This document shows, piece by piece, positions 1 through 64,000 of a stretch of 64,000 nt of DNA. The notes beneath the pieces are model-generated. The model was not told the origin of the DNA, ran no database searches, and saw only the letters and a program-made list of their open reading frames with translations. This DNA comes from a virus. Its lineage: Duplodnaviria > Caudoviricetes. The stretch is from the IMG/VR virus record IMGVR_UViG_3300031867_005677, positions 1 through 64,000 of that record. One strand, given 5' to 3'. The first letter of the stretch is position 1, and every line of letters starts with the position of its first letter. A program made the translations under genes and the position numbers.

Positions 1-1773
1 TGCATCTTCCTTGTTTTCAGCATTTTGATATTCCTTAAGAAGTGACTCAAGATTATCCTTAGCTGGAACAATATTATTTCTATCTTCCTCAGTAATCTTA
101 TCCTTCATATTTTCATCATTAAGCATCTGATCAATAGAATTAACTAACATTTGAGACATGTTAAGCTTATTCATTTGCTCTTCTCTCTTTTGATCTTCTT
201 CTTTATGTGCTTCAGCATCAGCCTTCATAGCTTCAATTTCAGCATCAGAAAGATTAGAATTAGAAATAGTAATCTTTTGTTCTTTACCTGTACCCTTATC
301 CTTGGCAGATACATTCAATACACCATTTGCATCAATATCAAATGATACTTCAATTTGTGGAACACCTGCCTTAGCTGGTGCAATACCTTCAAGATTAAAT
401 GTACCAATAGTCTTACAATCCTTAGCATATGTACGTTCACCTTGAAGAACTACAATAGTAACGGCAGATTGATTATCAACGGCTGTTGTAAATGTTTGTG
501 ACTTCTTACAAGGAATTGTAGTTTGTGCTTCAATAATCTTGGCCATACGACCCATTGGATCAAATTGATTATGTGCTTCAATACCCATAGAAATTGGAGT
601 AACATCAAGAAGTACAATATCACCTACACCTTCCTCTTTATTAAGAATAGCACCTTGAATAGCAGCACCAATTGCTACAACCTCATCAGGATTAACTCCC
701 TTAGATGGTTCCTTACCAAAGAAATTCTTAACAGCTTCTTGTACAGCAGGAATACGGGTAGAACCACCTACAAGAATTACCTCATCAATATCACTTGTTG
801 AAAGCTTAGCTTGCTCAAGAGTTGTACGACATGGTTCAATAGTTCTCTTGATAATTGAATCAATCAATTGTTCAAACTTAGCGCGGGTAATATTCTTTAC
901 AAGATGTTGTGGGCCATCGGCATTAGCTGTAATATAAGGAAGATTAATTTCAGTTGACATTGAAGAAGAAAGTTCAATCTTAGCCTTTTCTGCTGCTTCC
1001 TTAACACGTTGCATTGCCATAGGATCTTTAGTCAAATCAATACCCTTATCCTTCTTAAACTCATCAGTAAGATATTTAATAAGTTCATTATCAATATCAT
1101 CACCACCAAGATGTGTATCACCACCAGTAGCTAATACTTCAAATACACCTGAACCAAAATCAAGAATAGATACATCATGGGTCCCACCACCGAAATCGAA
1201 TACTACAATCTTCATATCCTTATCAGACTTATCAACACCATAAGCAAGTGCTGCGGCTGTAGGCTCATTGACAATACGTTTTACCTCAAGACCAGCAATC
1301 TTACCAGCCTCAATAGTAGCCTGACGTTGTCTATCATCAAAATAAGCAGGAACTGTAACAACTGCTTCAGTAACTTCATGGCCAAGGAAGTCTTCTGCAG
1401 TCTTTTTCATTTTACCTAGAATAATAGAAGAAATTTCTTGTGGTGTATACTTCTTACCATCAATATTTACTTTAGGAAGATTGTTATCATTAATAAGATC
1501 ATAAGGAACATTTTTATCCTCAGTCTTCAATTTATCATAATTCATACCCATATAACGTTTAATTGAATAAACAGTATTCTTTGGGTTTGTAATTGCTTGA
1601 CGTTTAGCAGGATCTCCTACTTTACGTTCTCCATCTTTTGTAAAACCAACTACTGAAGGAGTAGTTCTTTTACCTTCTGCATTTGTAATAACTTGTGATT
1701 CACCAGCTTCAAATACGGCTACACACGAATTTGTGGTACCTAAATCGATACCTATAATCTTTTTGTTGCTCAT
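1..1773 (-). CDS. dnaK: Hsp70 chaperone DnaK (3' end runs off the window; absent from ORF track)
   Basis: ATG at 1773, 591 open codons. My translation gives [74 protein letters not shown] and FDIDANG, all canonical Hsp70 motifs. Confidence 0.97.
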
Positions 1774-1804
1774 AATTATTATGTTTATATTTTTATAGTT
1801 GCTC

Positions 1805-1825
1805 CATGAAGGATTTTCCTCCATG
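1805..1825 (-). promoter_or_regulatory. GC-rich hairpin in dnaK 5' leader
   Basis: mRNA sense CATGGAGGA-AAA-TCCTTCATG forms a 9-bp stem with one G.U pair, about 30 nt upstream of the ATG. Confidence 0.35.
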
Positions 1826-1891
1826 TTTATATATATTAAAATAGTTATTTACAATTTAATAATAAAATATTTTTTTAATGTAATTAATAAT

Positions 1892-2179
1892 TTATTGATT
1901 TTTTTCAATATATGGAAAATCAATATATACTAATGGTTTTAAATTTAATTTATATTCACTAATAATATCTTCTTGACAAAATGTTATTTCATTATAAGTT
2001 TCTAAATCATCATAAACTTCTGATGTATTAATTAAATTACCAAAATACATTTTATCATTATATGTTGCAATACATTTTACAACTAATTTATCAACAAATT
2101 TAATCATTCGTTGTAAATTAATAGACCAATATACATGATTAGTATCTAATAAATAATACTTATTAAATTTTGGCTTCAT
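1892..2179 (-). CDS. hypothetical protein
   Basis: Intact ORF in a tightly packed minus-strand operon. Confidence 0.7.
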   Translation of the reverse strand: MKPKFNKYYLLDTNHVYWSINLQRMIKFVDKLVVKCIATYNDKMYFGNLINTSEVYDDLETYNEITFCQEDIISEYKLNLKPLVYIDFPYIEKNQ

Positions 2180-2345
2180 TTTTATTTCTAAATTTATTTA
2201 TCAAATAAATTAATAAACGTTTTCCTAAACCATATCCAGTTTTTGCTATTTGAACTTTATCTGTTATTTGGCCATAAACCCAAATAATAAAACTACCAAA
2301 AGCAAATCCTAATAAAAAACATAAAATATGATATAATATTTCCAT
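2163..2345 (-). CDS. small membrane protein
   Basis: One N-terminal hydrophobic helix (ILYHILCFLLGFAFGSFIIWVYG). Confidence 0.65.
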   Translation of the reverse strand: MEILYHILCFLLGFAFGSFIIWVYGQITDKVQIAKTGYGLGKRLLIYLINKFRNKNEAKI

Positions 2346-2956
2346 TATTTATTCTTATTTAATTTTCTACGTTTAATTTCTTCTTCAACTTTATTATAAA
2401 AGAATTTAAGTTCTTGAATATATTTAGTCATATTACCAAGATGGCCTTCTTTATAAAGTTTTTCAAGTTCTTCATTCTTTAATATTGATAATGGGAATTC
2501 ATGCCATGACCTTCTTAATTCACTATTACGTTTACCTTCTTTAAATTCTCTTTGTGTAACATTAGGGTCATTTTCAAGATTAGGACGCCATGGCATATAA
2601 TTTTTATTAAGATATTTTTTCCATTCTTTCCAATCTTTATAATAATTTACATTCTTAGTACCTTTTAGATAATTAAGCCACCAATTAGACATTTCTTCTA
2701 AACTCATATATAATCCAATTGTTGCTTCATTTAACCATTTTGGCCGAACTCCTGTTAATTCTGGGAGTAACATAATAACATTATCGGGTTCATCTTCTAA
2801 AATTGTTATTATAGATTTAAGTGCTTCATCTTTATGCTCTCTACTCCACATTTCTAATTCAATAAGTTTATCATTAACTATTGAACATCTACCTGTTGAA
2901 TCAAAAATATAACTATAATACCAATTCTTATATAATTCTAAAAACTCTTTATTCAT
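2345..2956 (-). CDS. hypothetical protein
   Basis: 203 aa, Trp-rich; TAATG overlap with the next gene. Confidence 0.75.
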   Translation of the reverse strand: MNKEFLELYKNWYYSYIFDSTGRCSIVNDKLIELEMWSREHKDEALKSIITILEDEPDNVIMLLPELTGVRPKWLNEATIGLYMSLEEMSNWWLNYLKGTKNVNYYKDWKEWKKYLNKNYMPWRPNLENDPNVTQREFKEGKRNSELRRSWHEFPLSILKNEELEKLYKEGHLGNMTKYIQELKFFYNKVEEEIKRRKLNKNK

Positions 2957-2969
2957 AAATTATATATAT

Positions 2970-3272
2970 TTAATAATCTATCAAATCATCTATTCCAGGA
3001 TCAAAATCAACATCCATTTCTTTACCTGGATAATTTTCATAATGCCAACATTTTAAATATGAAAGTGCTTGATCAGGAGAATCAAATCTTTGATCCTGAC
3101 AAAATCTATCTCCCATTGTTGTAGATAGCCAATCACCTACAGTATGCCAAAATCCAAATATTGTTCCTTTACGGTCAATTCCATATCTTATTGTTCTTTT
3201 TTCTTCATAAAGATTAGTATCTTTATTTAATATATGACCTAATATAACTTCTTTATAAATTTTATATTTCAT
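2970..3272 (-). CDS. hypothetical protein
   Basis: Intact ORF in operon. Confidence 0.7.
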   Translation of the reverse strand: MKYKIYKEVILGHILNKDTNLYEEKRTIRYGIDRKGTIFGFWHTVGDWLSTTMGDRFCQDQRFDSPDQALSYLKCWHYENYPGKEMDVDFDPGIDDLIDY

Positions 3273-3274
3273 AA

Positions 3275-3718
3275 TTAATCAGGTAAGTTTTTTAAACATT
3301 CTTTATATTTTTCAATATAGTCACGTTCCTTATCATATAAATATTGAAGTTCAACAAGTTTTTGTTTACGATAATCATATAGATCTGTTATATATTTAAT
3401 AATGGCATTACGATCAGAAAAAACTTCACCACTATAATTCTTACAACGAAAATCTTCTAATTCACTATTACGACTATATGATGGGTTATCATCAAATTCT
3501 AATTCATATTCTTTTCCTTTTGAATTAATATATTTGATAAATCTATATTTTTTAATATTTTTTATCTCTTTATGATCATGTGACCAAGATGTAGAAACTT
3601 CTTCTTTATCTTGTATATCTATAATTGTATACGAAATAACTTTCATTTTCGTATAACAATACATTTGGTCACCCACCTTGAGATCACCAAATGTTTTAAA
3701 ATTATATTTGTTTTCCAT
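3275..3718 (-). CDS. hypothetical protein (N-terminal KOW/SH3-like motif LKVGDQMY)
   Basis: N-terminus and overall layout resemble 5841..6257 (CKVGDILY; C-terminal coiled coil). Confidence 0.65.
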   Translation of the reverse strand: MENKYNFKTFGDLKVGDQMYCYTKMKVISYTIIDIQDKEEVSTSWSHDHKEIKNIKKYRFIKYINSKGKEYELEFDDNPSYSRNSELEDFRCKNYSGEVFSDRNAIIKYITDLYDYRKQKLVELQYLYDKERDYIEKYKECLKNLPD

Positions 3719-4071
3719 TATGCAGAAAATAATATAGTTTGTGTTCCTTCAAGTGCTAATTTATCTAGATCTTTCTTAGACATATTTTTAAGCATTTCTC
3801 TATCCATTTTCCAAAATGCCTTCTTATACTCATCACTATATTTAATAAAAGTTAGTGCAGAATCAGTACATGATTTCCATTCTCCATAAGGAATAGAATC
3901 AATAACACCATCTGCTGATAAATGAAAATCATCAATTTGTACATTATAATTCTTACAAAACTTAATAATTTCATCTACTAACTTATGATGAAGATCTCTA
4001 AATGCACTAGTTATCTCATCATCTTGACATTCTTGGCATGGATATTTCTTAACTTTCTTTTCCATCATCAA
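3718..4071 (-). CDS. hypothetical protein
   Basis: Intact ORF with ATGA/TAATG overlaps. Confidence 0.7.
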   Translation of the reverse strand: MMMEKKVKKYPCQECQDDEITSAFRDLHHKLVDEIIKFCKNYNVQIDDFHLSADGVIDSIPYGEWKSCTDSALTFIKYSDEYKKAFWKMDREMLKNMSKKDLDKLALEGTQTILFSA

Positions 4072-4487
4072 CCAAATATACCTTTAAAAAAATTACTAAA
4101 CCATTTTAAATCTGGATCTTTAGTTTTAAAATTATATGGCTTATGTTTATCAATAATTCCGCAATCTACATTGGTATTCCCAAAAATATGGTGTGCTGAT
4201 ATTTTTCCACAATCAGTTTTTGCATTACCTTGTATATTATTCTTACAAGTTACATTACCAGTATTAACAGTTACATTGCCTTCGACATTACCATTTATAG
4301 TTACATTACCAACATCATTTTTTATTTCACCACAATTTCCTTCAATCTTAATTTCAATTTTCTTTGATTCAAATTTATTAAGATCTTCAATTACTTCTCC
4401 ATTTACATATGCTTTACCATTAATAACTGAAATGCTACAACCATCAGGAGCAGTATATGTTTTCCCATTAATATTTACTACATTCAT
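4068..4487 (-). CDS. beta-helix repeat protein (bactofilin/DUF4097-like)
   Basis: Repeats GNCGEI / GNVTIN / GNVEGNVTVN / GNVTCK / GNAKTD / GNTNVD are typical of small right-handed beta-helices. Confidence 0.5.
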   Translation of the reverse strand: MNVVNINGKTYTAPDGCSISVINGKAYVNGEVIEDLNKFESKKIEIKIEGNCGEIKNDVGNVTINGNVEGNVTVNTGNVTCKNNIQGNAKTDCGKISAHHIFGNTNVDCGIIDKHKPYNFKTKDPDLKWFSNFFKGIFG

Positions 4488-4489
4488 GA

Positions 4490-4693
4490 TTATATTAATT
4501 TAAAATGTTTATTAAATTCATTATGTGAAAAATAATACCAATCATCAGGTGGCCAACCTATTTGATATTTGTTTTCTCCAGCAATCATTACATTATAAAC
4601 GTAAAAATATTCTACACCTTTTATGAAAGGTAAATATTTATATTTATTATAAACTTTTATTTTAACTTCTTTTATACAAATAGCATGTGACAT
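4490..4693 (-). CDS. hypothetical protein
   Basis: Intact ORF in operon. Confidence 0.6.
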   Translation of the reverse strand: MSHAICIKEVKIKVYNKYKYLPFIKGVEYFYVYNVMIAGENKYQIGWPPDDWYYFSHNEFNKHFKLI

Positions 4694-4697
4694 TTAA

Positions 4698-4958
4698 TTA
4701 TTTTCTCTCATAAAAAATTACTTTACCTTCCAAAACACCCATTCGTGAGCTTTCCTTAAATGTTTTTGTCTTAGGTACATAATTAGAATCCATAGGCTCC
4801 ACAAGATACCAAATATCATCACCCTTCCATGTTACTTCAACAAGCTTCTCTCCAGGATTAAGTTCAACCTTTGTTGTACCACCCATTGAACGAGTAATTG
4901 ACTGGTCACATGATGTCAAACACAAAAATGTAAATAAAATTACTAAAAGTTTCTTCAT
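4698..4958 (-). CDS. putative lipoprotein
   Basis: MKK + hydrophobic stretch + lipobox LTSC (Cys17). Confidence 0.7.
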   Translation of the reverse strand: MKKLLVILFTFLCLTSCDQSITRSMGGTTKVELNPGEKLVEVTWKGDDIWYLVEPMDSNYVPKTKTFKESSRMGVLEGKVIFYERK

Positions 4959-4962
4959 ATTT

Positions 4963-5388
4963 TTATTTAATTAAATAATCATAAATAGTTTTCCAATCTG
5001 TTTCTGGTTCAAACCCAAATTTATCATCAATACCAATATTAAAATAATATTTAGAAGATAAATCAAGTGTTTTTGGGTCTGTAGATTGGCGTTCAACTTC
5101 AGGATTGCAATTCAAATAATCAAAATAGATTTTATTTCTATTGAATACAACTCCATAATCCAATGCCGCTTGATTGGTTGAACTTGTCCAAAGTATCAAC
5201 TTAATATTTGGATCTTTTGATAGTAATTGCAATACTTCTTTTGCATAAGGATAAAACTCATAATTCTCTTTATTCAAATAACTAGGAACAAAAATAGTAC
5301 CATGAACATCAACTAGAATATAAATATAATCCCAATTTTTTTCTTTTGCACGAACAAATGCATTATCAAAAGCTTTTATTATATTCAT
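4963..5388 (-). CDS. HAD-superfamily-like hydrolase
   Basis: ILVDVHGTI (DxDGT-like), LILWTS, and IGIDDK motifs. Confidence 0.55.
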   Translation of the reverse strand: MNIIKAFDNAFVRAKEKNWDYIYILVDVHGTIFVPSYLNKENYEFYPYAKEVLQLLSKDPNIKLILWTSSTNQAALDYGVVFNRNKIYFDYLNCNPEVERQSTDPKTLDLSSKYYFNIGIDDKFGFEPETDWKTIYDYLIK

Positions 5389-5409
5389 ATATCATTAATT
5401 TACATAAAT

Positions 5410-5437
5410 AATATAGAAACTATTTTAAAAAATTCAA
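5410..5437 (-). promoter_or_regulatory. putative early promoter TTGAAT-N15-CTATATT
   Basis: Same motif and 16-nt spacing at 7 sites, each upstream of minus-strand genes. Confidence 0.7.
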
Positions 5438-5835
5438 TTTATATAAGCAAAATGTGCATATAATTCTTTAGTTGGTAAAGTACTTAAATATGATAATCCA
5501 ACTTCATTAATTGTTCCTTCACCACTTTCAATTTTTGTAATCATTCCGTTATCTATATGGACAATTGTACCTTGAGTAATATCCAAAATAGATTCATGTC
5601 CTTTATATACATGAAAATGATTGGTACAAATAAATTTACCAGAAATAGGTCTTAAATTTTCTTCTATATAATCATGAACAAAAGTATAAAACAAATCTCT
5701 ATCTGTATTATTTATATAATCATAACACATAACATTTGAACAATTTTCTTTTTGTTTCGCAACACCAAGAAAATATTCATCTGCCATTATTAGTTTCTTA
5801 ATAGCTTTCCACCTTTCAATAATTCTTTTAATCAT
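5434..5835 (-). CDS. hypothetical protein
   Basis: Intact ORF. N-terminus (WKAIKKLIMADEYFLG) resembles 47245..47445 (LKAIWYILTCDNFFLG). Confidence 0.65.
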   Translation of the reverse strand: MIKRIIERWKAIKKLIMADEYFLGVAKQKENCSNVMCYDYINNTDRDLFYTFVHDYIEENLRPISGKFICTNHFHVYKGHESILDITQGTIVHIDNGMITKIESGEGTINEVGLSYLSTLPTKELYAHFAYIN

Positions 5836-5840
5836 ATAAA

Positions 5841-6257
5841 TTAATCGATATTTTTTCTTAGCAATTCATCAATACATTGCTCTATTAAATCTTTCTTTTT
5901 ATTTAATTTATCAATTTCATCATTTGTATAATTAAGTTTTTCATATAAATTTTCTATAGCAGAATTATATGCTTCTTCATAAGTTGTATATATATCATAC
6001 TTATGAGAATAGCATTCATCTCCCCTATAATATTGATCAATAACAAACTCTCTTTCTGGTTCTGGTGTATTAGGTACTTTTTCTTTGATAATAATTGCTT
6101 CTTTAGAATAAATGTGTCTCCCAACATCGGGACCATTAGTCACCATATCCAAAATTGTTACCGGAATAATTGTAATTGGTTTATCATTAATATTATAACC
6201 TAAACAATATAAAATATCACCAACTTTACATTCATTTAATTTTTTGTAAGTTACCAT
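5841..6257 (-). CDS. hypothetical protein
   Basis: Intact ORF with C-terminal coiled coil. Confidence 0.7.
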   Translation of the reverse strand: MVTYKKLNECKVGDILYCLGYNINDKPITIIPVTILDMVTNGPDVGRHIYSKEAIIIKEKVPNTPEPEREFVIDQYYRGDECYSHKYDIYTTYEEAYNSAIENLYEKLNYTNDEIDKLNKKKDLIEQCIDELLRKNID

Positions 6258-6268
6258 ATTATATGTAA

Positions 6269-6712
6269 TTAAATAAATATTTGATCTACTTGTATGCCAT
6301 TCTTTTTAAGGAAATCTAGACCTTCAGTATTTCTATAAGTATCATTATAACAAACACGTTTAATACCAGCTTGAATAATAATCTTTGCACATTCAAAACA
6401 AGGACTTAATGTAACATAAAGTGTTGCATCTTCAGTAGAACTTAACCATTTAGCACACTTTGAAATAGCATTTGACTCAGCATGTAATACTTCTTTCTTT
6501 GTTACTAAATTACCATTTTCATCATGATATTCACAACAATTATCATAACCAGTAGGAGTACCATTATAACCCTGTGATATAATTTGCCCTTTAGGAGAAA
6601 CTATAAGACAACCTACTTTATTTCTTTCTGCATAACTTAATTCTGACAAAATCTTAGCCATTCGCATATAGACTTTATCATATTGAATTTGTCTTTCTTT
6701 ATTCATATTCAT
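6269..6712 (-). CDS. dCMP deaminase (ComEB-like)
   Basis: KVGCLIV, GYNGTP, HAESNAI, TLSPCFEC zinc-deaminase motifs. Confidence 0.95.
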   Translation of the reverse strand: MNMNKERQIQYDKVYMRMAKILSELSYAERNKVGCLIVSPKGQIISQGYNGTPTGYDNCCEYHDENGNLVTKKEVLHAESNAISKCAKWLSSTEDATLYVTLSPCFECAKIIIQAGIKRVCYNDTYRNTEGLDFLKKNGIQVDQIFI

Positions 6713-6732
6713 ATCTTTAAAATTACATATTT

Positions 6733-6760
6733 AATATAGTAAATTGAATCATAAATTCAA
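6733..6760 (-). promoter_or_regulatory. putative early promoter
   Basis: TTGAAT-N15-CTATATT upstream of dCMP deaminase. Confidence 0.7.
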
Positions 6761-6808
6761 TTATGCAATTATAAATTCCATATTTGTAATAGAAAAATAG
6801 AATAAAAT

Positions 6809-7414
6809 TCAATTGAACTTTATTCTATATAAATTACAACCAACAAAATTTCCTAATACAATCATAAAATAATTATATCCAACTTGTGGAGAACGTATAT
6901 TAGAAGCACACATATAAAATGCATCAGCTATTGAATGATAAAATCCCGCTAATATAAATACTGGTACTGCAAATAGTAATGGTAACCATTTTTCTTCTCT
7001 TGCAAATTTAACTGCAGTTGTCATTAAGAATCCACAAAATATTGCTCTTATAAATGCTTGCCATATATCTACTTGTGATCTTGATTCAATAATTATATTT
7101 GATTTATCAACTAAATCAGGTATTGCATATATTGCAATTATAGCAGTTAATGCACAACCTAAGAAATTATTACAAAATATAAACCAAAATAGTTTTCCAA
7201 TATCAGATATATTTTCAACAAATCCAGCTGTACCTGTATAAAGAGCATATTTATAATGTACTACTGTTATTAAACCAAATGTAAATAATATTGCTCCAGG
7301 AATTCCTCCACCAACCATTAAATTAACTATACATCCTATAGATATACAAAATCCAGCCAATATAGCACTAAATGATAAATTCCAACATTCTTTAGTAGTA
7401 TCAGTTTTAATCAT
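6809..7414 (-). CDS. formate/nitrite transporter (FNT) family channel
   Basis: AILAGFCISIG, FTFGL, LYTG, NFLG, RAIFCGFLM, FILAGFYHSIAD and LGNFVG motifs; about 6 hydrophobic helices. Confidence 0.85.
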   Translation of the reverse strand: MIKTDTTKECWNLSFSAILAGFCISIGCIVNLMVGGGIPGAILFTFGLITVVHYKYALYTGTAGFVENISDIGKLFWFIFCNNFLGCALTAIIAIYAIPDLVDKSNIIIESRSQVDIWQAFIRAIFCGFLMTTAVKFAREEKWLPLLFAVPVFILAGFYHSIADAFYMCASNIRSPQVGYNYFMIVLGNFVGCNLYRIKFN

Positions 7415-7415
7415 A

Positions 7416-7595
7416 TTATATTATATGAAATAATTTTAAGTTTGATTCTATATCATTTTCAATTTGTTTTAATCTATCATCGATATCCATCCATAGATGT
7501 GAGCCACAAAAATCATTATATAAAGGATTTCTAAGCAATTCTGTCTTTTTACGAATTGCTTTAATTTCATTTAATACTTCAATATCATTAATCAT
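7416..7595 (-). CDS. hypothetical protein (59 aa, below ORF-track cutoff)
   Basis: MINDIEVLNEIKAIRKK...LFHII* fills the gap exactly, with a TAATTATG junction. Confidence 0.6.
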   Translation of the reverse strand: MINDIEVLNEIKAIRKKTELLRNPLYNDFCGSHLWMDIDDRLKQIENDIESNLKLFHII

Positions 7596-7597
7596 AA

Positions 7598-8404
7598 TTA
7601 CTTTTCATATTTTTCATGAAATTTTTTTAACATATCTAAGAAATCCATACTAAAGAATCTAATAACCTCATTTACAAATTCTTCATCTATTGCATCATCA
7701 CCCATAGCCCCAGCAAATGCTCCTGCTATAGCTGCTTCTGTATCAGCATCTCCACCGAGACTTACCGCTTTACGTATACAATCAATATAATTCTTAGATT
7801 CTAACCAACAAATCAAAGATGCTGGTACTGAATTTTGACAAGTACATTCAAATTTATGATTTCTATATAATGATGCATAAGTTTTTTCCAAATTATATCC
7901 AAAATTTTCAGTTACCCATTTCTTAATATATTTCTTAGATCTTCCTTCTCTAATTAAATATATTACTGCCGCAACACATTGTGCACCTTTAATACCTTCT
8001 TCGTGATTATGAGTTACTTCAGCTGTTGTTTTTGCTAATTTTAATGTTTCATCAAGTGATTTAGCATACCAACCAACAGGAATAACACGCATTGCAGAAC
8101 CATTACCATATGAATTATAAGGTTCACGATCTTTATTACGAATCCATTCTTTAAATTTTGTCGCTAATCCATAATTAAACATACCATAATTAAATTTATT
8201 ACACCAATAATGAAGCTTATCAATATATTCATCTTTAGTATGTTTAGTATTCATTAACCAATCAGCAGTGGCAATAATAGCTATTGAATCATCAGATGCA
8301 TTAGCTCTATCAAAAATAAGATTAAAATTATAATCTCTAGTTTTCTTAATTTCATAAGAAAGACCAATACTCGAACCCACAATTGCTCCAATTATACCTT
8401 TCAT
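7598..8404 (-). CDS. ADP-ribosylglycohydrolase (DraG/ARH family)
   Basis: SDDS, SYGNGSAMR, THNH.EG, GGDADTEAAIAGA motifs. The first GD motif appears as GS. Confidence 0.9.
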   Translation of the reverse strand: MKGIIGAIVGSSIGLSYEIKKTRDYNFNLIFDRANASDDSIAIIATADWLMNTKHTKDEYIDKLHYWCNKFNYGMFNYGLATKFKEWIRNKDREPYNSYGNGSAMRVIPVGWYAKSLDETLKLAKTTAEVTHNHEEGIKGAQCVAAVIYLIREGRSKKYIKKWVTENFGYNLEKTYASLYRNHKFECTCQNSVPASLICWLESKNYIDCIRKAVSLGGDADTEAAIAGAFAGAMGDDAIDEEFVNEVIRFFSMDFLDMLKKFHEKYEK

Positions 8405-8406
8405 AA

Positions 8407-9129
8407 TTATTTCTTTTTATAAAATTGATGATGTTTATGTTTATTAAAATTTATTAAATTATTTATATTAATATCTTTGCTTCTAATTTCTTTTAAATTT
8501 TCTTTATCATTTAATACACTATTACATATAAATACAGTATAATCATTATTATAAGTATTATCTGTAAATATTTGTCCATTATAATTTACTTTTATAATAC
8601 CAATATCATATTCAATCAATTTTTGAAGATTACAATATTTATATATAAATTTAAATATATCTTGATGTATACTTATATCTGTTAATTTTTTATTAGTTGC
8701 AAACAAATATATTCTATTATTACATGATAATTCATTATTTAATATTTCTTTTTGTGTTTGTTTATCAGTAAAATAGTATAGTGAATAATTATTATCATAT
8801 ATTTCTTTAGATATATTATTTGAATATATCTTATCTATAAAAATACACCATTTATCTTTATTCTTACAATATGAGGAAACATAATAATTATAATTTAGTA
8901 AAATATTATTAAATTCAATAATATTATTATAATCTACATTAGATATTTTCAAATCAATAAAATTATAAATATTATCATTTAATATAATATAAAATGATTT
9001 ATTATTGGTTTTATCAATATAATCTACTATAGTAATATTTTCTTTATATTTATCCAATAAAGACTCTTTTAATAAATCAATATTATATATATTCAATAAT
9101 TGTTCACTTGTATCTAATATTTCATTCAT
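8407..9129 (-). CDS. hypothetical protein
   Basis: 240 aa, Asn/Ile-rich. Confidence 0.65.
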   Translation of the reverse strand: MNEILDTSEQLLNIYNIDLLKESLLDKYKENITIVDYIDKTNNKSFYIILNDNIYNFIDLKISNVDYNNIIEFNNILLNYNYYVSSYCKNKDKWCIFIDKIYSNNISKEIYDNNYSLYYFTDKQTQKEILNNELSCNNRIYLFATNKKLTDISIHQDIFKFIYKYCNLQKLIEYDIGIIKVNYNGQIFTDNTYNNDYTVFICNSVLNDKENLKEIRSKDININNLINFNKHKHHQFYKKK

Positions 9130-9131
9130 AA

Positions 9132-9665
9132 TTATATATATCGTTTATCTGTTTCATTAAATATAGGTTTAACATTTTTTATATTTACCATTTTACAAAA
9201 TTTACCAAATGTATTATATAACTGAATCTTTGGCAAGAAATGATTAATTATTAAGCAAAAATATATTTTACCTTGATGTTTAACTAATTTGAATTCATCA
9301 CCATATTGGTTTTGTATTGATATTGAATTATTATCTGGTAATGTCTTTAATAATTTAGTTGATTCTTTTATATAATGTGATGGTAACATATTAAGTATTG
9401 CAGTATGTTCATTAATATCTTTATTAACTAATGCCCTTGCTTTATATTTCTTGCCATTATGCTCCCATTCCTCATCAGTTTCAGCAAATTGTTTATTGAC
9501 AATCATACAAGCATTCTTATAGGTAATAACTGTCATATTAGAATCGTCATATGAATAAAGACGACGATCATCCCCATCTTTCCATGGAGACATTTGTAAT
9601 AGATATTTATCCATTACTTTATAAACATTACCTGTATATGACTGTAAATATTTATCTTGATCCAT
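9132..9665 (-). CDS. hypothetical protein
   Basis: First gene of the leftward operon; a CTATATT element lies upstream at about 9690. Confidence 0.7.
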   Translation of the reverse strand: MDQDKYLQSYTGNVYKVMDKYLLQMSPWKDGDDRRLYSYDDSNMTVITYKNACMIVNKQFAETDEEWEHNGKKYKARALVNKDINEHTAILNMLPSHYIKESTKLLKTLPDNNSISIQNQYGDEFKLVKHQGKIYFCLIINHFLPKIQLYNTFGKFCKMVNIKNVKPIFNETDKRYI

Positions 9666-9740
9666 CTTTAATTATTATTAATCTAATATAATATAGTATA
9701 ATATATTTGATAAATTAAAATAGAAATTTGTTACTAGAAA

Positions 9741-9754
9741 TTATTTTTAATAAA
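9741..9754 (+). promoter_or_regulatory. putative late promoter TTATTTTTAATAAA
   Basis: Identical 14-mer at 9741, 21116, 22038 and 54240, and one mismatch on the minus strand at 60824; always upstream of late/virion genes. Confidence 0.55.
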
Positions 9755-9772
9755 TAAATATTTAATTGATTT

Positions 9773-9913
9773 ATGCTTCGTGAACATGATGAAATATTTC
9801 CAGAAATACAACCTATTTCATATTTGAATTTAAAACCAATTGGAAATAATATTGATTTAAATAACTTAAATAAAAAAATAGTTACTTCAATTGAATGCCA
9901 TCAACAAATATAA
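9773..9913 (+). CDS. small hypothetical protein (46 aa)
   Basis: MLREHDEIFPEIQPISYLNLKP...; first ATG after the late-type motif; overlaps the next gene by 19 nt. Confidence 0.4.
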   Translation: MLREHDEIFPEIQPISYLNLKPIGNNIDLNNLNKKIVTSIECHQQI

Positions 9914-11181
9914 AATTACCCGAACATAATTCTTCAAGATTATTGTTTATTGATAATCAAGATCCTAATTTTGAATTAGATTTAGAAGAATTAGAACAAG
10001 ACTCTTCGGAAAAGGATAAATGTAATTGTGATAATCCTAAATTTCTATTAGGAAAATTAAACAATTATATTTGGCTTTTAGAAGATTCCGGTACATATGA
10101 CACTAACCATATTCACCAAGCAAATATAAATCATACTGATCAATATGGTAATACAGAAACATTTTTTAATGTAACTCGTATTATGGAATATAGTGAAGAA
10201 TGTGATAGACTTTATACTGCTCATAGTGGTGGACTTAAATTTGTATTATTAGATTCACCATCAGAAAGTCAAATTATTGAATTATTTATAAAATATGAAA
10301 GAACATTACCTGGGTATGAATTAATTACAGATTTAAAAAATAATAATACAGGAGAAACATATCCAGCTTGTTTAACATTTTGGAAATATAATACCAATAA
10401 TGTATTACAAATGTATCAAGTAGTACAATTAGTTGGTGGGTTAAATATTATAGATAGTAATACTTTACAACCAATGAATAATATAAATTATTGTTCAATA
10501 GAAGTTACTCAAGCACAAATTGATTTTAATAAATTGAAATTTACTTATAATATTAATCCTAATACTACTAATGATATAAAAATAAGTTTTATCGGTACAA
10601 CTTCATTATTTACAAATCCTAATTCAGGAAATTATGGTAAATTTATCAGTCAAAGATATTATGATAGTAATGATAATTATGTAGAACCAGGTATTTTCTT
10701 GATTCAAGCACCTAAAAATAGATCTTGGATATGTTATAGATTTTTATATCATACAACCAGTAGTCCTGGTGAATATGTTTATTCAATACCTAGATCAAAA
10801 TTAACAACATTATCAAATGAATATAGTATTAGATATAAAGATAATTGTAAATGTTGTAGAATAAATATGTCGGCATTAAATGGATATTATGGTAATTTAG
10901 AAAATAATAAGTATATATATGAAATAGATATTGATAGAAATCTCAATAAGAATTATTTCACTTTAATGATTCCATCTATATTTACTGATTATGAATCTTT
11001 AGAATATCTTGATAATAATGATAATGTAGTATCTGGTTATATGGATTTAGGAGCTAATGAATTTAATGAGGAAAATATATATAATGAATTTGATGGAATG
11101 TTTTATAAACAAATATCATTCCCAATATTTCGTAATTATTGTAAAGTATATAAAGTTAAATTAACATATAATAAAGCATAA
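9895..11181 (+). CDS. putative virion/baseplate-associated protein
   Basis: 428 aa, beta-rich, heads the baseplate operon; no family recognised. Confidence 0.5.
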   Translation: MPSTNIKLPEHNSSRLLFIDNQDPNFELDLEELEQDSSEKDKCNCDNPKFLLGKLNNYIWLLEDSGTYDTNHIHQANINHTDQYGNTETFFNVTRIMEYSEECDRLYTAHSGGLKFVLLDSPSESQIIELFIKYERTLPGYELITDLKNNNTGETYPACLTFWKYNTNNVLQMYQVVQLVGGLNIIDSNTLQPMNNINYCSIEVTQAQIDFNKLKFTYNINPNTTNDIKISFIGTTSLFTNPNSGNYGKFISQRYYDSNDNYVEPGIFLIQAPKNRSWICYRFLYHTTSSPGEYVYSIPRSKLTTLSNEYSIRYKDNCKCCRINMSALNGYYGNLENNKYIYEIDIDRNLNKNYFTLMIPSIFTDYESLEYLDNNDNVVSGYMDLGANEFNEENIYNEFDGMFYKQISFPIFRNYCKVYKVKLTYNKA

Positions 11182-14100
11182 TGGTTTTAAATGACTTCAA
11201 TAATATAAGGCTTGAATATTCAGTTGGTGCAACAGTAATAATGTTTTCATTAATAGATATAAGTGCAAATAAATCAATACTTACATCTACTAATGTTTCT
11301 AAAGTTATAATCGAATATGATTATAATGATGGTATTATCAATACTTATGAACAAGGATTATCATTTCATTGTAATTCTTGTATTATGATATTAACTGGTC
11401 TTCAAGAAAATACAGATATAAATTTTAGAATATATATATCTTATGAAGAAAACAATATTGAATTATATAGAATAGCATTAACTAATACAATTAATGAACA
11501 TACATTACCATTAGGAAATATAACATATACAATTTTAGAAACTGAATCTCTTCAACAAAATGTAATTAGTCAATTAACATCAACTATGGACAATATTATA
11601 AATTATATAAATAATTTAGGAACATATGTTGATGATTCATTTGATGATTATGCACAATATGCTAAAACAATCCCAGTAAAATATAATGAAACAATTGCAA
11701 CAGCAGATGCAATGTATTATAAATATTATGATGATGGTTGTTGGGGTAGAGTAAGAACATCTGGTGGTTCTTATTTTAAAAATGATGTAATGTATCATGA
11801 ATTAAGACATAGATATGGTATTGGGGGTATTGGTACTAATTTTAGTAGAATTGATGATCATAATTCTGCTTTATTCAATTTTGTAGAAGATAAATTTAGT
11901 ATATTACATAATGCATTAAAATTTGAAAGTGGTAGAGATGATGCTAAAGTGTGGATATTTGGAGCACATTCAAATATTCTTGAAGGAAACTATACTAATA
12001 ATGGTGATTATAATTATTTAGCTGCTAACTATATTAAAGCACTTGCATGGTATACTTGTCATAATACATCTGATACAGATAATTCAAAAATAAGAATTAT
12101 AGCACCTATTGATTTAACATTAATAAGTAGTAATGAACCACAAGAAACATATTATAATATCACATTTAATACTAATAATTGTACTGCATCAATTAGTAAA
12201 TTAAGTGCAAAAGCTGGTGAAGTAGTAACTATTAGTGATATAACACCATATTCTGGTTATGTTTATAGTGGTACTTCATGGGATGTAAATGTGGAACAAA
12301 TTGATGGTGGTATACCTAATGAAAATGGTATTGTTGAATCTTTAAGATTTACTATGCCTAATAGTGATGTAACAATTACATGTGTTTGTATATTAGAACA
12401 ACAAGAAAATGAATATAATATTGTTTTAGATGCTAGAAATGGTACAGCAACATTAAGTAAATATACTGCAAGATATGGTGAACAAATTACAATATCTAAT
12501 ATTACACCAAATGAAGGTTATGAATTAAAAACATTATGTGTAATGGGTTCATCCTCAGGTCAAATACAAACAACAAATAATAATAACCCAAATAATTTAA
12601 AGGTATATTTCAATATGCCTAATGAAGATGTTATTGTTGTTATTACCTTTGAAGAAATTGTACCTGAACTTTACCAAATTATATTACATCAAGATCATAG
12701 TACTGGTAGATTAAATAAAGATAGTGCTAGTAAAGATGAAGAAATAATTATTTCAAATATTGTACCTACAGAAGGATATGAAATATTAAATATATTTATT
12801 ATCTTAAATAATCAAACAATAGAAGGTACATTTGAAAATAACTCATTTAGATTTATAATGCCTGATGGTAATTGTGATGTATATTTTGTATATAAAGAAA
12901 TTACTCAACCAACAACAATTGTAGAATCTGATAATTTAAAAACAAATTCTGACCATAGTAATATTAATACAAAATTAAAAACAATATTCTTAGGACCTTA
13001 TCAATATCTTTATGAATATTTAAAAAATGGTGAAGATTTTAATGATGTTGGTTGTAATGATAAATTTGTAATATTACGTAATTTTGAAATAGTAAATAAT
13101 ATTGTTTATGATAAAGATATATTCTTTATTGAACAATCAATATATGATAAAATAATTAATAATTTAAGTACTGATTTAATTGCTTACCCATTATATAAAA
13201 ATGGTAGTTTATTCTTTAGTAATACTTATGGATTTTTTGCCACATACAATATTAGCTTAAAAGATATTACTTATAAAATTTATAATGAATCAACTTTAAA
13301 TAATGAAAATATTGCTAGTGATGCTAATATATTATGTGATAAATTACGTATATATAATCCTGTTATAAATAACAATTTAGATTTCATTGTATATGTGGAT
13401 AACTATATTAATAATATCCATTTCCATTATTATTGTAATTTAAATAAGAATATAAAGAAGAAATATACTGGTGAAATTAAAGTAAATAATAATCGTTACA
13501 TAGAATATATCGAAATCAATATACCAAATATAAAGAAATTATTCTCTGAAAATAATAAGTATTTTATATTTGAAGATATTAATAAAGTAGCTTTTACAAA
13601 AAATTTCTCATTAGAAGAATTCTTTAAAAATTCTACTAAAAAATATGATAATAAACTTTATTTATCAAAAATAATTAAACCATTTATTATTGATAAGATT
13701 AAAGAAAATGATAAAACTATTTATATTAAAACATATATAGATGATCAATATTTTAATTATAACAACAATTTTATTAATACTTCATTAAATATTACATTAT
13801 ATCCTTATAAAAATATTTCTAATGGGTTATATTTGTTGCATGATCTTATTAATTCTTCATCATCATTTATATCTTATGAAAATTATTTTAGATTAAGTTC
13901 AAGATTAGGATTTGATAATGGTATTATTTCTCTTATTAATGAATTTGAATTTCCAAATAAAATTAAAAGAGATAATATTCAAAAAATAAAATATGATAAT
14001 TCAATATCAGAATTCTTAAATGATAAAACTCATGAATTAGAAAATATTGAAGATAGACAAGTTACTGAATATTATAATACATATTATCTACATGAAAATT

Positions 14101-14900
14101 TGGATGCATTAGAAGATTTAAGAGAAGAAGATGAATTTGATGAAGAATTAAATGTTGAAGCTATTCGTTCTACAGGATTTGTAATTCAATTTGCAAATGA
14201 TTTAAGTTTTAATGATATTATATTAGAATCCATTATTAATACTGATAATTTAGATAATGAAGGACAAACAAATAATGATAATTTTATATATGATTTTAGT
14301 TTTTCATTAAATGATATGGTAGATTCATGGAATCAATTAAATGATATATTAGTTGTTAGAGCTAAATTTATTGATAAGAAATTAAATAATGTTATAATTG
14401 GTAATAATGTAGTAATTAATAAAGAATGGTTTAAATATTTTATAAATGATACATTAGATTATAATATACAATTTAATAAAACAAATAATTTAATTACAAA
14501 TAATTTTATGGATATTAATCAAGGATTTAATTTTATAGATAATATTAATTGTACTATAATTGAAGGAGAAAAAAATAATAATGTTAATATGTCAAATAAT
14601 AACATTATAAATACTAAATTGATTTATAAACCTATATTCTATAAAGTTCAGGATTTACAAACTATTAGACTTCGTCAAGGTATGACACAAAATATAGGTA
14701 TCAATATGGGTGAATTTATGAATAAAGTAAATACATTTATATTGAATATTGGTGATCAAACAATTAAAGAATCTTCACGTAATGATGTATTTGTAATTTT
14801 CCCTATTAATGCAAATAATATTGAAGATAATAGTGGATATTATAATATTATGAATGAAGATTATGAATATATTTCATCAGGTAATTTTATTAAATATTAA
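11181..14900 (+). CDS. modular virion protein: zincin-like HExxH domain + 3 InlB B-repeat-like Ig domains + C-terminal structural region
   Basis: TIPVKYNETIATADA...GRVR...YHELRHRYGIG (H206 at 11796). Three about 80-aa repeats Y.I......G.......A..GE.I.IS.I.P..GY.......F.MP..DV at about 12150-12900. Lies directly upstream of gp25- and gp6-like genes. Confidence 0.65.
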   Translation: MVLNDFNNIRLEYSVGATVIMFSLIDISANKSILTSTNVSKVIIEYDYNDGIINTYEQGLSFHCNSCIMILTGLQENTDINFRIYISYEENNIELYRIALTNTINEHTLPLGNITYTILETESLQQNVISQLTSTMDNIINYINNLGTYVDDSFDDYAQYAKTIPVKYNETIATADAMYYKYYDDGCWGRVRTSGGSYFKNDVMYHELRHRYGIGGIGTNFSRIDDHNSALFNFVEDKFSILHNALKFESGRDDAKVWIFGAHSNILEGNYTNNGDYNYLAANYIKALAWYTCHNTSDTDNSKIRIIAPIDLTLISSNEPQETYYNITFNTNNCTASISKLSAKAGEVVTISDITPYSGYVYSGTSWDVNVEQIDGGIPNENGIVESLRFTMPNSDVTITCVCILEQQENEYNIVLDARNGTATLSKYTARYGEQITISNITPNEGYELKTLCVMGSSSGQIQTTNNNNPNNLKVYFNMPNEDVIVVITFEEIVPELYQIILHQDHSTGRLNKDSASKDEEIIISNIVPTEGYEILNIFIILNNQTIEGTFENNSFRFIMPDGNCDVYFVYKEITQPTTIVESDNLKTNSDHSNINTKLKTIFLGPYQYLYEYLKNGEDFNDVGCNDKFVILRNFEIVNNIVYDKDIFFIEQSIYDKIINNLSTDLIAYPLYKNGSLFFSNTYGFFATYNISLKDITYKIYNESTLNNENIASDANILCDKLRIYNPVINNNLDFIVYVDNYINNIHFHYYCNLNKNIKKKYTGEIKVNNNRYIEYIEINIPNIKKLFSENNKYFIFEDINKVAFTKNFSLEEFFKNSTKKYDNKLYLSKIIKPFIIDKIKENDKTIYIKTYIDDQYFNYNNNFINTSLNITLYPYKNISNGLYLLHDLINSSSSFISYENYFRLSSRLGFDNGIISLINEFEFPNKIKRDNIQKIKYDNSISEFLNDKTHELENIEDRQVTEYYNTYYLHENLDALEDLREEDEFDEELNVEAIRSTGFVIQFANDLSFNDIILESIINTDNLDNEGQTNNDNFIYDFSFSLNDMVDSWNQLNDILVVRAKFIDKKLNNVIIGNNVVINKEWFKYFINDTLDYNIQFNKTNNLITNNFMDINQGFNFIDNINCTIIEGEKNNNVNMSNNNIINTKLIYKPIFYKVQDLQTIRLRQGMTQNIGINMGEFMNKVNTFILNIGDQTIKESSRNDVFVIFPINANNIEDNSGYYNIMNEDYEYISSGNFIKY

Positions 14901-14902
14901 TT

Positions 14903-15244
14903 ATGATAGACTTAGCATTAGATAATAGAGTATATATTAATAATGATTTAGATGAGGCATTACAAGAATTAGACATATTATTTGATACCGAATGTACTGA
15001 ATTAATAGGTGATACTGAATTTGGTGTCAATATAGAACAATTCTTATGGACATTATCACCAATGACTGATTCTATAAAATCTTATATATCTAATAAATTG
15101 CGTGATTGTGCATATTTACAAAAATTCAATTATACTATTGATGTACAATATTATGAAGGAGATTTTAGAAGTATGTATCATTTAATTATTAATATATATT
15201 TAGATGAACACCAAAAAATTAAAAAAGAATATGATTTTAAGTAA
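14903..15244 (+). CDS. baseplate wedge protein, T4 gp25-like
   Basis: 113 aa with ELIGDTEFGVNIEQFLW; typical size and position before a gp6-like gene. Confidence 0.7.
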   Translation: MIDLALDNRVYINNDLDEALQELDILFDTECTELIGDTEFGVNIEQFLWTLSPMTDSIKSYISNKLRDCAYLQKFNYTIDVQYYEGDFRSMYHLIINIYLDEHQKIKKEYDFK

Positions 15245-16926
15245 TGAAATTATTTAATTTAACTGAAACCAATTTTGAGAATTTTGATAATACTATTAAT
15301 AATTATCTCAATAAAGTGTTTATTGGGTTAGGTATACAAAATTCTAAATTCCAATTATTTACTATTATATTTAATGCAATTAAAGGTATTATGCAAAATA
15401 TAATGGTATATATTGAGGATGCATTTACTGAACAAAATATTGATACTGCTATTAGACAAAAATCAATATACTCTTTAGCTAAATTATCTGGGTATGAACC
15501 ATTTTATGGTACCGCTGCTACAGGTATATTAAAAGTATCATTAATAAGTAGTACTAATTTATCACAAGAAATCAAGAAAATATATATCAATAATCATTCA
15601 ACAGTACAATGTTTAAATAATGATATGAATTATATATTATATCTACAAACAGATCGTTATGTTTTTGATATAGAAAAACCATTAGTTGATTATGATTTTA
15701 GAATAATACAAGGATTCTTTAATGAATCAAACTATACTAGTCATGGTGATGAATTAGAAACTATTCATTTAACTATTAATGGTATGTTTGATAAGAATTA
15801 TATAAAAGTTTTTGTAAATAATAAAGAATGGCAACCAGTTTCTAATTTATATGATATGACAGAAAATGGTGAAGAATATATTATTAGTGTTGGTTTTGAT
15901 AATGAATTAGATATTACTTTTGGTAATGGTATTTATGGTAAAGTACCTAATAATGGTGATAATATTAAAGTAGAATATATAGTACATAGTGGTACCAATG
16001 GAAATATCAATAATTTATCTGATATTAAATTTAAGTTTATTACAAATGGTGTTGATTTTTATGGGAATTCTATAGATTTAAATAATTATATACATTTAGA
16101 ATTAGAGAATTTTATAAGTGGTGGTACCAATTCTGATACTATTTATGATGTAAAGAAAATGATTGGTTATAATTCAAGAAGTAATGTTCTTGCTTCTGTT
16201 GATAATTATAAATTATTCTTAAAGCATTTCTCATTCTTAGGTAATTTTAATGTATGGGCAGAAGATAATTCAAATACATTAGTTATAAATGGTATTACAA
16301 ATGTTTTAAATGAAGTAACAAATATTAATGATTATAAGAATATAGATGATAAACAATTATTATTATCTGATGATCAAAAAGCTAATATAATGACAGTATT
16401 AGAAAATTCATCGAATACTTTTGCCGGAGTAAATATTACTTTCTTAGATCCAATTATTTACAAATATGCTATTATGTATTATGTTCAAGCAGAAGATCCA
16501 TTCTATAAAGATATTATAAAGAATAATTTAGAAATATATACATTAGAATATTTTTCTAAATACAATTTTAATGTAACATTTATTTCTAAATCTGATATAT
16601 TAAAATATATATTAGATAATATTCAACATATTAAATCTATTAATATAGAAATTATTTCAGCTGCTAACGAAAATGCATATGGAAGTGTGGATCATTCATA
16701 TTATAAGTATAAAACATATGTTTATAACAATAAAGTAAATTATAAACAAATAAAATATTTTTATGAAGAAGGATTACATTTAGGATTAGATGAATTAGGA
16801 AATATTTCATTGGATAATAATATATATATCCCATTACTTCAAGGAAATTTCAAATATTATCCTAATAAATCTAATAGTGATTATTCTAATATAACAGTTG
16901 ATGCAATAAATGTTATTTTTATATAA
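15244..16926 (+). CDS. baseplate wedge protein, T4 gp6/baseplate J-like
   Basis: SIYSLAKLSGY, ITFGNGIYGKVP..GDNI.VEY, SGGTNSDT...SRSNVLAS..NY motifs. Confidence 0.8.
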   Translation: MKLFNLTETNFENFDNTINNYLNKVFIGLGIQNSKFQLFTIIFNAIKGIMQNIMVYIEDAFTEQNIDTAIRQKSIYSLAKLSGYEPFYGTAATGILKVSLISSTNLSQEIKKIYINNHSTVQCLNNDMNYILYLQTDRYVFDIEKPLVDYDFRIIQGFFNESNYTSHGDELETIHLTINGMFDKNYIKVFVNNKEWQPVSNLYDMTENGEEYIISVGFDNELDITFGNGIYGKVPNNGDNIKVEYIVHSGTNGNINNLSDIKFKFITNGVDFYGNSIDLNNYIHLELENFISGGTNSDTIYDVKKMIGYNSRSNVLASVDNYKLFLKHFSFLGNFNVWAEDNSNTLVINGITNVLNEVTNINDYKNIDDKQLLLSDDQKANIMTVLENSSNTFAGVNITFLDPIIYKYAIMYYVQAEDPFYKDIIKNNLEIYTLEYFSKYNFNVTFISKSDILKYILDNIQHIKSINIEIISAANENAYGSVDHSYYKYKTYVYNNKVNYKQIKYFYEEGLHLGLDELGNISLDNNIYIPLLQGNFKYYPNKSNSDYSNITVDAINVIFI

Positions 16927-16949
16927 GTAAATCAGTTTAATTTAATATA

Positions 16950-17363
16950 ATGAAACAATTAAATAAATTTATACAAGAAAAATTAAAAATCAATTCTAAA
17001 ACCCAAATTAATAATACCGAAGAAGTTTGTAAATATATCTATAATAATTTATGGGGTATTACAGATGAAGATAAAGAAATGTATAGTGCTATTGAAAAAT
17101 GGGTAAAAGATAATGATGTAAATGAAGTAATTCCAATTGCCGACCAAGAATCTTTAAATGATGCATCAGAATTTATAGATGATGATATTATCAAACAATA
17201 TAAATCGGATATGAAATCAGTTGAAGATTGTGAAAGTGAATTAGAAAAGGCAGAAAATATTTACCATCATAGTAGTAGAGCAGAAAATATAGATATTATG
17301 TGTACGGATAATATGATTGCAATATTGGGTTGGTATGGTACTTTATATTGTGTTAAAAAATAA
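16950..17363 (+). CDS. putative head-packaged internal protein (CTS-like leader + KLKINS motif)
   Basis: Starts MKQLNKFIQE-KLKINSKTQIN. Confidence 0.55.
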   Translation: MKQLNKFIQEKLKINSKTQINNTEEVCKYIYNNLWGITDEDKEMYSAIEKWVKDNDVNEVIPIADQESLNDASEFIDDDIIKQYKSDMKSVEDCESELEKAENIYHHSSRAENIDIMCTDNMIAILGWYGTLYCVKK

Positions 17364-17375
17364 TGATTAATATAT

Positions 17376-18992
17376 ATGAACTTTTTAGAGTTTGTTTCAA
17401 AAAGAAAAGAAAATGAACAAAATAGAGTTATTATCAAAGAAGGATTTAAAAATTCTGATTTAGGTAAAGCACAAAAACTTATATTAAAGATGTTAAGAAA
17501 AAATACGGGTGAAACTATAATTTCACTTGGTAATTTTGAACTTGAAATAGGTAAAGAAGATTGTACATCTGAATTGTTTGTATGTGCTAAATCTAAAAAT
17601 CCTATTTGTTTTACATTGAATTGGCTTAATGATGGTAAATCATCCCAAATATATTCTATTTCTTTCTTTAAGAATATGAATGTATTTTTTGATGGTCGCG
17701 GTAAATCTGACTTGACTATTGAATCATTTGGTTGTTCTATTGCTTATCTTATACCTATTATCTCTTATATAGTTAATACTGGAGATTTTAATCTTCAAAA
17801 GAATGATGCTACTAAATTTGTAAAAGCTTTATTTGGTGCTAAAGTTCAAGAAGGAAAAATGTATGAATGTTATATTGGTGCATTAAAGTACTATATTATT
17901 GAAAATGTTAAAGAATCATTAATAAAAGAAACATTCATGCAAAATATTAAAGAAGGTTCATATGAAGATTTGTTAAAGTGGAAAAAAGAGAAAATGGCAG
18001 CTGCTAAAGAAGCCGATTCTCATAAAAAAGATTCTCCTGAAGCTAACCGATTAAGTAAAGATTTATGGAAAGAATATGAAGAGATAAAGAATGCTATTAA
18101 AGGTGGAGCTTCATCAGTAGAAGAAGTACAATTAGCATTACAAAAATCAGTTAATGTAGTGGTTAAAAATCTTGAAGGTGCAAGTAAAATAGAAGAAGAA
18201 ATTAATAAAATAAGGAAAGATCCTGAACAAGTATTTAAAGAAATGCGTAAATATGTAAAGATGGTTATAAAAGGAATTACACCATCTGTAATATTATGTG
18301 GTGCTCCTGGTGTTGGTAAAACATTTAAAGTAAAACAAGAGCTTAAAGCCGCAGGTTATCATGAAGGACATAATCTTTGCACTATTAAAGGTAAATGTAC
18401 CCCACGTGTTCTTTATACTACATTATTGGATTATAAGAAAAAAGGTGATATTGTAGTAATTGATGATGCCGATGGGTTAGTAGGTCCTAAAGCACCAGAA
18501 GATTGTATTAATATATTAAAAGCTGCTTTAGATTCAACAGAAGATGATGAAGGACGTTTAGTATCTTATGGAGTATCTGGTATTATTAGAGATGATGAAG
18601 GTATGGAATTACCTAAGAAGTTCTATTATAATGGTGGATGTATTGTTATAACTAATTATAATGCTGGACAATTAGATACTGCATTAAGAGGACGTTCATT
18701 TATACAAGATATTCATTTTACTGTAGAAGAAGTGTTACAAATTATCAAGAAACTTTTACCAGAACTTGATCCTGAACATCTTTCACCTAAAGCAAAAATG
18801 CAAGCATATGATTATCTTGTAAAACTTAATGAACAAAAATCTAAGATGGAAATATCATTACGTACATTTGGTATTTGTGCGAAGATATTTGAAGCTTGTA
18901 ATGATGATCCGGATTTTGATGATGCTGATGCTGAATCAATGGTAGAAGAACAAATGAAATTACAAGCTGATCGTGGTGGTAAAAAATATTAA
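17376..18992 (+). CDS. AAA+ family ATPase with long N-terminal extension
   Basis: Walker A GAPGVGKT, Walker B IVVIDDAD, INILKAALDS, ALRGRS. Confidence 0.85.
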   Translation: MNFLEFVSKRKENEQNRVIIKEGFKNSDLGKAQKLILKMLRKNTGETIISLGNFELEIGKEDCTSELFVCAKSKNPICFTLNWLNDGKSSQIYSISFFKNMNVFFDGRGKSDLTIESFGCSIAYLIPIISYIVNTGDFNLQKNDATKFVKALFGAKVQEGKMYECYIGALKYYIIENVKESLIKETFMQNIKEGSYEDLLKWKKEKMAAAKEADSHKKDSPEANRLSKDLWKEYEEIKNAIKGGASSVEEVQLALQKSVNVVVKNLEGASKIEEEINKIRKDPEQVFKEMRKYVKMVIKGITPSVILCGAPGVGKTFKVKQELKAAGYHEGHNLCTIKGKCTPRVLYTTLLDYKKKGDIVVIDDADGLVGPKAPEDCINILKAALDSTEDDEGRLVSYGVSGIIRDDEGMELPKKFYYNGGCIVITNYNAGQLDTALRGRSFIQDIHFTVEEVLQIIKKLLPELDPEHLSPKAKMQAYDYLVKLNEQKSKMEISLRTFGICAKIFEACNDDPDFDDADAESMVEEQMKLQADRGGKKY

Positions 18993-19010
18993 AATAATTA
19001 AATAATATAT

Positions 19011-19829
19011 ATGAAAAGTTTAATACAATATATTAATGAAAATATAATTAAAGAATCATTTGAATCTAATTCTTTATCTGAATTTATATCTTTATCAGAT
19101 AAAAAAGAATATGAAGATTATTTTAAATATGGTTTTAGAGTAATTTCTAAAATTACAGATACATATAATTTTAGTAAAAAACAAATAGCTAAAGGTATGA
19201 GTTTAGCTAATTGGAAAGAAGATTGGTTCTATTCAAAAGATAATAAAAAAGTATTTAATCAAGAAGAATTTTGTAATATTTTAAGATTATCAGATAAAGA
19301 CCTTAATGAAGCTAAATTAAAAGAAGTTGCAATTAAACAAAAAACGTGTATTTTCTTATTTACTGAAAATAATAACAGCAAAATAAATAAAATTATTGCT
19401 GCAATGATATTAAATCCAAAATATGGAAATGAAGCTGCAACTTATTTAAAAGAAATGGCTAAAGAAAAAGAAATAAGACAAGATAATAAATCTAATAATG
19501 ATAAATTAAGTTCAACTTGGAAAATTGATAGAGCAAATAAAGTAATTAAAGAATATAATAATAAAGCTTCTAAAGAACAAATTGATTTATTAAATGAAAC
19601 TGTAAAGAAATTAATGAAATATACCAATAGAGGTAAAACTGCTAAAGAAGAAGCTAAAGAATTTAATAATTCTAAATGGTATAGTGAAGAACAAGCTAAT
19701 ATAACTTATTATTTAATTACTTCCGAAACCGGTGAAGATTTTCTTAAAGTATTTAGTTGGACTGATAATTTAAATAATAAACAAAAAGATTATTTATCTG
19801 AAATAGTAGAAAAATTAAAAGTAAAATAA
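19011..19829 (+). CDS. putative internal protein (CTS-like leader)
   Basis: Starts MKSLIQYINE; ends IVEKLKVK. Confidence 0.5.
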   Translation: MKSLIQYINENIIKESFESNSLSEFISLSDKKEYEDYFKYGFRVISKITDTYNFSKKQIAKGMSLANWKEDWFYSKDNKKVFNQEEFCNILRLSDKDLNEAKLKEVAIKQKTCIFLFTENNNSKINKIIAAMILNPKYGNEAATYLKEMAKEKEIRQDNKSNNDKLSSTWKIDRANKVIKEYNNKASKEQIDLLNETVKKLMKYTNRGKTAKEEAKEFNNSKWYSEEQANITYYLITSETGEDFLKVFSWTDNLNNKQKDYLSEIVEKLKVK

Positions 19830-19842
19830 TAATATAAATAAT

Positions 19843-21042
19843 ATGAAAAGTTTATCTCAACAAGTTAATGAAGATTCTTATATTTCATTAGGTAATGTTT
19901 CAATGATTAATGAAGCATGGGGAGCAAAAAAACATTATGCAGATGAATTAGAAAAAATATTTGCAAATTATGAAAAAAAGAAAAATCCTAAACCTAAAAA
20001 GGGTCCATTTGGGAGAGGAGGATTTAGACCAGGTCATTCCCCAGAAGAAGTACTTGCAAAATATCCAATGGAAATATTAATTGATAAAGCTGGATATGAA
20101 CCAAAAGAAATTTCTAAAGAAGTTTGGGGTCCTAAAGGAAGAACCGAAAAGAAAGAATTTAGTAAAAATGATTATGGTTATTTTATTGCACAATTAATAG
20201 CTAGTGGAGAACTTAATAAAGAAAAAATGCTTAAATGGTGGAATGAATATGAAGATAAGATAGCCAAAGCAAAATGGCATGATCCAAAATTTATAGCTAA
20301 ACAAATTGACCCGGTAAAATGTTGGAATCCATATTATCCTAAAGATGATTCTATTGTTAATTCATTTGAAAAAAATCCAGCTAATATGTCTTATTATTTA
20401 AAGAGTGGAAATGGTTTATCTTATGATGAAAAAAAAGAATTAAGAGCTTTCTTAGAAGATCCAGCAAATCTTGAAGAATTAAAGGTGGCTATTAAAGGTG
20501 TTAAAAATTCAATTTTAAAAGCACGTCCTACATTTAAGACAGGTGCTATTAATCATCTTAAAGATATTATTAAAAATTGTGATTATTCTGGTGGTAATCT
20601 TGAAGATTTAATGGAAAAGGAATATCGAGATAGCCATAAATCATATTATCAGGGTGGTAATGATAGAGATTGTGAAGCATCTGCAATAATTGGTCTTATT
20701 ATGAAAGTTATTAATAAGATTTATGGATTTGAAGTTTGGTCATCAATTACATCTGATAAAGATGAATATGAAAATGAAATTATTAGTGCCCATATTAATG
20801 GTTTAAATAAAGAAGATCAAACATATGAACAATTTGTTGATGATGCAGATATTCTTAAATTTAAAATTAAGAAATTAGGTGTATCAAAGAAAAAAGAATC
20901 ATCATCAGTTCATAATTCTTCATTTACATCAAATTATAATTATGATTTTGAAGTAATTTGTACTAAAGGAGATGAAGAGATATTTCATGAAACAATAACT
21001 GATGTGACAATTGGTTCATATTTCTTCTCTGGTGGATGGTAA
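19843..21042 (+). CDS. putative internal protein (CTS-like leader)
   Basis: Starts MKSLSQQVNE, with a second site MINE-A; basic segment KKKNPKPKKGPFGRGG follows. Confidence 0.5.
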   Translation: MKSLSQQVNEDSYISLGNVSMINEAWGAKKHYADELEKIFANYEKKKNPKPKKGPFGRGGFRPGHSPEEVLAKYPMEILIDKAGYEPKEISKEVWGPKGRTEKKEFSKNDYGYFIAQLIASGELNKEKMLKWWNEYEDKIAKAKWHDPKFIAKQIDPVKCWNPYYPKDDSIVNSFEKNPANMSYYLKSGNGLSYDEKKELRAFLEDPANLEELKVAIKGVKNSILKARPTFKTGAINHLKDIIKNCDYSGGNLEDLMEKEYRDSHKSYYQGGNDRDCEASAIIGLIMKVINKIYGFEVWSSITSDKDEYENEIISAHINGLNKEDQTYEQFVDDADILKFKIKKLGVSKKKESSSVHNSSFTSNYNYDFEVICTKGDEEIFHETITDVTIGSYFFSGGW

Positions 21043-21066
21043 AATATTTGTGGATTAAATAATATA

Positions 21067-21095
21067 TAAAAAGACCAATCTTATTGGCCTTTTTT
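21067..21095 (+). terminator. intrinsic terminator
   Basis: AAAAAGACCAAT-CTT-ATTGGCCTTTTTT hairpin with T tract. Confidence 0.65.
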
Positions 21096-21115
21096 ATATG
21101 TGGTCATTTTAAGAT

Positions 21116-21129
21116 TTATTTTTAATAAA
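21116..21129 (+). promoter_or_regulatory. putative late promoter
   Basis: TTATTTTTAATAAA exact copy. Confidence 0.55.
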
Positions 21130-21186
21130 TAAAATATACAAAATTTAGCATAAAACTAATAAATGATTCAAAACATATAATATATT

Positions 21187-22002
21187 ATGGATTTTAAAGG
21201 AATATTTCAAGTATTGATAGATAATTATGGTTTATATGGTTTAGTGATAGCTATATGTTTAGTAGCTATTTGTGTTGCCATACCTGTAATGCTTAACAAA
21301 CAAAGTAAGAAAATGTCAAATGATTTTAACAAATTAGGAATAGATTTATCAAATGCATTACAAAAACAAAATGATGGATTAATTAATAAATTATCAGAAA
21401 CACAAGATAAATTATTAGAAAGTAATTTAAATATTATTAATAATCTATTAGATCAAAAAAATAAAATACATGGCACAGGATTAAATTTAAGAGACCAAGT
21501 ATCAATACCAATACAAAATAAAATCAATCATTTAAAAGATTTATATAGGGCAAATAGAGTTGGCGTGATAGAGTTCCATAATTCATTAGTAAATCTTAAT
21601 GGTCTACCATTTTTATGGTATGATTTGATTTATGAAAGTATTATGAAAGGTACTAAATCAATTTCAATTGAAACTAAAAATATGCCATTTAATATTCTTA
21701 CTCCAATTTTATTAGGAATTCAAAATGGTCGTGCAAAAGTATTTGATAATAAAGAAGTAGAAAAATTCTATAATCAATCATCTGTACTTTATGAATTCTG
21801 TGAAAGATTTGATGTACATGATCTTGTGATATGCCCATTATTAAATAGTGATAATGAATTAGTTGGATTACTTTCATTAGAATATTCTGATAAATATCCT
21901 TTAAATCCAGAATTATTAGATATAAATGATATTGAGGATGAAGCAAAAATAATATCGGCTTTATTAGAATTGAATAAACAAAAAAATAATGAAAATAAAT
22001 AA
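21187..22002 (+). CDS. holin-like membrane protein (single TMD + GAF-like domain, T4 gp t-type architecture)
   Basis: TMD GLYGLVIAICLVAICVAIPVML, coiled coil, then RANRVGVIEFHNS...WYDLIYE...CPL...LVGLLSLEY GAF-like core. Confidence 0.5.
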   Translation: MDFKGIFQVLIDNYGLYGLVIAICLVAICVAIPVMLNKQSKKMSNDFNKLGIDLSNALQKQNDGLINKLSETQDKLLESNLNIINNLLDQKNKIHGTGLNLRDQVSIPIQNKINHLKDLYRANRVGVIEFHNSLVNLNGLPFLWYDLIYESIMKGTKSISIETKNMPFNILTPILLGIQNGRAKVFDNKEVEKFYNQSSVLYEFCERFDVHDLVICPLLNSDNELVGLLSLEYSDKYPLNPELLDINDIEDEAKIISALLELNKQKNNENK

Positions 22003-22006
22003 ACTT

Positions 22007-22033
22007 AAGGATCTAGTCAACTAGGTCCTTTTT
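22007..22033 (+). terminator. intrinsic terminator
   Basis: AAGGATCTAG-TCAA-CTAGGTCCTT followed by T tract. Confidence 0.8.
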
Positions 22034-22037
22034 ATTT

Positions 22038-22051
22038 TTATTTTTAATAAA
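22038..22051 (+). promoter_or_regulatory. putative late promoter
   Basis: TTATTTTTAATAAA exact copy right after the terminator. Confidence 0.55.
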
Positions 22052-22068
22052 ATTATTTGTTTATTTAA

Positions 22069-22476
22069 ATGAAAAGTTTAGATACTTTTATATGTGAAAA
22101 TAATGAACAATCTTCATTAGGTAAGAAAATTCTTAAAGTAATAGATAATAATATTACACAAGCAATTATTAAAAGAACTGAAAATTGGGATGCTAACAAA
22201 TTTGAATGGTCACGTGATCCAATGTTCTTATTAATAACACCAGAAAAAACTAAAAAGGATAGTGAAGAAAAATTTAGAGATCTTGAATGGGCAAGAGATA
22301 AATACATTGATGCTTGGAGAGATAAAGTTAAAGGAACTATAGATAATTATAATGTTAAAAATGATGATGGTGATTATGAATATTGTGTATTAGGTATATT
22401 TGTGGATAGACAATTCTTCCCGATATCTTCATTAGATAATATGAATAAAATCATAGATTTATTAATTCAAAAATAA
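22069..22476 (+). CDS. putative internal protein (CTS-like leader)
   Basis: Starts MKSLDTFICE. Confidence 0.5.
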   Translation: MKSLDTFICENNEQSSLGKKILKVIDNNITQAIIKRTENWDANKFEWSRDPMFLLITPEKTKKDSEEKFRDLEWARDKYIDAWRDKVKGTIDNYNVKNDDGDYEYCVLGIFVDRQFFPISSLDNMNKIIDLLIQK

Positions 22477-22489
22477 TAGAGGCAATATT

Positions 22490-22921
22490 ATGGAAAGTTT
22501 AGAGAATATAAAGAACAATAATCAAGATTTATATGAGAAATTACAAAAATATAATTGTAAGATGACATATAATAATAAGGTTATCTATGAAGGTATTTAT
22601 AAAGAAGATATTGATTATGGAAAATATAATCAATCAAATATTGTTTGTGAATTTAATATAAATGATAATAAGGTATTATTACTTCTTAAGAATAATGAAA
22701 ATATAGATAAACTTAATAAACTTTTTGAAAATAAACAATTTAATGATATTTATAATGATGCTAAATTATTTAATAAAGCAATGAATTTAGCAAATAAACT
22801 CCCATTATATAATTTTGATAAAGAATTATTTGAAAATAATATCAATAAAGATATTAAGAAATATGGAATTAATTTCCAAAAAATTTATGAAAATTTAAAC
22901 ATCAATGAATACAATAAATAA
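22490..22921 (+). CDS. hypothetical protein
   Basis: Intact ORF, Asn/Lys-rich; no clear E10 leader. Confidence 0.6.
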   Translation: MESLENIKNNNQDLYEKLQKYNCKMTYNNKVIYEGIYKEDIDYGKYNQSNIVCEFNINDNKVLLLLKNNENIDKLNKLFENKQFNDIYNDAKLFNKAMNLANKLPLYNFDKELFENNINKDIKKYGINFQKIYENLNINEYNK

Positions 22922-23276
22922 TTTTATAATAGAAAAACTTAAGGTTAATTCTAAATCAAAAATTCATGATGAAGAATTTTATGAAAAGACTTCTACCGAT
23001 TTATTAGTTGAGATTCAAAATGAAGTTGATAAAGATGGAGAATATCATACTTATAGTTTTAAAGATGGCCAAAAGAAATTCAAGAAAGGATTTTTGACAT
23101 TCAATGAAGATGGTGAATATTTAACTATTATAGCTTTTAATACAGCTGAAGATTTTGCTAATATGCTTGGAGCAGATGAAGATGCATACAAACAATATGA
23201 AAATGTTAAAGTTGGTGGTTATATAGATTGGGGCGAAAATGATGGTTCAACTTCACAAATATTAAGAATTTGGTAA
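22905..23276 (+). CDS. putative internal protein (CTS-like leader + KLKVNS motif)
   Basis: Starts MNTINNFIIE-KLKVNSKSKIH. Confidence 0.55.
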   Translation: MNTINNFIIEKLKVNSKSKIHDEEFYEKTSTDLLVEIQNEVDKDGEYHTYSFKDGQKKFKKGFLTFNEDGEYLTIIAFNTAEDFANMLGADEDAYKQYENVKVGGYIDWGENDGSTSQILRIW

Positions 23277-23277
23277 T

Positions 23278-23637
23278 ATGAAAGATATAGATTATTTTAT
23301 ACAAGAAAAGCTTAAAGTTAATTCTAAATCAAAAATTAATAAAAATGAACCTTTAGAAGCAGATGAAATTGAAGGTCCTGAAACTCCTGGTAAAGATTAT
23401 TTTGATGAAGATGTAGTTATTATAGGTTGGCCATTTAAAGATAAAAATGACCAAAATTATAAAAAAACAAAAGAATATATTAGAAAAGAAGGATATTCAA
23501 TTTATAATGATTTAGAAGATATCGAAGATAAAGATATGTGGGATTATTTCTGTTATGCACAACATCCTAATGATGGATTTGAAATAAATTGTTATGTATA
23601 TGGTTCTGAAGGAGTAGAAGGTTATAGTGAAAAATAA
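23278..23637 (+). CDS. putative internal protein (CTS-like leader + KLKVNS motif)
   Basis: Starts MKDIDYFIQE-KLKVNSKSKIN. Confidence 0.55.
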   Translation: MKDIDYFIQEKLKVNSKSKINKNEPLEADEIEGPETPGKDYFDEDVVIIGWPFKDKNDQNYKKTKEYIRKEGYSIYNDLEDIEDKDMWDYFCYAQHPNDGFEINCYVYGSEGVEGYSEK

Positions 23638-23651
23638 TATTAATTTATAAT

Positions 23652-23846
23652 ATGAAAGATATAGTTACAAAAATATATGAATCTAATGAATGGAATCCTT
23701 CATTAAATTCTCATAAACAAGCATATAATAATTTTATCAAATGGTATGATAAATGCCTTAAACATATGAATAAAGAAGAAATACTTGATTTAATTGAATC
23801 TGCTATAAAAGAGATTGAAGATGATTCATTAGATATAATTAAATAA
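23652..23846 (+). CDS. putative internal protein (CTS-like leader)
   Basis: Starts MKDIVTKIYE. Confidence 0.5.
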   Translation: MKDIVTKIYESNEWNPSLNSHKQAYNNFIKWYDKCLKHMNKEEILDLIESAIKEIEDDSLDIIK

Positions 23847-23847
23847 T

Positions 23848-24291
23848 ATGAAAAAAATAAATGAATATATTTTAGAATCTAATAAATCTGTTAATATATT
23901 AATAGATAGAGAAAAAGTTAATAAATATAATTTTTCTCGTAAAGAATATGCATTAATTAAATATTTAATTGATAATAATGATTCTTTAAGATCAAGAATT
24001 TATGTAGTAGAAGGAAATAAAAAATCAAATATTGATGAAATCGAAGAATATAGAGATTTAATTCCTGAAGACGAAAGAGGTATATTGTTTGTTTATCAAG
24101 AATCTACTAGAATGGGAGCACCTAAAGAAGCTGTATTTTATAGTATTTCTAAAATAAAAGAAACTAAAGAAAAAGAAACTTTTGTATATTCTTATCATAC
24201 AGAAGGTAAATCTAAATATAAGTCTGCAATTATAACTATAACCGGTAATAATTCAGAATTAACTTTATCTGAAACAGATATTAAATATTAA
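23848..24291 (+). CDS. putative internal protein (CTS-like leader)
   Basis: Starts MKKINEYILE. Confidence 0.5.
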   Translation: MKKINEYILESNKSVNILIDREKVNKYNFSRKEYALIKYLIDNNDSLRSRIYVVEGNKKSNIDEIEEYRDLIPEDERGILFVYQESTRMGAPKEAVFYSISKIKETKEKETFVYSYHTEGKSKYKSAIITITGNNSELTLSETDIKY

Positions 24292-24311
24292 AGAATATAA
24301 TATTAATAATT

Positions 24312-24596
24312 ATGGAGAATATAGATAAGTTTATTAATAATGATCAAATAACGGAAGAATTAACATATGATGATGTAATTCAAAAGTTACAAGAGGCAAA
24401 AGAAGCTGGTACACCTATTGATGAAGGTATATTAGGTGCTATTGGAGGAGCTCTTCTTGGAGCATCATTTGGTCCTAAATTAGGTAATGCAATATGTGGG
24501 GCATTAGGTATTGATCCTAAAGGAGCTTTAGGTAGTCTTATGACTTCACGATTAGTTTTAGGATCTATTGGTGCTAAAATGGGATGGAAATTATAA
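24312..24596 (+). CDS. glycine-zipper membrane-active protein with acidic N-terminal propeptide
   Basis: Acidic leader (ITEE, IDE) followed by GILGAIGGALLGASFG...GALG...GALG...GSIG. Confidence 0.55.
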   Translation: MENIDKFINNDQITEELTYDDVIQKLQEAKEAGTPIDEGILGAIGGALLGASFGPKLGNAICGALGIDPKGALGSLMTSRLVLGSIGAKMGWKL

Positions 24597-24614
24597 TATA
24601 TTAAATACATAAAT

Positions 24615-25784
24615 ATGAAAAGTTTATTTAATTATTTTTTAGAATCAAAAGAAGATGGTAAATATTTAGATTTACCACAATCAATGAATAAACCATTTTT
24701 CTATCCAGGCATACCTAAAAGTACAAAAGATGAAATGAAGAATAAATATAAAGAATATGAAGAGTCAGTAATTAAGATAAATACAGAGAATTTTGAAATT
24801 CTTGTTGATAAACTTAAAACTGCAATGGCTTCTAAAAAAGGACATAATAACTTTATTCTTAATGCTCAAAATTGTACATTTGATAATTTCTATGGAAAAG
24901 ATGAAAATGGTAATAAAGATTTCTTTGATTTTGTAGAAAAGGCTACAAAAGAAGCAAGAATTGCATTAGAAACAGATGATATAAAAGCTGCAAGTTTTAC
25001 AAAAGCACGTCAACCAGAAAAAAGAAATTCATGGGATAAAGATGTTACATTATTTTGGTGGGATTCTCAAGGGTTTACATTTTCTATTTATCTTGCATTA
25101 AGTGTTATTGCACAAGCTTATAATGTTAATATCCCTAAATTTAATGATAAATTTAATATTTTAAAAACTGATACCGTCGATAGTAAATATCAACAAATGT
25201 GGGATCAAACATCTAAACCTAGCAATGATGAGAAAAGAGAAGCAAAATCAACTAAAGTTTATAAAAAGGCTGAAGAAGAATATGAAAAGGATTCTAAGAA
25301 AATAAAGAAATTACGTGAAGCATTTAGAAAAACAGATTTATATAAAGATATTATTGCAATATTAGATAAAGTTGAAGATGACTTAGAGGCAACAGAACAA
25401 AACTATAAGAAATGGGAAAAGATATTTGCAGAAAAAATAAAGAAAGATGATGAAGCTAAAAAACTAGCTGATGCTATTGAAAAGATTAAAGATGATGTTC
25501 AAAAGGTCTTAGAAAAATCATTCGGTAGTTATTCTCGAATATCTTGGGGTGTTGATAATCTTTATAAATTAGCTGCTAAAGCTTATTTAGAATCTGACAA
25601 TAAAATGCCCGAAATTAAAGAATTATCTCATAATACTGGTAGTTGGCTTTCAGGAATGCATACAACATGTGAATTTGAAGTTATTGGGGCCAATGGAACA
25701 TCTTATGGAAAAGTTAAATTACAAGATAAAGGATTAGATGGAGATGATGGCAAACCTGTAGATGGATTTGGCCCTTGGGATTAA
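24615..25784 (+). CDS. putative internal protein (CTS-like leader)
   Basis: Starts MKSLFNYFLE; central coiled coil. Confidence 0.5.
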   Translation: MKSLFNYFLESKEDGKYLDLPQSMNKPFFYPGIPKSTKDEMKNKYKEYEESVIKINTENFEILVDKLKTAMASKKGHNNFILNAQNCTFDNFYGKDENGNKDFFDFVEKATKEARIALETDDIKAASFTKARQPEKRNSWDKDVTLFWWDSQGFTFSIYLALSVIAQAYNVNIPKFNDKFNILKTDTVDSKYQQMWDQTSKPSNDEKREAKSTKVYKKAEEEYEKDSKKIKKLREAFRKTDLYKDIIAILDKVEDDLEATEQNYKKWEKIFAEKIKKDDEAKKLADAIEKIKDDVQKVLEKSFGSYSRISWGVDNLYKLAAKAYLESDNKMPEIKELSHNTGSWLSGMHTTCEFEVIGANGTSYGKVKLQDKGLDGDDGKPVDGFGPWD

Positions 25785-25908
25785 CTCTAGTTAAATTTCA
25801 AAAAAAATTACATAAATATTTATTCATAATAAAAATATTTATTATTATATAAATAATTATGTTAATGCATAATTTATTATTAATAGAAAAATACCAAATA
25901 AAATAGAT

Positions 25909-27393
25909 ATGAACGTAAAATTACTTAAAGACCTGGATTTCGTAGCTAAGATTAATGAATGTCAAGCAGTTTCTGAAGCAGGTAAAGAATTAGTAAAGAA
26001 CTACAAGGCATATTTGTTTACAAATCCTGCATCTTGTGGTATCGTAAATGGCTTCGTACAAGAAGCACAAAAATATAGCTTCGATACAGGTTTAGCTAGT
26101 ATTTTAGAGTCTGTATTAGGTTTTATAAAGGAAAATAATATTTCTTGGCAATTAGCAAGTGCTTGTGAATCAATTGAAAATAACAAGTCAACATATAATT
26201 ATATTGCTAAGACAGGTGTAGAACAAGTAAGTAAACTTCTTGAAATGGATGAATCACAAGTTGTTTCTTATATTAAGAGTGGAGCTCTTAAAGGTGTTCA
26301 ATATATTCCTGAATTCCGCCAAGTATGTAAACAAGTATTCAAATCGGCAATTACAGAAGCAATGGCTCCTAATTATACATTAGTTAATCCTATTTCTTAT
26401 GTATATGAAAATGAAGAAGGAGATAAATATTTTGAAGTATTACATAAAACATATAAGACAAATAAAGAACAAACTAAAGTTTCTGAAGCTGTATGTGATG
26501 ATGTAAAATTCAGAAATATCAATGCATTACTTGAATCTTTCACAAATGATGAAGGTACTCTTTCTTATGCTTGGAAATCTGGTTTTGATGGTTGTCAAGT
26601 TGTAATTAAAGAAGCTGAAGATAAAACAACTCTTACATTCACTAAAGGACAAAAGATTAATGAAACATTTGAAGATGCAACAAAATTCAATGAATATTGT
26701 GATACTCTTTCTAAAGCATTAGGTATGAATGAAAGATTACAATTCATGAATATTACAAATGCAATTGGTCAAGTATTTGAAGCTATGGATCATGTATTCA
26801 TTATGGATTGTGCAAAAGTTCTTAGAACATCTACCGGAGTTATTTGTACAATTGTTGAAAGTAAAGATAATGTTACCATGAGTGTTAATGCTTCTATTCA
26901 TAATGGTACATATACAAAGGATTTTGATTATATGACAGAAGCTCTTAAAGAAGTAACAGCTGTATCTGGTATTGATCTTAAGCATATTTATGAAGAAAGA
27001 ATTAATGAAGATGTTAAGAAACAAAACCCAGATGAATATAAGAATATTCAAGAAGAATTAGCTGCTCAAAAATCTCAACAAATGGATGCTCGTAAGAAGA
27101 AAATTGCTACATTAGCTGAACAATATAAGAATGATCCTGCTATTATTGCTGTTCTTAATAAAGCCGCTCGTGATTTAGCTCTTTTAGAAAATTCAGATAA
27201 GACTCACGAAGATGCAATGAAGAAACAACAAGAAGAAGCAGAAAAGAAAGCTAAAGAAGCTCAAGCTAAACAAGAGGAAGAAGCTAAGAAAGCTGAAGAA
27301 GAAGCTGCTAAGAAAGCTGAAGAAGAAAAGAAAAAACAAGAAGAAGCTGCTAAGAAAGCTGAAGAAGAAGCAAAGAAAGCGGCTCAAAAATAA
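25909..27393 (+). CDS. putative prohead core/scaffold-like protein
   Basis: Many [ILV]-x-E motifs (KINE, ILE, LLE, ITE, VSE, INE), C-terminal KKAEEE low-complexity tail, and TATAAATA upstream (about 25847). Confidence 0.45.
   Translation: MNVKLLKDLDFVAKINECQAVSEAGKELVKNYKAYLFTNPASCGIVNGFVQEAQKYSFDTGLASILESVLGFIKENNISWQLASACESIENNKSTYNYIAKTGVEQVSKLLEMDESQVVSYIKSGALKGVQYIPEFRQVCKQVFKSAITEAMAPNYTLVNPISYVYENEEGDKYFEVLHKTYKTNKEQTKVSEAVCDDVKFRNINALLESFTNDEGTLSYAWKSGFDGCQVVIKEAEDKTTLTFTKGQKINETFEDATKFNEYCDTLSKALGMNERLQFMNITNAIGQVFEAMDHVFIMDCAKVLRTSTGVICTIVESKDNVTMSVNASIHNGTYTKDFDYMTEALKEVTAVSGIDLKHIYEERINEDVKKQNPDEYKNIQEELAAQKSQQMDARKKKIATLAEQYKNDPAIIAVLNKAARDLALLENSDKTHEDAMKKQQEEAEKKAKEAQAKQEEEAKKAEEEAAKKAEEEKKKQEEAAKKAEEEAKKAAQK
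27230..27390 (+). repeat. in-frame K/A/E repeats (AAGAAAGCTGAAGAAGAA units)
   Basis: Encodes EEAKKAEEEAAKKAEEEKKKQEEAAKKAEEEAKKAAQK. Confidence 0.85.
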
Positions 27394-27425
27394 AATAATT
27401 AGCTACAGATAAATTTTAATATAAT

Positions 27426-27453
27426 AAAATGGAAAGCTTAAGCTTTCCATTTT
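27426..27453. terminator. bidirectional terminator between convergent blocks
   Basis: Perfect 28-bp palindrome AAAATGGAAAGCTTAAGCTTTCCATTTT. Confidence 0.85.
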
Positions 27454-27483
27454 TTATTTAAATATTGAATATATTTTCAAGTT

Positions 27484-27969
27484 TTAAATACACTCTTTAA
27501 TAAATTCAAAGAAATATGGAGGATGGTACATGTATGTATTTGGATTTTCTTTTTCAAAATTTTCTGACCATTTACTGCATTTTTCTTTATTGTTAATTAG
27601 TTTCCAGCCATTTGGCAAAACTGCTTTTCCGAAGCCTTCTGGTGTAGTTTTCCAATGTCCAATCCAAAATGCTAAGAAATCGTATAACTTAGAATGTAAT
27701 GTTACATCATATTTTGTAATTCCCAAAAATGCTTCATCTCTAAACAATTTCAATTTCATATCAGTTGCATTTCTTATTGCTCCTGGATTTGTATTTTTAT
27801 CGGTATCATATTGTATAAAGTTACATGCAGGTTCAAATTTATCACTAAAAATGCAACTATCATACTTTAAACAATTCTTATTATTATCAAGCGAGCATTG
27901 GCCACCTTCACCACTATTCCAATTTTCAAAGTGGATGCATTTTCTTTTCATTTCATTTGTTAATACCAT
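27484..27969 (-). CDS. hypothetical protein with N-terminal Cys motif
   Basis: CIHF...C...C...C pattern. Confidence 0.65.
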   Translation of the reverse strand: MVLTNEMKRKCIHFENWNSGEGGQCSLDNNKNCLKYDSCIFSDKFEPACNFIQYDTDKNTNPGAIRNATDMKLKLFRDEAFLGITKYDVTLHSKLYDFLAFWIGHWKTTPEGFGKAVLPNGWKLINNKEKCSKWSENFEKENPNTYMYHPPYFFEFIKECI

Positions 27970-27981
27970 AACATAATTTAT

Positions 27982-28953
27982 TTATAACCATTTTGTATCT
28001 TTACCAAATTCTTCATCATCTGAAGCTTTATGTTTTACTTGATAATTGAATAATTCCATTTTATTACATTTCTTCCAATCATCATAATTTGTATATCCTA
28101 ATATTGAACCTATAAATACAGAAGGACATTTAGAATATTCAATATTTGAATTTATTACTTCTTGTAATTCATCATCATTATATTTATTTTGTTCAAATGT
28201 CTCATTTAATTCTTTATATTGATCATTCTCTAAATGACGTTCTCTATATCGTTTTATCTGTATTGTTATAAATTGATTTATAAAATCCCAATTTCTATTT
28301 TTATTTCCATACACACAAAGCTTATGATTATTAGGTTGTTCATCAGGTACACATTTATACCAACCATGCTTATATCCTTTAATATAATCAAGATAATCTT
28401 TTCCTTGTTTTATCCAATAAGTATTAAGAATATTTCCTATTAACCAATCATCACATTTCTCTAAATATAAATAACTTAGTCCTTCAGTTAAAATAATATT
28501 AATTAATTTCTTAGATAGAATCATCCCATTACCACGCCCATATAGATAAAGTGGATAAGGACAAAATGAATTACTTAATGAATATAAATCTGAAGTCCAT
28601 AATATTTCATCATTATCTAATTGTTGTATAAATTGATTTAATAATACTACATTAATATAAGTTGATGTATTAGTTCTAAATATATAATCATAATCATATA
28701 TTTTATTAGCTAATTTAAAAGCATAATATGTTTTTTTGAATGTGTTCTTAATATCATCTTCACACCTTAAAGATAATAAATGTTGTTCCTTATCATATTT
28801 ATGCTTAGGTATATTAGGATCTCCTCTATAAATTATATAATCTATATTATCAAATTGGTTTAATTGTTTTATCCATGTTTCTTTAATTATTTGTTCTTGT
28901 CCAATAAAAAAATCATCATTACAAGACATCACAGTGATTAAAATTTTTTTCAT
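27982..28953 (-). CDS. glycosyltransferase-like protein (GT-A, GT31/Fringe-like)
   Basis: ILITVMSC, IKETW, YDYDYIFRTNTSTYIN, GRGNGMILSKKL, DDWLIG. Confidence 0.6.
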   Translation of the reverse strand: MKKILITVMSCNDDFFIGQEQIIKETWIKQLNQFDNIDYIIYRGDPNIPKHKYDKEQHLLSLRCEDDIKNTFKKTYYAFKLANKIYDYDYIFRTNTSTYINVVLLNQFIQQLDNDEILWTSDLYSLSNSFCPYPLYLYGRGNGMILSKKLINIILTEGLSYLYLEKCDDWLIGNILNTYWIKQGKDYLDYIKGYKHGWYKCVPDEQPNNHKLCVYGNKNRNWDFINQFITIQIKRYRERHLENDQYKELNETFEQNKYNDDELQEVINSNIEYSKCPSVFIGSILGYTNYDDWKKCNKMELFNYQVKHKASDDEEFGKDTKWL

Positions 28954-29003
28954 AATATATGTTTTATCATTTTTTATATTTAAATTAACCTGTGGGCACA
29001 GGA

Positions 29004-29630
29004 TTAAACACAGGCATTATTATTTAGTTCTTTAAAATATGTACAAATCCAATAAGCATCAGCTATATCATCAATTTTAGGTAATAAGGCAATTTCTTTA
29101 TAAGCAGTTTTAAATAATCCAACCATTACATCTTTAGAGCAATTACCATTTCCACTTGCAAATTTCTTTATTTCACCTGGTGTAAATATTTTAAGTTCAC
29201 CAACATTATCTTGGTGTGATTTAAATAATTTATATAATCTATAACGAATAAGTGTTGATAATCCGGCAAGATCTAATAATGATTTTGTTTGACTTGATTG
29301 ATAAGAAACTCCTTCCATACCAATATAAACCCTATCTAATGGTGAAGATATACTTGATTTAACAATATTCAATATATTATCAGTTATCAAAATATTATTA
29401 AGTAATTTACCCCATTCAAATTCATCATTATTTTCAGATTCTGATTTTTCTTTCTTATCATAAAAAACATAATCAAAATTATCTAAAGTTTGTGAATAAA
29501 CTAAAGCTTTTTTAGTAACTTTATTAGTGATAATATAAAAATGTTCTTTAATTAATTTATTATCTTCACATAATTTTACACATATACCAGTACTATTAAT
29601 AGATTGGTCAATACCTATATAAATTTTCAC
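29004..29630 (-). CDS. RuvC-like Holliday junction resolvase
   Basis: GIDQSINSTG, MEGVSY, IKKFASGNGNCSK, DDIADAY; GTG start. Confidence 0.85.
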   Translation of the reverse strand: MKIYIGIDQSINSTGICVKLCEDNKLIKEHFYIITNKVTKKALVYSQTLDNFDYVFYDKKEKSESENNDEFEWGKLLNNILITDNILNIVKSSISSPLDRVYIGMEGVSYQSSQTKSLLDLAGLSTLIRYRLYKLFKSHQDNVGELKIFTPGEIKKFASGNGNCSKDVMVGLFKTAYKEIALLPKIDDIADAYWICTYFKELNNNACV

Positions 29631-29686
29631 TTTTTTATAAAAAAAATATATTTAATTTTTAAAATAGTAAAAGCCCAGTATACTAT

Positions 29687-30094
29687 TTACTGAGCCTTCT
29701 TTTTATTATATGATTTTTTATATTGTGTTGGTTTAATATTTAACCCATATTTCATTAAAAACTCATTTGATGAATTTGAACATTTAATAGGGCCAAATCT
29801 ATAAAGATTATAAAATATCTTATCTAATTTTTTCTTATATTCTATTCTTTGACGAGGTGTCCATTGATATTTTTCAAACCAATTATCAGTTTTACTTAAT
29901 TTAATAATTTCTTTATCAGATATATCATTCTTAATATATCTAAACATTCCAATTATTAATGAATAAATTAAAGATTTAGAAACAATATCAATTTCTTCAT
30001 CATCAAAATCTTTGGTCATTAAATCTTGTAAATTATAAGTCTTGGGATCTTTCATATTAATTAAGTTTACTATATTGTTCAGAAATACGTTCAA
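29687..30094 (-). CDS. hypothetical protein
   Basis: Intact ORF; start probably at the internal MKDP. Confidence 0.6.
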   Translation of the reverse strand: MNVFLNNIVNLINMKDPKTYNLQDLMTKDFDDEEIDIVSKSLIYSLIIGMFRYIKNDISDKEIIKLSKTDNWFEKYQWTPRQRIEYKKKLDKIFYNLYRFGPIKCSNSSNEFLMKYGLNIKPTQYKKSYNKKKAQ

Positions 30095-30308
30095 GAAATT
30101 TATTACAATTTTCTATTAATAATTGCGCTTCATCCCTAATTTTAATTACATCATTAAAATCTTGTTCATAACATAAAGTATTGAAATAATCATTAGTATT
30201 TATTCTTTCTTCAATTCGATATTTTATTAAATGTCTAAAATGCATTAAATTACTTAATGATTTATCAAATATTTTTTTAAGCCATTTATCTACACAATTA
30301 CCTTCCAT
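30057..30308 (-). CDS. hypothetical protein
   Basis: Intact ORF. Confidence 0.6.
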   Translation of the reverse strand: MEGNCVDKWLKKIFDKSLSNLMHFRHLIKYRIEERINTNDYFNTLCYEQDFNDVIKIRDEAQLLIENCNKFLERISEQYSKLN

Positions 30309-30637
30309 TATTTCATATATAAAACTTCCTTACCATAAGTTTCAGCTGTAAATTTTTCAACCTTACAACCTTTTGAATTTTCCCATCCAGGACACATTAG
30401 AATTGCATCACATAATATTACTTGCTCAATATCTCTACCCATATAATATGCAGTACGTTCAATTGCTAAATGATTACCTAATGCTTCTTCATCAATTTGA
30501 TTTGCATCTATTGGTGAAACATAATCATAATTATGATAATTTATTTGCAAATAAGTTTTAGCACATTCATTACGTTTATATACTGTATCTTCTTGAAATG
30601 CTATTGGTAATGATATATAAATCTTCTTTTTATTCAT
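30308..30637 (-). CDS. DUF4406 / nucleoside 2-deoxyribosyltransferase-like protein
   Basis: IYISLPI, YMGRDI...CDAILMCPGWENSKGCKVE. Confidence 0.8.
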   Translation of the reverse strand: MNKKKIYISLPIAFQEDTVYKRNECAKTYLQINYHNYDYVSPIDANQIDEEALGNHLAIERTAYYMGRDIEQVILCDAILMCPGWENSKGCKVEKFTAETYGKEVLYMK

Positions 30638-30858
30638 AGTTGACTATAACTTGATACTATTTTTTCAGGAATGTGTTTAAATAAACATTCTTCTTTCTTT
30701 GGACCCCATTCTTCTACCATTATATCATATGAAACATCAGAAGGATCTTCAAATGTCCCATAAGCATCTACAATATAAACTTTACCATGAAATAACCCTT
30801 CATTATCCAACATAAATTGGACCGAATCTCCAATTTTAAATTTTGGTTTACCTCTCAT
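30634..30858 (-). CDS. small SH3/KOW-like protein
   Basis: PKFKIGDSV.F...GKVYIVDAYGTFE...SYDIMV. Confidence 0.55.
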   Translation of the reverse strand: MRGKPKFKIGDSVQFMLDNEGLFHGKVYIVDAYGTFEDPSDVSYDIMVEEWGPKKEECLFKHIPEKIVSSYSQL

Positions 30859-30863
30859 AATTA

Positions 30864-31091
30864 TTAAAATGAAAATATTGTTGAACCTAATTTTATTTTT
30901 TGTACTTCTTTATTAATAACTTCATTATCATAAATAATTTCAGTTACTAATTCACCATCTACTAAAGAATGTGGCAAAGTAATAGTTGTCTTAATTTTTA
31001 AATTTTCTTTTATTTCCTTTTTTATTATATTTAGAATATATTGATTAATTTTAGGAGAAATTTCTCCATCATTATTTACAAAACTTAACAC
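30864..31091 (-). CDS. hypothetical protein
   Basis: GTG start, intact ORF. Confidence 0.5.
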   Translation of the reverse strand: MLSFVNNDGEISPKINQYILNIIKKEIKENLKIKTTITLPHSLVDGELVTEIIYDNEVINKEVQKIKLGSTIFSF

Positions 31092-31187
31092 ACTATTATA
31101 ACAAATATTTTTATTAAAATAGTTAAATTATAAAAATTTATTTATGCCTATTTAAGTTTGTTAACATTTCTATATAATTTTTATTAT

Positions 31188-31454
31188 CTAATTAGTAATA
31201 GGAGCCCAATCATATTCATTAAGGAAAAAATTAATTAAATCTTTATGTTTTCTATTAAGGATCCAATTATCTTCTTTCCAATTTATTTTAAATCTATCCT
31301 CATTAAAAAAGTATGTCCCAGTTAATTTACATACTTTTTTCTTATGGGCATTAATTCGATAAAGAGAACAACATAAATTATCCTCTTTATCAAATTTTGT
31401 CGGCTGAAAAATATATTTACCTGACCTAATTGAATTTGTCTTACTTCTTATCAT
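31188..31454 (-). CDS. hypothetical protein (ends in a rare TAG)
   Basis: Intact ORF. Confidence 0.55.
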   Translation of the reverse strand: MIRSKTNSIRSGKYIFQPTKFDKEDNLCCSLYRINAHKKKVCKLTGTYFFNEDRFKINWKEDNWILNRKHKDLINFFLNEYDWAPITN

Positions 31455-31776
31455 AATCAGACATTTTAATAGTATATGTAGAATTCATATAAGGATTAAG
31501 CATAGGACCAAAACACCAAATGTTATCTTTATAACCGACATAAAAAGTATTTCCGTTCTCATTATCAGTTACCTTAAATGCAATCTTGTTATCCATAAGA
31601 TGCTTACCAGTAATCTTACGAGCTACATCAAGTACTGCTTCAAAAAATTCCTTTATTGAAGGATCTCCATGAGTTCCATTAAACCCATTAAGTTCATATT
31701 CATCTGTTCTATTGATTACACAACAAGGATATGAAAAAAATTCAAGTACTGTAAAACGATTTGGATCAAACTTCAT
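31441..31776 (-). CDS. hypothetical protein
   Basis: First gene after an early-type promoter. Confidence 0.7.
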   Translation of the reverse strand: MKFDPNRFTVLEFFSYPCCVINRTDEYELNGFNGTHGDPSIKEFFEAVLDVARKITGKHLMDNKIAFKVTDNENGNTFYVGYKDNIWCFGPMLNPYMNSTYTIKMSDYDKK

Positions 31777-31803
31777 ATTTTTTCTATTTTTAATTACATA
31801 AAT

Positions 31804-31831
31804 AATATAGTAAATTTAATATAAAATTCAA
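31804..31831 (-). promoter_or_regulatory. putative early promoter
   Basis: TTGAAT-N15-CTATATTATTTATGTA. Confidence 0.7.
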
Positions 31832-31873
31832 TTTATTATAGATAATTCTAATTTATTTATTATGATAAAATAA

Positions 31874-32869
31874 TTAAAATTTACCCCACGGTGAACAAGC
31901 AGTAATCACTTCCATGGTTAATTTCTTTTTGTATACCTTTTCATATTTTGGTGCATAATATTCCATAATATATTTTAAGTCCTTTTCACGTGCTTGTTGC
32001 ATTGCTTCTTTATTATTTGAATATATGCGATGAGTATAAGCATCATTATACAAATAATGTTTCAATTTCTTAATAACATTATCAAAGCTTTGAGTATTAA
32101 TAGCATTCTTATTCATACTACTTAAACAATAATCCGAATGGCTATCCCAATATGATTTCCCATCTGCATTACCTTTTCTTATAGTTTCAGATTTACTTTC
32201 AACTTTAACAACATTATTTGTGTTTCTATCAACATAGATATACTTTATAACTTTATCTAATTTTGATGCTGAATTACCCCATTGTGCACCCCATTCATGA
32301 TAATGATAAAAATACCCAGATATAATTATGTATCCTTTATCTTTTTGAAAATCAAATTTAATTGTATCTTTACTTGCAACTGGAATAAATTCTTCTAATG
32401 AATTATCTTCTTTTAATACATAATAACAATCAAATTCTGTATCTTCAATAATGTCTGCAATTGTATTACATATTTCTTTACATTTATCTGATAATTCATT
32501 TTTTACTTTATTATATTCTTCAATTGTTAATGGTGGATTATAATCTTCCAAGTTCCGATTCTTATAACGATATGTATTTGTTTCTTCATCAAATACATGA
32601 GATATCTTCTTATTATATCCTTTATCCATCAATTGGTGTTCAACAAAATTATTTGTCCAAATAAAATCAGAACTAAATTCAGTATGATTACCTAAATATG
32701 ATGGTCTTAAATTTCGTAATTGACTTGAGGTAAATAATTTTGAATTTACAAATGAAGCAAAGAAATCATTTACTTCCTTTAACATTTCTTGAGCTTTAAA
32801 ATACTGTTCAATAAAGAAATCGGCATTTTTAAAGTTATCATAATTTGTTACAACTAATTTTTTATTCAT
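31874..32869 (-). CDS. TNYDNFK-family paralog 1
   Basis: Starts MNKKLVVTNYDNFKNADFFIEQY. Confidence 0.7.
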   Translation of the reverse strand: MNKKLVVTNYDNFKNADFFIEQYFKAQEMLKEVNDFFASFVNSKLFTSSQLRNLRPSYLGNHTEFSSDFIWTNNFVEHQLMDKGYNKKISHVFDEETNTYRYKNRNLEDYNPPLTIEEYNKVKNELSDKCKEICNTIADIIEDTEFDCYYVLKEDNSLEEFIPVASKDTIKFDFQKDKGYIIISGYFYHYHEWGAQWGNSASKLDKVIKYIYVDRNTNNVVKVESKSETIRKGNADGKSYWDSHSDYCLSSMNKNAINTQSFDNVIKKLKHYLYNDAYTHRIYSNNKEAMQQAREKDLKYIMEYYAPKYEKVYKKKLTMEVITACSPWGKF

Positions 32870-33950
32870 CTAAAATATATTTATGTGTATTACTTCTGTA
32901 CCATATAACTAATGGATATCTATTTTCAGGAATTTTACTCATTTTCTCATAGTCTTCATGACAGTCTGCTATATCTTTACAAGATTCTTTAATCGCATTC
33001 TCTCGTAAGTTTAATAAATAATTATATTTTAACAAATGTTCTTTTGTTAATTCAATTCCGAACATTTTCTTAAATATATCTTTATTATGATCTATGATAT
33101 CGTCATATATTGAATCTAATTCATCTTGGTCTTTTGCTAAATATGTTAACGTTCCACATGAACAAGATCCAGCAGTAAAATATTCTTTACGAATATATCC
33201 TTTATAATAGTTAGCATATTTATCTTCAATATATTCCTTTATTCGTGTATAAGGATTAATATAATTAAATGTATCTAAAGTATGATAATCATCCAATTCA
33301 ACCCATGCATGAAAATGACATTCATGATGACCTAAATGTTTACCTATTTTTTTAGTTGATACATGTTTCTCTGATGTTTTTACATCTAATACATTATTGT
33401 TTGATGGATCAATAATAATAGTCTTAATAACCTTTGTAACACTCTCTTCTGCTTGAGAAAACGAACCATTAGATTGAAACCCATAAAAATAATACCCAGT
33501 AATAGATATAGACTTTTTGTCAAATGATATTTTTATTGTATCTTTTGCTGCGACTGGAATAAATTCATGAAGTAAATTATCCGAATCTAAAACATAATAA
33601 CATGCCCATTCATTTCTTAATCGTATAGATATTTCATATAATATTTTATTTAAATTATTCATATCTATTGATTTAAGTTTTTTATAAGTATGCCTATTAT
33701 ATGAATCTATATATAAATCATGACGTGTTATTTCTTTGAACCAGCTATGAGATCCAAAATTATAATCATCAAATATTACATATTTTGGTTTTAATTTATA
33801 TACTTCTTCTGAAGATATTAATTTTGACATATAAAAGGATTGAAAGAACTCCTTGATATTCTTCATCCTTTCCTCAGCTTCAAAATATTGTTCAATAAAA
33901 AATTGAGCATCTTTGAAGTTATCATAATTTGTAATTGTTAGTTCATTCAT
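32862..33950 (-). CDS. TNYDNFK-family paralog 2
   Basis: Starts MNELTITNYDNFKDAQFFIEQY. Confidence 0.7.
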   Translation of the reverse strand: MNELTITNYDNFKDAQFFIEQYFEAEERMKNIKEFFQSFYMSKLISSEEVYKLKPKYVIFDDYNFGSHSWFKEITRHDLYIDSYNRHTYKKLKSIDMNNLNKILYEISIRLRNEWACYYVLDSDNLLHEFIPVAAKDTIKISFDKKSISITGYYFYGFQSNGSFSQAEESVTKVIKTIIIDPSNNNVLDVKTSEKHVSTKKIGKHLGHHECHFHAWVELDDYHTLDTFNYINPYTRIKEYIEDKYANYYKGYIRKEYFTAGSCSCGTLTYLAKDQDELDSIYDDIIDHNKDIFKKMFGIELTKEHLLKYNYLLNLRENAIKESCKDIADCHEDYEKMSKIPENRYPLVIWYRSNTHKYILDE

Positions 33951-33952
33951 AA

Positions 33953-34912
33953 TTAATCATCATCATAAGGGTGCCAACCATTGTGTACATCTAATTCAAT
34001 TTCCCAATCTTTAATCAAGTAATTTTTATTCTCTACAAAATTACCAGTATTGACATCAAACCAAAACTCATTATATCTTCTTCCTTTATATTCAAAAGTT
34101 TTCCATCTATCTTTACGAGTTCCACCATCATATGTTTCTGTATATACAATTAAATACTTATTATCAGGAGAAATCTTAAATAGATAGTTGTTTAATGTTT
34201 CGTCATTTCCGAAATATTCAAAATTACCCGTTATTGGGTTGATTATATAATATCCAGGATTTTCATATTTTCGAATATAATAAGCCAGTTTTGATTTATA
34301 GTTAGATTGTGACTTATAATTTTCTTCATTAGCTAAATAATCTAATTCATTATAAAGTTTATATCGTTCTTCCTGCTCACTTTTTTGTTTAAGTAGGTTT
34401 TTTAATTCTTCTTCAGTTTTACTATTAAAATAACCTCGTTTTATTGTACCATTACATTTAGAAATCTTTTCTTCAATAGATGAATTATATTTAGAAACAT
34501 AGCTTAAATCATATAGACTAATATAATATGGTCTATCAATATCATATTCAACATCATAAAATTTTTCTTTTTGATTCTTATCACATGCCCAATGACATTT
34601 ATGTTCCTTTTCAACCTTAATCACAGTAAACCAATATCCATCTTTATCTTGAAGATGGGCACCTTTTACATAGTTATCATATTTAGGATCATTACTTGTA
34701 ATTAGATGATGTTCTTTTTTATTTTTAAATCTTTCTACAATAACTTTGCCTTGAAATTTGTCAATATCATAATTATATACCAACTTAGACTTCAGGAATG
34801 ATAGATAGAAGTTATTTACTTCCTCCATTATTTCTGAAGCCTTTTTATGTTGGTTTATAAAATATGACAAATCTTTAAAGTTATCATAGTTAGTAATAAC
34901 TAGATCTGTCAT
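33953..34912 (-). CDS. TNYDNFK-family paralog 3 (start revised to ATG at 34912)
   Basis: Starts MTDLVITNYDNFKDLSYFINQH. The track start at 34993 overlaps the upstream gene. Confidence 0.7.
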   Translation of the reverse strand: MTDLVITNYDNFKDLSYFINQHKKASEIMEEVNNFYLSFLKSKLVYNYDIDKFQGKVIVERFKNKKEHHLITSNDPKYDNYVKGAHLQDKDGYWFTVIKVEKEHKCHWACDKNQKEKFYDVEYDIDRPYYISLYDLSYVSKYNSSIEEKISKCNGTIKRGYFNSKTEEELKNLLKQKSEQEERYKLYNELDYLANEENYKSQSNYKSKLAYYIRKYENPGYYIINPITGNFEYFGNDETLNNYLFKISPDNKYLIVYTETYDGGTRKDRWKTFEYKGRRYNEFWFDVNTGNFVENKNYLIKDWEIELDVHNGWHPYDDD

Positions 34913-34922
34913 ATTTATATAA

Positions 34923-35345
34923 TTATCCAAGCAAATCAGCAACCTTCTGCATATCCAAAGCAAACTTGTCGTCCTCAGAAAGGTTATTCTCAATAATTGT
35001 CTTAGCCTTCTTCAAATTAGCAATCTTAGCAATATTATCTAACTCAGCCTTACGAGTCTTAACATCCTCAATCCATTCACTTACCTTGTAACCACCCAAA
35101 GTAGGATCCACAACAGTATCAGTTACACCAAGCAACTTCTCTGCTTCACTAGTATTAGACTTCTGCCCAAGCAAATAAGTTGCAACTTCAACCAATTCTT
35201 TAAGAGTCTTTACTTTACTAATAATTGACCAACCTTGCAAATAACGTTCACCAGTTACATAATTGAACTTCTTATTAACACACTCATCAATCTGCTCATT
35301 GATCTTGTTCAAACTCTCTACCAAATTCTTCTTTGTAATGTTCAT
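34923..35345 (-). CDS. hypothetical coiled-coil protein, probably highly expressed
   Basis: Lys codons strongly biased to AAG, as in dnaK; one of few genes with an SD-like TAAGGT upstream. Confidence 0.7.
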   Translation of the reverse strand: MNITKKNLVESLNKINEQIDECVNKKFNYVTGERYLQGWSIISKVKTLKELVEVATYLLGQKSNTSEAEKLLGVTDTVVDPTLGGYKVSEWIEDVKTRKAELDNIAKIANLKKAKTIIENNLSEDDKFALDMQKVADLLG

Positions 35346-35378
35346 AATTTTACCTTATTTAAATGTTAAACTTATTAA

Positions 35379-35996
35379 TTATTCTTCTATTTTATTCCAA
35401 TCTCCACCACATTCACACCATTTCTTAGCTATTTCTTGTGCATAAGATTTATCATAAAATTTGTAATTACCCCATTTATCACCAATATCGATATTTCCAA
35501 TCTTTACATACCAATGTCTTCCTTCTGGCCATTGGATAAATCTTACTTCATCATAATTATATTCAAATGGATAAATAAGTTCTTCCACCCATTTTTCCTC
35601 ATCATAATTAGGATGTTCCTTAAATGGGCTATAAGCAAGACTATTTAAAAGATAAATAGGTTTACCAGAAAGAAATCTATCAATTCGATCTCTATATGTT
35701 CTATCTTCAAGTGAACATGCCGCTTCAACCCAACTCTGATCTTTCATTTTCATCTCAATTTCAACAACATTACGCCAATGAGATGAAGAATGATTTATAC
35801 TATCAAGATAAGGTTTTCCATCAACAGAACTTTTGCGAATTCTTGTATTATCCCTAAAATCTTCAAATCCTTCTTTTATCTCACGACCACAAATTTTATT
35901 GAAATGGTCAATTACATCCTGTAAACATTCGGGTTTGAGATACCAAGTTTTGTTGAATTTTACGAAGTGATACATATTATTTCTTTTTAGGTACAA
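35379..35996 (-). CDS. hypothetical protein
   Basis: Intact ORF; start probably at MYHF. Confidence 0.7.
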   Translation of the reverse strand: MYLKRNNMYHFVKFNKTWYLKPECLQDVIDHFNKICGREIKEGFEDFRDNTRIRKSSVDGKPYLDSINHSSSHWRNVVEIEMKMKDQSWVEAACSLEDRTYRDRIDRFLSGKPIYLLNSLAYSPFKEHPNYDEEKWVEELIYPFEYNYDEVRFIQWPEGRHWYVKIGNIDIGDKWGNYKFYDKSYAQEIAKKWCECGGDWNKIEE

Positions 35997-36303
35997 TTTT
36001 AAATGTATGTGGGCCTTGATTAATCTCTACATTAAGAATATCAAACATCTCAACAGGGAATTGATAACGATAAACTATATAATGCTTATTATGACGATGC
36101 TTACCACGTTTAAATACCTCAATATTATATCCAAATACATATTTCTCTTTACCATGTCTTAGTCCATCAACCCAAGCAGTTCCAAATCTACTTGAACAAC
36201 AAAGGCACATTCCTCGATAAGAAGATCTAAATCTCTCCTTAGCATCTCTTGTTGTGCCGTAACCAGTAAGAATAGTAGGCTTAATTCCAATAGTAAATTT
36301 CAT
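35977..36303 (-). CDS. hypothetical basic protein
   Basis: Intact ORF; CTATATT element upstream at about 36332. Confidence 0.65.
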   Translation of the reverse strand: MKFTIGIKPTILTGYGTTRDAKERFRSSYRGMCLCCSSRFGTAWVDGLRHGKEKYVFGYNIEVFKRGKHRHNKHYIVYRYQFPVEMFDILNVEINQGPHTFKIVPKKK

Positions 36304-36342
36304 ATCTTTATTATTTAATTATTACAAATATAATATAGTATT

Positions 36343-36603
36343 TTACTTACACCAAATGGTCATCTTATTCTCAAGATAATCAATAAATATTGATTTAACA
36401 CATAAATAAACATCTAAATGAGTATTCTTATCTCTAACTCGAATACAATCTCCTTTTCGTGGAATCCATGTAGAAAATTTCTCAAGCATATCATCATCCA
36501 TATAGGTATGATAAGATGCAATATACTTCAAACGAGTTGCAAACCAATTATCCTTAATGATTTCTACTTCCTTAAACTTCATATTAATTCTGTTTATTTT
36601 CAA
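36343..36603 (-). CDS. hypothetical protein
   Basis: Intact ORF; start probably at MKFKEV. Confidence 0.6.
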   Translation of the reverse strand: MKINRINMKFKEVEIIKDNWFATRLKYIASYHTYMDDDMLEKFSTWIPRKGDCIRVRDKNTHLDVYLCVKSIFIDYLENKMTIWCK

Positions 36604-36988
36604 AATACTTATTAATATTCTTTATATAATTAGCATCATCATCAATTTCTTTATCACCAATATATATATCAACCATATTGAAACCAAATATACTTAATTC
36701 ATTACGAAGATCAACATATATATCTTGTAACAATCTAAATGTTTGATAATAGATTTCATCAATAGTTATATATCTAACATTATAACGAACAGCATGTTCA
36801 ATTATATTTTCAATTGTTAATTTCATTTGTCCATCAATATTTTTAATAGAATCATCTTTAGGACAAATTTTAATCGTCAATGGAATATAAACCGTAAGTG
36901 ATTGGTCATCCAAACATGTATAAGTTTTTTCGAATTTAAAAATTTTTTTCATATATTTAATTAATTGACAATTATAATATAGAATCAA
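36584..36988 (-). CDS. hypothetical protein
   Basis: Start probably at MKKIFK, downstream of the early promoter. Confidence 0.6.
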   Translation of the reverse strand: MILYYNCQLIKYMKKIFKFEKTYTCLDDQSLTVYIPLTIKICPKDDSIKNIDGQMKLTIENIIEHAVRYNVRYITIDEIYYQTFRLLQDIYVDLRNELSIFGFNMVDIYIGDKEIDDDANYIKNINKYFENKQN

Positions 36989-37003
36989 TTATATAAATTT
37001 CAA
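36976..37003 (-). promoter_or_regulatory. putative early promoter
   Basis: TTGAAA-N15-CTATATT. Confidence 0.65.
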
Positions 37004-37101
37004 TATTTAAATGTTAATTATTGATAAAATGCTTGTTAATATAAAGATGTGGCTAATACCATTTATCATTAATTTTCAAATCCTTTGGAAGAAGTTCAAT
37101 T

Positions 37102-37230
37102 TTATTCATATGCGACATAAATTTCTTTTATATGTTTTAAATCAATTATATCTACTTTATTATAATATAATTGGAGTTGTTCTTTATAATTTTTTGCAAA
37201 TTCAATATTTGGACATTTTCTATATTTCAT
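37102..37230 (-). CDS. small hypothetical protein (42 aa)
   Basis: MKYRKCPNIEFAKNYKEQ...; TAATTATG junction. Confidence 0.45.
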   Translation of the reverse strand: MKYRKCPNIEFAKNYKEQLQLYYNKVDIIDLKHIKEIYVAYE

Positions 37231-37232
37231 AA

Positions 37233-37550
37233 TTAATCATTATAAGGAAATTTGATTTTATATTTAATATATTTTTCTCTTTCAATTTTTATCTTATTCC
37301 ACTCAGCTTCTCTATATTTTATTACATCCCCAATTGTTTCAAGTTTACTAAGACCATCCCAATAATCTACTGGATAAAAATAAGGATTCCATTTATCATC
37401 ACAAGCATGTTCAAGTTGTTGCCATGAGTTATGAAATAATCTATTCCACCACGATAGTTGTTTTGGTTGAATTCTCCAGTAATAACTTCTAAGCTTACTA
37501 GTCTCTTGATTCCAAAACAATTCAATTTTCAAATTTTCATCATATTTCAT
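37233..37550 (-). CDS. hypothetical protein
   Basis: Intact, Trp-rich ORF. Confidence 0.65.
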   Translation of the reverse strand: MKYDENLKIELFWNQETSKLRSYYWRIQPKQLSWWNRLFHNSWQQLEHACDDKWNPYFYPVDYWDGLSKLETIGDVIKYREAEWNKIKIEREKYIKYKIKFPYND

Positions 37551-37552
37551 AA

Positions 37553-38122
37553 TTAATCCAATCTTGAAATTATTTCCATCTCAATTCCTTTTGACTTTGC
37601 AAACTCACGAACGGTATGATAATAGGACAGCTGCATATTCTGGTCCTGAGTCCAAATTGCCTCAAGTGGACAACCAATATTCTTATAATAATTACGCTCT
37701 TTAATAGTAAACTTCTTTAAGAACATTTTCTCAATTTCTCTCGAACGAAATTTTGATTGAGCTTTATCAATTTCCTCAGCTCGTTTATTATTTTTTCGAT
37801 ATTTAAAATATGTAAATCCACAACCAAAACCAATCATTGCAAAACGTTTTTTCTTATCAGCAGGAACATGATCATCATCTTCAACAACCGATTTTAATGA
37901 AAGCGACTTAACAGCTCCAGCAAACATCTCATCAAAATGTTCCTTCAGATAATCAAGAAGTTCAGCAGAAAGACTCTTGTTTGACTTCTTCTTATAATCA
38001 GGATTTCCAAGCTCCTGAATTAGCTTAGCTGCTTCTTCTTTTGAAAGAATCTCATTACGATAATCTTTCTTGGTGATGCAATAAAGAGCCCATCTTTGTC
38101 TTGGTGTTGCCGAATTTTCCAT
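37553..38122 (-). CDS. hypothetical early protein
   Basis: Starts MENSATPRQRWAL; directly after an early promoter. Confidence 0.7.
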   Translation of the reverse strand: MENSATPRQRWALYCITKKDYRNEILSKEEAAKLIQELGNPDYKKKSNKSLSAELLDYLKEHFDEMFAGAVKSLSLKSVVEDDDHVPADKKKRFAMIGFGCGFTYFKYRKNNKRAEEIDKAQSKFRSREIEKMFLKKFTIKERNYYKNIGCPLEAIWTQDQNMQLSYYHTVREFAKSKGIEMEIISRLD

Positions 38123-38149
38123 TTAATAACTTATTTAAATTACATAAAT

Positions 38150-38177
38150 AATATAGACAATTGATAAAAAAATTCAA
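38150..38177 (-). promoter_or_regulatory. putative early promoter
   Basis: TTGAAT-N15-CTATATTATTTATGTA. Confidence 0.7.
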
Positions 38178-38188
38178 TTTAAATAAAT

Positions 38189-38217
38189 AAAAAATGGGAA
38201 TTCTTAAAAATTCCCAT
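38189..38217 (-). terminator. intrinsic terminator
   Basis: ATGGGAATT-loop-AATTCCCAT with U tract on the minus strand. Confidence 0.7.
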
Positions 38218-38222
38218 ATCTA

Positions 38223-39002
38223 TTATGCTTCATTTTTTATTTGTTTATCTTTAAAGAAATCTAAAACATAATCACATAAATTATTTATATCTTCTTTATT
38301 AAATCTTAAAATATCATCATTATTTAATTGATCTTCATATGATTTAATTATTTCATTTTTATTAATAATATCTAATTCTATTTCTTTATATTTAGTAAGT
38401 AATGAATCATAATCAGCTTGAGCTGCAAATTTTTCATTTTCACAATCATCATAAAGATGATTTAATTTTTTTATTTTTGCTTCTAATTCTTCAACTTGCC
38501 CTAATAATTCAGCTTCCTTTTCTTTAGATGCCTGATCTTTTGATTCAATTTTATGGTTTAGATTTTCAATTTCTTTATCTCTATCAATACAAGTATTTTC
38601 TACTTCTTTTAATCTTTTTTCTAATTCTGGAACTTTTTTATTAATTACTTCAGTTTCAAATTTTTCTTGTTCCTTATATTGTGTTTCTAATTTACGATAT
38701 TTTTCAATCCATTCATCACGGGCAACAGTTACCTTTTTAACTTCTTCATTAGATTGGTTAAATTGTGCTAGTAATGTTTCAACTTTTTCACTTAAAGTTT
38801 CCTTTTCAGTAACTAATTTATTCCATTTTTCTGTATCAATTACTTCTTCTTGTGGAGTTCTACTAATTTGATCTTTTAATTCTTCATTCTCTTTTGTCAA
38901 TGTTTCTATTTGAGCTTTTTGCTCTCTAAAAAATTTCGCTGCATTATTAAGTCTTTCATTTAATTTTGCATTATCCTGTTTTAATTGTTCAATGTTATCC
39001 AT
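38223..39002 (-). CDS. long coiled-coil protein
   Basis: Heptad E/K/L pattern over about 230 aa. Confidence 0.75.
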   Translation of the reverse strand: MDNIEQLKQDNAKLNERLNNAAKFFREQKAQIETLTKENEELKDQISRTPQEEVIDTEKWNKLVTEKETLSEKVETLLAQFNQSNEEVKKVTVARDEWIEKYRKLETQYKEQEKFETEVINKKVPELEKRLKEVENTCIDRDKEIENLNHKIESKDQASKEKEAELLGQVEELEAKIKKLNHLYDDCENEKFAAQADYDSLLTKYKEIELDIINKNEIIKSYEDQLNNDDILRFNKEDINNLCDYVLDFFKDKQIKNEA

Positions 39003-39037
39003 ATATATGTAATATATAATTTTATTTAAAATAGAAA

Positions 39038-39063
39038 AAGGAACTGAACTAATTCAATTCCTT
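39038..39063 (-). terminator. terminator hairpin overlapping a TTGAAT element
   Basis: AAGGAACTGAA-CTAA-TTCAATTCCTT. Confidence 0.55.
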
Positions 39064-39412
39064 ATAGATATACATATTTGTTTTTATTACATTTTTGTTC
39101 TTGTTTTAAATTTAAAACTCTTTTATATTCATCATAATTAACTAATTTCCAATCTTCTTGCCCTTCATAATAATTTACCCAATCCAAACATTCTTTTAAA
39201 AATCTTTGTAATTCATATTCATTATGTGGTGAAATTGATGTAAGTTTATATGATGTTGAAAATGTTTTATAATTTACCGCATATACTTGTTCCCATTGAT
39301 ATGAATCACCAAATAACCACGAATTGTTTTTTCTTTTTATTTCTGGGTGATACCAATATTTTCCATCTACATTATAAGATGATTTGCATAAACGAATATG
39401 TTCTTTATCCAT
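39062..39412 (-). CDS. hypothetical protein
   Basis: Intact ORF. Confidence 0.65.
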   Translation of the reverse strand: MDKEHIRLCKSSYNVDGKYWYHPEIKRKNNSWLFGDSYQWEQVYAVNYKTFSTSYKLTSISPHNEYELQRFLKECLDWVNYYEGQEDWKLVNYDEYKRVLNLKQEQKCNKNKYVYL

Positions 39413-40241
39413 TATTTTCTTTTAAATTATTTAATATTTCATTTTCTATATCATCAAAATATCCATATCCATATTTCTTACAAAGTCTATATACCATCAA
39501 GAAATTTTCGGCCATCTTTTCCCAACGTTTATCTTGACCTTGGAATCTCTTATCTTCATCACCTGTATAGTATTTGTAATCAACTAATTTCTTATATCTT
39601 TCATAAGACAAATCACCACCACTTACATATTCAGCTAAAGCTGCATATTCTTTATATTGAGGCCAAAGTTTCTCATCAAGATATTTTCTAGCTTTAGCAC
39701 ATGATTGTACAATCTCTTTAAACTTCTTATTATTAGTTGAATATTTAATCTTTGGAAATATTATATTCTCTGGTGTCTCAACAATAGCAAAATCATTAAA
39801 CTCAATAAATTGATTATAAAATACTCTTTTGAAATTAATATTAAAAACACTTTCATCAATTTCTTTAAGCATTTTCTTAGTCAACTTTGAATCATCAATA
39901 TTCTCATTATCTTGGTGGGCACATACAAACTTAACGATATTGACAAAATCATCTTTAGTAATATTTCTATTTACTTGGGACTTAACTGAATTAAAACCAG
40001 TAATAGTAATTTTATCAGCAGTTGTACCAATAACACTCATTAGTTCAACACCCATATCTACTATAGATTGAATCTTATCAATCATAGACAAACTATCATT
40101 AATAAAACCATATTCGACATATTGGTCATACAATATTTTCAATGAATCAAGTCTTTTAAGATAATGGTCATATTCTGCCTTTGTCATCCATTTTTGAGTA
40201 CCACTCTTTAATGTAACTAGAATTTTTCCTTTTCTTTCCAT
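39405..40241 (-). CDS. hypothetical protein
   Basis: First gene after an early promoter. Confidence 0.75.
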   Translation of the reverse strand: MERKGKILVTLKSGTQKWMTKAEYDHYLKRLDSLKILYDQYVEYGFINDSLSMIDKIQSIVDMGVELMSVIGTTADKITITGFNSVKSQVNRNITKDDFVNIVKFVCAHQDNENIDDSKLTKKMLKEIDESVFNINFKRVFYNQFIEFNDFAIVETPENIIFPKIKYSTNNKKFKEIVQSCAKARKYLDEKLWPQYKEYAALAEYVSGGDLSYERYKKLVDYKYYTGDEDKRFQGQDKRWEKMAENFLMVYRLCKKYGYGYFDDIENEILNNLKENNG

Positions 40242-40269
40242 ACTATATATCTATTTAACATTCAAATAT

Positions 40270-40297
40270 AATATAGTATCAAATATATTAGATTCAA
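40270..40297 (-). promoter_or_regulatory. putative early promoter
   Basis: TTGAAT-N15-CTATATTATATTTG. Confidence 0.7.
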
Positions 40298-42169
40298 TTA
40301 AATAATGTTAATACGTTCTTGTAATTCTTTAGAATATTGTTCTTTTGTAGACATATAAAGATTCCAAAAACAAGCATCAAATATATATGTTACACACCAA
40401 TCACCATCATATCTAACTCCTCTACCAATACCTTGGATAATCTCATTAGATGTTGTTGAATTATACCACAATGGATAGAATTTGATTTTTTCTTTAACAT
40501 ATCTATCACCAAGACTTGGGTATGGAACTTTCATAATGATAATAAATCTACATTCATCACCAGGTAAATCAATACCTTCAGCCAAGGTTGGACCAACTAA
40601 TATTGTATTACTTGATATTTGGTGTAGCTTAATCATATTATTCTTTTCTCTTGATCCATTATAAACTAACATTCTTTGTTTAACTTCAAATGGTGCTTCC
40701 TCATATAATCTTTTTGCTATATCATAAGACCCAGTTTGAATAATACCACGTTGATCTTGAAATTTAGTCTTACAAATAGAATAGATAATTGTCTTTAAAT
40801 GATTAAATGATATATCTCGTTCTTTAAGAGACATCTTGAACTTGTTCAAAAAATGAACAGGTGACTCAGTAAAATCAAATGTAGAAGGAATAACTTCCAT
40901 TATCGATTTCTGATCTTGTGTATATGAGAATCCCATATTTTCATCGAATGCTTCGTGACCACCTATAGTTGCCGACAGCATCACTCTGAATTGGGCCTTG
41001 TTCAATAAATACTTATAGACTAAATAATCTTCTTTCAAACATCTAAACGTACATACAGGGCCTTCCTCCTTTCTATTATTAGGTGCTATCTCTTTTAATT
41101 GATAATCTTTTCCACAAAATTCAATAAGATCACAATATTCACCAAACTCAAGGGCATAATCCCAAAACCAATTAGATATACTAAACATATGTAAATCTTC
41201 TTTAGTGATATTCTCTTTATTGTTTTTTGCTAAAGTTATCTTATTACGAATATCATCACATACTGGAACGAATTTTTGAATTAAATGGTCATATTTCTCC
41301 CTATAAATCATATCTTCATCTTTTCGTGTTTCTGGATTACTTAATACTTTCCAACATTCATTAAATTGATTTATAATATCTTTTCTGGAAATATTCTTTA
41401 AAGCATTAGATGATCCATCCTCACCAAAAGTATCATTAAATAGATCTAATTCTGGTTTATTTACATAATCATAAATCTCTAATAATATATCTAAATCTTT
41501 TTCTTTAATATGGGCATGTACTCTTTGCTCAACTATACCTGGAATATTATGACACTCATCACAGAATATCACATCTCTATATTTAAATTGATAAGGATTA
41601 TTATCATCTGGATTAATCATCTTAAAAGTTTGTATAAATAACTGATATGTCATTAAACAAACCTTAGACTTAATTGCTTTTTTACGAGATTTAACATATT
41701 GGCATGTATGGGCACAATCATATCCATATTTTTGAATAGTATTTAAATTATACATAGATGCCCACGATAAACCGGCTAAAGTACAATCGGCTAAAGTAAT
41801 ATCTTCCCCATTCAACATACATTTATAATTACCAATCTTTCCTTTAAGCATAGCAATACCAGTTCTTTTATGTTTATTCAAAAAATCAGAATATTGCTCC
41901 CAAAGGAATAAATCACTAACTAAAATATATGAAGTAATATCAAAATAATCTGCTAATACACCCGCTGATATAATATTTATTAATGATTTACCAGATCCAG
42001 TTGGTGCTTCTACAACATAATTATGATTACCATGTGAAAGTATATTATCAATTATATTGACAATACATTCTAATTGGTATTGTCTAAATTCAAAATTTAT
42101 ACTAATCTTATCTTTTACCCATTCTTTAACATATGACGTGATTTGTTCTTTATTATATTTAATTTCCAT
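40298..42169 (-). CDS. DinG/Rad3(XPD)-like SF2 helicase
   Basis: EAPTGSGKS, DECHN, MLSATIGG, AEGIDLPGDECRFIIIMKVPYP, QGIGRGVR; Cys cluster (YKC..ADC..YDCAHTC) compatible with an Fe-S site. Confidence 0.9.
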   Translation of the reverse strand: MEIKYNKEQITSYVKEWVKDKISINFEFRQYQLECIVNIIDNILSHGNHNYVVEAPTGSGKSLINIISAGVLADYFDITSYILVSDLFLWEQYSDFLNKHKRTGIAMLKGKIGNYKCMLNGEDITLADCTLAGLSWASMYNLNTIQKYGYDCAHTCQYVKSRKKAIKSKVCLMTYQLFIQTFKMINPDDNNPYQFKYRDVIFCDECHNIPGIVEQRVHAHIKEKDLDILLEIYDYVNKPELDLFNDTFGEDGSSNALKNISRKDIINQFNECWKVLSNPETRKDEDMIYREKYDHLIQKFVPVCDDIRNKITLAKNNKENITKEDLHMFSISNWFWDYALEFGEYCDLIEFCGKDYQLKEIAPNNRKEEGPVCTFRCLKEDYLVYKYLLNKAQFRVMLSATIGGHEAFDENMGFSYTQDQKSIMEVIPSTFDFTESPVHFLNKFKMSLKERDISFNHLKTIIYSICKTKFQDQRGIIQTGSYDIAKRLYEEAPFEVKQRMLVYNGSREKNNMIKLHQISSNTILVGPTLAEGIDLPGDECRFIIIMKVPYPSLGDRYVKEKIKFYPLWYNSTTSNEIIQGIGRGVRYDGDWCVTYIFDACFWNLYMSTKEQYSKELQERINII

Positions 42170-42178
42170 AAATAAAAA

Positions 42179-42210
42179 AAATTACTATATTATTGTTAAT
42201 ATAGTAATTT
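42179..42210. terminator. 14-bp inverted repeat containing the CTATATTA promoter element in both arms
   Basis: AAATTACTATATTA-TTGT-TAATATAGTAATTT. Confidence 0.55.
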
Positions 42211-42227
42211 CTAATCATTTATATTAT

Positions 42228-42338
42228 TTAATTCTTATGTAAAATTGCAGCTATTTCACTTAATATAACTACTATCATAAGAAATAAAAAGAATGTTGTC
42301 CAAGGATATTCATTTATTACTTCATAAAATTCTCTCAT
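42228..42338 (-). CDS. small membrane peptide (36 aa)
   Basis: MREFYEVINEYPWTTFFLFLMIVVILSEIAAILHKN*, ATGA overlap with the upstream gene. Confidence 0.45.
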   Translation of the reverse strand: MREFYEVINEYPWTTFFLFLMIVVILSEIAAILHKN

Positions 42339-42964
42339 TTCTTTGGTACATTATATACGGTATCTACTTTCTTTTCACCACAATCCCAGGAATCCCAATA
42401 TTCACCATTAATAACAGTTACTTGGTGTTGACGTACATGAAGAATATAAGTGCCATAAGGATGAGACATAGCAAATTCATTTACTGTAATACGATCCTTA
42501 CCCTTAATATTTTTCTTATTGTACTTCTCATCAACCCAACAATTAAATTCCTCTGTAAGAACTTTCTCCGATACATATTGAATCATTGAAGAATTTTCTT
42601 TAGCTACCTTTGATGCAATATCAAATGCTTTATCCCAAGAAATTCCAAATGCTGCACAATATGAACGAAGTGTGCAATCTCCAATATTACGTGATTTTGG
42701 ATTAGGATTAAATTCATGCCAACGCTTATTACCTGCCATAAGTTTTACACAAGTAAGTTCATTATCCTTAATAAACTTAATAACCCCTTCATAATCCTTA
42801 TGGAATTTTATTTCTGGTTGGCCATTCTCAAAATATACAGTTACATTTTCTTCATTAATAACCAATGTAGCTTTATTTTCAAAATCACTATTAACTAATG
42901 AATATACTCCACTCTCAGAAAAATCAATAGCCGAATTTACATAAAAAGTTGTTTCTTTATTCAT
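42335..42964 (-). CDS. hypothetical protein with C-terminal GDCxxR domain (possible papain-like Cys-His-Asp fold)
   Basis: NPKSRNIGDCTLRSYCAAF...ILHVRQHQVTV.NG...DSWD. Confidence 0.4.
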   Translation of the reverse strand: MNKETTFYVNSAIDFSESGVYSLVNSDFENKATLVINEENVTVYFENGQPEIKFHKDYEGVIKFIKDNELTCVKLMAGNKRWHEFNPNPKSRNIGDCTLRSYCAAFGISWDKAFDIASKVAKENSSMIQYVSEKVLTEEFNCWVDEKYNKKNIKGKDRITVNEFAMSHPYGTYILHVRQHQVTVINGEYWDSWDCGEKKVDTVYNVPKK

Positions 42965-42966
42965 AA

Positions 42967-43212
42967 TTATCTATTTATCATTTTATTATACTTATCACAA
43001 ATTTTCTTACTTACTCTCCACATATCCATTAAAAAACATATAGGCCAAAATATAATTATAGATAACATTAAATCACATGCCATCCCTTCTTCAACTTCAC
43101 CTTTTAATTTTAATTTCTTATAGTCAGCTTTATAATATTTATACCAATAATAAATACAATAAATTATACCAACAATAAAATAAATTAATGCAATTAAATT
43201 TTTTGTACTCAT
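42967..43212 (-). CDS. small membrane protein
   Basis: Two hydrophobic segments. Confidence 0.6.
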   Translation of the reverse strand: MSTKNLIALIYFIVGIIYCIYYWYKYYKADYKKLKLKGEVEEGMACDLMLSIIIFWPICFLMDMWRVSKKICDKYNKMINR

Positions 43213-43296
43213 GCTATTATAAAATTTAATATAAACATTTTAATATTATATAATATAGTTATAATTGATCTAATAAATTTAACTATCCAAAATTCA

Positions 43297-43920
43297 TTAT
43301 TCTAAATATAATTTATTATCTATAATATATCTTTTAACTTCCTGATTAGTATAATCTAATACTTGAAGATTACCATTTTTATATTTTTCTCTAATATCAC
43401 TTGAATGGTAATCAAAATTTCCTTTGAGTTTAATTATTTTTGAATATTTACAATGTTTAGATAATTCATTTATATATTTTGAATTATCTTTAGAAGACAT
43501 CAGTATTAAGAATTTATTGTTTTTTAATAGTTGTTCGGAATTTACCCAAGCATTATTAACAATTTCTTCTAAAGTTTCACCAGTTATAATCCACCAAAAA
43601 TCATCTTTAATATAATCATCTTCATTAGAATGAAAATAATCGATTATCTCATATGTATAATTATGTTCAATACCATTTTCTATATCATCAATTAAAACTT
43701 GATTTTTATTTACTAAATTCATAAACATTAATTTACACATCTGATATCTATGATTAAATGGCGTTGATTTAGTTTTATTTGGATTTTGACTTGTTGGAAT
43801 TACATGAATTTTATCTATTCCAAATTTATCCATTAACTTTGAATCAATAACCGACTTAACACATTTATAATGACCTAAATGTGGTGGATCAAATGTTCCT
43901 AAAAATATTGCTTTACTCAT
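43297..43920 (-). CDS. nadD: nicotinate/nicotinamide-nucleotide adenylyltransferase
   Basis: IFLGTFDPPHLGH (HxGH), TPFNHRYQMC, YTYE, WIITGE, SSDIRE. Confidence 0.85.
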   Translation of the reverse strand: MSKAIFLGTFDPPHLGHYKCVKSVIDSKLMDKFGIDKIHVIPTSQNPNKTKSTPFNHRYQMCKLMFMNLVNKNQVLIDDIENGIEHNYTYEIIDYFHSNEDDYIKDDFWWIITGETLEEIVNNAWVNSEQLLKNNKFLILMSSKDNSKYINELSKHCKYSKIIKLKGNFDYHSSDIREKYKNGNLQVLDYTNQEVKRYIIDNKLYLE

Positions 43921-44188
43921 CTTTCATCGTTTGTTTTATATCTTCAATTATTTTACTTTTTATATTTGTATAAAGCATATTGTCTTTAAAAAATAATTTA
44001 TCTGTTATAAAATTACATACTTTTTTTATCATTTCTTCTCTCTCAATCTCCACAGCCCTTCTTGCCTGGTCAGGAGTGAGCCAATCATAGAAAATGTGGT
44101 TATGATTACATGTTTTATTATGGCAGTAACCTATTTCATTGCTACAATTCCTTGTACAGTCCTGTATGAATTTCTCTGCTCTACTCAT
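43913..44188 (-). CDS. hypothetical protein
   Basis: Intact ORF containing WLTPDQARRAVEIEREE. Confidence 0.6.
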   Translation of the reverse strand: MSRAEKFIQDCTRNCSNEIGYCHNKTCNHNHIFYDWLTPDQARRAVEIEREEMIKKVCNFITDKLFFKDNMLYTNIKSKIIEDIKQTMKDE

Positions 44189-44325
44189 CTTATATTAATT
44201 GAATTACTCTTTATATCAAATTGAATGACAGTTGCTTTAACCTTATTATTTGCAAATGTAACTTCACAATCAGGATAAATCTCTGCAAATGTATTCATTA
44301 ATTTTGCTACATCTTTAATATTCAT
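44185..44325 (-). CDS. small hypothetical protein (46 aa)
   Basis: MNIKDVAKLMNTFAEIYPDCEV...; ATGA overlap. Confidence 0.5.
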   Translation of the reverse strand: MNIKDVAKLMNTFAEIYPDCEVTFANNKVKATVIQFDIKSNSINIR

Positions 44326-44328
44326 AAC

Positions 44329-44727
44329 TTAATCATTTAATGCTTCATCAATTATTTCTTTAGTCTCTTTCTTGAATTTAAATCTTCGTTTCCCATTCTG
44401 AACTTTACGATCATATGTCAACATAGGCATACGTCTATGTTTTACACATCTATTATCAAAGCAATCACCATATTCACCATTAAAATCAACACCATACTTC
44501 TTAAATTCTCTTGTTAAATTATGGCGAACTGTTTTGTTAGGGTGCCTACTAAATTGCCTATTTAATTTATTATGATCATCCTCATTTTCTGTTGTATGTG
44601 AATAATCATAATTATAATTTTCTGTAGAATTCATTTCACCAAATATTGAATCTTTATACCCATTTGGAAATTCAATATTCTTATTAGCTTTTGTAATTTT
44701 ATATTTTGAAAAATAACTTTTACTCAT
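44329..44727 (-). CDS. hypothetical basic protein
   Basis: Intact ORF. Confidence 0.6.
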   Translation of the reverse strand: MSKSYFSKYKITKANKNIEFPNGYKDSIFGEMNSTENYNYDYSHTTENEDDHNKLNRQFSRHPNKTVRHNLTREFKKYGVDFNGEYGDCFDNRCVKHRRMPMLTYDRKVQNGKRRFKFKKETKEIIDEALND

Positions 44728-44729
44728 AA

Positions 44730-44981
44730 TTAAGAATTACAATAATAATTAATATCTTCTGCAAATCTTATAAATGCATCTTCATTCCCATGACAAATAT
44801 CATAAATTAAATCATCAACATTATCTTTATCAAATTCCATAATATCTGTATAGAAATTTTCTACAGAACGATTAAATCCCCTATCTCGTTCATAACATAC
44901 TTCAATTATGTTTACTAATTGTTGATGTGTAAATTGATGAGTTAATTTACTATTTAAGTCAATTATATCTATGATATTCAT
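44730..44981 (-). CDS. hypothetical protein
   Basis: Intact ORF. Confidence 0.6.
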   Translation of the reverse strand: MNIIDIIDLNSKLTHQFTHQQLVNIIEVCYERDRGFNRSVENFYTDIMEFDKDNVDDLIYDICHGNEDAFIRFAEDINYYCNS

Positions 44982-45186
44982 AATCTAATAATTCGTCTTC
45001 TAATTCCTTTTGTAATTGTTTACGTAATTTATTTTGACCTGCCTTACGAACATGACCAGATTTACGAGCTCTTCGATTACCATAAGGCTTATTCTCATCT
45101 CCCCATGAACCTCCTACAGGATATAATGAACCTTGCTTATAATTACAAGGCATACAATTATTTAATAATCTCTTCCCTGTTGACAT
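44959..45186 (-). CDS. hypothetical basic protein
   Basis: Intact ORF. Confidence 0.55.
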   Translation of the reverse strand: MSTGKRLLNNCMPCNYKQGSLYPVGGSWGDENKPYGNRRARKSGHVRKAGQNKLRKQLQKELEDELLDYEYHRYN

Positions 45187-45511
45187 TTTCTTTTAATTTC
45201 TTTACTTCATTTTTTAAATAATCAATTTCATTCTTAAACCATTTAATCCAAGCATATGCAATACCAAGGATAATAGCTCCACAAACCCATCTAAATTCAA
45301 CCAATTTATCTTTACTAATAAATGATGTAATAAGAATTGTTGAACTAATAAAACCTATTACAAAATCCCAAAATATACTAAATAAATACTATTTCTTCCT
45401 TTCATAGACTTTTATATATTTTTTATTTTGTTCTTGTCTTTTATTGGCTCCCCACATACTTTCTTGGGTATGTCTTAATGTTGAAGCAGAAAATGAAATT
45501 ATAGCTCTCAT
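45158..45511 (-). pseudogene. interrupted two-TM membrane protein (in-frame TAG at 45389-45391, or a 1-nt frameshift after ATG 45405)
   Basis: 40 codons, then TAG, then 76 coding-like codons (2 TM + coiled coil) with no ATG of their own. Confidence 0.45.
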
Positions 45512-45532
45512 AGTTATCCTAAATTATTTTTA

Positions 45533-46198
45533 TTACATCAAATTATCAGTATACTTTGAATTAAATTCTTTAAAATTATTATACCAGAATTCAATCAACT
45601 TACGCTTCCATTTTACAGGAGCATAAAGCTTTGTGGTCTTAGCATGATTAAATGCCCATTTATAATTATCAAATTCATCAACAGGAATCCATTTTACTAA
45701 ATCAACTTCATTCTCCTCACCACCTTCTTTCTTTACATAATGAGGAATAATCTTACCAAGGAAAGCTGTATGACGAATTGTTACATTTCCGTTATTACAT
45801 TCCTCAGGTTCAGTCTCAACATGTACAACTTTTAAATCATCGGTATCAATTTGGAATCCACATTCTTCAAGCATTTCACGAGCTATACCTTCCTTTGAAT
45901 TCTCATATCTCTCGAGGAATCCACAAACAGCATTCCAACATCCTTGATAATCTGGTGTACCAGGTCCTCGTAAATTAGCAAGAATTGAATATTTACCATT
46001 TACAATAGCATATACAAATCCCGATACTGCACAAAAACGACCACTAAAAACTGTCTTAGGTTTGCCTTTACAAGTATAATGAACATAATCATTTTCATTA
46101 CTTGTGGTGTCAATAACATCTGCTGGTAGCCAAGCCTTATATGGGAAATTTTTACCGTACTTTTCCAAACGTTCTTTATTAGGTCCTGTAAAAATCAT
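45533..46198 (-). CDS. Nudix hydrolase
   Basis: Complete Nudix box GFLERYENSKEGIAREMLEECGF. Confidence 0.92.
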   Translation of the reverse strand: MIFTGPNKERLEKYGKNFPYKAWLPADVIDTTSNENDYVHYTCKGKPKTVFSGRFCAVSGFVYAIVNGKYSILANLRGPGTPDYQGCWNAVCGFLERYENSKEGIAREMLEECGFQIDTDDLKVVHVETEPEECNNGNVTIRHTAFLGKIIPHYVKKEGGEENEVDLVKWIPVDEFDNYKWAFNHAKTTKLYAPVKWKRKLIEFWYNNFKEFNSKYTDNLM

Positions 46199-46240
46199 AT
46201 TTTTATTATATTTTATTTATTCAATATTTAATATAGTTAA

Positions 46241-47209
46241 TTACTTAGAATATTTTTCACGTGGAATAACAACTGGCAATCCTTTACGTTTATATTCAGT
46301 CCTCTTAATTCTATTAATAACATCATTAACAGTATGATAAGTTACTTCATTATTATCAATATCATATTTGTCTCGAAGTTCCTGAATTATCTTATCACGT
46401 TCATCTGGGAACTGTGTAACTGCATGAAGATATGTCTGAATAATATCATCTACCTTTGTATAAGCATCAACATTCTTGTCATGAACAAATGCAGGAGCAA
46501 TCTGACCCATATCACCAAAATCATTTACACCGTTACCATCAGTTGGACGAATACCAAGTGCATGATCCAAAGCCTTAATTTTATTACTGATATTCTCCAT
46601 TGCAACCTTGTCATCCATATAGTCAAAAGAATCTGGACTCATTGGATAATGATGTAAATCATGTTCATACTTATCACGAATATATTTTGCCAAACCATAA
46701 ATCTCATGTTTCCAAAGACCTCCAATAGGATTCAAATCACAAACATCTCCATGAATTGTAAAGAAACCAAGATAATGTTCAGTAAGATTATCCGTGTCCA
46801 TTACAAGACCTTTAGTATAATTTGCTAGGTCATAAAGATACATCATACGGAGACGAGCTTTAATATTACCAAGACCAATTGTCGTTGGAGAATGACGCTG
46901 AGAAAAACTAGCTTTCATAAATAAAAACTCCTTTTGAAGATTCTCAGTCCAATACTGTCCTTCCTTACAAAATGCTTTCATACAAGCGGTCGCAGAATTA
47001 TTTTCATCTATTGTATTTGATGTACAAGGAAGACTTATTCCATAGAACTTAAGTTCAGGATTTCTCTTCTCAACCTCATGACATATTGCCGCTGTCACAG
47101 TAGAATCAATACCACCAGAAATACCAAGAATCATAGCCCATACATTATTTGACTCCATGTAATTCTGAGTCTCCTTAATCATCGTATCAAAAATCTTTGC
47201 GTAATCCAT
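46241..47209 (-). CDS. nadE: NH3-dependent NAD+ synthetase
   Basis: LGISGGIDST, NIKARLRMMYLY, TDNLTE, GFFTIHGD, PIGGLWKHEIY; no glutaminase domain. Confidence 0.93.
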   Translation of the reverse strand: MDYAKIFDTMIKETQNYMESNNVWAMILGISGGIDSTVTAAICHEVEKRNPELKFYGISLPCTSNTIDENNSATACMKAFCKEGQYWTENLQKEFLFMKASFSQRHSPTTIGLGNIKARLRMMYLYDLANYTKGLVMDTDNLTEHYLGFFTIHGDVCDLNPIGGLWKHEIYGLAKYIRDKYEHDLHHYPMSPDSFDYMDDKVAMENISNKIKALDHALGIRPTDGNGVNDFGDMGQIAPAFVHDKNVDAYTKVDDIIQTYLHAVTQFPDERDKIIQELRDKYDIDNNEVTYHTVNDVINRIKRTEYKRKGLPVVIPREKYSK

Positions 47210-47210
47210 T

Positions 47211-47250
47211 TTTATTGTCTTTTATTTTCTTTTATTGTTCTTTATTATTT
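47211..47250. repeat. four tandem imperfect 10-bp units upstream of nadE
   Basis: TTTATTGTCT TTTATTTTCT TTTATTGTTC TTTATTATTT. Confidence 0.5.
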
Positions 47251-47445
47251 AAATTGTGGGAGTTTATCATATAGTTCTTTAATACAATCTTTAATTGAAT
47301 CTGCGAAATATTTGTTAAACTTGGGATAAATATATTTAATGGTATCATAAGTATAATATTCTTGGGTATCACACCCATCATAATATGCACCTAAAAAGAA
47401 ATTATCACAAGTTAAAATGTACCAAATTGCTTTTAATCGTTTCAT
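47245..47445 (-). CDS. hypothetical protein
   Basis: Intact ORF. Confidence 0.55.
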   Translation of the reverse strand: MKRLKAIWYILTCDNFFLGAYYDGCDTQEYYTYDTIKYIYPKFNKYFADSIKDCIKELYDKLPQFK

Positions 47446-47735
47446 AACTTAATGATTTTACCAGTCGACCAATCTGTTTCAACCTCATTAGGAAAATTTT
47501 CATCATGCATAGTACTTAGACTAAACAATGCTTTTCCAACTTCTGGGTGATATATACCTTCCTTATTAAACCAAGGGTCATTTATTGTAAACTTAATATA
47601 TTTGAAATGATAATTACCACAAGGAGTACCTTTAGTTTCTTTATCATCTTTAATATACTGTTCAATTGCATCTCTCATATATTTTTTATTAGAGAAGATA
47701 CCAAAAACCATTGAAGCACGAATTACTAAATACAT
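47442..47735 (-). CDS. hypothetical protein
   Basis: Intact ORF. Confidence 0.6.
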   Translation of the reverse strand: MYLVIRASMVFGIFSNKKYMRDAIEQYIKDDKETKGTPCGNYHFKYIKFTINDPWFNKEGIYHPEVGKALFSLSTMHDENFPNEVETDWSTGKIIKL

Positions 47736-47746
47736 AATAATTTATT

Positions 47747-47884
47747 TTAACGAAATTTCCAAAACTTAAATGTATAACTTGTAGTGGATTCACCCATTTT
47801 ATGAAAATACCTATCACCTTCACTATCTCTTTTGAGGAGTTCTTCAAGAATTTCAATTGTTGAAATTTTAGACCAATCTATCAT
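47747..47884 (-). CDS. small hypothetical protein (45 aa)
   Basis: MIDWSKISTIEILEELLKRD...; TAATTATG junction. Confidence 0.5.
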   Translation of the reverse strand: MIDWSKISTIEILEELLKRDSEGDRYFHKMGESTTSYTFKFWKFR

Positions 47885-47886
47885 AA

Positions 47887-48222
47887 TTAAATTAATTTAA
47901 GTTCAACTTCTTTCCAACCAAAACTATCACAAAAATAATATTTATTATCAATTTTAACAATATCACTTACAGAAAGAGAATGTCCATGAAAATCTTCTGG
48001 ATGATTAAGATTAAAAATCTTAAATATTTCTTCCAAAACTTCAATTATATCAGTAAAATTCTTAGTATTAATATCACCAGAATAAACTGATTTATAATTT
48101 TCAATATGAACATATTCACCTCTTTTCTTTAGTCTGTCAAGAGAAGTAAATGCATACTTACAATAGATTTCTTCTTCCTTTTTGTTATTAGGGAATGGGA
48201 TTTGATAAATTGTATATTTCAT
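47887..48222 (-). CDS. YodL-like domain protein
   Basis: YTIYQI, F.SLDRL, ENY..VY.G, LEEIF..FN..HPEDFHGHSLSVSDIV, YFCDSFGW. Confidence 0.85.
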   Translation of the reverse strand: MKYTIYQIPFPNNKKEEEIYCKYAFTSLDRLKKRGEYVHIENYKSVYSGDINTKNFTDIIEVLEEIFKIFNLNHPEDFHGHSLSVSDIVKIDNKYYFCDSFGWKEVELKLI

Positions 48223-48245
48223 ATTATTTCATTATTTACATATAT

Positions 48246-48273
48246 AATATAGAAAATGTCCTTAAAAATTCAA
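48246..48273 (-). promoter_or_regulatory. putative early promoter whose -35 lies in a terminator loop (hairpin 48258-48283)
   Basis: TTGAAT-N15-CTATATT; arms GTCCTTAAAA / TTTTAAGGAC. Confidence 0.65.
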
Positions 48274-48290
48274 TTTTAAGGACAATATTT

Positions 48291-49631
48291 TTATTTATTT
48301 ACTGCATGTATTTCTGAAATACTATTAACAATTAATGTTGGTTTACCAATAAAATCATCTAAATCAAAACAATTACAATATGACATTGCCGATTGTAAAT
48401 AACTTATCATATTTTCTACCCAACCAGCTAACGTATATTTAACAGGAAGCCATTTAGTAATTCCTTCAGCTGTTTTTGTTTTCTTTCCATTTATAGATTT
48501 CTGTCCATCGGCGGAAGCCATACCAAAGAACTTAACATCAATAAGCCCAATACATTTTTCTTCTGTTAATATTTTTTTACGTTCATTATATTTTCTTAAT
48601 GCTTCAATATATTCTTTAGATGTTGTTCCAAGAGATAATTCAAAGTTATTTAATTCTTTAAACCAAGGTTCTAATAAATGGATCCAATAAGATTCTTTAT
48701 AATACCCATATACATTTCCTTTTGAATCAACTCTAAAGTTTTCATATTTATCTATTGGTAACTTGATATAAGTTTTTTGATTAATTGTTTTATTAACTTT
48801 ATCACCAGCAGATTCTATACATTGAGCAAATACACTACCAATCATTACATAATCAGCACCTAATGCTAATGCTTTAATAACATGATCATAATTACGAATT
48901 CCACCATCTGCAATAATTTTTGGTAATTCATAATCATACATTGGTGCGGTATAAGGAATAGTTTTTATTGGCTTCTTTTCTTTAATTAATTTTTGTTTAA
49001 CTTGATAACATTCATCAATAAGAGATGCTTGTGGGTAATGGATAGAAACATTAGATGAAGTTATGCACCCGGCCCCAGCACCGATACCAACTCTAATATA
49101 ATCAACTGCACATTTCTTTTTACCATTTTTATCATAATATATAGCATTATCACAAATCCATTCATAAGTTTTAGAATTTGCTATATTACCTGTCATAATT
49201 GTTAATTTATAATCATATTTATCTGCTAATAGTTTTGCTGCTCTACAAGTTTCATATAATGATTTCATATGACCATTTGCAATATCAATAACTACAAAAT
49301 ATGCTGTTCTAAAATCATCAGCCATTTTTTCTGCATTATCTATAAATAATTCGTTAAACTCTTTTAATGATAATGCTACCCAAGTTTGATCTTTTAAATG
49401 TAACTTACGAATTTCAAAATTAATATTTCTTGGTAAAATAGGAATTATACCATTATTTATAAACTGATCTAAATTTTCTACTCCTACCACACTTGCCATT
49501 GGTGCTGTAAATATTGGTAACCATTTATTTGAAACAAATGGATTACATCTTGAACGAGATGAAACATTAGAAATTATTTCTGGTACTAATGTCAAATCAT
49601 TATAAGAATATCCTTTTATATTTTGTATCAT
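48291..49631 (-). CDS. GMP reductase / IMP dehydrogenase family oxidoreductase
   Basis: YSYNDLTLVP, TAPM, IDIANGH, GNIA, RVGIGAGAGCIT (catalytic Cys), IIADGGI, ALALGADYVMIG, FFGMAS; no CBS domains. IDIANGH is more GMPR-like. Confidence 0.88.
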   Translation of the reverse strand: MIQNIKGYSYNDLTLVPEIISNVSSRSRCNPFVSNKWLPIFTAPMASVVGVENLDQFINNGIIPILPRNINFEIRKLHLKDQTWVALSLKEFNELFIDNAEKMADDFRTAYFVVIDIANGHMKSLYETCRAAKLLADKYDYKLTIMTGNIANSKTYEWICDNAIYYDKNGKKKCAVDYIRVGIGAGAGCITSSNVSIHYPQASLIDECYQVKQKLIKEKKPIKTIPYTAPMYDYELPKIIADGGIRNYDHVIKALALGADYVMIGSVFAQCIESAGDKVNKTINQKTYIKLPIDKYENFRVDSKGNVYGYYKESYWIHLLEPWFKELNNFELSLGTTSKEYIEALRKYNERKKILTEEKCIGLIDVKFFGMASADGQKSINGKKTKTAEGITKWLPVKYTLAGWVENMISYLQSAMSYCNCFDLDDFIGKPTLIVNSISEIHAVNK

Positions 49632-49653
49632 CCTCTATTATATATAAATATAT

Positions 49654-49947
49654 TTAATCATAATATCTCCAACAATCATGTTCTGTATTTAATATATAAT
49701 CAAAATGTTCCATTAACTCTTCTTCTGTATCAAAAGGATCCATTTGATCATACCCATCACATATTATACAATAAAATTCTTCTTTATTTATTTCATTATT
49801 AAAATATGTAAAACCAAGTTTAACTTTAGTTCCTTTAATGAAATATTCACAATAATTCTTTATATCTTGTTTATCATAATATTCAGGCCAAGTTCCTGGT
49901 TGTTTATCAATTATTTTTGCTATTTTATTTTTCATATTTTTTACCAA
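49654..49947 (-). CDS. hypothetical protein
   Basis: Intact ORF. Confidence 0.6.
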   Translation of the reverse strand: MVKNMKNKIAKIIDKQPGTWPEYYDKQDIKNYCEYFIKGTKVKLGFTYFNNEINKEEFYCIICDGYDQMDPFDTEEELMEHFDYILNTEHDCWRYYD

Positions 49948-50522
49948 TTTGATGTATCTGTTATTTCATATTTAAAATCACTTGTTTGAACACTAATAAT
50001 ATACCCAAGCCCGGTTCCCATAAAACTAACTTCTATTTGTTCACCTTTATCTACAACATATTTTTCCCATATTGCATTAAATCTATAAAATTCTACTTTA
50101 TTAAATGATGGACCATATTTACAGAATTTTTCATAATCTTTTTGAAGTTTATCCTCAGGAATATCTAATTTAATATCTGTATCTTCAAGATTTTCTTTGA
50201 TATTACAACCATGACATCTTATTAATTTATCAAATATATCCCATTTATTATTCGATTTATATGTAATAGATGTTCCTCCTCCAATAGTACCAAATTTATT
50301 AAATCCTGTTGTTTTATCAATTCGACAATCTTTATGATCTTCAACAAATTTAAGATAATGTTTATATTGATTAAATGTCAACTTAAACATATCTTGATGA
50401 AATCCATAAACCCTTTCTAATTCTTCAGTTTTATATTCGTTTAATGTATCATTATTAATATAATCATATAAAACTTTGATAGAACTATCATCATTAAATT
50501 TATATAATTTATCTTGTGCCAT
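49941..50522 (-). CDS. hypothetical protein
   Basis: Contains FGTIGGGTSI, C.GC and SFMGTGLGY. Confidence 0.7.
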   Translation of the reverse strand: MAQDKLYKFNDDSSIKVLYDYINNDTLNEYKTEELERVYGFHQDMFKLTFNQYKHYLKFVEDHKDCRIDKTTGFNKFGTIGGGTSITYKSNNKWDIFDKLIRCHGCNIKENLEDTDIKLDIPEDKLQKDYEKFCKYGPSFNKVEFYRFNAIWEKYVVDKGEQIEVSFMGTGLGYIISVQTSDFKYEITDTSNW

Positions 50523-50536
50523 AATCTAGTTTGTAT

Positions 50537-53500
50537 TTAAAATGGTATTTCTTCATTTTCAAATTCGTTAAATTGAATTGGTAATGATTCATTTTTATTT
50601 ATCTTATTATCTTTATTCTCTTCTTGTGGTGTTAAATAAGAGAATAATTGATCTCTCATTTGATTAGTATTTTCTTGCTTACGCATAAATCTATCATTAG
50701 ACTTATCTAACTCACTATAATTGAAATAATCAAATTCTTTATGGATTATTTCTGGTAATTCATTAATAACATCTTCTAACTTAACCTTTTCATTATGTTC
50801 AAATTCAGGAACAATTTCTTCTTCCTCTTCTTTATTATCATCTTCTTTCATATCATCCATAAGTTGTTGTAAGAAGAATGTTTGTGTATTCCAATCCCCA
50901 TAGATATTATTCAATTGTTGTTTATTTTTCCAAATTAACTCAAATGGTTGAATTGTAATAGTTCCATTCTTTGGTTTTGAATGTACAATAATAATATCCC
51001 AATATTCTTTTACTAATTCAAACATTGTTTCAGCATATTGTAAATCATCAACAATAAGATTCTTAATTGAGTTACACCATTTACATGTCCATTCAGCTAA
51101 GAAAACTTCAATATCATGTTTTGTAACTTGAGGATTTTCTGATGCCCAGTTTTGTGAATCTTTAATAAATTTTAAAACTGGAAAATCAAGTCTCTTCTTT
51201 TTTCTAGATGATTCTATATTTACGAATCTTTGTATTCTCCTAAGTTTTGTAAAATTCAATCTATTATTCTTATAATCTATGCAATACTCATAAATATCTG
51301 AAATTGTTTCGCAATCATAATGTTTATAAAGACTTAATATAACTGGAATATGTTTTTCCAATATCTCAATATCTTCAACATATAGATCATTTTCTTGTCG
51401 TATCTTTGCATTTTCTAAATCTTTATCTTTAAATATTGAATAATTACCACGAAGTAATTCTCGATACATATCAATATTACCATCAGTAATATGATTCAAT
51501 AATGTTCTAACTTTAATTGTATCTTGATTAAATTTGATATTACGACAAGCTTTCATAAATTCATTAATATTTTCTTTAATAGAATCATCAACTGCTTTAT
51601 CACTTGTTATACATTTGACATTATATCCATAATAACGCATTCCTTCCATCATTACATCTAATTGCTTAGAATAATCAGAATATCGTTCCTCAAATATCTT
51701 TAATTTATATGTTGTCTCATCAATATAATATTTACAATCATTCTCATCATATTTAAGATATTTATTTGCACTTAATAATGAACTAATTAATGGGTTATAT
51801 TTTGATTCTTCTTCATTACGTTCCAACATATCATTACAAGTCTTTACTAAATCCCTCGCAAACATCAAATCCTTTTGATTAAAATTCAAATCTAATGGTT
51901 GTGTATAGTAATAATTAATTGAAGATCCATTATTATCATGTAATGGTAAATATATCTTGATATATAAATCATTATTTCTTAATCTATTTGCAAATTGTTC
52001 TATATCTTGTGGAATCCATGTCTCATTAAAATATACTGAAAATGGTAATCTATCACAAATATCCACACCTACAGAAAGATATGTTGAACAAAATACTATA
52101 TCATTATCACCAACTGTCTTATTTATATTTATATTATCCATTGATTCTTCACCATATTGAGACTTCTTATAATAAAATGCCTTAATTGGTCTTGTATAGT
52201 TTCTTTCATTTAATATCTTTGTGATAATTCCTATTACTTGATCAAAATAAAGATTACCATTATTTGTTGGAAATAATATCTTTCTATTTTCTTGAATATC
52301 AGTTGCCATTGAATTACACATATCAAGTAATTGTTCTGTTGGTGAAGGCACTAAATTAACAATACATTCTTTAATACGAATATCTTCCTTTTTTACTTTA
52401 ATATGTTTGATATTAGGAAAGAACAGCATTTCACCTGTTGGTGTACCAGTCATCATGATAATCTTAGCCTTACAATTTGCGAGACGTTGAATTGTTGGGC
52501 CCATTACATCTCTATATGAACTAGTAAACAAAAGATGTGACTCATCAATTACGATATATTCAAATTTAGCGGTATCTAATTCAAATACATTTAATCTAGA
52601 AAACTTATCAATTGTCATTGACATATTTTGACTACCAAGAATATCTACTAATGTTGGTCTTTTATTACCATAATAATATAACCAATCTGAAGTCTTCTCA
52701 TCCGCTTCTACTTTTGCTTTAATAGTTGATGTAAATGGTAAAATCAATAATGTTTTCGCTTTTAATGATTTGATCATTTCTGTCTTACCATAACCAGCAC
52801 CAGCTTCTAACAAAGTTATATGTTCAAGATTCTTAATAATATCATCTTTAATATCACTTAAATATTGATCTTTACGAAGATATAATATTGTTTGACTAGA
52901 TTTGCTATTTAATATATGAATAGGATCTGTCTTAGTAGAAGCATTAGTTAATTCTTCTTTAAGTTCTTCTACTTTTTCTTCTTCATCATTATCTTTGACT
53001 TTAATATTAAATCCATGATAATTATTCAATTCATTTATAGCCCATACACTTATTGGTTTATTATGAATAGCTGCCGTCTTAACATCTCCTCGTAATTCTC
53101 GTGGACTAGTATCTTTACATATACCAACTAATAGATTAAATGCTTTTTGTTCACCGAAAATTGAAGTAAGAGTATTTGCTAATTGCCAACGTTGAGCATG
53201 CTTATAGTGTTTCTTACCTTTAGATTTAGATAAGTCATATTCATTAACATTATCAATATTAGATATTTCTATATTTTGTGATTTACTAAAATTATCATTA
53301 ATAAACCACTCTAATTTTGAAAAAACTTGAACTAAATCGGGATGACTAATCCAATTAATACTTTCAATTCCTGTATTGAATGCACTTTCAAAATTCACAT
53401 CTAAACGAACATCATTGAAATTTGTACTCATCATAGCATCATCAGATGATATGAAAATACCTTGTTGTGGTTTAGCCATTGCCATATCCATATACCCAAA

Positions 53501-54178
53501 TATATTCTCTTTAGTATATCCATACTTTTCCATATATTTAGATAATATAATATAAACATATGAATATTTATGTCTGAAATTACAAAGATATTCTACTTTA
53601 CGATTCTTGAAATCTACTGATATTGGTGTTATCTTAGTCCAAACATGTAATGATTTTTTAGATGCTGACTTACAAATACCAATAAACCAATGAAACTTAC
53701 TTAATTCATTAAATAAATCATTTTTTAATCCATTAGCTATTTTCTCATCTTTAATATCAAGGTCTATAATCTGTAATCCATTCCAAATTTGAAATGATAC
53801 ATCACCAATAGGACGATTATTTGTAGAAGTTGAATAAACAACTTTACGATTAGCTTTTTCTACTTTTGCATACTCTTCATCATAAAGTAAATCATAAATT
53901 TGTTTCCAGTTCCAAACAATACCTGCCTTTTCATAAACACTATTCAATACAAGACATTCTATCATCTGTAATTGGTCTTCAAAAAATGATTGCTTTTCCT
54001 CTTCTGTACAATCTGAATATAATATATGTGAATATTTATTTAATTGGATCTGATTTTCTATTTCATTATATTCTTTACTAATACAGCTAAATGATTCAAG
54101 AATATCTGTCAATGATTGTTTCTCTTTATTCTTGTAAATCTCATTTACCTGTTTGATTCTATTAAAGTTATTTAACAT
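50537..54178 (-). CDS. AEP-type primase (VirE-N/BT4734-like) fused to SF2 helicase (origin-binding-like)
   Basis: WNGLQIIDLDIK and SASKKSLHVW (AEP motifs I/II), HAQRWQLAN (PriCT-like), LEAGAGYGKT, IVIDESH, MTGTP, STYLSVGVDI, EQFANRLR. Confidence 0.75.
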   Translation of the reverse strand: MLNNFNRIKQVNEIYKNKEKQSLTDILESFSCISKEYNEIENQIQLNKYSHILYSDCTEEEKQSFFEDQLQMIECLVLNSVYEKAGIVWNWKQIYDLLYDEEYAKVEKANRKVVYSTSTNNRPIGDVSFQIWNGLQIIDLDIKDEKIANGLKNDLFNELSKFHWFIGICKSASKKSLHVWTKITPISVDFKNRKVEYLCNFRHKYSYVYIILSKYMEKYGYTKENIFGYMDMAMAKPQQGIFISSDDAMMSTNFNDVRLDVNFESAFNTGIESINWISHPDLVQVFSKLEWFINDNFSKSQNIEISNIDNVNEYDLSKSKGKKHYKHAQRWQLANTLTSIFGEQKAFNLLVGICKDTSPRELRGDVKTAAIHNKPISVWAINELNNYHGFNIKVKDNDEEEKVEELKEELTNASTKTDPIHILNSKSSQTILYLRKDQYLSDIKDDIIKNLEHITLLEAGAGYGKTEMIKSLKAKTLLILPFTSTIKAKVEADEKTSDWLYYYGNKRPTLVDILGSQNMSMTIDKFSRLNVFELDTAKFEYIVIDESHLLFTSSYRDVMGPTIQRLANCKAKIIMMTGTPTGEMLFFPNIKHIKVKKEDIRIKECIVNLVPSPTEQLLDMCNSMATDIQENRKILFPTNNGNLYFDQVIGIITKILNERNYTRPIKAFYYKKSQYGEESMDNININKTVGDNDIVFCSTYLSVGVDICDRLPFSVYFNETWIPQDIEQFANRLRNNDLYIKIYLPLHDNNGSSINYYYTQPLDLNFNQKDLMFARDLVKTCNDMLERNEEESKYNPLISSLLSANKYLKYDENDCKYYIDETTYKLKIFEERYSDYSKQLDVMMEGMRYYGYNVKCITSDKAVDDSIKENINEFMKACRNIKFNQDTIKVRTLLNHITDGNIDMYRELLRGNYSIFKDKDLENAKIRQENDLYVEDIEILEKHIPVILSLYKHYDCETISDIYEYCIDYKNNRLNFTKLRRIQRFVNIESSRKKKRLDFPVLKFIKDSQNWASENPQVTKHDIEVFLAEWTCKWCNSIKNLIVDDLQYAETMFELVKEYWDIIIVHSKPKNGTITIQPFELIWKNKQQLNNIYGDWNTQTFFLQQLMDDMKEDDNKEEEEEIVPEFEHNEKVKLEDVINELPEIIHKEFDYFNYSELDKSNDRFMRKQENTNQMRDQLFSYLTPQEENKDNKINKNESLPIQFNEFENEEIPF

Positions 54179-54239
54179 TCATTAGTAAATATATTTTTTA
54201 TTAATTTAATATAGATTAACAATTGATTCAAATTCATTT

Positions 54240-54253
54240 TTATTTTTAATAAA
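54240..54253 (+). promoter_or_regulatory. putative late promoter
   Basis: TTATTTTTAATAAA exact copy upstream of the neck gene. Confidence 0.55.
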
Positions 54254-54283
54254 CCTAAACTTAATTAATTATAAAATTTAATT

Positions 54284-55159
54284 ATGAATAATTGTAATTT
54301 AAATCCAAGTTCAAATATTAATATAGAACAAACAGCTAATAATTCTTCCCAATCAATGGAAGAATATTTAAAGAATAAACAATTACAAGAAGATCAAGTT
54401 GATTATCAATTCATACAAAGAATTATACAAGAATTAACTCAATCTTGTGCATTACCATTACCTATTCCAGCAGCTTCTATTCCACCACTTATTATTCAAG
54501 CAGCTCAATGGTTTTGGCAAAATTGTGATTTTTGTTTAGAAGAACGTATTTATCTTCTTAAGAATTCTGAATTTAAAAGATGTTGTAATAACAAATTGAT
54601 TAAATTACCACCGCAAATAATGTCGGTATTTGGTGTTTATAAAGTTAATCCAAATTATTACTATGGAGCTATGGGGGATTTCTCACTTGAACGTATGGTA
54701 ATCAATAATACTGTATTAGCTAGTGGTGCTGGCGGAAGTTTATCAGATACTTATGGAAATGGTTCTGGATATAATTTATCAGATATGATGGCTGGACTTT
54801 ATGAAATATCAACATTCAAATCTATGTTTGATGTTCCATTAACTTATAATTATAATGAATTTTCTAATTACTTAAATATTATCGGTGATTTAGGTCCATC
54901 TGATGTAGTTCTAAATACGATGGTCAGATGCAAAATACAAGATTTATATAAGAATTATTATTTCTTTAGATTATGTGTTTGCTTTGGGCTTAGGAGTATG
55001 GCTACGATAATGGGAGCATTCACATTTAGATTACCTGGTGGGAGTGAAATCAACTATCAAGTATTTAGAGATATGGCTAATGAAGAAATCCAAAAAATAG
55101 AAGAATGGGTACAAAAGAATCATTCAGCTGATTATTTCATAATGAGTAATACAGTTTAA
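54284..55159 (+). CDS. neck protein, T4 gp13-like
   Basis: ELTQSCALP...AAQWF...LEE, KLP..IMSVFGV, IMGAFTFRLPGGSEINY...ANEE. Confidence 0.75.
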   Translation: MNNCNLNPSSNINIEQTANNSSQSMEEYLKNKQLQEDQVDYQFIQRIIQELTQSCALPLPIPAASIPPLIIQAAQWFWQNCDFCLEERIYLLKNSEFKRCCNNKLIKLPPQIMSVFGVYKVNPNYYYGAMGDFSLERMVINNTVLASGAGGSLSDTYGNGSGYNLSDMMAGLYEISTFKSMFDVPLTYNYNEFSNYLNIIGDLGPSDVVLNTMVRCKIQDLYKNYYFFRLCVCFGLRSMATIMGAFTFRLPGGSEINYQVFRDMANEEIQKIEEWVQKNHSADYFIMSNTV

Positions 55160-55169
55160 TATATGCAAT

Positions 55170-55197
55170 AATGGAGAACTCGTAAGTTCTCCATTTT
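55170..55197. terminator. bidirectional terminator
   Basis: AATGGAGAACT-CGTA-AGTTCTCCATT between convergent genes. Confidence 0.85.
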
Positions 55198-55204
55198 TAT
55201 TTAA

Positions 55205-58200
55205 TTATTCTTCAATTCTAATATATGGGAATGACCTCCAAGATGTTGATTTACTTAATGGGTGTGCATGTTGTGATGGGTGGATTTCCCACATTTGTGA
55301 TGAACTATATTCTGTAGTTGTCCATAATGCATTAGAACCTAAACTAGTAAGTAAATCTACTTTACAATCTTCTGGATATCTATTTGCAATATCACTAAAT
55401 AAATTAGTAAGACGTTGGAAATTATAACTTAAGAAGAATACCTCGGCAAATGCTGGTATATACCAATCACCATAATTAGTTGATTTAGTCTTATATTTAT
55501 ATGCACAAGCACACATTGGTGAAAATCTTAAATTAGTATTATTTATAATATTTCCTGATTCATTAAACCAATTTGATATATTATGTTCATCTATATTACC
55601 ATTTTCATCCATAATACTATATTGTTCACCAAATGCTTTAATAATATTCATTGTATTTTCCCAACCATTCCAATCAGAAACAGAACTATTTTCATCTATT
55701 AAATTACTATTAAATGTATCATCATCATTCAATAGATTAACATTATATATATTTCCTGATGCTGATGCAGGATCATAATACCATCCTCTATCATTAGGAG
55801 CAGGCCATTTGAATTGTCCAGCTAAAGTTGCATCACCATAATTATTTGGATAAGAATTTTGGTAATTATGATAATCGGTTTGAGGATATATCATATTTTT
55901 AGTTAATGTATGTCCTTCATCACTATAACATATATATGGATAATTCTTTAATGTTGGTATATCAATATTATAGAATCCAAATGCTGGAACACTATTAGAA
56001 CTTTGTGAACCACTATTACTAAACTTGAATTCCCCATTATTATCTTTTACCGTTGATAACATTTTAAGGCCAATGTAAATAGAATACTTTTGTTCTGGTC
56101 CAAAATATCCATTGTTCAATATCTTAATTCCAATAGGTCTCCAACCTAAAGAAGGATCAACAATTTCTTTTGATTTAAATCTTTGTCCATTTTCATTTTC
56201 ATAAAGAATAGTAAAGTCAGAAATTGTATCTTTAATATCAAATGTTTCTTCTTCAATAATAGGTTCAATAATTTCAGGGTATTTAATATCTTGATATTTA
56301 TCTAATATTCTATATTGTGCTATAGCATTATGTAGTATATTATTTAATCCATTAATAGTATATTGTAATTTAATATTATAATATCCTGGAGCATATAAAT
56401 TATCAATATTATCATTTGTGATAATTGTCAAGTTAGTATTTGAATTAACATCATAAACACTATTAATATCATATATTCTTGATACTGTCCATTTATTATT
56501 CAAATCAATATTGAATTGATAATCATTATTATTGACTCCAACAATAACTAAATCATCTTTATTGAATTGATTATACCCATTAGCTTTCTTAATAACCATT
56601 CTATTAATTAAGAACTTATCAACACTATAATCATTATATACAATACGATATCCACCAATTATATGTTCTTTATCATGAATATTCAATAAATCAGCATCAG
56701 GATAAGATGCAATTGGGTATTGGGATATTGCTACTATATACCATTCTTTATCATCATGCATCAAATAATAATCATAAATAACATTATTTTCTTTTAATTG
56801 GTATTTGTAAGATAAATCAGAGTTAAAAAATGTTTGATATAATGATGTATAATCTGCATTAGGATCATATTGCATTTTACCATTATTTTTTAATGGAGCA
56901 GTTTGTGTGGTATTTATTTGATTTATAGAATACCAATATAAATCTACGGTAGTATGATCTACTCGGGTATTACCAAGTTTAGTATATAAATATTTGAATG
57001 CACGTCCATTATAACGATATAATGTATCAATTACTTCACCATTATTTATAATATCAAATTTGTTAATACTTCCTTCAATATCATCTAAAATTGGTAAATC
57101 ATATTCAATACCTTCATAAACCATATGATAATGAATTAATAAATTATTAATATTCATAGGTTCTAAAGGTATATTATCTCTATAAAATCTTATAGTTGAA
57201 TCAGGGTATTCTTCTACTATATCCCCTAAATAATTTCTCCAACCTTTGATTATATTATTTATTCCACCATTATAAGGAGACCATTCTTCCCAACTTTGGC
57301 CAATTGATAAACTATAATCTTCTAATTTTATAATATAATCTATACCACCCCATTCTTCAACATATATATCAAATATATGAATTCTATTATAATATTTAGT
57401 ATTATATGGAACTTTTAAAATGTTTGAATAATATTTCTTATAGAATTCATACATCTTATGTTGATCAGGGTTATTTGTACCATCATCAGTCTCTAATAAC
57501 TTATCTATAAATGTCAATAATTTATCATTATCTTCACTATCTTTACCTTTAAATAATGTATTAATTGTAACTAAATCTGGTTCATAGATAAATGAATTGA
57601 ATTTTAATGGAGACAATGATCTTAATTGTTTAAATGGATAATAAACACTATCATCTTTTGTAATTTCATATTTATATTCCAATCTACCTAAATCTAGATA
57701 AATATTTGGAGTAACAATTCTAAAATCATAATTAAACCATTTATCATTTACCATTAAACTTAATCTAAAATATGCCTTTTCATAATCAATATTATTATTT
57801 AATAACCTTGGTATTAATATAAAATTCATATAATATTGATTACTATTTTGGTAATAATTAAAGTTATTATCATCTACTAAATAAATAGTTTGAATATCAT
57901 ATCTATCTTTAGAATCTATCCTTATATATTTATCATAATATTTAATATAATTTTCATTAGATAAATCATCAGATTCCGAAAAATCAGATTTATAGAATTT
58001 TTCTTTATAAATATATCTATCTCCTAATTTAATATAATGACCTGATGGATCTTGATTAATTGTTGTAGCTGTTAATATAAGCTTACAATTAAAATAATAT
58101 TCAGAAATTTTTAAATAACGATTATCAATATAATCAGATAAATCTTGAATATCTTCATTCTTAACTATACTAAAATGAGTAGCATCAAATCTATTAGATA

Positions 58201-60805
58201 ATTTACCAGAATTTTCTCCAATCAATTCATAGAAATAATTCATTTTAACATAATTACCATATTTATCAATGAAATAATCACCTTTATCATTTTTTGAATA
58301 AAGTTTAGAATATCTATTATATCTATTATCATATGATAATGGTTTTAAATTTTTATATCTTTCAAAACTATAAAAATTTGCATTATCATAATCATCAGTT
58401 AATTCTACTATAGTACTATTATTCTTATATTTATAGAAGTAATTTATTTTAACATATTCTCCATCAATATATAAATATAAACCATTTGATTTCTTTTCAT
58501 ATTCATAATCATCATATGTTATTGTAATAGGTATAGTTACACAATTTTCATTAACATAATACAAATCTTCTATATTAGATGCATTATAATTACTAAATTC
58601 ATTAAATTTATCATCTATAATATGATTACTTTGCATAAATAATAGTCTATTTGTATCAGGGAATATAACACGGATATTATCTGATATTCTAGGTATATAA
58701 ATTGGATTATCTACAATTGTTGTAAATCCAATCGTAGACAATTTAGTAGTATTAGCATAGACTTTATGTGCTATAGAAGCTCGATTAATATTAATATGAA
58801 CAGGTAAGAAATATTGTTGATAATAATATTTAAGACAATCTAATTTAAGTGCCAATTCATTAAATATAAAATTATAATAAGGTTTATAGAATGTAATATC
58901 ATCTTTAACTACTTCTACATTCTTACTAAATAAATCTTCTAATTTTGGTTTACCTTCACCAATAAAAACATTATCATAATTTTGTTGATAGTTTTCATTA
59001 ATTTCTTTATTATCTAAAACTGTTAAAGATATATTATTCGTCTTATTGAAATATTTAAATGTTTCTTTAATATCATTATTAATATCAAAATAATCTAATA
59101 CAAATTGATTTTGGAATTCATTATCTGTTTTTATAAGTTGACTAATGGCAATATGGTTTTTCCAACCAAACCATTTTAATGAATTCATCATTGATTTAAA
59201 ATTACCAGTTTCGCCTTTAATATTCATATAATTTAAAAGCAATTCTTTTAACTTATTCTTCAATAATTTTTCATCTGCATTTTTTGAATAAAATGATGAA
59301 CTATAAATAGCTTTAAGAATTTCTTTAGGTAAACGTATACCCATATTCTTACCATTTATAATTAATTCTTCACATTCATCTATAAATGTACAACCAACAG
59401 TGATTGGTGTAAATATATTTGCTAATTCATACTCTGTTGTTGTAATTGTCTTACCTTCAGTATTTTCAGCAATTTGTCTATTATCTACATCTAACCAAAA
59501 ATCACGAGTTTTCCCCAAATAAACTGGTGTTTGCCTAATAGTATAACCAATAATATTACCTTTAGAATCACGATAATTATAAGGTTTCCAAATATAATTT
59601 GTTTCACCATTAATTGTTTGAGGTTCATATTGTGCATTAATTTCTAATAAGTGTTGAACATGATATTTATCTTCATTATTTACATATTGTTCATCTCCTG
59701 GATAAGTACTTTGGCAAAATTCATAATAATCAGAACCATATTCTGTTTCATCATCATCATCCATTTCTATATAACCTTCATGGTTAGTACATAAAACAGA
59801 TCCACAATAGTTACACCCATCATATATTTCACCTTCAAATACATACCAACCGGCAGGAAGTTCATTCTCTAATCTATAAATATAATGGTATGAATCAGTA
59901 AACATATTACCAAATAATTGCCAATTACCATTATTATCTTGTGACAAGAAATTCCTTATACGTTTATATTGATTTGCTTGTTCTGGAGCATCTTTATCAT
60001 ATGCTGTTGATAGAATATTATTTGTTCTTACATATTGTACATAAGGATCTCCACTATATAATATTTCATGTTTATTAAATCCAGCATTAAGCCCTTGTGT
60101 ATATTTTTCATTATTAAAACCTACATTAATTACTAATACTGGTGATGATGACTTTGTTTGAGTAGCAATATCATAACTATAAATTTTAATAGGGCTTAAT
60201 GATTGTTTAATTATATAATCATAATATTCTTCACGAGTATAATGTTTAGTAATAATTTTTGAAGTTTCTTTTTGATATGTATACTTAATAGTAATATTAT
60301 TTAAAAATGTACCTTCTATTTCAGAAAACCCAACAACATAAAATGGAAACATATAGAATTTATTATTAGTGGTATTTGAAGAAACTACAAGATTAATATT
60401 ATCTTCATTGGAATTAGCTCCTTCAATATCAAAATAAAAATCATCTAAGGTCAACTTATCTACAAATTGAGACTTATCTAAACCTACTGGCTTAGAAATA
60501 CTATCTGATTGTTCTAATTGAGATTGTAAATATTTAGGACTTATAAGTTTATAGAATTGAGAACTATTCGAAATCTCTAATGAAAAATATGATTTAATTT
60601 CATCGTTATCATCAGTATATATACTATCTTTTATAAATTTTGCATCTAATAAAAATCTAACTGGTTTAATATAATAATTATTTATTGATACTGATGAATC
60701 TTTTAACCAGAATATATAATCTCCTTCAACATATTCTAAGTTAATAGGTTTATCTTCATAAGAAGGTAAGCTAAAAATATGACCTGTACTGTCTATAAAT
60801 TCCAT
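55205..60805 (-). CDS. large baseplate/tail protein (gp7/gpI-like wedge segment) with C-terminal CLec/DUF1566-like module
   Basis: LLNYMNIKGETGNFKSMMNSLKWFGW (about 59160-59230); C-terminus GDWYIPAFAEV...LWTTTEYSSSQMWEI; late-type motif upstream. Confidence 0.6.
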   Translation of the reverse strand: MEFIDSTGHIFSLPSYEDKPINLEYVEGDYIFWLKDSSVSINNYYIKPVRFLLDAKFIKDSIYTDDNDEIKSYFSLEISNSSQFYKLISPKYLQSQLEQSDSISKPVGLDKSQFVDKLTLDDFYFDIEGANSNEDNINLVVSSNTTNNKFYMFPFYVVGFSEIEGTFLNNITIKYTYQKETSKIITKHYTREEYYDYIIKQSLSPIKIYSYDIATQTKSSSPVLVINVGFNNEKYTQGLNAGFNKHEILYSGDPYVQYVRTNNILSTAYDKDAPEQANQYKRIRNFLSQDNNGNWQLFGNMFTDSYHYIYRLENELPAGWYVFEGEIYDGCNYCGSVLCTNHEGYIEMDDDDETEYGSDYYEFCQSTYPGDEQYVNNEDKYHVQHLLEINAQYEPQTINGETNYIWKPYNYRDSKGNIIGYTIRQTPVYLGKTRDFWLDVDNRQIAENTEGKTITTTEYELANIFTPITVGCTFIDECEELIINGKNMGIRLPKEILKAIYSSSFYSKNADEKLLKNKLKELLLNYMNIKGETGNFKSMMNSLKWFGWKNHIAISQLIKTDNEFQNQFVLDYFDINNDIKETFKYFNKTNNISLTVLDNKEINENYQQNYDNVFIGEGKPKLEDLFSKNVEVVKDDITFYKPYYNFIFNELALKLDCLKYYYQQYFLPVHININRASIAHKVYANTTKLSTIGFTTIVDNPIYIPRISDNIRVIFPDTNRLLFMQSNHIIDDKFNEFSNYNASNIEDLYYVNENCVTIPITITYDDYEYEKKSNGLYLYIDGEYVKINYFYKYKNNSTIVELTDDYDNANFYSFERYKNLKPLSYDNRYNRYSKLYSKNDKGDYFIDKYGNYVKMNYFYELIGENSGKLSNRFDATHFSIVKNEDIQDLSDYIDNRYLKISEYYFNCKLILTATTINQDPSGHYIKLGDRYIYKEKFYKSDFSESDDLSNENYIKYYDKYIRIDSKDRYDIQTIYLVDDNNFNYYQNSNQYYMNFILIPRLLNNNIDYEKAYFRLSLMVNDKWFNYDFRIVTPNIYLDLGRLEYKYEITKDDSVYYPFKQLRSLSPLKFNSFIYEPDLVTINTLFKGKDSEDNDKLLTFIDKLLETDDGTNNPDQHKMYEFYKKYYSNILKVPYNTKYYNRIHIFDIYVEEWGGIDYIIKLEDYSLSIGQSWEEWSPYNGGINNIIKGWRNYLGDIVEEYPDSTIRFYRDNIPLEPMNINNLLIHYHMVYEGIEYDLPILDDIEGSINKFDIINNGEVIDTLYRYNGRAFKYLYTKLGNTRVDHTTVDLYWYSINQINTTQTAPLKNNGKMQYDPNADYTSLYQTFFNSDLSYKYQLKENNVIYDYYLMHDDKEWYIVAISQYPIASYPDADLLNIHDKEHIIGGYRIVYNDYSVDKFLINRMVIKKANGYNQFNKDDLVIVGVNNNDYQFNIDLNNKWTVSRIYDINSVYDVNSNTNLTIITNDNIDNLYAPGYYNIKLQYTINGLNNILHNAIAQYRILDKYQDIKYPEIIEPIIEEETFDIKDTISDFTILYENENGQRFKSKEIVDPSLGWRPIGIKILNNGYFGPEQKYSIYIGLKMLSTVKDNNGEFKFSNSGSQSSNSVPAFGFYNIDIPTLKNYPYICYSDEGHTLTKNMIYPQTDYHNYQNSYPNNYGDATLAGQFKWPAPNDRGWYYDPASASGNIYNVNLLNDDDTFNSNLIDENSSVSDWNGWENTMNIIKAFGEQYSIMDENGNIDEHNISNWFNESGNIINNTNLRFSPMCACAYKYKTKSTNYGDWYIPAFAEVFFLSYNFQRLTNLFSDIANRYPEDCKVDLLTSLGSNALWTTTEYSSSQMWEIHPSQHAHPLSKSTSWRSFPYIRIEE

Positions 60806-60823
60806 TAAATTTACATATGTTTA

Positions 60824-60837
60824 TTTAATAAAAATAA
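60824..60837 (-). promoter_or_regulatory. putative late promoter (back to back with variant TTATTTTTAAATATAAA at 60848-60864 +)
   Basis: TTATTTTTATTAAA on the minus strand. Confidence 0.5.
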
Positions 60838-60880
60838 GACTATAAAATTATTTTTAAATATAAATTGATAATAATATTTT

Positions 60881-61795
60881 ATGAAAAGCTTCAAACAAAC
60901 ATATTTTGTTGAAAATGTTAATACTATAAATGGTTTTGTTATTCTAAAACCAGAATTTCTAGATCATGAAGAAGACTTTCTAAAACTTCTTAAAAATAAT
61001 GGATGGGATATTATTCAAAAACAAAAAAGAACTCTATCTAATGATGAAGCAGCAGAACTTTATAAAATGCATAAGGATAAAGATTTCTATAAGCCTTTAT
61101 GCAAATATATGAGTTCTGGTGATTGTCTTTGTTGTATGTGTCATAAAGATTGTAATGATCCTATTAAAGATATGGATGCTATTAAAGACAAGGTTCGTAA
61201 GACATGGGGAAAAGATGAAATGAAAAATGGTATGCATTCATCAGATAGCTTAGATAATGTCAATCGTGAATCTAAACTTATATTTGAAAAGAAAGTTGTA
61301 GAATCTGAAAGTGATGATTTGCAAATAAAAATGGAAGCATCAGAAATCAAAACATTAGTAGAAATGTTAAAGAATGCATTAGCTGAAGAAATATTAGCTT
61401 GGTATCATTATACAATATGTGCTCCATTCTTGACAGGTAAAATGCGTCCGGATGTGGAGAAACTATTTATAGAAACTGCTAAAGATGAATTTGAAGATCA
61501 TGCTTGTTGGTTAATGGAAAGACTTCGTCAATTGGGAGAAGATCCAGGAGAATTATTAGATCCAAATCAGATGAATACTATTGCAAAACATAAATATATC
61601 ATGCCTTCATTTGATACTAAGAAAGCTATTCAAAATAATATTGAAGCGGAAAAGGGAGCTATAGAGACTTATACAGAATTAGAAACATTCACTAAAGACA
61701 AAGATATAGTAACACATGCTAAAATAGAAGAGATATTAGCTGATGAACAAGAACATCTTAAATTATTAAATAAATTAGCTGAAGATATAAAATGA
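60881..61795 (+). CDS. nucleoside diphosphate kinase fused to DPSL/bacterioferritin-like domain
   Basis: NDK: FVILKPE, HKDKDFY..L..YMSSG, KNGMHSSDS (His119). Ferritin-like: ALAEEILAWYHY, DEFEDH, EAEKGAI, KDIVTH, ILADEQEH. Confidence 0.88.
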   Translation: MKSFKQTYFVENVNTINGFVILKPEFLDHEEDFLKLLKNNGWDIIQKQKRTLSNDEAAELYKMHKDKDFYKPLCKYMSSGDCLCCMCHKDCNDPIKDMDAIKDKVRKTWGKDEMKNGMHSSDSLDNVNRESKLIFEKKVVESESDDLQIKMEASEIKTLVEMLKNALAEEILAWYHYTICAPFLTGKMRPDVEKLFIETAKDEFEDHACWLMERLRQLGEDPGELLDPNQMNTIAKHKYIMPSFDTKKAIQNNIEAEKGAIETYTELETFTKDKDIVTHAKIEEILADEQEHLKLLNKLAEDIK

Positions 61796-62325
61796 AAAAT
61801 CTAAAAGATATAATTATTGAGAAGTTAAAAATCAATTCTAATTCTAAAGTTAATAATAAATTTGACCCAGAAAGATTAACTGATCATAGATTTGTTTTAT
61901 ATGATTCTCAATCTTATGAAAATGAAGATGATGAAGCGGTTGATTGGAAAGATTGTGAAGATTCTTTAATGTCTTATAATGACCAAGCCGCTGGTTTTAT
62001 TACATGTGATAACCCAATATCTAAAATTAAAAATTATAGTAAAGATATAAGTTTAATTGATGAGGATTTATTGTCATTAAGAGAAAGAATTATTACCGGT
62101 AAAGATCTTGGTTATGAAATTAGATATGAATATGGGCATTTAGAATTTGATTGTATTAATTCTGGTTCTAGACGTACATTCTATATTTATGGATTACCCA
62201 AAAATGCTTATGATAAAATAATTACTTGGTGGGAATCTCCAGATGAATTAGAAGGAGACACTGATGAAGAAAAATTAGCTTTCTTATTTGAAGAAGGAAA
62301 TATAATAGCAATTGAAGATAAATGA
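61792..62325 (+). CDS. putative internal protein (CTS-like leader + KLKINS motif)
   Basis: Starts MKNLKDIIIE-KLKINSNSKVN. Confidence 0.55.
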   Translation: MKNLKDIIIEKLKINSNSKVNNKFDPERLTDHRFVLYDSQSYENEDDEAVDWKDCEDSLMSYNDQAAGFITCDNPISKIKNYSKDISLIDEDLLSLRERIITGKDLGYEIRYEYGHLEFDCINSGSRRTFYIYGLPKNAYDKIITWWESPDELEGDTDEEKLAFLFEEGNIIAIEDK

Positions 62326-63197
62326 AAACTTTAAAAGAAATTATTTTAATATCTAAAAAGCCATCATCTATAGATAATTATATACAAGAAAAACTCAAAA
62401 TTGGATCAAAGACAAAGGTAAATATGTATACTTGTCAACCAAAAGATAAAAATGAACTTAAAAGTATAATAAAAGAACGTCTAGATAAAGATAAGAATGC
62501 TGACTTAAATGATATAGATGTATCTAAAATAAATGATATGTCTACTTTATTTAATCAATTAGATCCTCACAATATAGACTTAAGTGAATGGGATGTATCT
62601 AATGTTATTGATATGAATGAAATGTTTTTAGGATGTGATAATTTTAATTGTGATTTATCTAAATGGGATATATCAAAAGTCAAATGTATGATAAGTATGT
62701 TTAGATACTGTGAAAATTTTAATGGTGATATATCTAAATGGGATGTATCTAATGTTACTGATATGAGTAATATATTTAATAATTGTGAAAAATTTAATTG
62801 TGATTTATCTAAGTGGGATGTATCAAATGTTACTAATATGAAATGTATGTTTTTCCATTGTAATAATTTCAATTTTGACTTAAGTGAATGGGATGTATCT
62901 AATGTTACTGATATGAATGAAATGTTTTTTGGGTGTAATAATTTTAATTCAGATTTAAGTGAATGGGATGTATCTAATGTTACTAATATGAGTGATATGT
63001 TTGGTAATTGTGAAAAATTTAATTGTGATTTATCTAAGTGGGATGTATCAAATGTTACTAATATGAAATGTATGTTTTATAATTGTAATAATTTTAATTC
63101 TGACTTAAGTAATTGGGATGTTTCAAATGTTAAAAATATGTATTTTATGTTTGATGGGTGTAAATCACTAAAAAATAAACCAAGTTGGTACAAATGA
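62322..63197 (+). CDS. DUF285 / BspA-type repeat protein with CTS-like leader
   Basis: Eight 25-aa WD[VI]S[NK]V..M..[MI]F..C..FN.DLS units; leader MKTLKEIILI...NYIQE-KLKIGSKTKVN. Confidence 0.85.
   Translation: MKTLKEIILISKKPSSIDNYIQEKLKIGSKTKVNMYTCQPKDKNELKSIIKERLDKDKNADLNDIDVSKINDMSTLFNQLDPHNIDLSEWDVSNVIDMNEMFLGCDNFNCDLSKWDISKVKCMISMFRYCENFNGDISKWDVSNVTDMSNIFNNCEKFNCDLSKWDVSNVTNMKCMFFHCNNFNFDLSEWDVSNVTDMNEMFFGCNNFNSDLSEWDVSNVTNMSDMFGNCEKFNCDLSKWDVSNVTNMKCMFYNCNNFNSDLSNWDVSNVKNMYFMFDGCKSLKNKPSWYK
62575..63170 (+). repeat. 75-bp in-frame tandem repeats
   Basis: Includes an about 70-bp identical direct repeat at 62781 and 63006 (225 bp = 3 units apart). Confidence 0.9.
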
Positions 63198-63658
63198 AAA
63201 CTTTAAAAGAAATAATCATTGAAAAATTAAAAATTTCTTCTAATTCTAAAGTTATTGGTGAATTAGATAATTTTGATAATTTTGCCAAAGAATATGATGG
63301 TGAATATTCTGAAGGAGTAATTTTATTTAATGAAGATAGTCTTTTTTATAAGAAAGCTATAGATATTATATCAAAAAGATATAGTGGATTTAAATCAAGA
63401 TTAATTTGTGATAGAATAGCAGGTAATTCAATGACAAAAAAATATAGATATTATGTTTCAATATTCACATCACAAAGAATAAATGTATCATGTGTTGACA
63501 GAGGTCAGGCAAAATCAGTATCATTTATGATGATTCAAAATATGGAATCCGATAAACAAATTAAATTAACTTATGGTGTTAACGATCCTGATGAATCTAT
63601 AGAGAAAACCTATGTAAATATAATACTTAATAATATCATCAATGGAAAATTTGATTAA
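63194..63658 (+). CDS. putative internal protein (start revised to ATG 63194)
   Basis: Starts MKTLKEIIIE-KLKISSNSKVI; ATGA overlap with the previous stop. Confidence 0.55.
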   Translation: MKTLKEIIIEKLKISSNSKVIGELDNFDNFAKEYDGEYSEGVILFNEDSLFYKKAIDIISKRYSGFKSRLICDRIAGNSMTKKYRYYVSIFTSQRINVSCVDRGQAKSVSFMMIQNMESDKQIKLTYGVNDPDESIEKTYVNIILNNIINGKFD

Positions 63659-64000
63659 TATAATTGAAAAATTAAAAATTAGTTCAAAAACAAAAGTATC
63701 TACAGAAATAGAAATGGAAACAATAGATGATTTATGTAAAAAATATAATTGTGAATTCCATCATGATTCAACTAATGATACTTTTAATTATAATTATTTA
63801 ACTCATGATAATAAACAAATAACACTTATAATTGAAGATATAATAAAATATTCATGGACAGCTTGGAAACAATTAATTCAAAATACCGAAAAATATATTG
63901 ATAAATTTAATGATAACCAAAAATATCAATTAAAGATTAGAAAAAACAATGATGCTAAATTAATTGTTATTGATTGTGAAGGAAAATTAAATAATAAATA
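63642..64000 (+). CDS. putative internal protein, 3' truncated by window edge (absent from ORF track)
   Basis: Starts MENLINIIE-KLKISSKTKVS and stays open to the window end. Confidence 0.55.
   Translation, partial: MENLINIIEKLKISSKTKVSTEIEMETIDDLCKKYNCEFHHDSTNDTFNYNYLTHDNKQITLIIEDIIKYSWTAWKQLIQNTEKYIDKFNDNQKYQLKIRKNNDAKLIVIDCEGKLNNK

Follow-up and report, generated by a model that had tools for sequence, protein, structure and literature searches.

An N-terminal tag shared by otherwise dissimilar proteins of a giant phage resembles the capsid-targeting leader of T4

Results

Tagged genes on the plus strand

The window analysed here comprises the first 64,000 nt of a 76-kb contig (G000) that represents about 27% of a genome. 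The source is an uncultured giant phage from cattle gut. Downstream of a gp25-like gene and a gene for a gp6-like baseplate wedge, the latter with tblastn matches to PAU, pT24, PTm1 and Lak phages at 24-31% identity, lies an array of genes whose products share an N-terminal pattern, scored as M-[KN]-x-[LI]-x-x-x-[IVF]-x-E; a second group of such genes runs across the end of the window (Table 1). The original prediction had listed eleven of these genes, and all eleven start at the predicted positions and place Glu at residue 10 within the pattern; the three near-matches that it named are likewise as described.

Table 1. Genes of the tagged arrays and their neighbours, with positions on the contig.
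Feature	Position	Strand	Length (aa)	Remarks
gp25-like gene	14903-15244	+		directly upstream of tagged array; gp25-like match in PTm1
gp6-like baseplate wedge	15244-16926	+		phrog_219 baseplate wedge, E 2e-21
Tagged, 20-residue tag	16950-17363	+	137	acidic body; homologs P0010, P0076 and P0190 retain the tag
AAA+ ATPase	17376-18992	+	538	Pfam AAA, phrog_1250
Tagged, 10-residue tag	19011-19829	+	272	basic body; no match in Pfam, PHROG or Atlas
Tagged, 10-residue tag	19843-21042	+	399	second hydrophobic-N-E site at residues 22-24
Tagged, 10-residue tag	22069-22476	+	135	
Tagged, 20-residue tag	22905-23276	+	123	acidic body; family of 8
Tagged, 20-residue tag	23278-23637	+	119	acidic body
Tagged, 10-residue tag	23652-23846	+	64	
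Tagged, 10-residue tag	23848-24291	+	147	
Degenerate tag, Asn replaces Glu-10	24312-24596	+	94	C-terminal half glycine-rich and hydrophobic; no family match; doubtful member of the tagged set
Tagged, 10-residue tag	24615-25784	+	389	mostly long helices
NDK and ferritin-like fusion	60881-61795	+		near-match; 18-residue tag-like N-terminal extension, Glu at 11; Pfam NDK 2e-18, Ferritin 1e-13
Tagged, 20-residue tag	61792-62325	+	177	very acidic body, net charge -18
DUF285/BspA repeat protein, doubled tag	62322-63197	+		first unit broken, second full; PF03382 above curated cut-off, E 2e-93
Tagged, 20-residue tag	63194-63658	+	154	family of 13
Tagged, Glu at 9	63642-64000, on to contig 64136	+		20-residue-type continuation
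Tagged DUF285 genes	64138-64830 and 64817-65359	+		next after the 63642 gene; PF03382 above curated cut-off, E 4e-47 and 7e-20

Over the whole contig the strict tag opens 13 of the 31 plus-strand genes and, as the original prediction had noted, none of the 61 minus-strand genes, against a chance expectation of about 0.04 tagged N-termini calculated from amino-acid composition. About half of the structural-strand genes of the contig open with a tag, and occurrences of the pattern inside proteins do not exceed the composition-based expectation. The plus strand, which carries baseplate and connector genes, is presumably the late strand; helicases and enzymes of nucleotide and NAD metabolism are encoded on the minus strand. 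Further matches had been expected in late operons only: the contig adds two beyond the window (64138 and 64817), both on the plus strand, but the restriction does not hold in relatives, where the opposite strand carries one tagged gene in G001 and several in G006. Leu-12 is encoded by both TTA and CTN codon families and synonymous codons are found at other tag positions as well, so that selection acts at the level of the peptide, not of the RNA.

BLAST of the bodies that follow the tag bears out the claim that they are unrelated, with the exception of three DUF285 paralogs (62322, 64138 and 64817). None of the cargo bodies of the contig matches a known anti-defence family or fold.

Two tag forms and their conservation

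The tag occurs in a 10-residue form and in a 20-residue form, the latter extending as E-[KR]-L-K-hydrophobic-x-[SK]-x-[ST]-K. A leader of ten residues, as originally described, fits part of the genes; most tags have 20 residues, and their best-conserved part follows the proposed cut. Among the first ten positions of 240 tags, positions 1, 2, 4, 7, 8 and 10 are the most conserved and positions 3, 6 and 9 vary freely. L or I occupies position 4 in 98% of the tags and F, I or Y position 7 in 98%; Ile-8 is found in 95% and, at the sequence level, Glu-10 in 100%. Positions 4 and 7 are hydrophobic in all 13 contig genes. The 20-residue form shows stronger conservation at residues 11-20 than at 2-9 (in alignment A2 of the 61792 protein, variability is highest at residues 2-9 and residues 10-20 are invariant), and conservation falls sharply beyond residue 20. 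Small polar residues follow Glu-10 in the short-tag class, as they do in T4 gp24.

A search of 1.84 billion representatives with a profile of the long tag (E <= 0.001), in which almost all matches fell at residues 1-40, showed that the 20-residue form heads no fewer than 363 protein clusters (50% identity) in public data. The bodies in these clusters are mostly unrelated, although DUF285/BspA repeat proteins are numerous among them. The bodies of 152 tagged proteins formed 43 clusters, and the commonest body was DUF285/BspA (38/152), a repeat type that usually belongs to surface proteins and is a typical surface binder. Twelve doubled tags were found in metagenome relatives; tag units are duplicated as a whole, on different bodies. 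Between G000 and its relative at 66% identity, almost all cargo bodies are different.

Conserved families, junctions and structure models

The families of the 19843 and 24615 proteins are found clade-wide, with 56 homologs for the first and 58, at identities down to 40%, for the second. In the 19843 family the conserved body directly follows a hydrophobic-x-Glu motif in 51 of 51 sequences, with extensions of 4-29 residues; in the 24615 family 54 of 55 sequences have this motif directly ahead of the conserved body, and the extensions measure 10-34 residues. Pooled, the junction carries the motif in 105 of 106 sequences despite extensions of 4-34 residues. The description of the tagged proteins as variable effectors does not suit these two families, which, being conserved across the clade, look like core components of the head; they are probably head-internal structural or core proteins. 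A similar junction is found in the AAA+ ATPase, whose variable N-terminal extension of about 22 residues ends in hydrophobic-x-Glu, followed by a conserved [GA]-F-K-x-S-D, in three phages. Its orthologs (67% in G001, 45% in G003) are likewise followed by tagged genes, and the ATPase may itself be a processed head protein. The NDK-ferritin counterparts of G001 and G006 carry a leader-like extension that ends hydrophobic-x-E.

In the AF2 model of the 24615 protein the tag is a detached helix of low confidence. The model of the 61792 protein has a helix at residues 4-13, disorder up to about residue 49 and a folded body at 50-177. No PDB match was found for either model. Both models place the tag outside the folded body, as a short helix joined to it by a disordered tether.

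Tag-bearing relatives

A gp21-like protease, the search for which had been proposed, is absent from G000 and G001, which are fragments 27-29% complete; G000 also lacks a scaffold and a capsid gene. A Peptidase_S77 gene is present in the tag-bearing G006, whose helicase and adaptor are 57-64% identical to those of the contig, and also in PAU and PTm1. The gene order in G006 is Peptidase_S77, a tagged gene of 110 aa and Gp23. The G006 protease has a C-terminal extension of eight 12-residue repeats with V-x-E in each, and the G006 capsid protein has I-H-E ahead of a Gly-rich stretch, as T4 gp23 has L-T-E. A HAD-type phosphatase is among the tagged bodies of G006.

In the cultured Sphingomonas phage PAU, about 20 genes open with a 9-residue leader, M-K-[ST]-[LI]-[ST]-x-L-[YF]-E, ten of them between the portal and capsid genes. 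According to the annotation of the record (GenBank JQ362498), the bearers include the scaffolding protein (gp152) and internal capsid proteins (gp142, gp154). We found no paper describing this leader family, and the long-tag profile gave no match in PAU. The capsid protein of PAU, a member of the gp23 family, is shortened by about 65 residues (PMC5646251). In PTm1, another cultured relative that has the protease, such leaders are essentially absent. Both phages have unusual appendages: PTm1 bears head fibres, and the tail fibres of PAU form a mop (PMC7824862).

Discussion

The closest parallel to the tag is found in T4, as the original prediction had proposed. IPII and IPIII of T4 begin MKTYQEFIAE, as read in NC_000866, and up to six of these ten residues are identical to those of the tag. 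The leader that gp21 removes from IPI, IPII and IPIII (also from Alt, gp24 and gp22) is hydrophobic at positions 4 and 7 with [IL]-x-E at 8-10, and that of gp24, of 10 residues, ends in L-R-E. In the T4 sequence, residues 4 and 7 have been assigned to targeting and 8 and 10 to processing (Mullaney and Black 1996, as cited in PMC9026906). The tag matches T4 at these functionally mapped positions, it likewise heads unrelated proteins, and its lineage has a T4-type Peptidase_S77 and a gp23-type capsid protein. There are also differences. T4 has a handful of leader genes, whereas at least 15 are found here in one quarter of a genome, and public data contain 363 clusters; most tags here have 20 residues, their putative cut being followed by an invariant E-[KR]-L-K-hydrophobic segment, and tags may be doubled; among the cargo are DUF285/BspA proteins and possibly enzymes, and many of the bodies are acidic, not basic. 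Lys or Arg directly after the cut, as in the 20-residue form, is absent from the T4 sites read. In the present system packaging and cutting are putative.

PAU offers a second parallel, with one short leader ending in hydrophobic-x-E on some 20 unrelated small proteins, a gp21-type protease, a processed gp23-type capsid protein and a baseplate wedge 29% identical to that of the contig; its leader, however, has 9 residues, and in place of the K-L-K-I-N-S-K-S-K segment a second L-N-E site often follows it. In phiKZ, 201phi2-1 and SPN3US, a gp21-related protease cuts the propeptides of ejection and inner-body proteins at [SA]-x-E (PMC5694885). Many head-internal proteins are thus loaded by N-terminal propeptides and cut after Glu, as proposed here, but those propeptides mostly have 80-130 residues with no single shared short tag, have Ala or Ser at P3 and belong to another lineage. 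In encapsulins and in the Dar system of phage P1, too, what enters an HK97-fold shell is determined by a short portable peptide or by an adaptor. The cargo-loading peptide of encapsulins, however, is C-terminal and uncleaved, and the packaged proteins of P1, which counter restriction, are incorporated by ordered protein-protein contacts with no common leader.

We favour, as the probable explanation, that the tag serves as a propeptide for head loading, of the same kind as the T4 capsid-targeting sequence. Residues 2-13 would form an amphipathic helix whose hydrophobic face (positions 4, 7 and 8, and in the long form also 12 and 14) would bind the scaffolding core during prohead assembly, so that any protein bearing the tag would be enclosed. 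A gp21-type (Peptidase_S77) prohead protease would cut after the hydrophobic-x-Glu at residues 8-10, or after a second such motif farther inward, and free the body inside the head, ready to leave together with the DNA upon infection. The invariant E-[KR]-L-K-hydrophobic segment of the 20-residue form would extend the helix, and a protein cut at Glu-10 would keep a Lys-rich end when mature. The tagged set would comprise head-internal proteins found throughout the clade (probably the 19843 and 24615 families, perhaps also the AAA+ ATPase), small, often very acidic and apparently fast-changing proteins, and DUF285/BspA repeat proteins as candidate binders of host targets.

Several observations count against head loading. 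The contig, itself a fragment, lacks protease, scaffold and capsid genes. A plain removable propeptide does not predict the conservation of residues 11-20, and the Lys or Arg right after the proposed cut has no counterpart in the T4 sites read. The NDK-ferritin fusion and the HAD-type phosphatase of G006 are odd cargo, DUF285/BspA proteins have a usual location at the surface, tagged genes occur on the other strand in G001 and G006, and PTm1 has the protease with essentially no leaders.

Part of this evidence would be accommodated if the tag were a recognition or sorting signal within the infected cell, such as a handle for a phage chaperone or unfoldase (for example the AAA+ ATPase encoded nearby), a signal for localisation or degradation, or the site of a multi-substrate modifying enzyme. 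The best-conserved residues, beyond the putative cut, the presence of the tag or a close variant on metabolic enzymes, and the position of the ATPase gene directly before tagged genes in three contigs all point this way. We nevertheless regard such a signal as unlikely: the first ten residues fit the mapped targeting and cutting positions of T4, PAU has its leaders, including those of scaffold and internal capsid proteins, with no ATPase homolog, and the ATPase itself bears the propeptide junction signature. No radical-SAM gene was found on five tag-bearing contigs (272 kb in total), and the position of the G006 tagged gene between protease and capsid gene also argues against a signal of this sort.

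That gene order argues as well against a role of the tag as a docking helix by which interchangeable proteins would be attached to an outer structure of the virion (baseplate, tail fibres, neck or head fibres), where the DUF285/BspA proteins would be alternative host-binding proteins. The main array does lie directly after the baseplate wedge genes, the commonest tagged body is a typical surface binder and the relatives have odd appendages. However, dozens of small unrelated, often very acidic proteins would have to compete for one site, half of the PAU leader genes lie in the head module and some encode scaffolding and internal capsid proteins, the variable extensions of two families end in the protease motif, and PTm1 has head fibres without leaders; we consider docking very unlikely. 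Hardly credible is a shared N-terminus with no sorting role, left by duplication in fast-diverging paralogs or favoured as a translation start: the genes are in tandem, often with overlaps of a few bases, and Lys-, Asn- and Ile-rich starts are common because the genome is very AT-rich, but 363 clusters retain the tag on dissimilar bodies, conservation falls off steeply past residue 20, conserved residues are encoded by varying synonymous codons, whole tag units are duplicated on different bodies and no minus-strand gene of the same AT-rich genome is tagged.

A bolder form of the head-loading propeptide, to which we assign a low probability, is that the 20-residue tag is a two-part address, residues 1-10 serving for loading and cutting at Glu-10 and the K-L-K-I-N-S-K-S-K-type remainder working after ejection. 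The Lys-rich remainder could be a built-in N-end-rule timer, since the host would be directed to degrade an injected protein with Lys or Arg exposed; another possibility is a DNA-bound tether governing the order of exit.

If the tag is a head-loading propeptide, these findings suggest that a large and exchangeable set of proteins is delivered together with the DNA. Should the two-part address also hold, rumen jumbo phages would deliver hundreds of interchangeable, self-limiting effector families, among them a diversified library of DUF285 repeat binders.

Tagged genes on the contig

All eleven genes for which the original prediction gave the N-terminus M-[KN]-x-[LI]-x-x-x-[IVF]-x-E are genuine open frames that carry Glu as residue 10, and the three near-matches (60881, 63642 and 62322) match their description. 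Two further full matches lie past the end of the window, at contig positions 64138 and 64817. The claim that minus-strand genes lack this tag also held for the whole contig (75,989 bp, of which the window is the first 64 kb): 13 of its 31 plus-strand genes begin with the strict pattern, against none of the 61 on the minus strand, with 0.04 such N-termini expected from composition. Synonymous codons vary at the conserved residues (Leu-12 is written TTA, CTT, CTC or CTA), so the constraint acts on the peptide. Neither a T4-like late promoter word nor a local candidate word was enriched in the AT-rich DNA of this phage.

Two forms of the tag can be distinguished. In the short form, only the first ten residues are in common (genes starting at 19011, 19843, 22069, 23652, 23848 and 24615) and a small polar residue stands right after Glu-10. 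In the long form, of 20 residues, nine genes (16950, 22905, 23278, 61792, 62322, 63194, 63642 and contig 64138 and 64817) continue as E-[KR]-L-K-[ILV]-x-[SK]-x-[ST]-K-[IV]. Among 240 tags, positions 1, 2, 4, 7, 8, 10-16, 18 and 19 are rich in information and positions 3, 6 and 9 are poor in it; beyond residue 20 it is at background level. In AF2 models of two tagged proteins, a short helix, spanning residues 4-13 in one and 4-10 in the other, sits on a low-confidence tether, separate from the folded body. A doubled tag occurs in twelve proteins with several different bodies; its second unit ends in hydrophobic-x-E followed by K-L-K. Within the family of 61792 (72-90% identical, alignment A2), residues 10-20 are invariant and residues 2-9 form the most variable stretch of the protein. 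Identical leader variants were also found on unrelated bodies, which together with this variable stretch hints at exchange between tags.

Coordinates of features on the contig and in related phages
Feature	Location	Description
Baseplate-operon protein	window 11181-14900	1239 residues; InlB B-repeat-like domain (PF18998); upstream of gp25-like and gp6-like genes
gp6-like baseplate wedge protein	window 15244-16926	matches phrog_219
AAA+ ATPase	window 17376-18992	phrog_1250, a function-unknown family
Protein with degenerate tag	window 24312-24596	94 residues; Asn at 10; acidic first part to I-D-E; glycine-rich hydrophobic C-terminal half
Nucleotide and NAD enzymes	window 43297-47209, 48291-49631, 6269-6712, 7598-8404 (-)	cytidylyltransferase-like (NadD-type), NUDIX, NAD synthase, IMPDH/GMP-reductase-like, dCMP deaminase, ADP-ribosylglycohydrolase
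Giant open frame	window 55205-60805 (-)	1866 residues; kept in G001, in part in G006
Nucleoside diphosphate kinase (NDK) fusion	window 60881-61795	fused to ferritin/rubrerythrin-like domain, after 18-residue tag-like extension
NDK counterpart in G001	56151-57176	leader-like start ending hydrophobic-x-E
NDK counterpart in G006	L058:832-1596 (-)	leader-like start ending hydrophobic-x-E
Tagged gene 61792 (with homologs)	window 61792-62325	leader variants recurring on unrelated bodies
Giant open frame	contig 66680-75145 (L007:2680-11145)	2821 residues; kept in G001
Peptidase_S77 protein of G006	L059:5713-7335	about 350-residue C-terminal extension: eight 12-residue repeats after an acidic, Pro-rich linker
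PAU leader genes (example)	within JQ362498 106051-113735

Lineage, spread and cargo

The contig has about 25% G+C, ordinary stop codon usage (TAA 79, TGA 10, TAG 2) and an estimated completeness (CheckV) of about 27%. Its gp6-like wedge protein finds matches at 24-31% identity in the cultured Sphingomonas phage PAU, the Tenacibaculum phages pT24 and PTm1, Chryseobacterium phages, Lak phages and huge uncultured phages, so the contig represents part of a jumbo myovirus from the wider T4-like assemblage, for which (group 2.2) a gp21-type prohead protease has been described (PMC7824862). Contigs of 213-533 kb exist that carry close homologs, and those of 213-439 kb in public assemblies have homologs at 88-92% identity. 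A tblastn search of 50,697 phage records with the 20-residue tag consensus and the tagged protein P0072 gave no match; close relatives are therefore absent from that collection. Numerous studies of the bovine gut have metagenomes with near-identical DNA; the cover of 16950-25784 by contigs from three DNA runs of bovine gut and from one RNA run is fragmentary and of mixed strains, and was used for habitat only. Baseplate and adaptor genes lie in the plus-strand blocks; the minus-strand blocks code for helicases, dCMP deaminase, NAD-related enzymes, an IMPDH-like enzyme and ADP-ribosylglycohydrolase. The two giant open frames are without Pfam or PHROG match.

A related contig, G001 (81.7 kb, core proteins 66% identical), keeps the order gp25-like, gp6-like, AAA+ ATPase and carries 11 long and three short tags, one of them on the opposite strand. 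BLAST of its cargo bodies, the protein parts after the tag, against those of our contig found none in common beyond DUF285 members. A profile of the long tag, built from 18 tags, retrieved 167 proteins through a word index. When 1.84 billion representatives were searched exhaustively, it matched 363 clusters (50% identity). Almost all matches are at the extreme N-terminus; PAU, PTm1, pT24, MA9V-2, Lak-B5, LR756500 and LR756501 gave no match to the profile. BLAST grouped the bodies of 152 tagged proteins into 43 clusters, the biggest formed by DUF285/BspA repeat proteins. Many cargo bodies are very acidic, the lowest net charge being -18, and some others are basic. Pfam and PHROGs searches matched no cargo body beyond DUF285 and NDK/ferritin, Foldseek with two AF2 models found nothing in PDB at E <= 0.001, and the ESM Atlas gave no usable match for 19843 or 19011. 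Two matches to the tag DNA pattern in giant-virus bins (L052, L054) did not resemble genuine tags.

Junctions and head genes

Two short-tag genes, 19843 and 24615, belong to families conserved throughout the clade. The N-terminal extension measures 4-29 residues in the first and 10-34 in the second, and the conserved body directly follows hydrophobic-x-Glu in 51 of 51 and 54 of 55 members, respectively. A propeptide that is removed by cutting at a protease site at its end would give such junctions, which are indirect evidence of cutting. The AAA+ ATPase encoded directly upstream of tagged genes in the contig, G001 and a further tag-bearing contig (G003) has, in the three phages, an N-terminal extension that varies and is about 22 residues long, ending in I-K-E, L-N-E or I-N-E before the conserved [GA]-F-K-x-S-D, so this enzyme may itself be a processed head protein.

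Peptidase_S77 is present in PAU and PTm1; it was not found on our contig or G001, both genome fragments. The tag DNA pattern retrieved further IMG/VR contigs, among them IMGVR_UViG_3300012979_000140 (G006), whose helicase and adaptor-like protein are 57% and 64% identical to those of the window. This contig has nine tag matches and a head module in the order 540-residue Peptidase_S77 protein, 110-residue tagged gene, Gp23-family capsid gene; the tagged gene takes the position of T4 gene 22 and of the PAU scaffolding and internal capsid genes. In the capsid protein, I-H-E precedes a Gly-rich stretch, comparable to L-T-E in T4 gp23. The repeats in the protease extension follow the pattern W-V-x-E-E-F-A-P-E-V-Q and all contain a V-x-E site, and the extension looks like a fused, self-digestible scaffold.

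PAU carries a nine-residue leader, M-K-[ST]-[LI]-[ST]-x-L-[YF]-E, on about 20 genes, ten of which lie between the portal and capsid genes. Among the roughly 20 leader genes are those for the annotated scaffolding protein (gp152) and the two annotated internal capsid proteins (gp142, gp154), and in several a second site, K-L-N-E, follows. The gp23-family capsid protein of PAU is shortened from 585 to 520 residues (PMC5646251).

Comparison with T4 and alternative explanations

According to the T4 record, IPII and IPIII start MKTYQEFIAE, to which the window tags are identical at up to 6 of 10 residues; other T4 leaders run 19 residues to I-T-E (IPI), 10 to L-R-E (gp24) and 9 to I-A-E (gp22). In the review PMC9026906, Mullaney and Black (1996) are credited with showing that the first ten residues of IPIII are enough for loading, with residues 4 and 7 serving targeting and residues 8 and 10 processing. 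These four positions are conserved in the tags of our contig. The reading we consider most likely, with moderate confidence, is that the tag, as in T4, would bind the scaffolding core and so bring proteins into the prohead, and would be removed by a gp21-type protease. We infer that the cargo would reside in the head and be ejected, possibly to act against host defences.

The weakest point of this T4-like reading is the long form, whose best-conserved part comes after the proposed cut, and in which the scissile bond would be followed by a basic residue. The residues past the cut may simply lengthen an amphipathic helix, the long form may stay uncut, or its Lys-rich remainder may function at a later stage.

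The main rival holds that the tag is recognised inside the cell, for example by the adjoining AAA+ ATPase. Against it, PAU has leaders and no homolog of that ATPase was found there, the ATPase itself appears processed, and none of five tag-bearing contigs has a radical-SAM (PF04055) partner, an idea thereby rejected. External docking on baseplate or fibres fits in part, given the DUF285 bodies and the gene position, but the PAU scaffold, the G006 head module and the junctions argue against it. Mere paralogy is all but excluded, since the bodies are unrelated and conservation stops abruptly.

Significance

The loading principle is textbook knowledge from T4, and T-even internal proteins are already described as a diverse set with only the leader sequence in common (PMC3012670), so the principle is not new. 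Literature searches with the tag strings found no paper, and the 20-residue bipartite tag, its 363-cluster scale, the doubled tags, the DUF285 cargo and the PAU leader family were not found in the searchable literature.

Should the tag function as it does in T4, it would mark proteins that are active in the host ahead of all reading of phage genes, and so provide a simple rule, based on sequence, for picking out candidate early effectors and anti-defence proteins, with hundreds of function-unknown families in this rumen jumbo phage clade. The longer form would be a second tag with which foreign proteins could be packaged in phage heads, and the cultured PAU offers a similar, experimentally accessible system. 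The T4 loading principle would then reach distant and uncultured phages that have very AT-rich DNA and Bacteroidota-type hosts.

Follow-up and report, generated by a model that had tools for sequence, protein, structure and literature searches.

We found a single open reading frame that joins an NDK to a DPSL-type mini-ferritin, and this fusion is a real protein architecture. The gene lies at 60881..61795 on the plus strand of the window, the whole stretch of 64,000 nucleotides analysed here, within an IMG/VR virus record that is 75,989 bp long and has 25% G+C and a CheckV completeness of 27%. It encodes 304 amino acids plus a stop, and its start is the first ATG that follows a stop in the reading of the ORF. 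From the N-terminus onwards, the protein consists of a CTS-like leader (residues 1-11, MKSFKQTYFVE; 60881..60913), an NDK domain identified by Pfam PF00334 and Foldseek (residues 17-137; 60929..61291), a short junction (residues 138-146, KVVESESDD; 61292..61318) and a four-helix-bundle mini-ferritin of the DPSL type, identified by Pfam, PDB matches and fold (residues 153-304; 61337..61792), all on the plus strand. The explanation that we favour, and that on the sequence evidence we hold to be about evenly poised between right and wrong, is that a jumbo myophage makes this protein late, as a polyprotein of two cargoes that would be targeted to its T4-type head and trimmed by the prohead protease.

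The fusion and its two domains

Pfam places NDK (PF00334) on residues 19-138 with 66.8 bits (cut-off 27) and Ferritin on residues 161-304 with 51.6 bits (cut-off 24.5), the latter overlapped by Rubrerythrin. The AlphaFold2 model (mean pLDDT 85.9) contains two confident domains, and its disorder is limited to residues 1-13 and 138-146 and thus coincides exactly with the proposed leader and linker. The initial annotation had described the leader MKSFKQTYFVE, the His119 of the NDK (in NGMHSSDS) and the junction KKVVE-SESDD, all of which are present as it wrote.

A search of 5.8 billion proteins returned 204 relatives, and the NDK-ferritin architecture recurs in at least 73 clusters (90% identity), which range from 93% down to 37% identity and were drawn from ENA, Logan, JGI and NCBI assemblies with contigs of up to 380 kb. 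The same architecture is shared by an ESM Atlas cluster of 55 members, 75% of which are viral. In some relatives, NDK and DPSL are encoded by two genes, which would fit an artefact in which adjacent genes were fused by a sequencing error, a misassembly or a frameshift, and a read-level error of this kind had been named at the outset as a finding that would overturn the fusion. However, independent samples and pipelines yielded the fusion in at least 73 clusters, whose linkers co-vary. This recurrence excludes misassembly, and we assign the artefact a negligible probability. No PHROGs family was found in a search with the fusion protein, and tblastn against the cultured phages of INPHARED yielded four weak partial matches only and no fusion. 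A literature search likewise revealed no published single protein that combines an NDK and a ferritin-like domain in a phage.

The NDK half appears to possess a complete catalytic set. Residues K23, Y61, R106, N116, H119, S121, D122 and E130 do not vary among the 33 NDK family members or among the 25 aligned fusions, which agrees with the initial description of the domain as an intact NDK and argues for a working phosphotransferase; the catalytic His119 is encoded at 61235-61237. In Foldseek comparisons the domain aligns with solved NDKs at TM 0.71-0.81 and with bacterial and Mimivirus NDKs at 0.78-0.81, the Mimivirus enzyme (3evw) having the same NDK fold at TM 0.81. By sequence, the NME5/NME7 group is nearest, with NME5 as the best match (1e-11), relative to which about 10 residues are absent in the alpha3/Kpn region. 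This shortening is common to the whole phage NDK family. A shortened alpha3/Kpn region and the catalytic histidine in N-x-x-H-[GS]-S-D are also the common features of the short-loop NDKs (3evw and NME5/NME7 group II), whereas the phage NDK differs from canonical NDKs by about 10 missing residues at the place where the Arg88 helix sits. In NDKs, phosphate is bound by Arg88 and Thr94 of this alpha3 helix and Kpn loop. The Lys89 column is occupied by Lys in 22 of the 33 family members, and judged from the alignment, this lysine could act as a substitute. A further difference from the short-loop NDKs, a cysteine-rich beta-strand (CLCCMCHKDC), is conserved in the near subclade of the phage family alone. 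A metal site of the NDK formed by the cysteines C74, C85, C87 and C91 was considered and rejected as a family feature, as it is confined to the near subclade.

The best sequence match of the ferritin half in the PDB is 2vzb, the dodecameric DPSL of B. fragilis (E 2.4e-19), followed by 8w1d (PA4880 of P. aeruginosa) and 2clb (the DPSL of S. solfataricus); all three structures also match by fold. The model of this half aligns with 2vzb at TM 0.85, with an rmsd of 1.2 A and 36% identity. DPSL mini-ferritins (2vzb, 2clb, P. furiosus DPSL and PA4880 8w1d/8w1e) have in common a four-helix bundle with Glu/His di-iron ligands inside, and the phage domain has corresponding ligands, E170 (E169/E170), E203, H207, E257, E289 and H292, which do not vary among the 25 aligned fusions and fall on the ligand motifs of 2vzb and PA4880 in the alignment. 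The phage domain differs from the known DPSL in its fusion to an NDK, in its helix B, which reads ExxxH rather than ExxH through a one-residue insertion, and in the absence of a cysteine pair; stand-alone phage forms of DPSL differ from the known ones by carrying the phage leader.

Three features define the DPSL proteins, namely a cage of 12 subunits, a ferroxidase centre of the bacterioferritin type within the bundle and two conserved cysteines, which sit between this centre and the surface (PMC12532284). The thioferritin cysteines are absent from the fusion, in which ARCKY of 2vzb is replaced by AKHKY (H237) and SERCAIL by AEKGAIE (G259), and none of the 25 members of the aligned fusion family has a cysteine at the two hallmark columns. 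The resemblance to DPSL proteins that had been noticed initially is thus confirmed by the best PDB match, 2vzb, but does not extend to the hallmark cysteine pair, and because His237 and Gly259 replace the cysteines, we file the ferritin half as a DPSL-type mini-ferritin outside the thioferritins. The cages of the DPSL class have 23 symmetry, and the class prefers H2O2 as oxidant. By homology, a 12-subunit cage is predicted for the ferritin half; PA4880 has been solved as both dimer and dodecamer. Some homologues have cysteine-rich, metallothionein-like inserts.

Leader and junction

Numerous genes of this clade start with a leader of the 10-residue consensus M-K-x-L/I-x-x-Y/F-I-x-E, which is followed by S/A. 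In a census with the pattern M[KN]x[LI]xxx[IVF]xE at the gene N-terminus, the leader was present in 13 of 30 plus-strand and in none of 58 minus-strand genes of the window (Fisher p = 1e-7), with a chance expectation of 0.3 across these 88 genes derived from the internal motif frequency. It was also detected on 91 of 511 ORFs (18%) of the related 410-kb record G001, compared to about 2 expected. At positions that the pattern leaves free, position 7 is Tyr/Phe in 38/46 and position 11 is Ser/Ala in 23/46 cases. In G001, about 20 leader genes lie immediately upstream of those for the prohead protease and the capsid protein, and about 45 leaders are followed by EKF and belong to one large paralogous family that includes DUF285 proteins. 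Besides the NDK, a NUDIX hydrolase, a HAD hydrolase, a P-loop protein and a DPSL ferritin (MKKFQEFNSE) are leader-tagged in G001. No leader is present on the baseplate, helicase, NAD-enzyme and chaperone genes.

The same pattern is found at the start of T4 IPII and IPIII (MKTYQEFIAE, followed by A). In the T4 CTS, targeting depends on residues 4 and 7 and processing on residues 8 and 10, and an Asp in place of residue 10 prevents processing (PMC9026906). As the conserved positions of the clade leader are those that are experimentally important in T4, we consider the two to match. In phage PAU, the products gp142-146, 149, 150, 152, 153 and 154 of the head module all start with MK[ST][LI]xx[LY]xE, a PAU leader being MKTLTQLYEA, and they include gp142 and gp154, which the depositors named 'internal capsid protein', and gp152, the scaffold. 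In the literature that we searched, no CTS-like tag has been published for PAU- or Lak-type phages or from outside the T4-like phages.

The leader of the fusion under study (MKSFKQTYFVE, followed by N) is one residue longer than the clade consensus and has Glu at position 11 and Thr at position 7, with the Y-F-x-E spacing to the Glu retained. Its subclade has leaders that are one or two residues longer (MKSFKQTYFVE, MKSFKKTYIINE) and keep the aromatic-hydrophobic-x-Glu arrangement, some other fusion subclades have a canonical leader, e.g. MKSLNQFIYE, and 69 of the 73 fusion clusters retain the h-x-E at the leader end. Of the stand-alone NDK orthologues from IMG/VR, all 15 start with the canonical MK[ST]LxxYIxE[SA] (e.g. 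MKTLTQYIQES and MKSLKDFINES), and most of 18 stand-alone DPSL orthologues carry the leader as well, e.g. MKNLSEYVNEAS and MKSLSQTVSEAS. The early proposal of a capsid-targeting-like leader is supported by the clade motif, which matches the T4 CTS; the fusion's own copy departs from the consensus.

Stand-alone NDKs end with ...KLIFK at about fusion residue 136 and thus stop before the KVVE of the junction, which is therefore not part of the NDK. Local alignment places KKVVE/SESDDLQIK of the fusion on LVSE/ASVSELQIK of stand-alone DPSL leaders, which end in V-x-E/[AS], and residues 138-146 are disordered in the model with a pLDDT below 50. VVE (61295-61303) is a candidate protease site: VVE/S is probably the relic leader end of a once separate ferritin gene, with a candidate cleavage position after Glu141. 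Going by the alignment, the fusion would retain the processing end of the ferritin leader (the equivalents of T4 residues 8 and 10) as well as the post-leader segment, while the targeting half of that leader would have been lost and the NDK leader would supply targeting instead. The alignment of junction and DPSL leader may be taken as independent support for a cleavable linker, and this homology provides what appears to be the strongest, albeit indirect, evidence for a polyprotein meant to be cut, as the initial annotation had supposed. Among the 73 clusters, which are mutually related, 60 have an h-x-E at most 8 residues from the NDK end; the rest of the interdomain linker is hypervariable and comprises 0 to about 60 residues. 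As a motif, h-x-E is short, and the proteome is rich in Lys, Ile and Glu.

Locus and phage clade

A divergent intergenic region of 75 bp (60806..60880) separates the fusion gene from a minus-strand gene (55205..60805) for a protein of 1866 amino acids, which starts with MEFIDSTGHIFSL. In relatives, this protein constantly accompanies the NDK or NDK-DPSL gene. Its homologues (MEFID...GHIFSL) adjoin that gene in the contigs L003-L007 and L012 and in G001, and the giant neighbour occurs in every relative examined except L001, usually with arrays of tagged genes alongside. Profile searches assigned no Pfam or PHROG family to the 1866-aa and 2821-aa neighbours. A neck/head-tail adaptor-like gene is located at 54284..55159 on the plus strand (phrog_211, head-tail adaptor Ad2, E 4.3e-07). 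Downstream of the fusion gene, an operon of leader-tagged genes that includes a DUF285 protein extends over 61792..64000 on the plus strand (to 65359 on the contig), with genes starting at 61792, 62322, 63194, 63642, 64138 and 64817, mostly in 4-bp ATGA overlaps. The overlapping starts and the common N-terminus MKxLKEIIxEKLKIxSKSKV bear out the initial view that the fusion gene heads such an operon.

The early-type promoter motif TTGAAT-N14-19-CTATATTA, of which 6 copies were found upstream of minus-strand genes (0.13 expected), is absent from 60806..60880, and this absence, together with the neck-like gene and the giant proteins, leads us to read the fusion locus as structural and late. The 380-kb contig L001 has a different arrangement, in which a split nrdD and nrdG adjoin the fusion gene back to back. 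Four exact copies of TTATTTTTAATAAA are present upstream of plus-strand operons, and region 60806..60880 contains a one-mismatch copy on its minus strand and a partial match only on its plus strand. This sequence was rejected as a late promoter, since its one-mismatch matches (6, with 3.1 expected) are not significant and the copy at the fusion gene is poor.

The contig carries Hsp70, helicases and a gp6-like baseplate wedge, and it is syntenic gene by gene with 184-226 kb of G001, which is 97% complete. In G001, G002 (376 kb) and G003, a Peptidase_S77 domain (gp21 family; 38.7-46.8 bits, cut-off 27) was detected at the start of an ORF of 537-581 residues (L024:1414-3111 in G001), directly followed by a Gp23-family major capsid gene. 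The C-terminal part of this protease ORF appears to represent the scaffold of the relatives. On the contig itself, a 27%-complete fragment of ~76 kb, Peptidase_S77 and Gp23 of Pfam had no match, which we attribute to its incompleteness and do not read as an absence from the phage. Among cultured phages, the capsid proteins closest to theirs (30-38% identity) come from Sphingomonas (Sphingobacterium) phage PAU, the Prevotella Lak megaphages, Tenacibaculum phages pT24 and PTm1, and Chryseobacterium phage MA9V. Given the protease and capsid genes of the relatives and the likeness of the capsid proteins, we regard the virus as a jumbo myophage with T4-type head morphogenesis. The known hosts of the clade are Bacteroidota.

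Proposed head cargo, its alternatives and the nearest known systems

We propose that the fusion gene is expressed late and that the N-terminal 11 residues act like a T4 CTS, which would recruit the protein into the assembling prohead core. There, the gp21-family prohead protease would cut off the leader after Glu11 and probably also cut after Glu141 (VVE/S), the relic of the pre-fusion ferritin leader. The released short-Kpn-loop NDK would transfer phosphate through His119, and the di-iron centre of the released mini-ferritin, by homology a 12-subunit cage, would oxidise Fe(II) with H2O2 or O2. Both would either remain associated with the DNA in the head or accompany it into the cell. We speculate that the mini-ferritin could limit Fenton damage to the virion DNA of a phage of anaerobes, and nucleotide pools or signals could be a target of the NDK, NUDIX and HAD enzymes when the phage enters; a benefit from the countering of dNTP depletion is likewise speculation.

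The head-cargo reading is supported by the leaders that stand-alone NDKs and DPSLs of relatives each carry, and by the leader shared among PAU head-module genes in combination with the gp21-family protease of the relatives. It is weakened by the atypical leader of the fusion itself (Glu 11, Thr 7), by the size of an assembled 12-mer cage, which is too big for the tail tube, by the lack of NDK substrates within the capsid and by the nrdD/nrdG adjacency of the fusion gene in L001. Leaders on 18% of the G001 ORFs furthermore seem many for head cargo, so that the tag may serve another purpose. The N-terminal motif might be a clade-wide feature of late genes that is unrelated to packaging, with the uncleaved fusion acting as a cytoplasmic auxiliary enzyme, the NDK of which balances NTP/dNTP while the mini-ferritin removes Fe(II) and H2O2 and thereby protects nucleotides, DNA and oxygen-sensitive enzymes such as anaerobic ribonucleotide reductase. 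Both domains do look catalytically intact from their sequences, the L001 fusion gene is divergent from the split nrdD and nrdG, and the metallothionein-like inserts of several homologues point to metal handling. Moreover, DPSL-like domains are fused to NUDIX enzymes in other, leaderless metagenomic proteins, which suggests that the link between nucleotide enzyme and mini-ferritin is independent of packaging; having no leader, these NUDIX-ferritin fusions (P0198 and others) are neutral as to whether co-targeted cargo genes tend to fuse. Nevertheless, the window and L003-L007 contain no nucleotide-metabolism genes beside the fusion, which is tied there to the giant protein and to arrays of leader genes. 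The leader is also absent from 58 of 58 minus-strand genes, helicases and NAD enzymes included, and an uncleaved cytoplasmic enzyme leaves the kept leader-processing end of the junction unexplained. We view a purely cytoplasmic role, the main alternative, as possible, but rather unlikely.

Retention of the fusion across lineages down to 37% identity suggests that the linkage is selected and could indicate that the protein is packaged or assembled with an uncut linker, as a DPSL dodecamer that displays twelve NDK domains on its outside, the conserved h-x-E being a mere cap or leftover. With linkers that reach about 60 residues, the NDK domains could pair on the cage surface, and in T4 head maturation gp21 leaves many L/I-x-E sites uncut. 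However, linkage is not required in relatives that run NDK and DPSL as separate leader-tagged genes, and the model predicts the junction Glu in a disordered, accessible segment. We consider such an uncleaved cage improbable and retain the head-targeted polyprotein that is trimmed at leader and junction as our preferred explanation.

For this head-targeted polyprotein, T4 CTS cargo and DPSL mini-ferritins are the nearest known kinds. T4 IPI, IPII, IPIII and Alt share a 10-residue MK(T/S) tag with a hydrophobic residue at 4, an aromatic residue at 7, Ile at 8 and Glu at 10, and they also share with the clade leader the small residue after Glu10. The T4 internal proteins likewise have unrelated, fast-evolving bodies behind the tag and genes in arrays (PMC9026906, PMC3012670), and in this clade, as in T4, protease and capsid protein belong to the gp21 and gp23 families. 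In contrast to T4, the predicted cargo here is a housekeeping-type enzyme pair in the form of a polyprotein, and the tag is present on dozens of genes per genome, many of which continue into a second, basic motif, EKLKI.SKSKV. The clade also consists of AT-rich jumbo phages (0.37-0.41 Mb where near-complete) that are related to PAU and Lak and are not Straboviridae. Giant myophages such as phiKZ and SPN3US load many head proteins, which a gp21-related protease trims at x-x-E (PMC5694885, PMC10052503). They differ from the clade in that their propeptides usually exceed 100 residues and their motif is A/S/G-x-E, and NDK or ferritin cargo is not reported for them.

Encapsulin systems of the EncFtn/Flp type, like the phage head proposed here, combine an HK97-fold shell with a ferritin-like iron oxidase cargo and a short terminal targeting peptide. 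These targeting peptides are C-terminal and uncleaved, and the shell is without DNA, whereas here the shell would be the virion head and the tag would be N-terminal and removable by a protease. More tentatively still, the clade, as giant phages of anaerobic bacteria of the gut or rumen, might load an iron-oxidising nanocage together with NDK, NUDIX and HAD enzymes into its DNA-filled head by means of a T4-like tag and polyprotein processing, and the virion might then serve as an encapsulin-like antioxidant compartment, which would shield the genome against Fenton damage upon exposure to oxygen, or as an entry kit for nucleotide and iron handling. We put forward this broader idea with considerable doubt.

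If the head-cargo reading is true, the 10-residue tag would be a candidate tool for loading foreign proteins into phage heads in Bacteroidota-type hosts, and the NDK-DPSL junction would offer a compact substrate for protease testing. The relic junction site would be a clear example of the merger of two tagged cargo genes into one polyprotein. The T4 principle of capsid targeting, so far a speciality of the Tevenvirinae, would extend to uncultured PAU/Lak-related jumbo phages, and metabolic enzymes as well as a mini-ferritin could be virion cargo. The iron compartments of encapsulins would have a natural parallel in a ferritin-like cage within a phage head, and a head-borne ferritin would suggest how phages of strict anaerobes might protect their DNA in air.

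Gene neighbourhood of the fusion gene

The NDK gene has one constant neighbour across the clade, a giant protein of 1866 aa encoded on the minus strand (55205-60805). Both this protein and a second giant of 2821 aa, encoded on the plus strand at 66680-75145 of the contig, are kept in the related 410-kb phage genome G001, and searches of Pfam and PHROG assigned neither of them to a family. G001 also carries, across stretches L032-L052, about 45 leader ORFs that begin MKKLNQFITEKFRLSKDNL...YNYHPKTK and lie in large tandem arrays, for example at 231570-237754, 250339-257188, 266330-272186 and 291393-295736. These ORFs are the counterpart of the EKLKI.SKSKV genes, the operon of leader genes with overlapping starts downstream of the fusion gene in the window; the DUF285 gene at 62322-63197 matches one of them at 45% identity. 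In L001, a 380-kb ENA contig, an anaerobic ribonucleotide reductase locus (4398-9794) borders the NDK-ferritin gene: nrdD is split into an ATP-cone and two NRDD parts, interrupted by NUMOD3-type homing-endonuclease-like ORFs, and the adjoining nrdG lies directly upstream of the NDK-ferritin gene in divergent orientation.

Cysteine-rich segments and other DPSL-like fusions

In DPSL homologues of these phages, we observed metallothionein-like, cysteine-rich runs, such as CCCCCG and CGCQCGCQC, which are inserted at three distinct sites: the linker (P0063, P0069-P0075), the B-C loop (G001 239407-240078) and the C-terminus (P0139, P0146). These inserts suggest additional metal binding. The NDK half of the fusion protein (60881-61795) has a cysteine-rich strand, CLCCMCHKDC, which together with C74 falls within residues 74-91; these cysteines are kept only in the close subclade, and hydrophobic residues occupy the positions in remoter members of the NDK family.

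The DPSL-like domain also occurs C-terminal to NUDIX domains in other metagenomic proteins (P0198, P0205, P0229 and P0231, 576-760 aa; P0077). The NUDIX fusions are without the MKxL leader, and in one case the domain is preceded by a Rep3_N domain.

Candidate promoter elements on the two strands

The early-promoter-like motif TTGAAT-N14-19-CTATATTA is present in six copies in the window versus 0.13 expected, all on the minus strand and directly upstream of minus-strand genes (5409-5437, 6732-6760, 31803-31831, 38149-38177, 40269-40297 and 48245-48273). On the plus strand, TTATTTTTAATAAA may represent a late promoter element, as judged from its four exact copies (9741-9754, 21116-21129, 22038-22051 and 54240-54253), which lie 30-150 bp 5' of structural or leader-gene operons; with one mismatch permitted, it showed no statistical enrichment in the window.

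Head module of the relatives

In G001 (L024:1414-3111) and the 376-kb genome G002 (L025:1423-3036, L029:87-1034), a gp21-family protease domain forms the N-terminal portion of a 537-581-residue ORF. The last ~315 residues of this ORF, coiled-coil-like in character, contain a separate in-frame Met (MKELKEAIDKL), and the arrangement resembles the nested protease and scaffold layout of lambda C/Nu3. The capsid proteins of G001-G003 (L028:925-2721, L029:1132-2892 and L027) keep ...AAIHEIHES... in their N-terminal region, where I-x-E|S, about 40 residues in, is a candidate T4-type propeptide cleavage site.

Ten head-module genes of the cultured Sphingomonas phage PAU (JQ362498; L053 11116-18800) have the start MK[ST][LI]xx[LY]xE in common, which in several runs on into KLNE, a string also found near the N-terminus of the PAU capsid protein (AKLNES). 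PAU could act as a model in which to test this tag.
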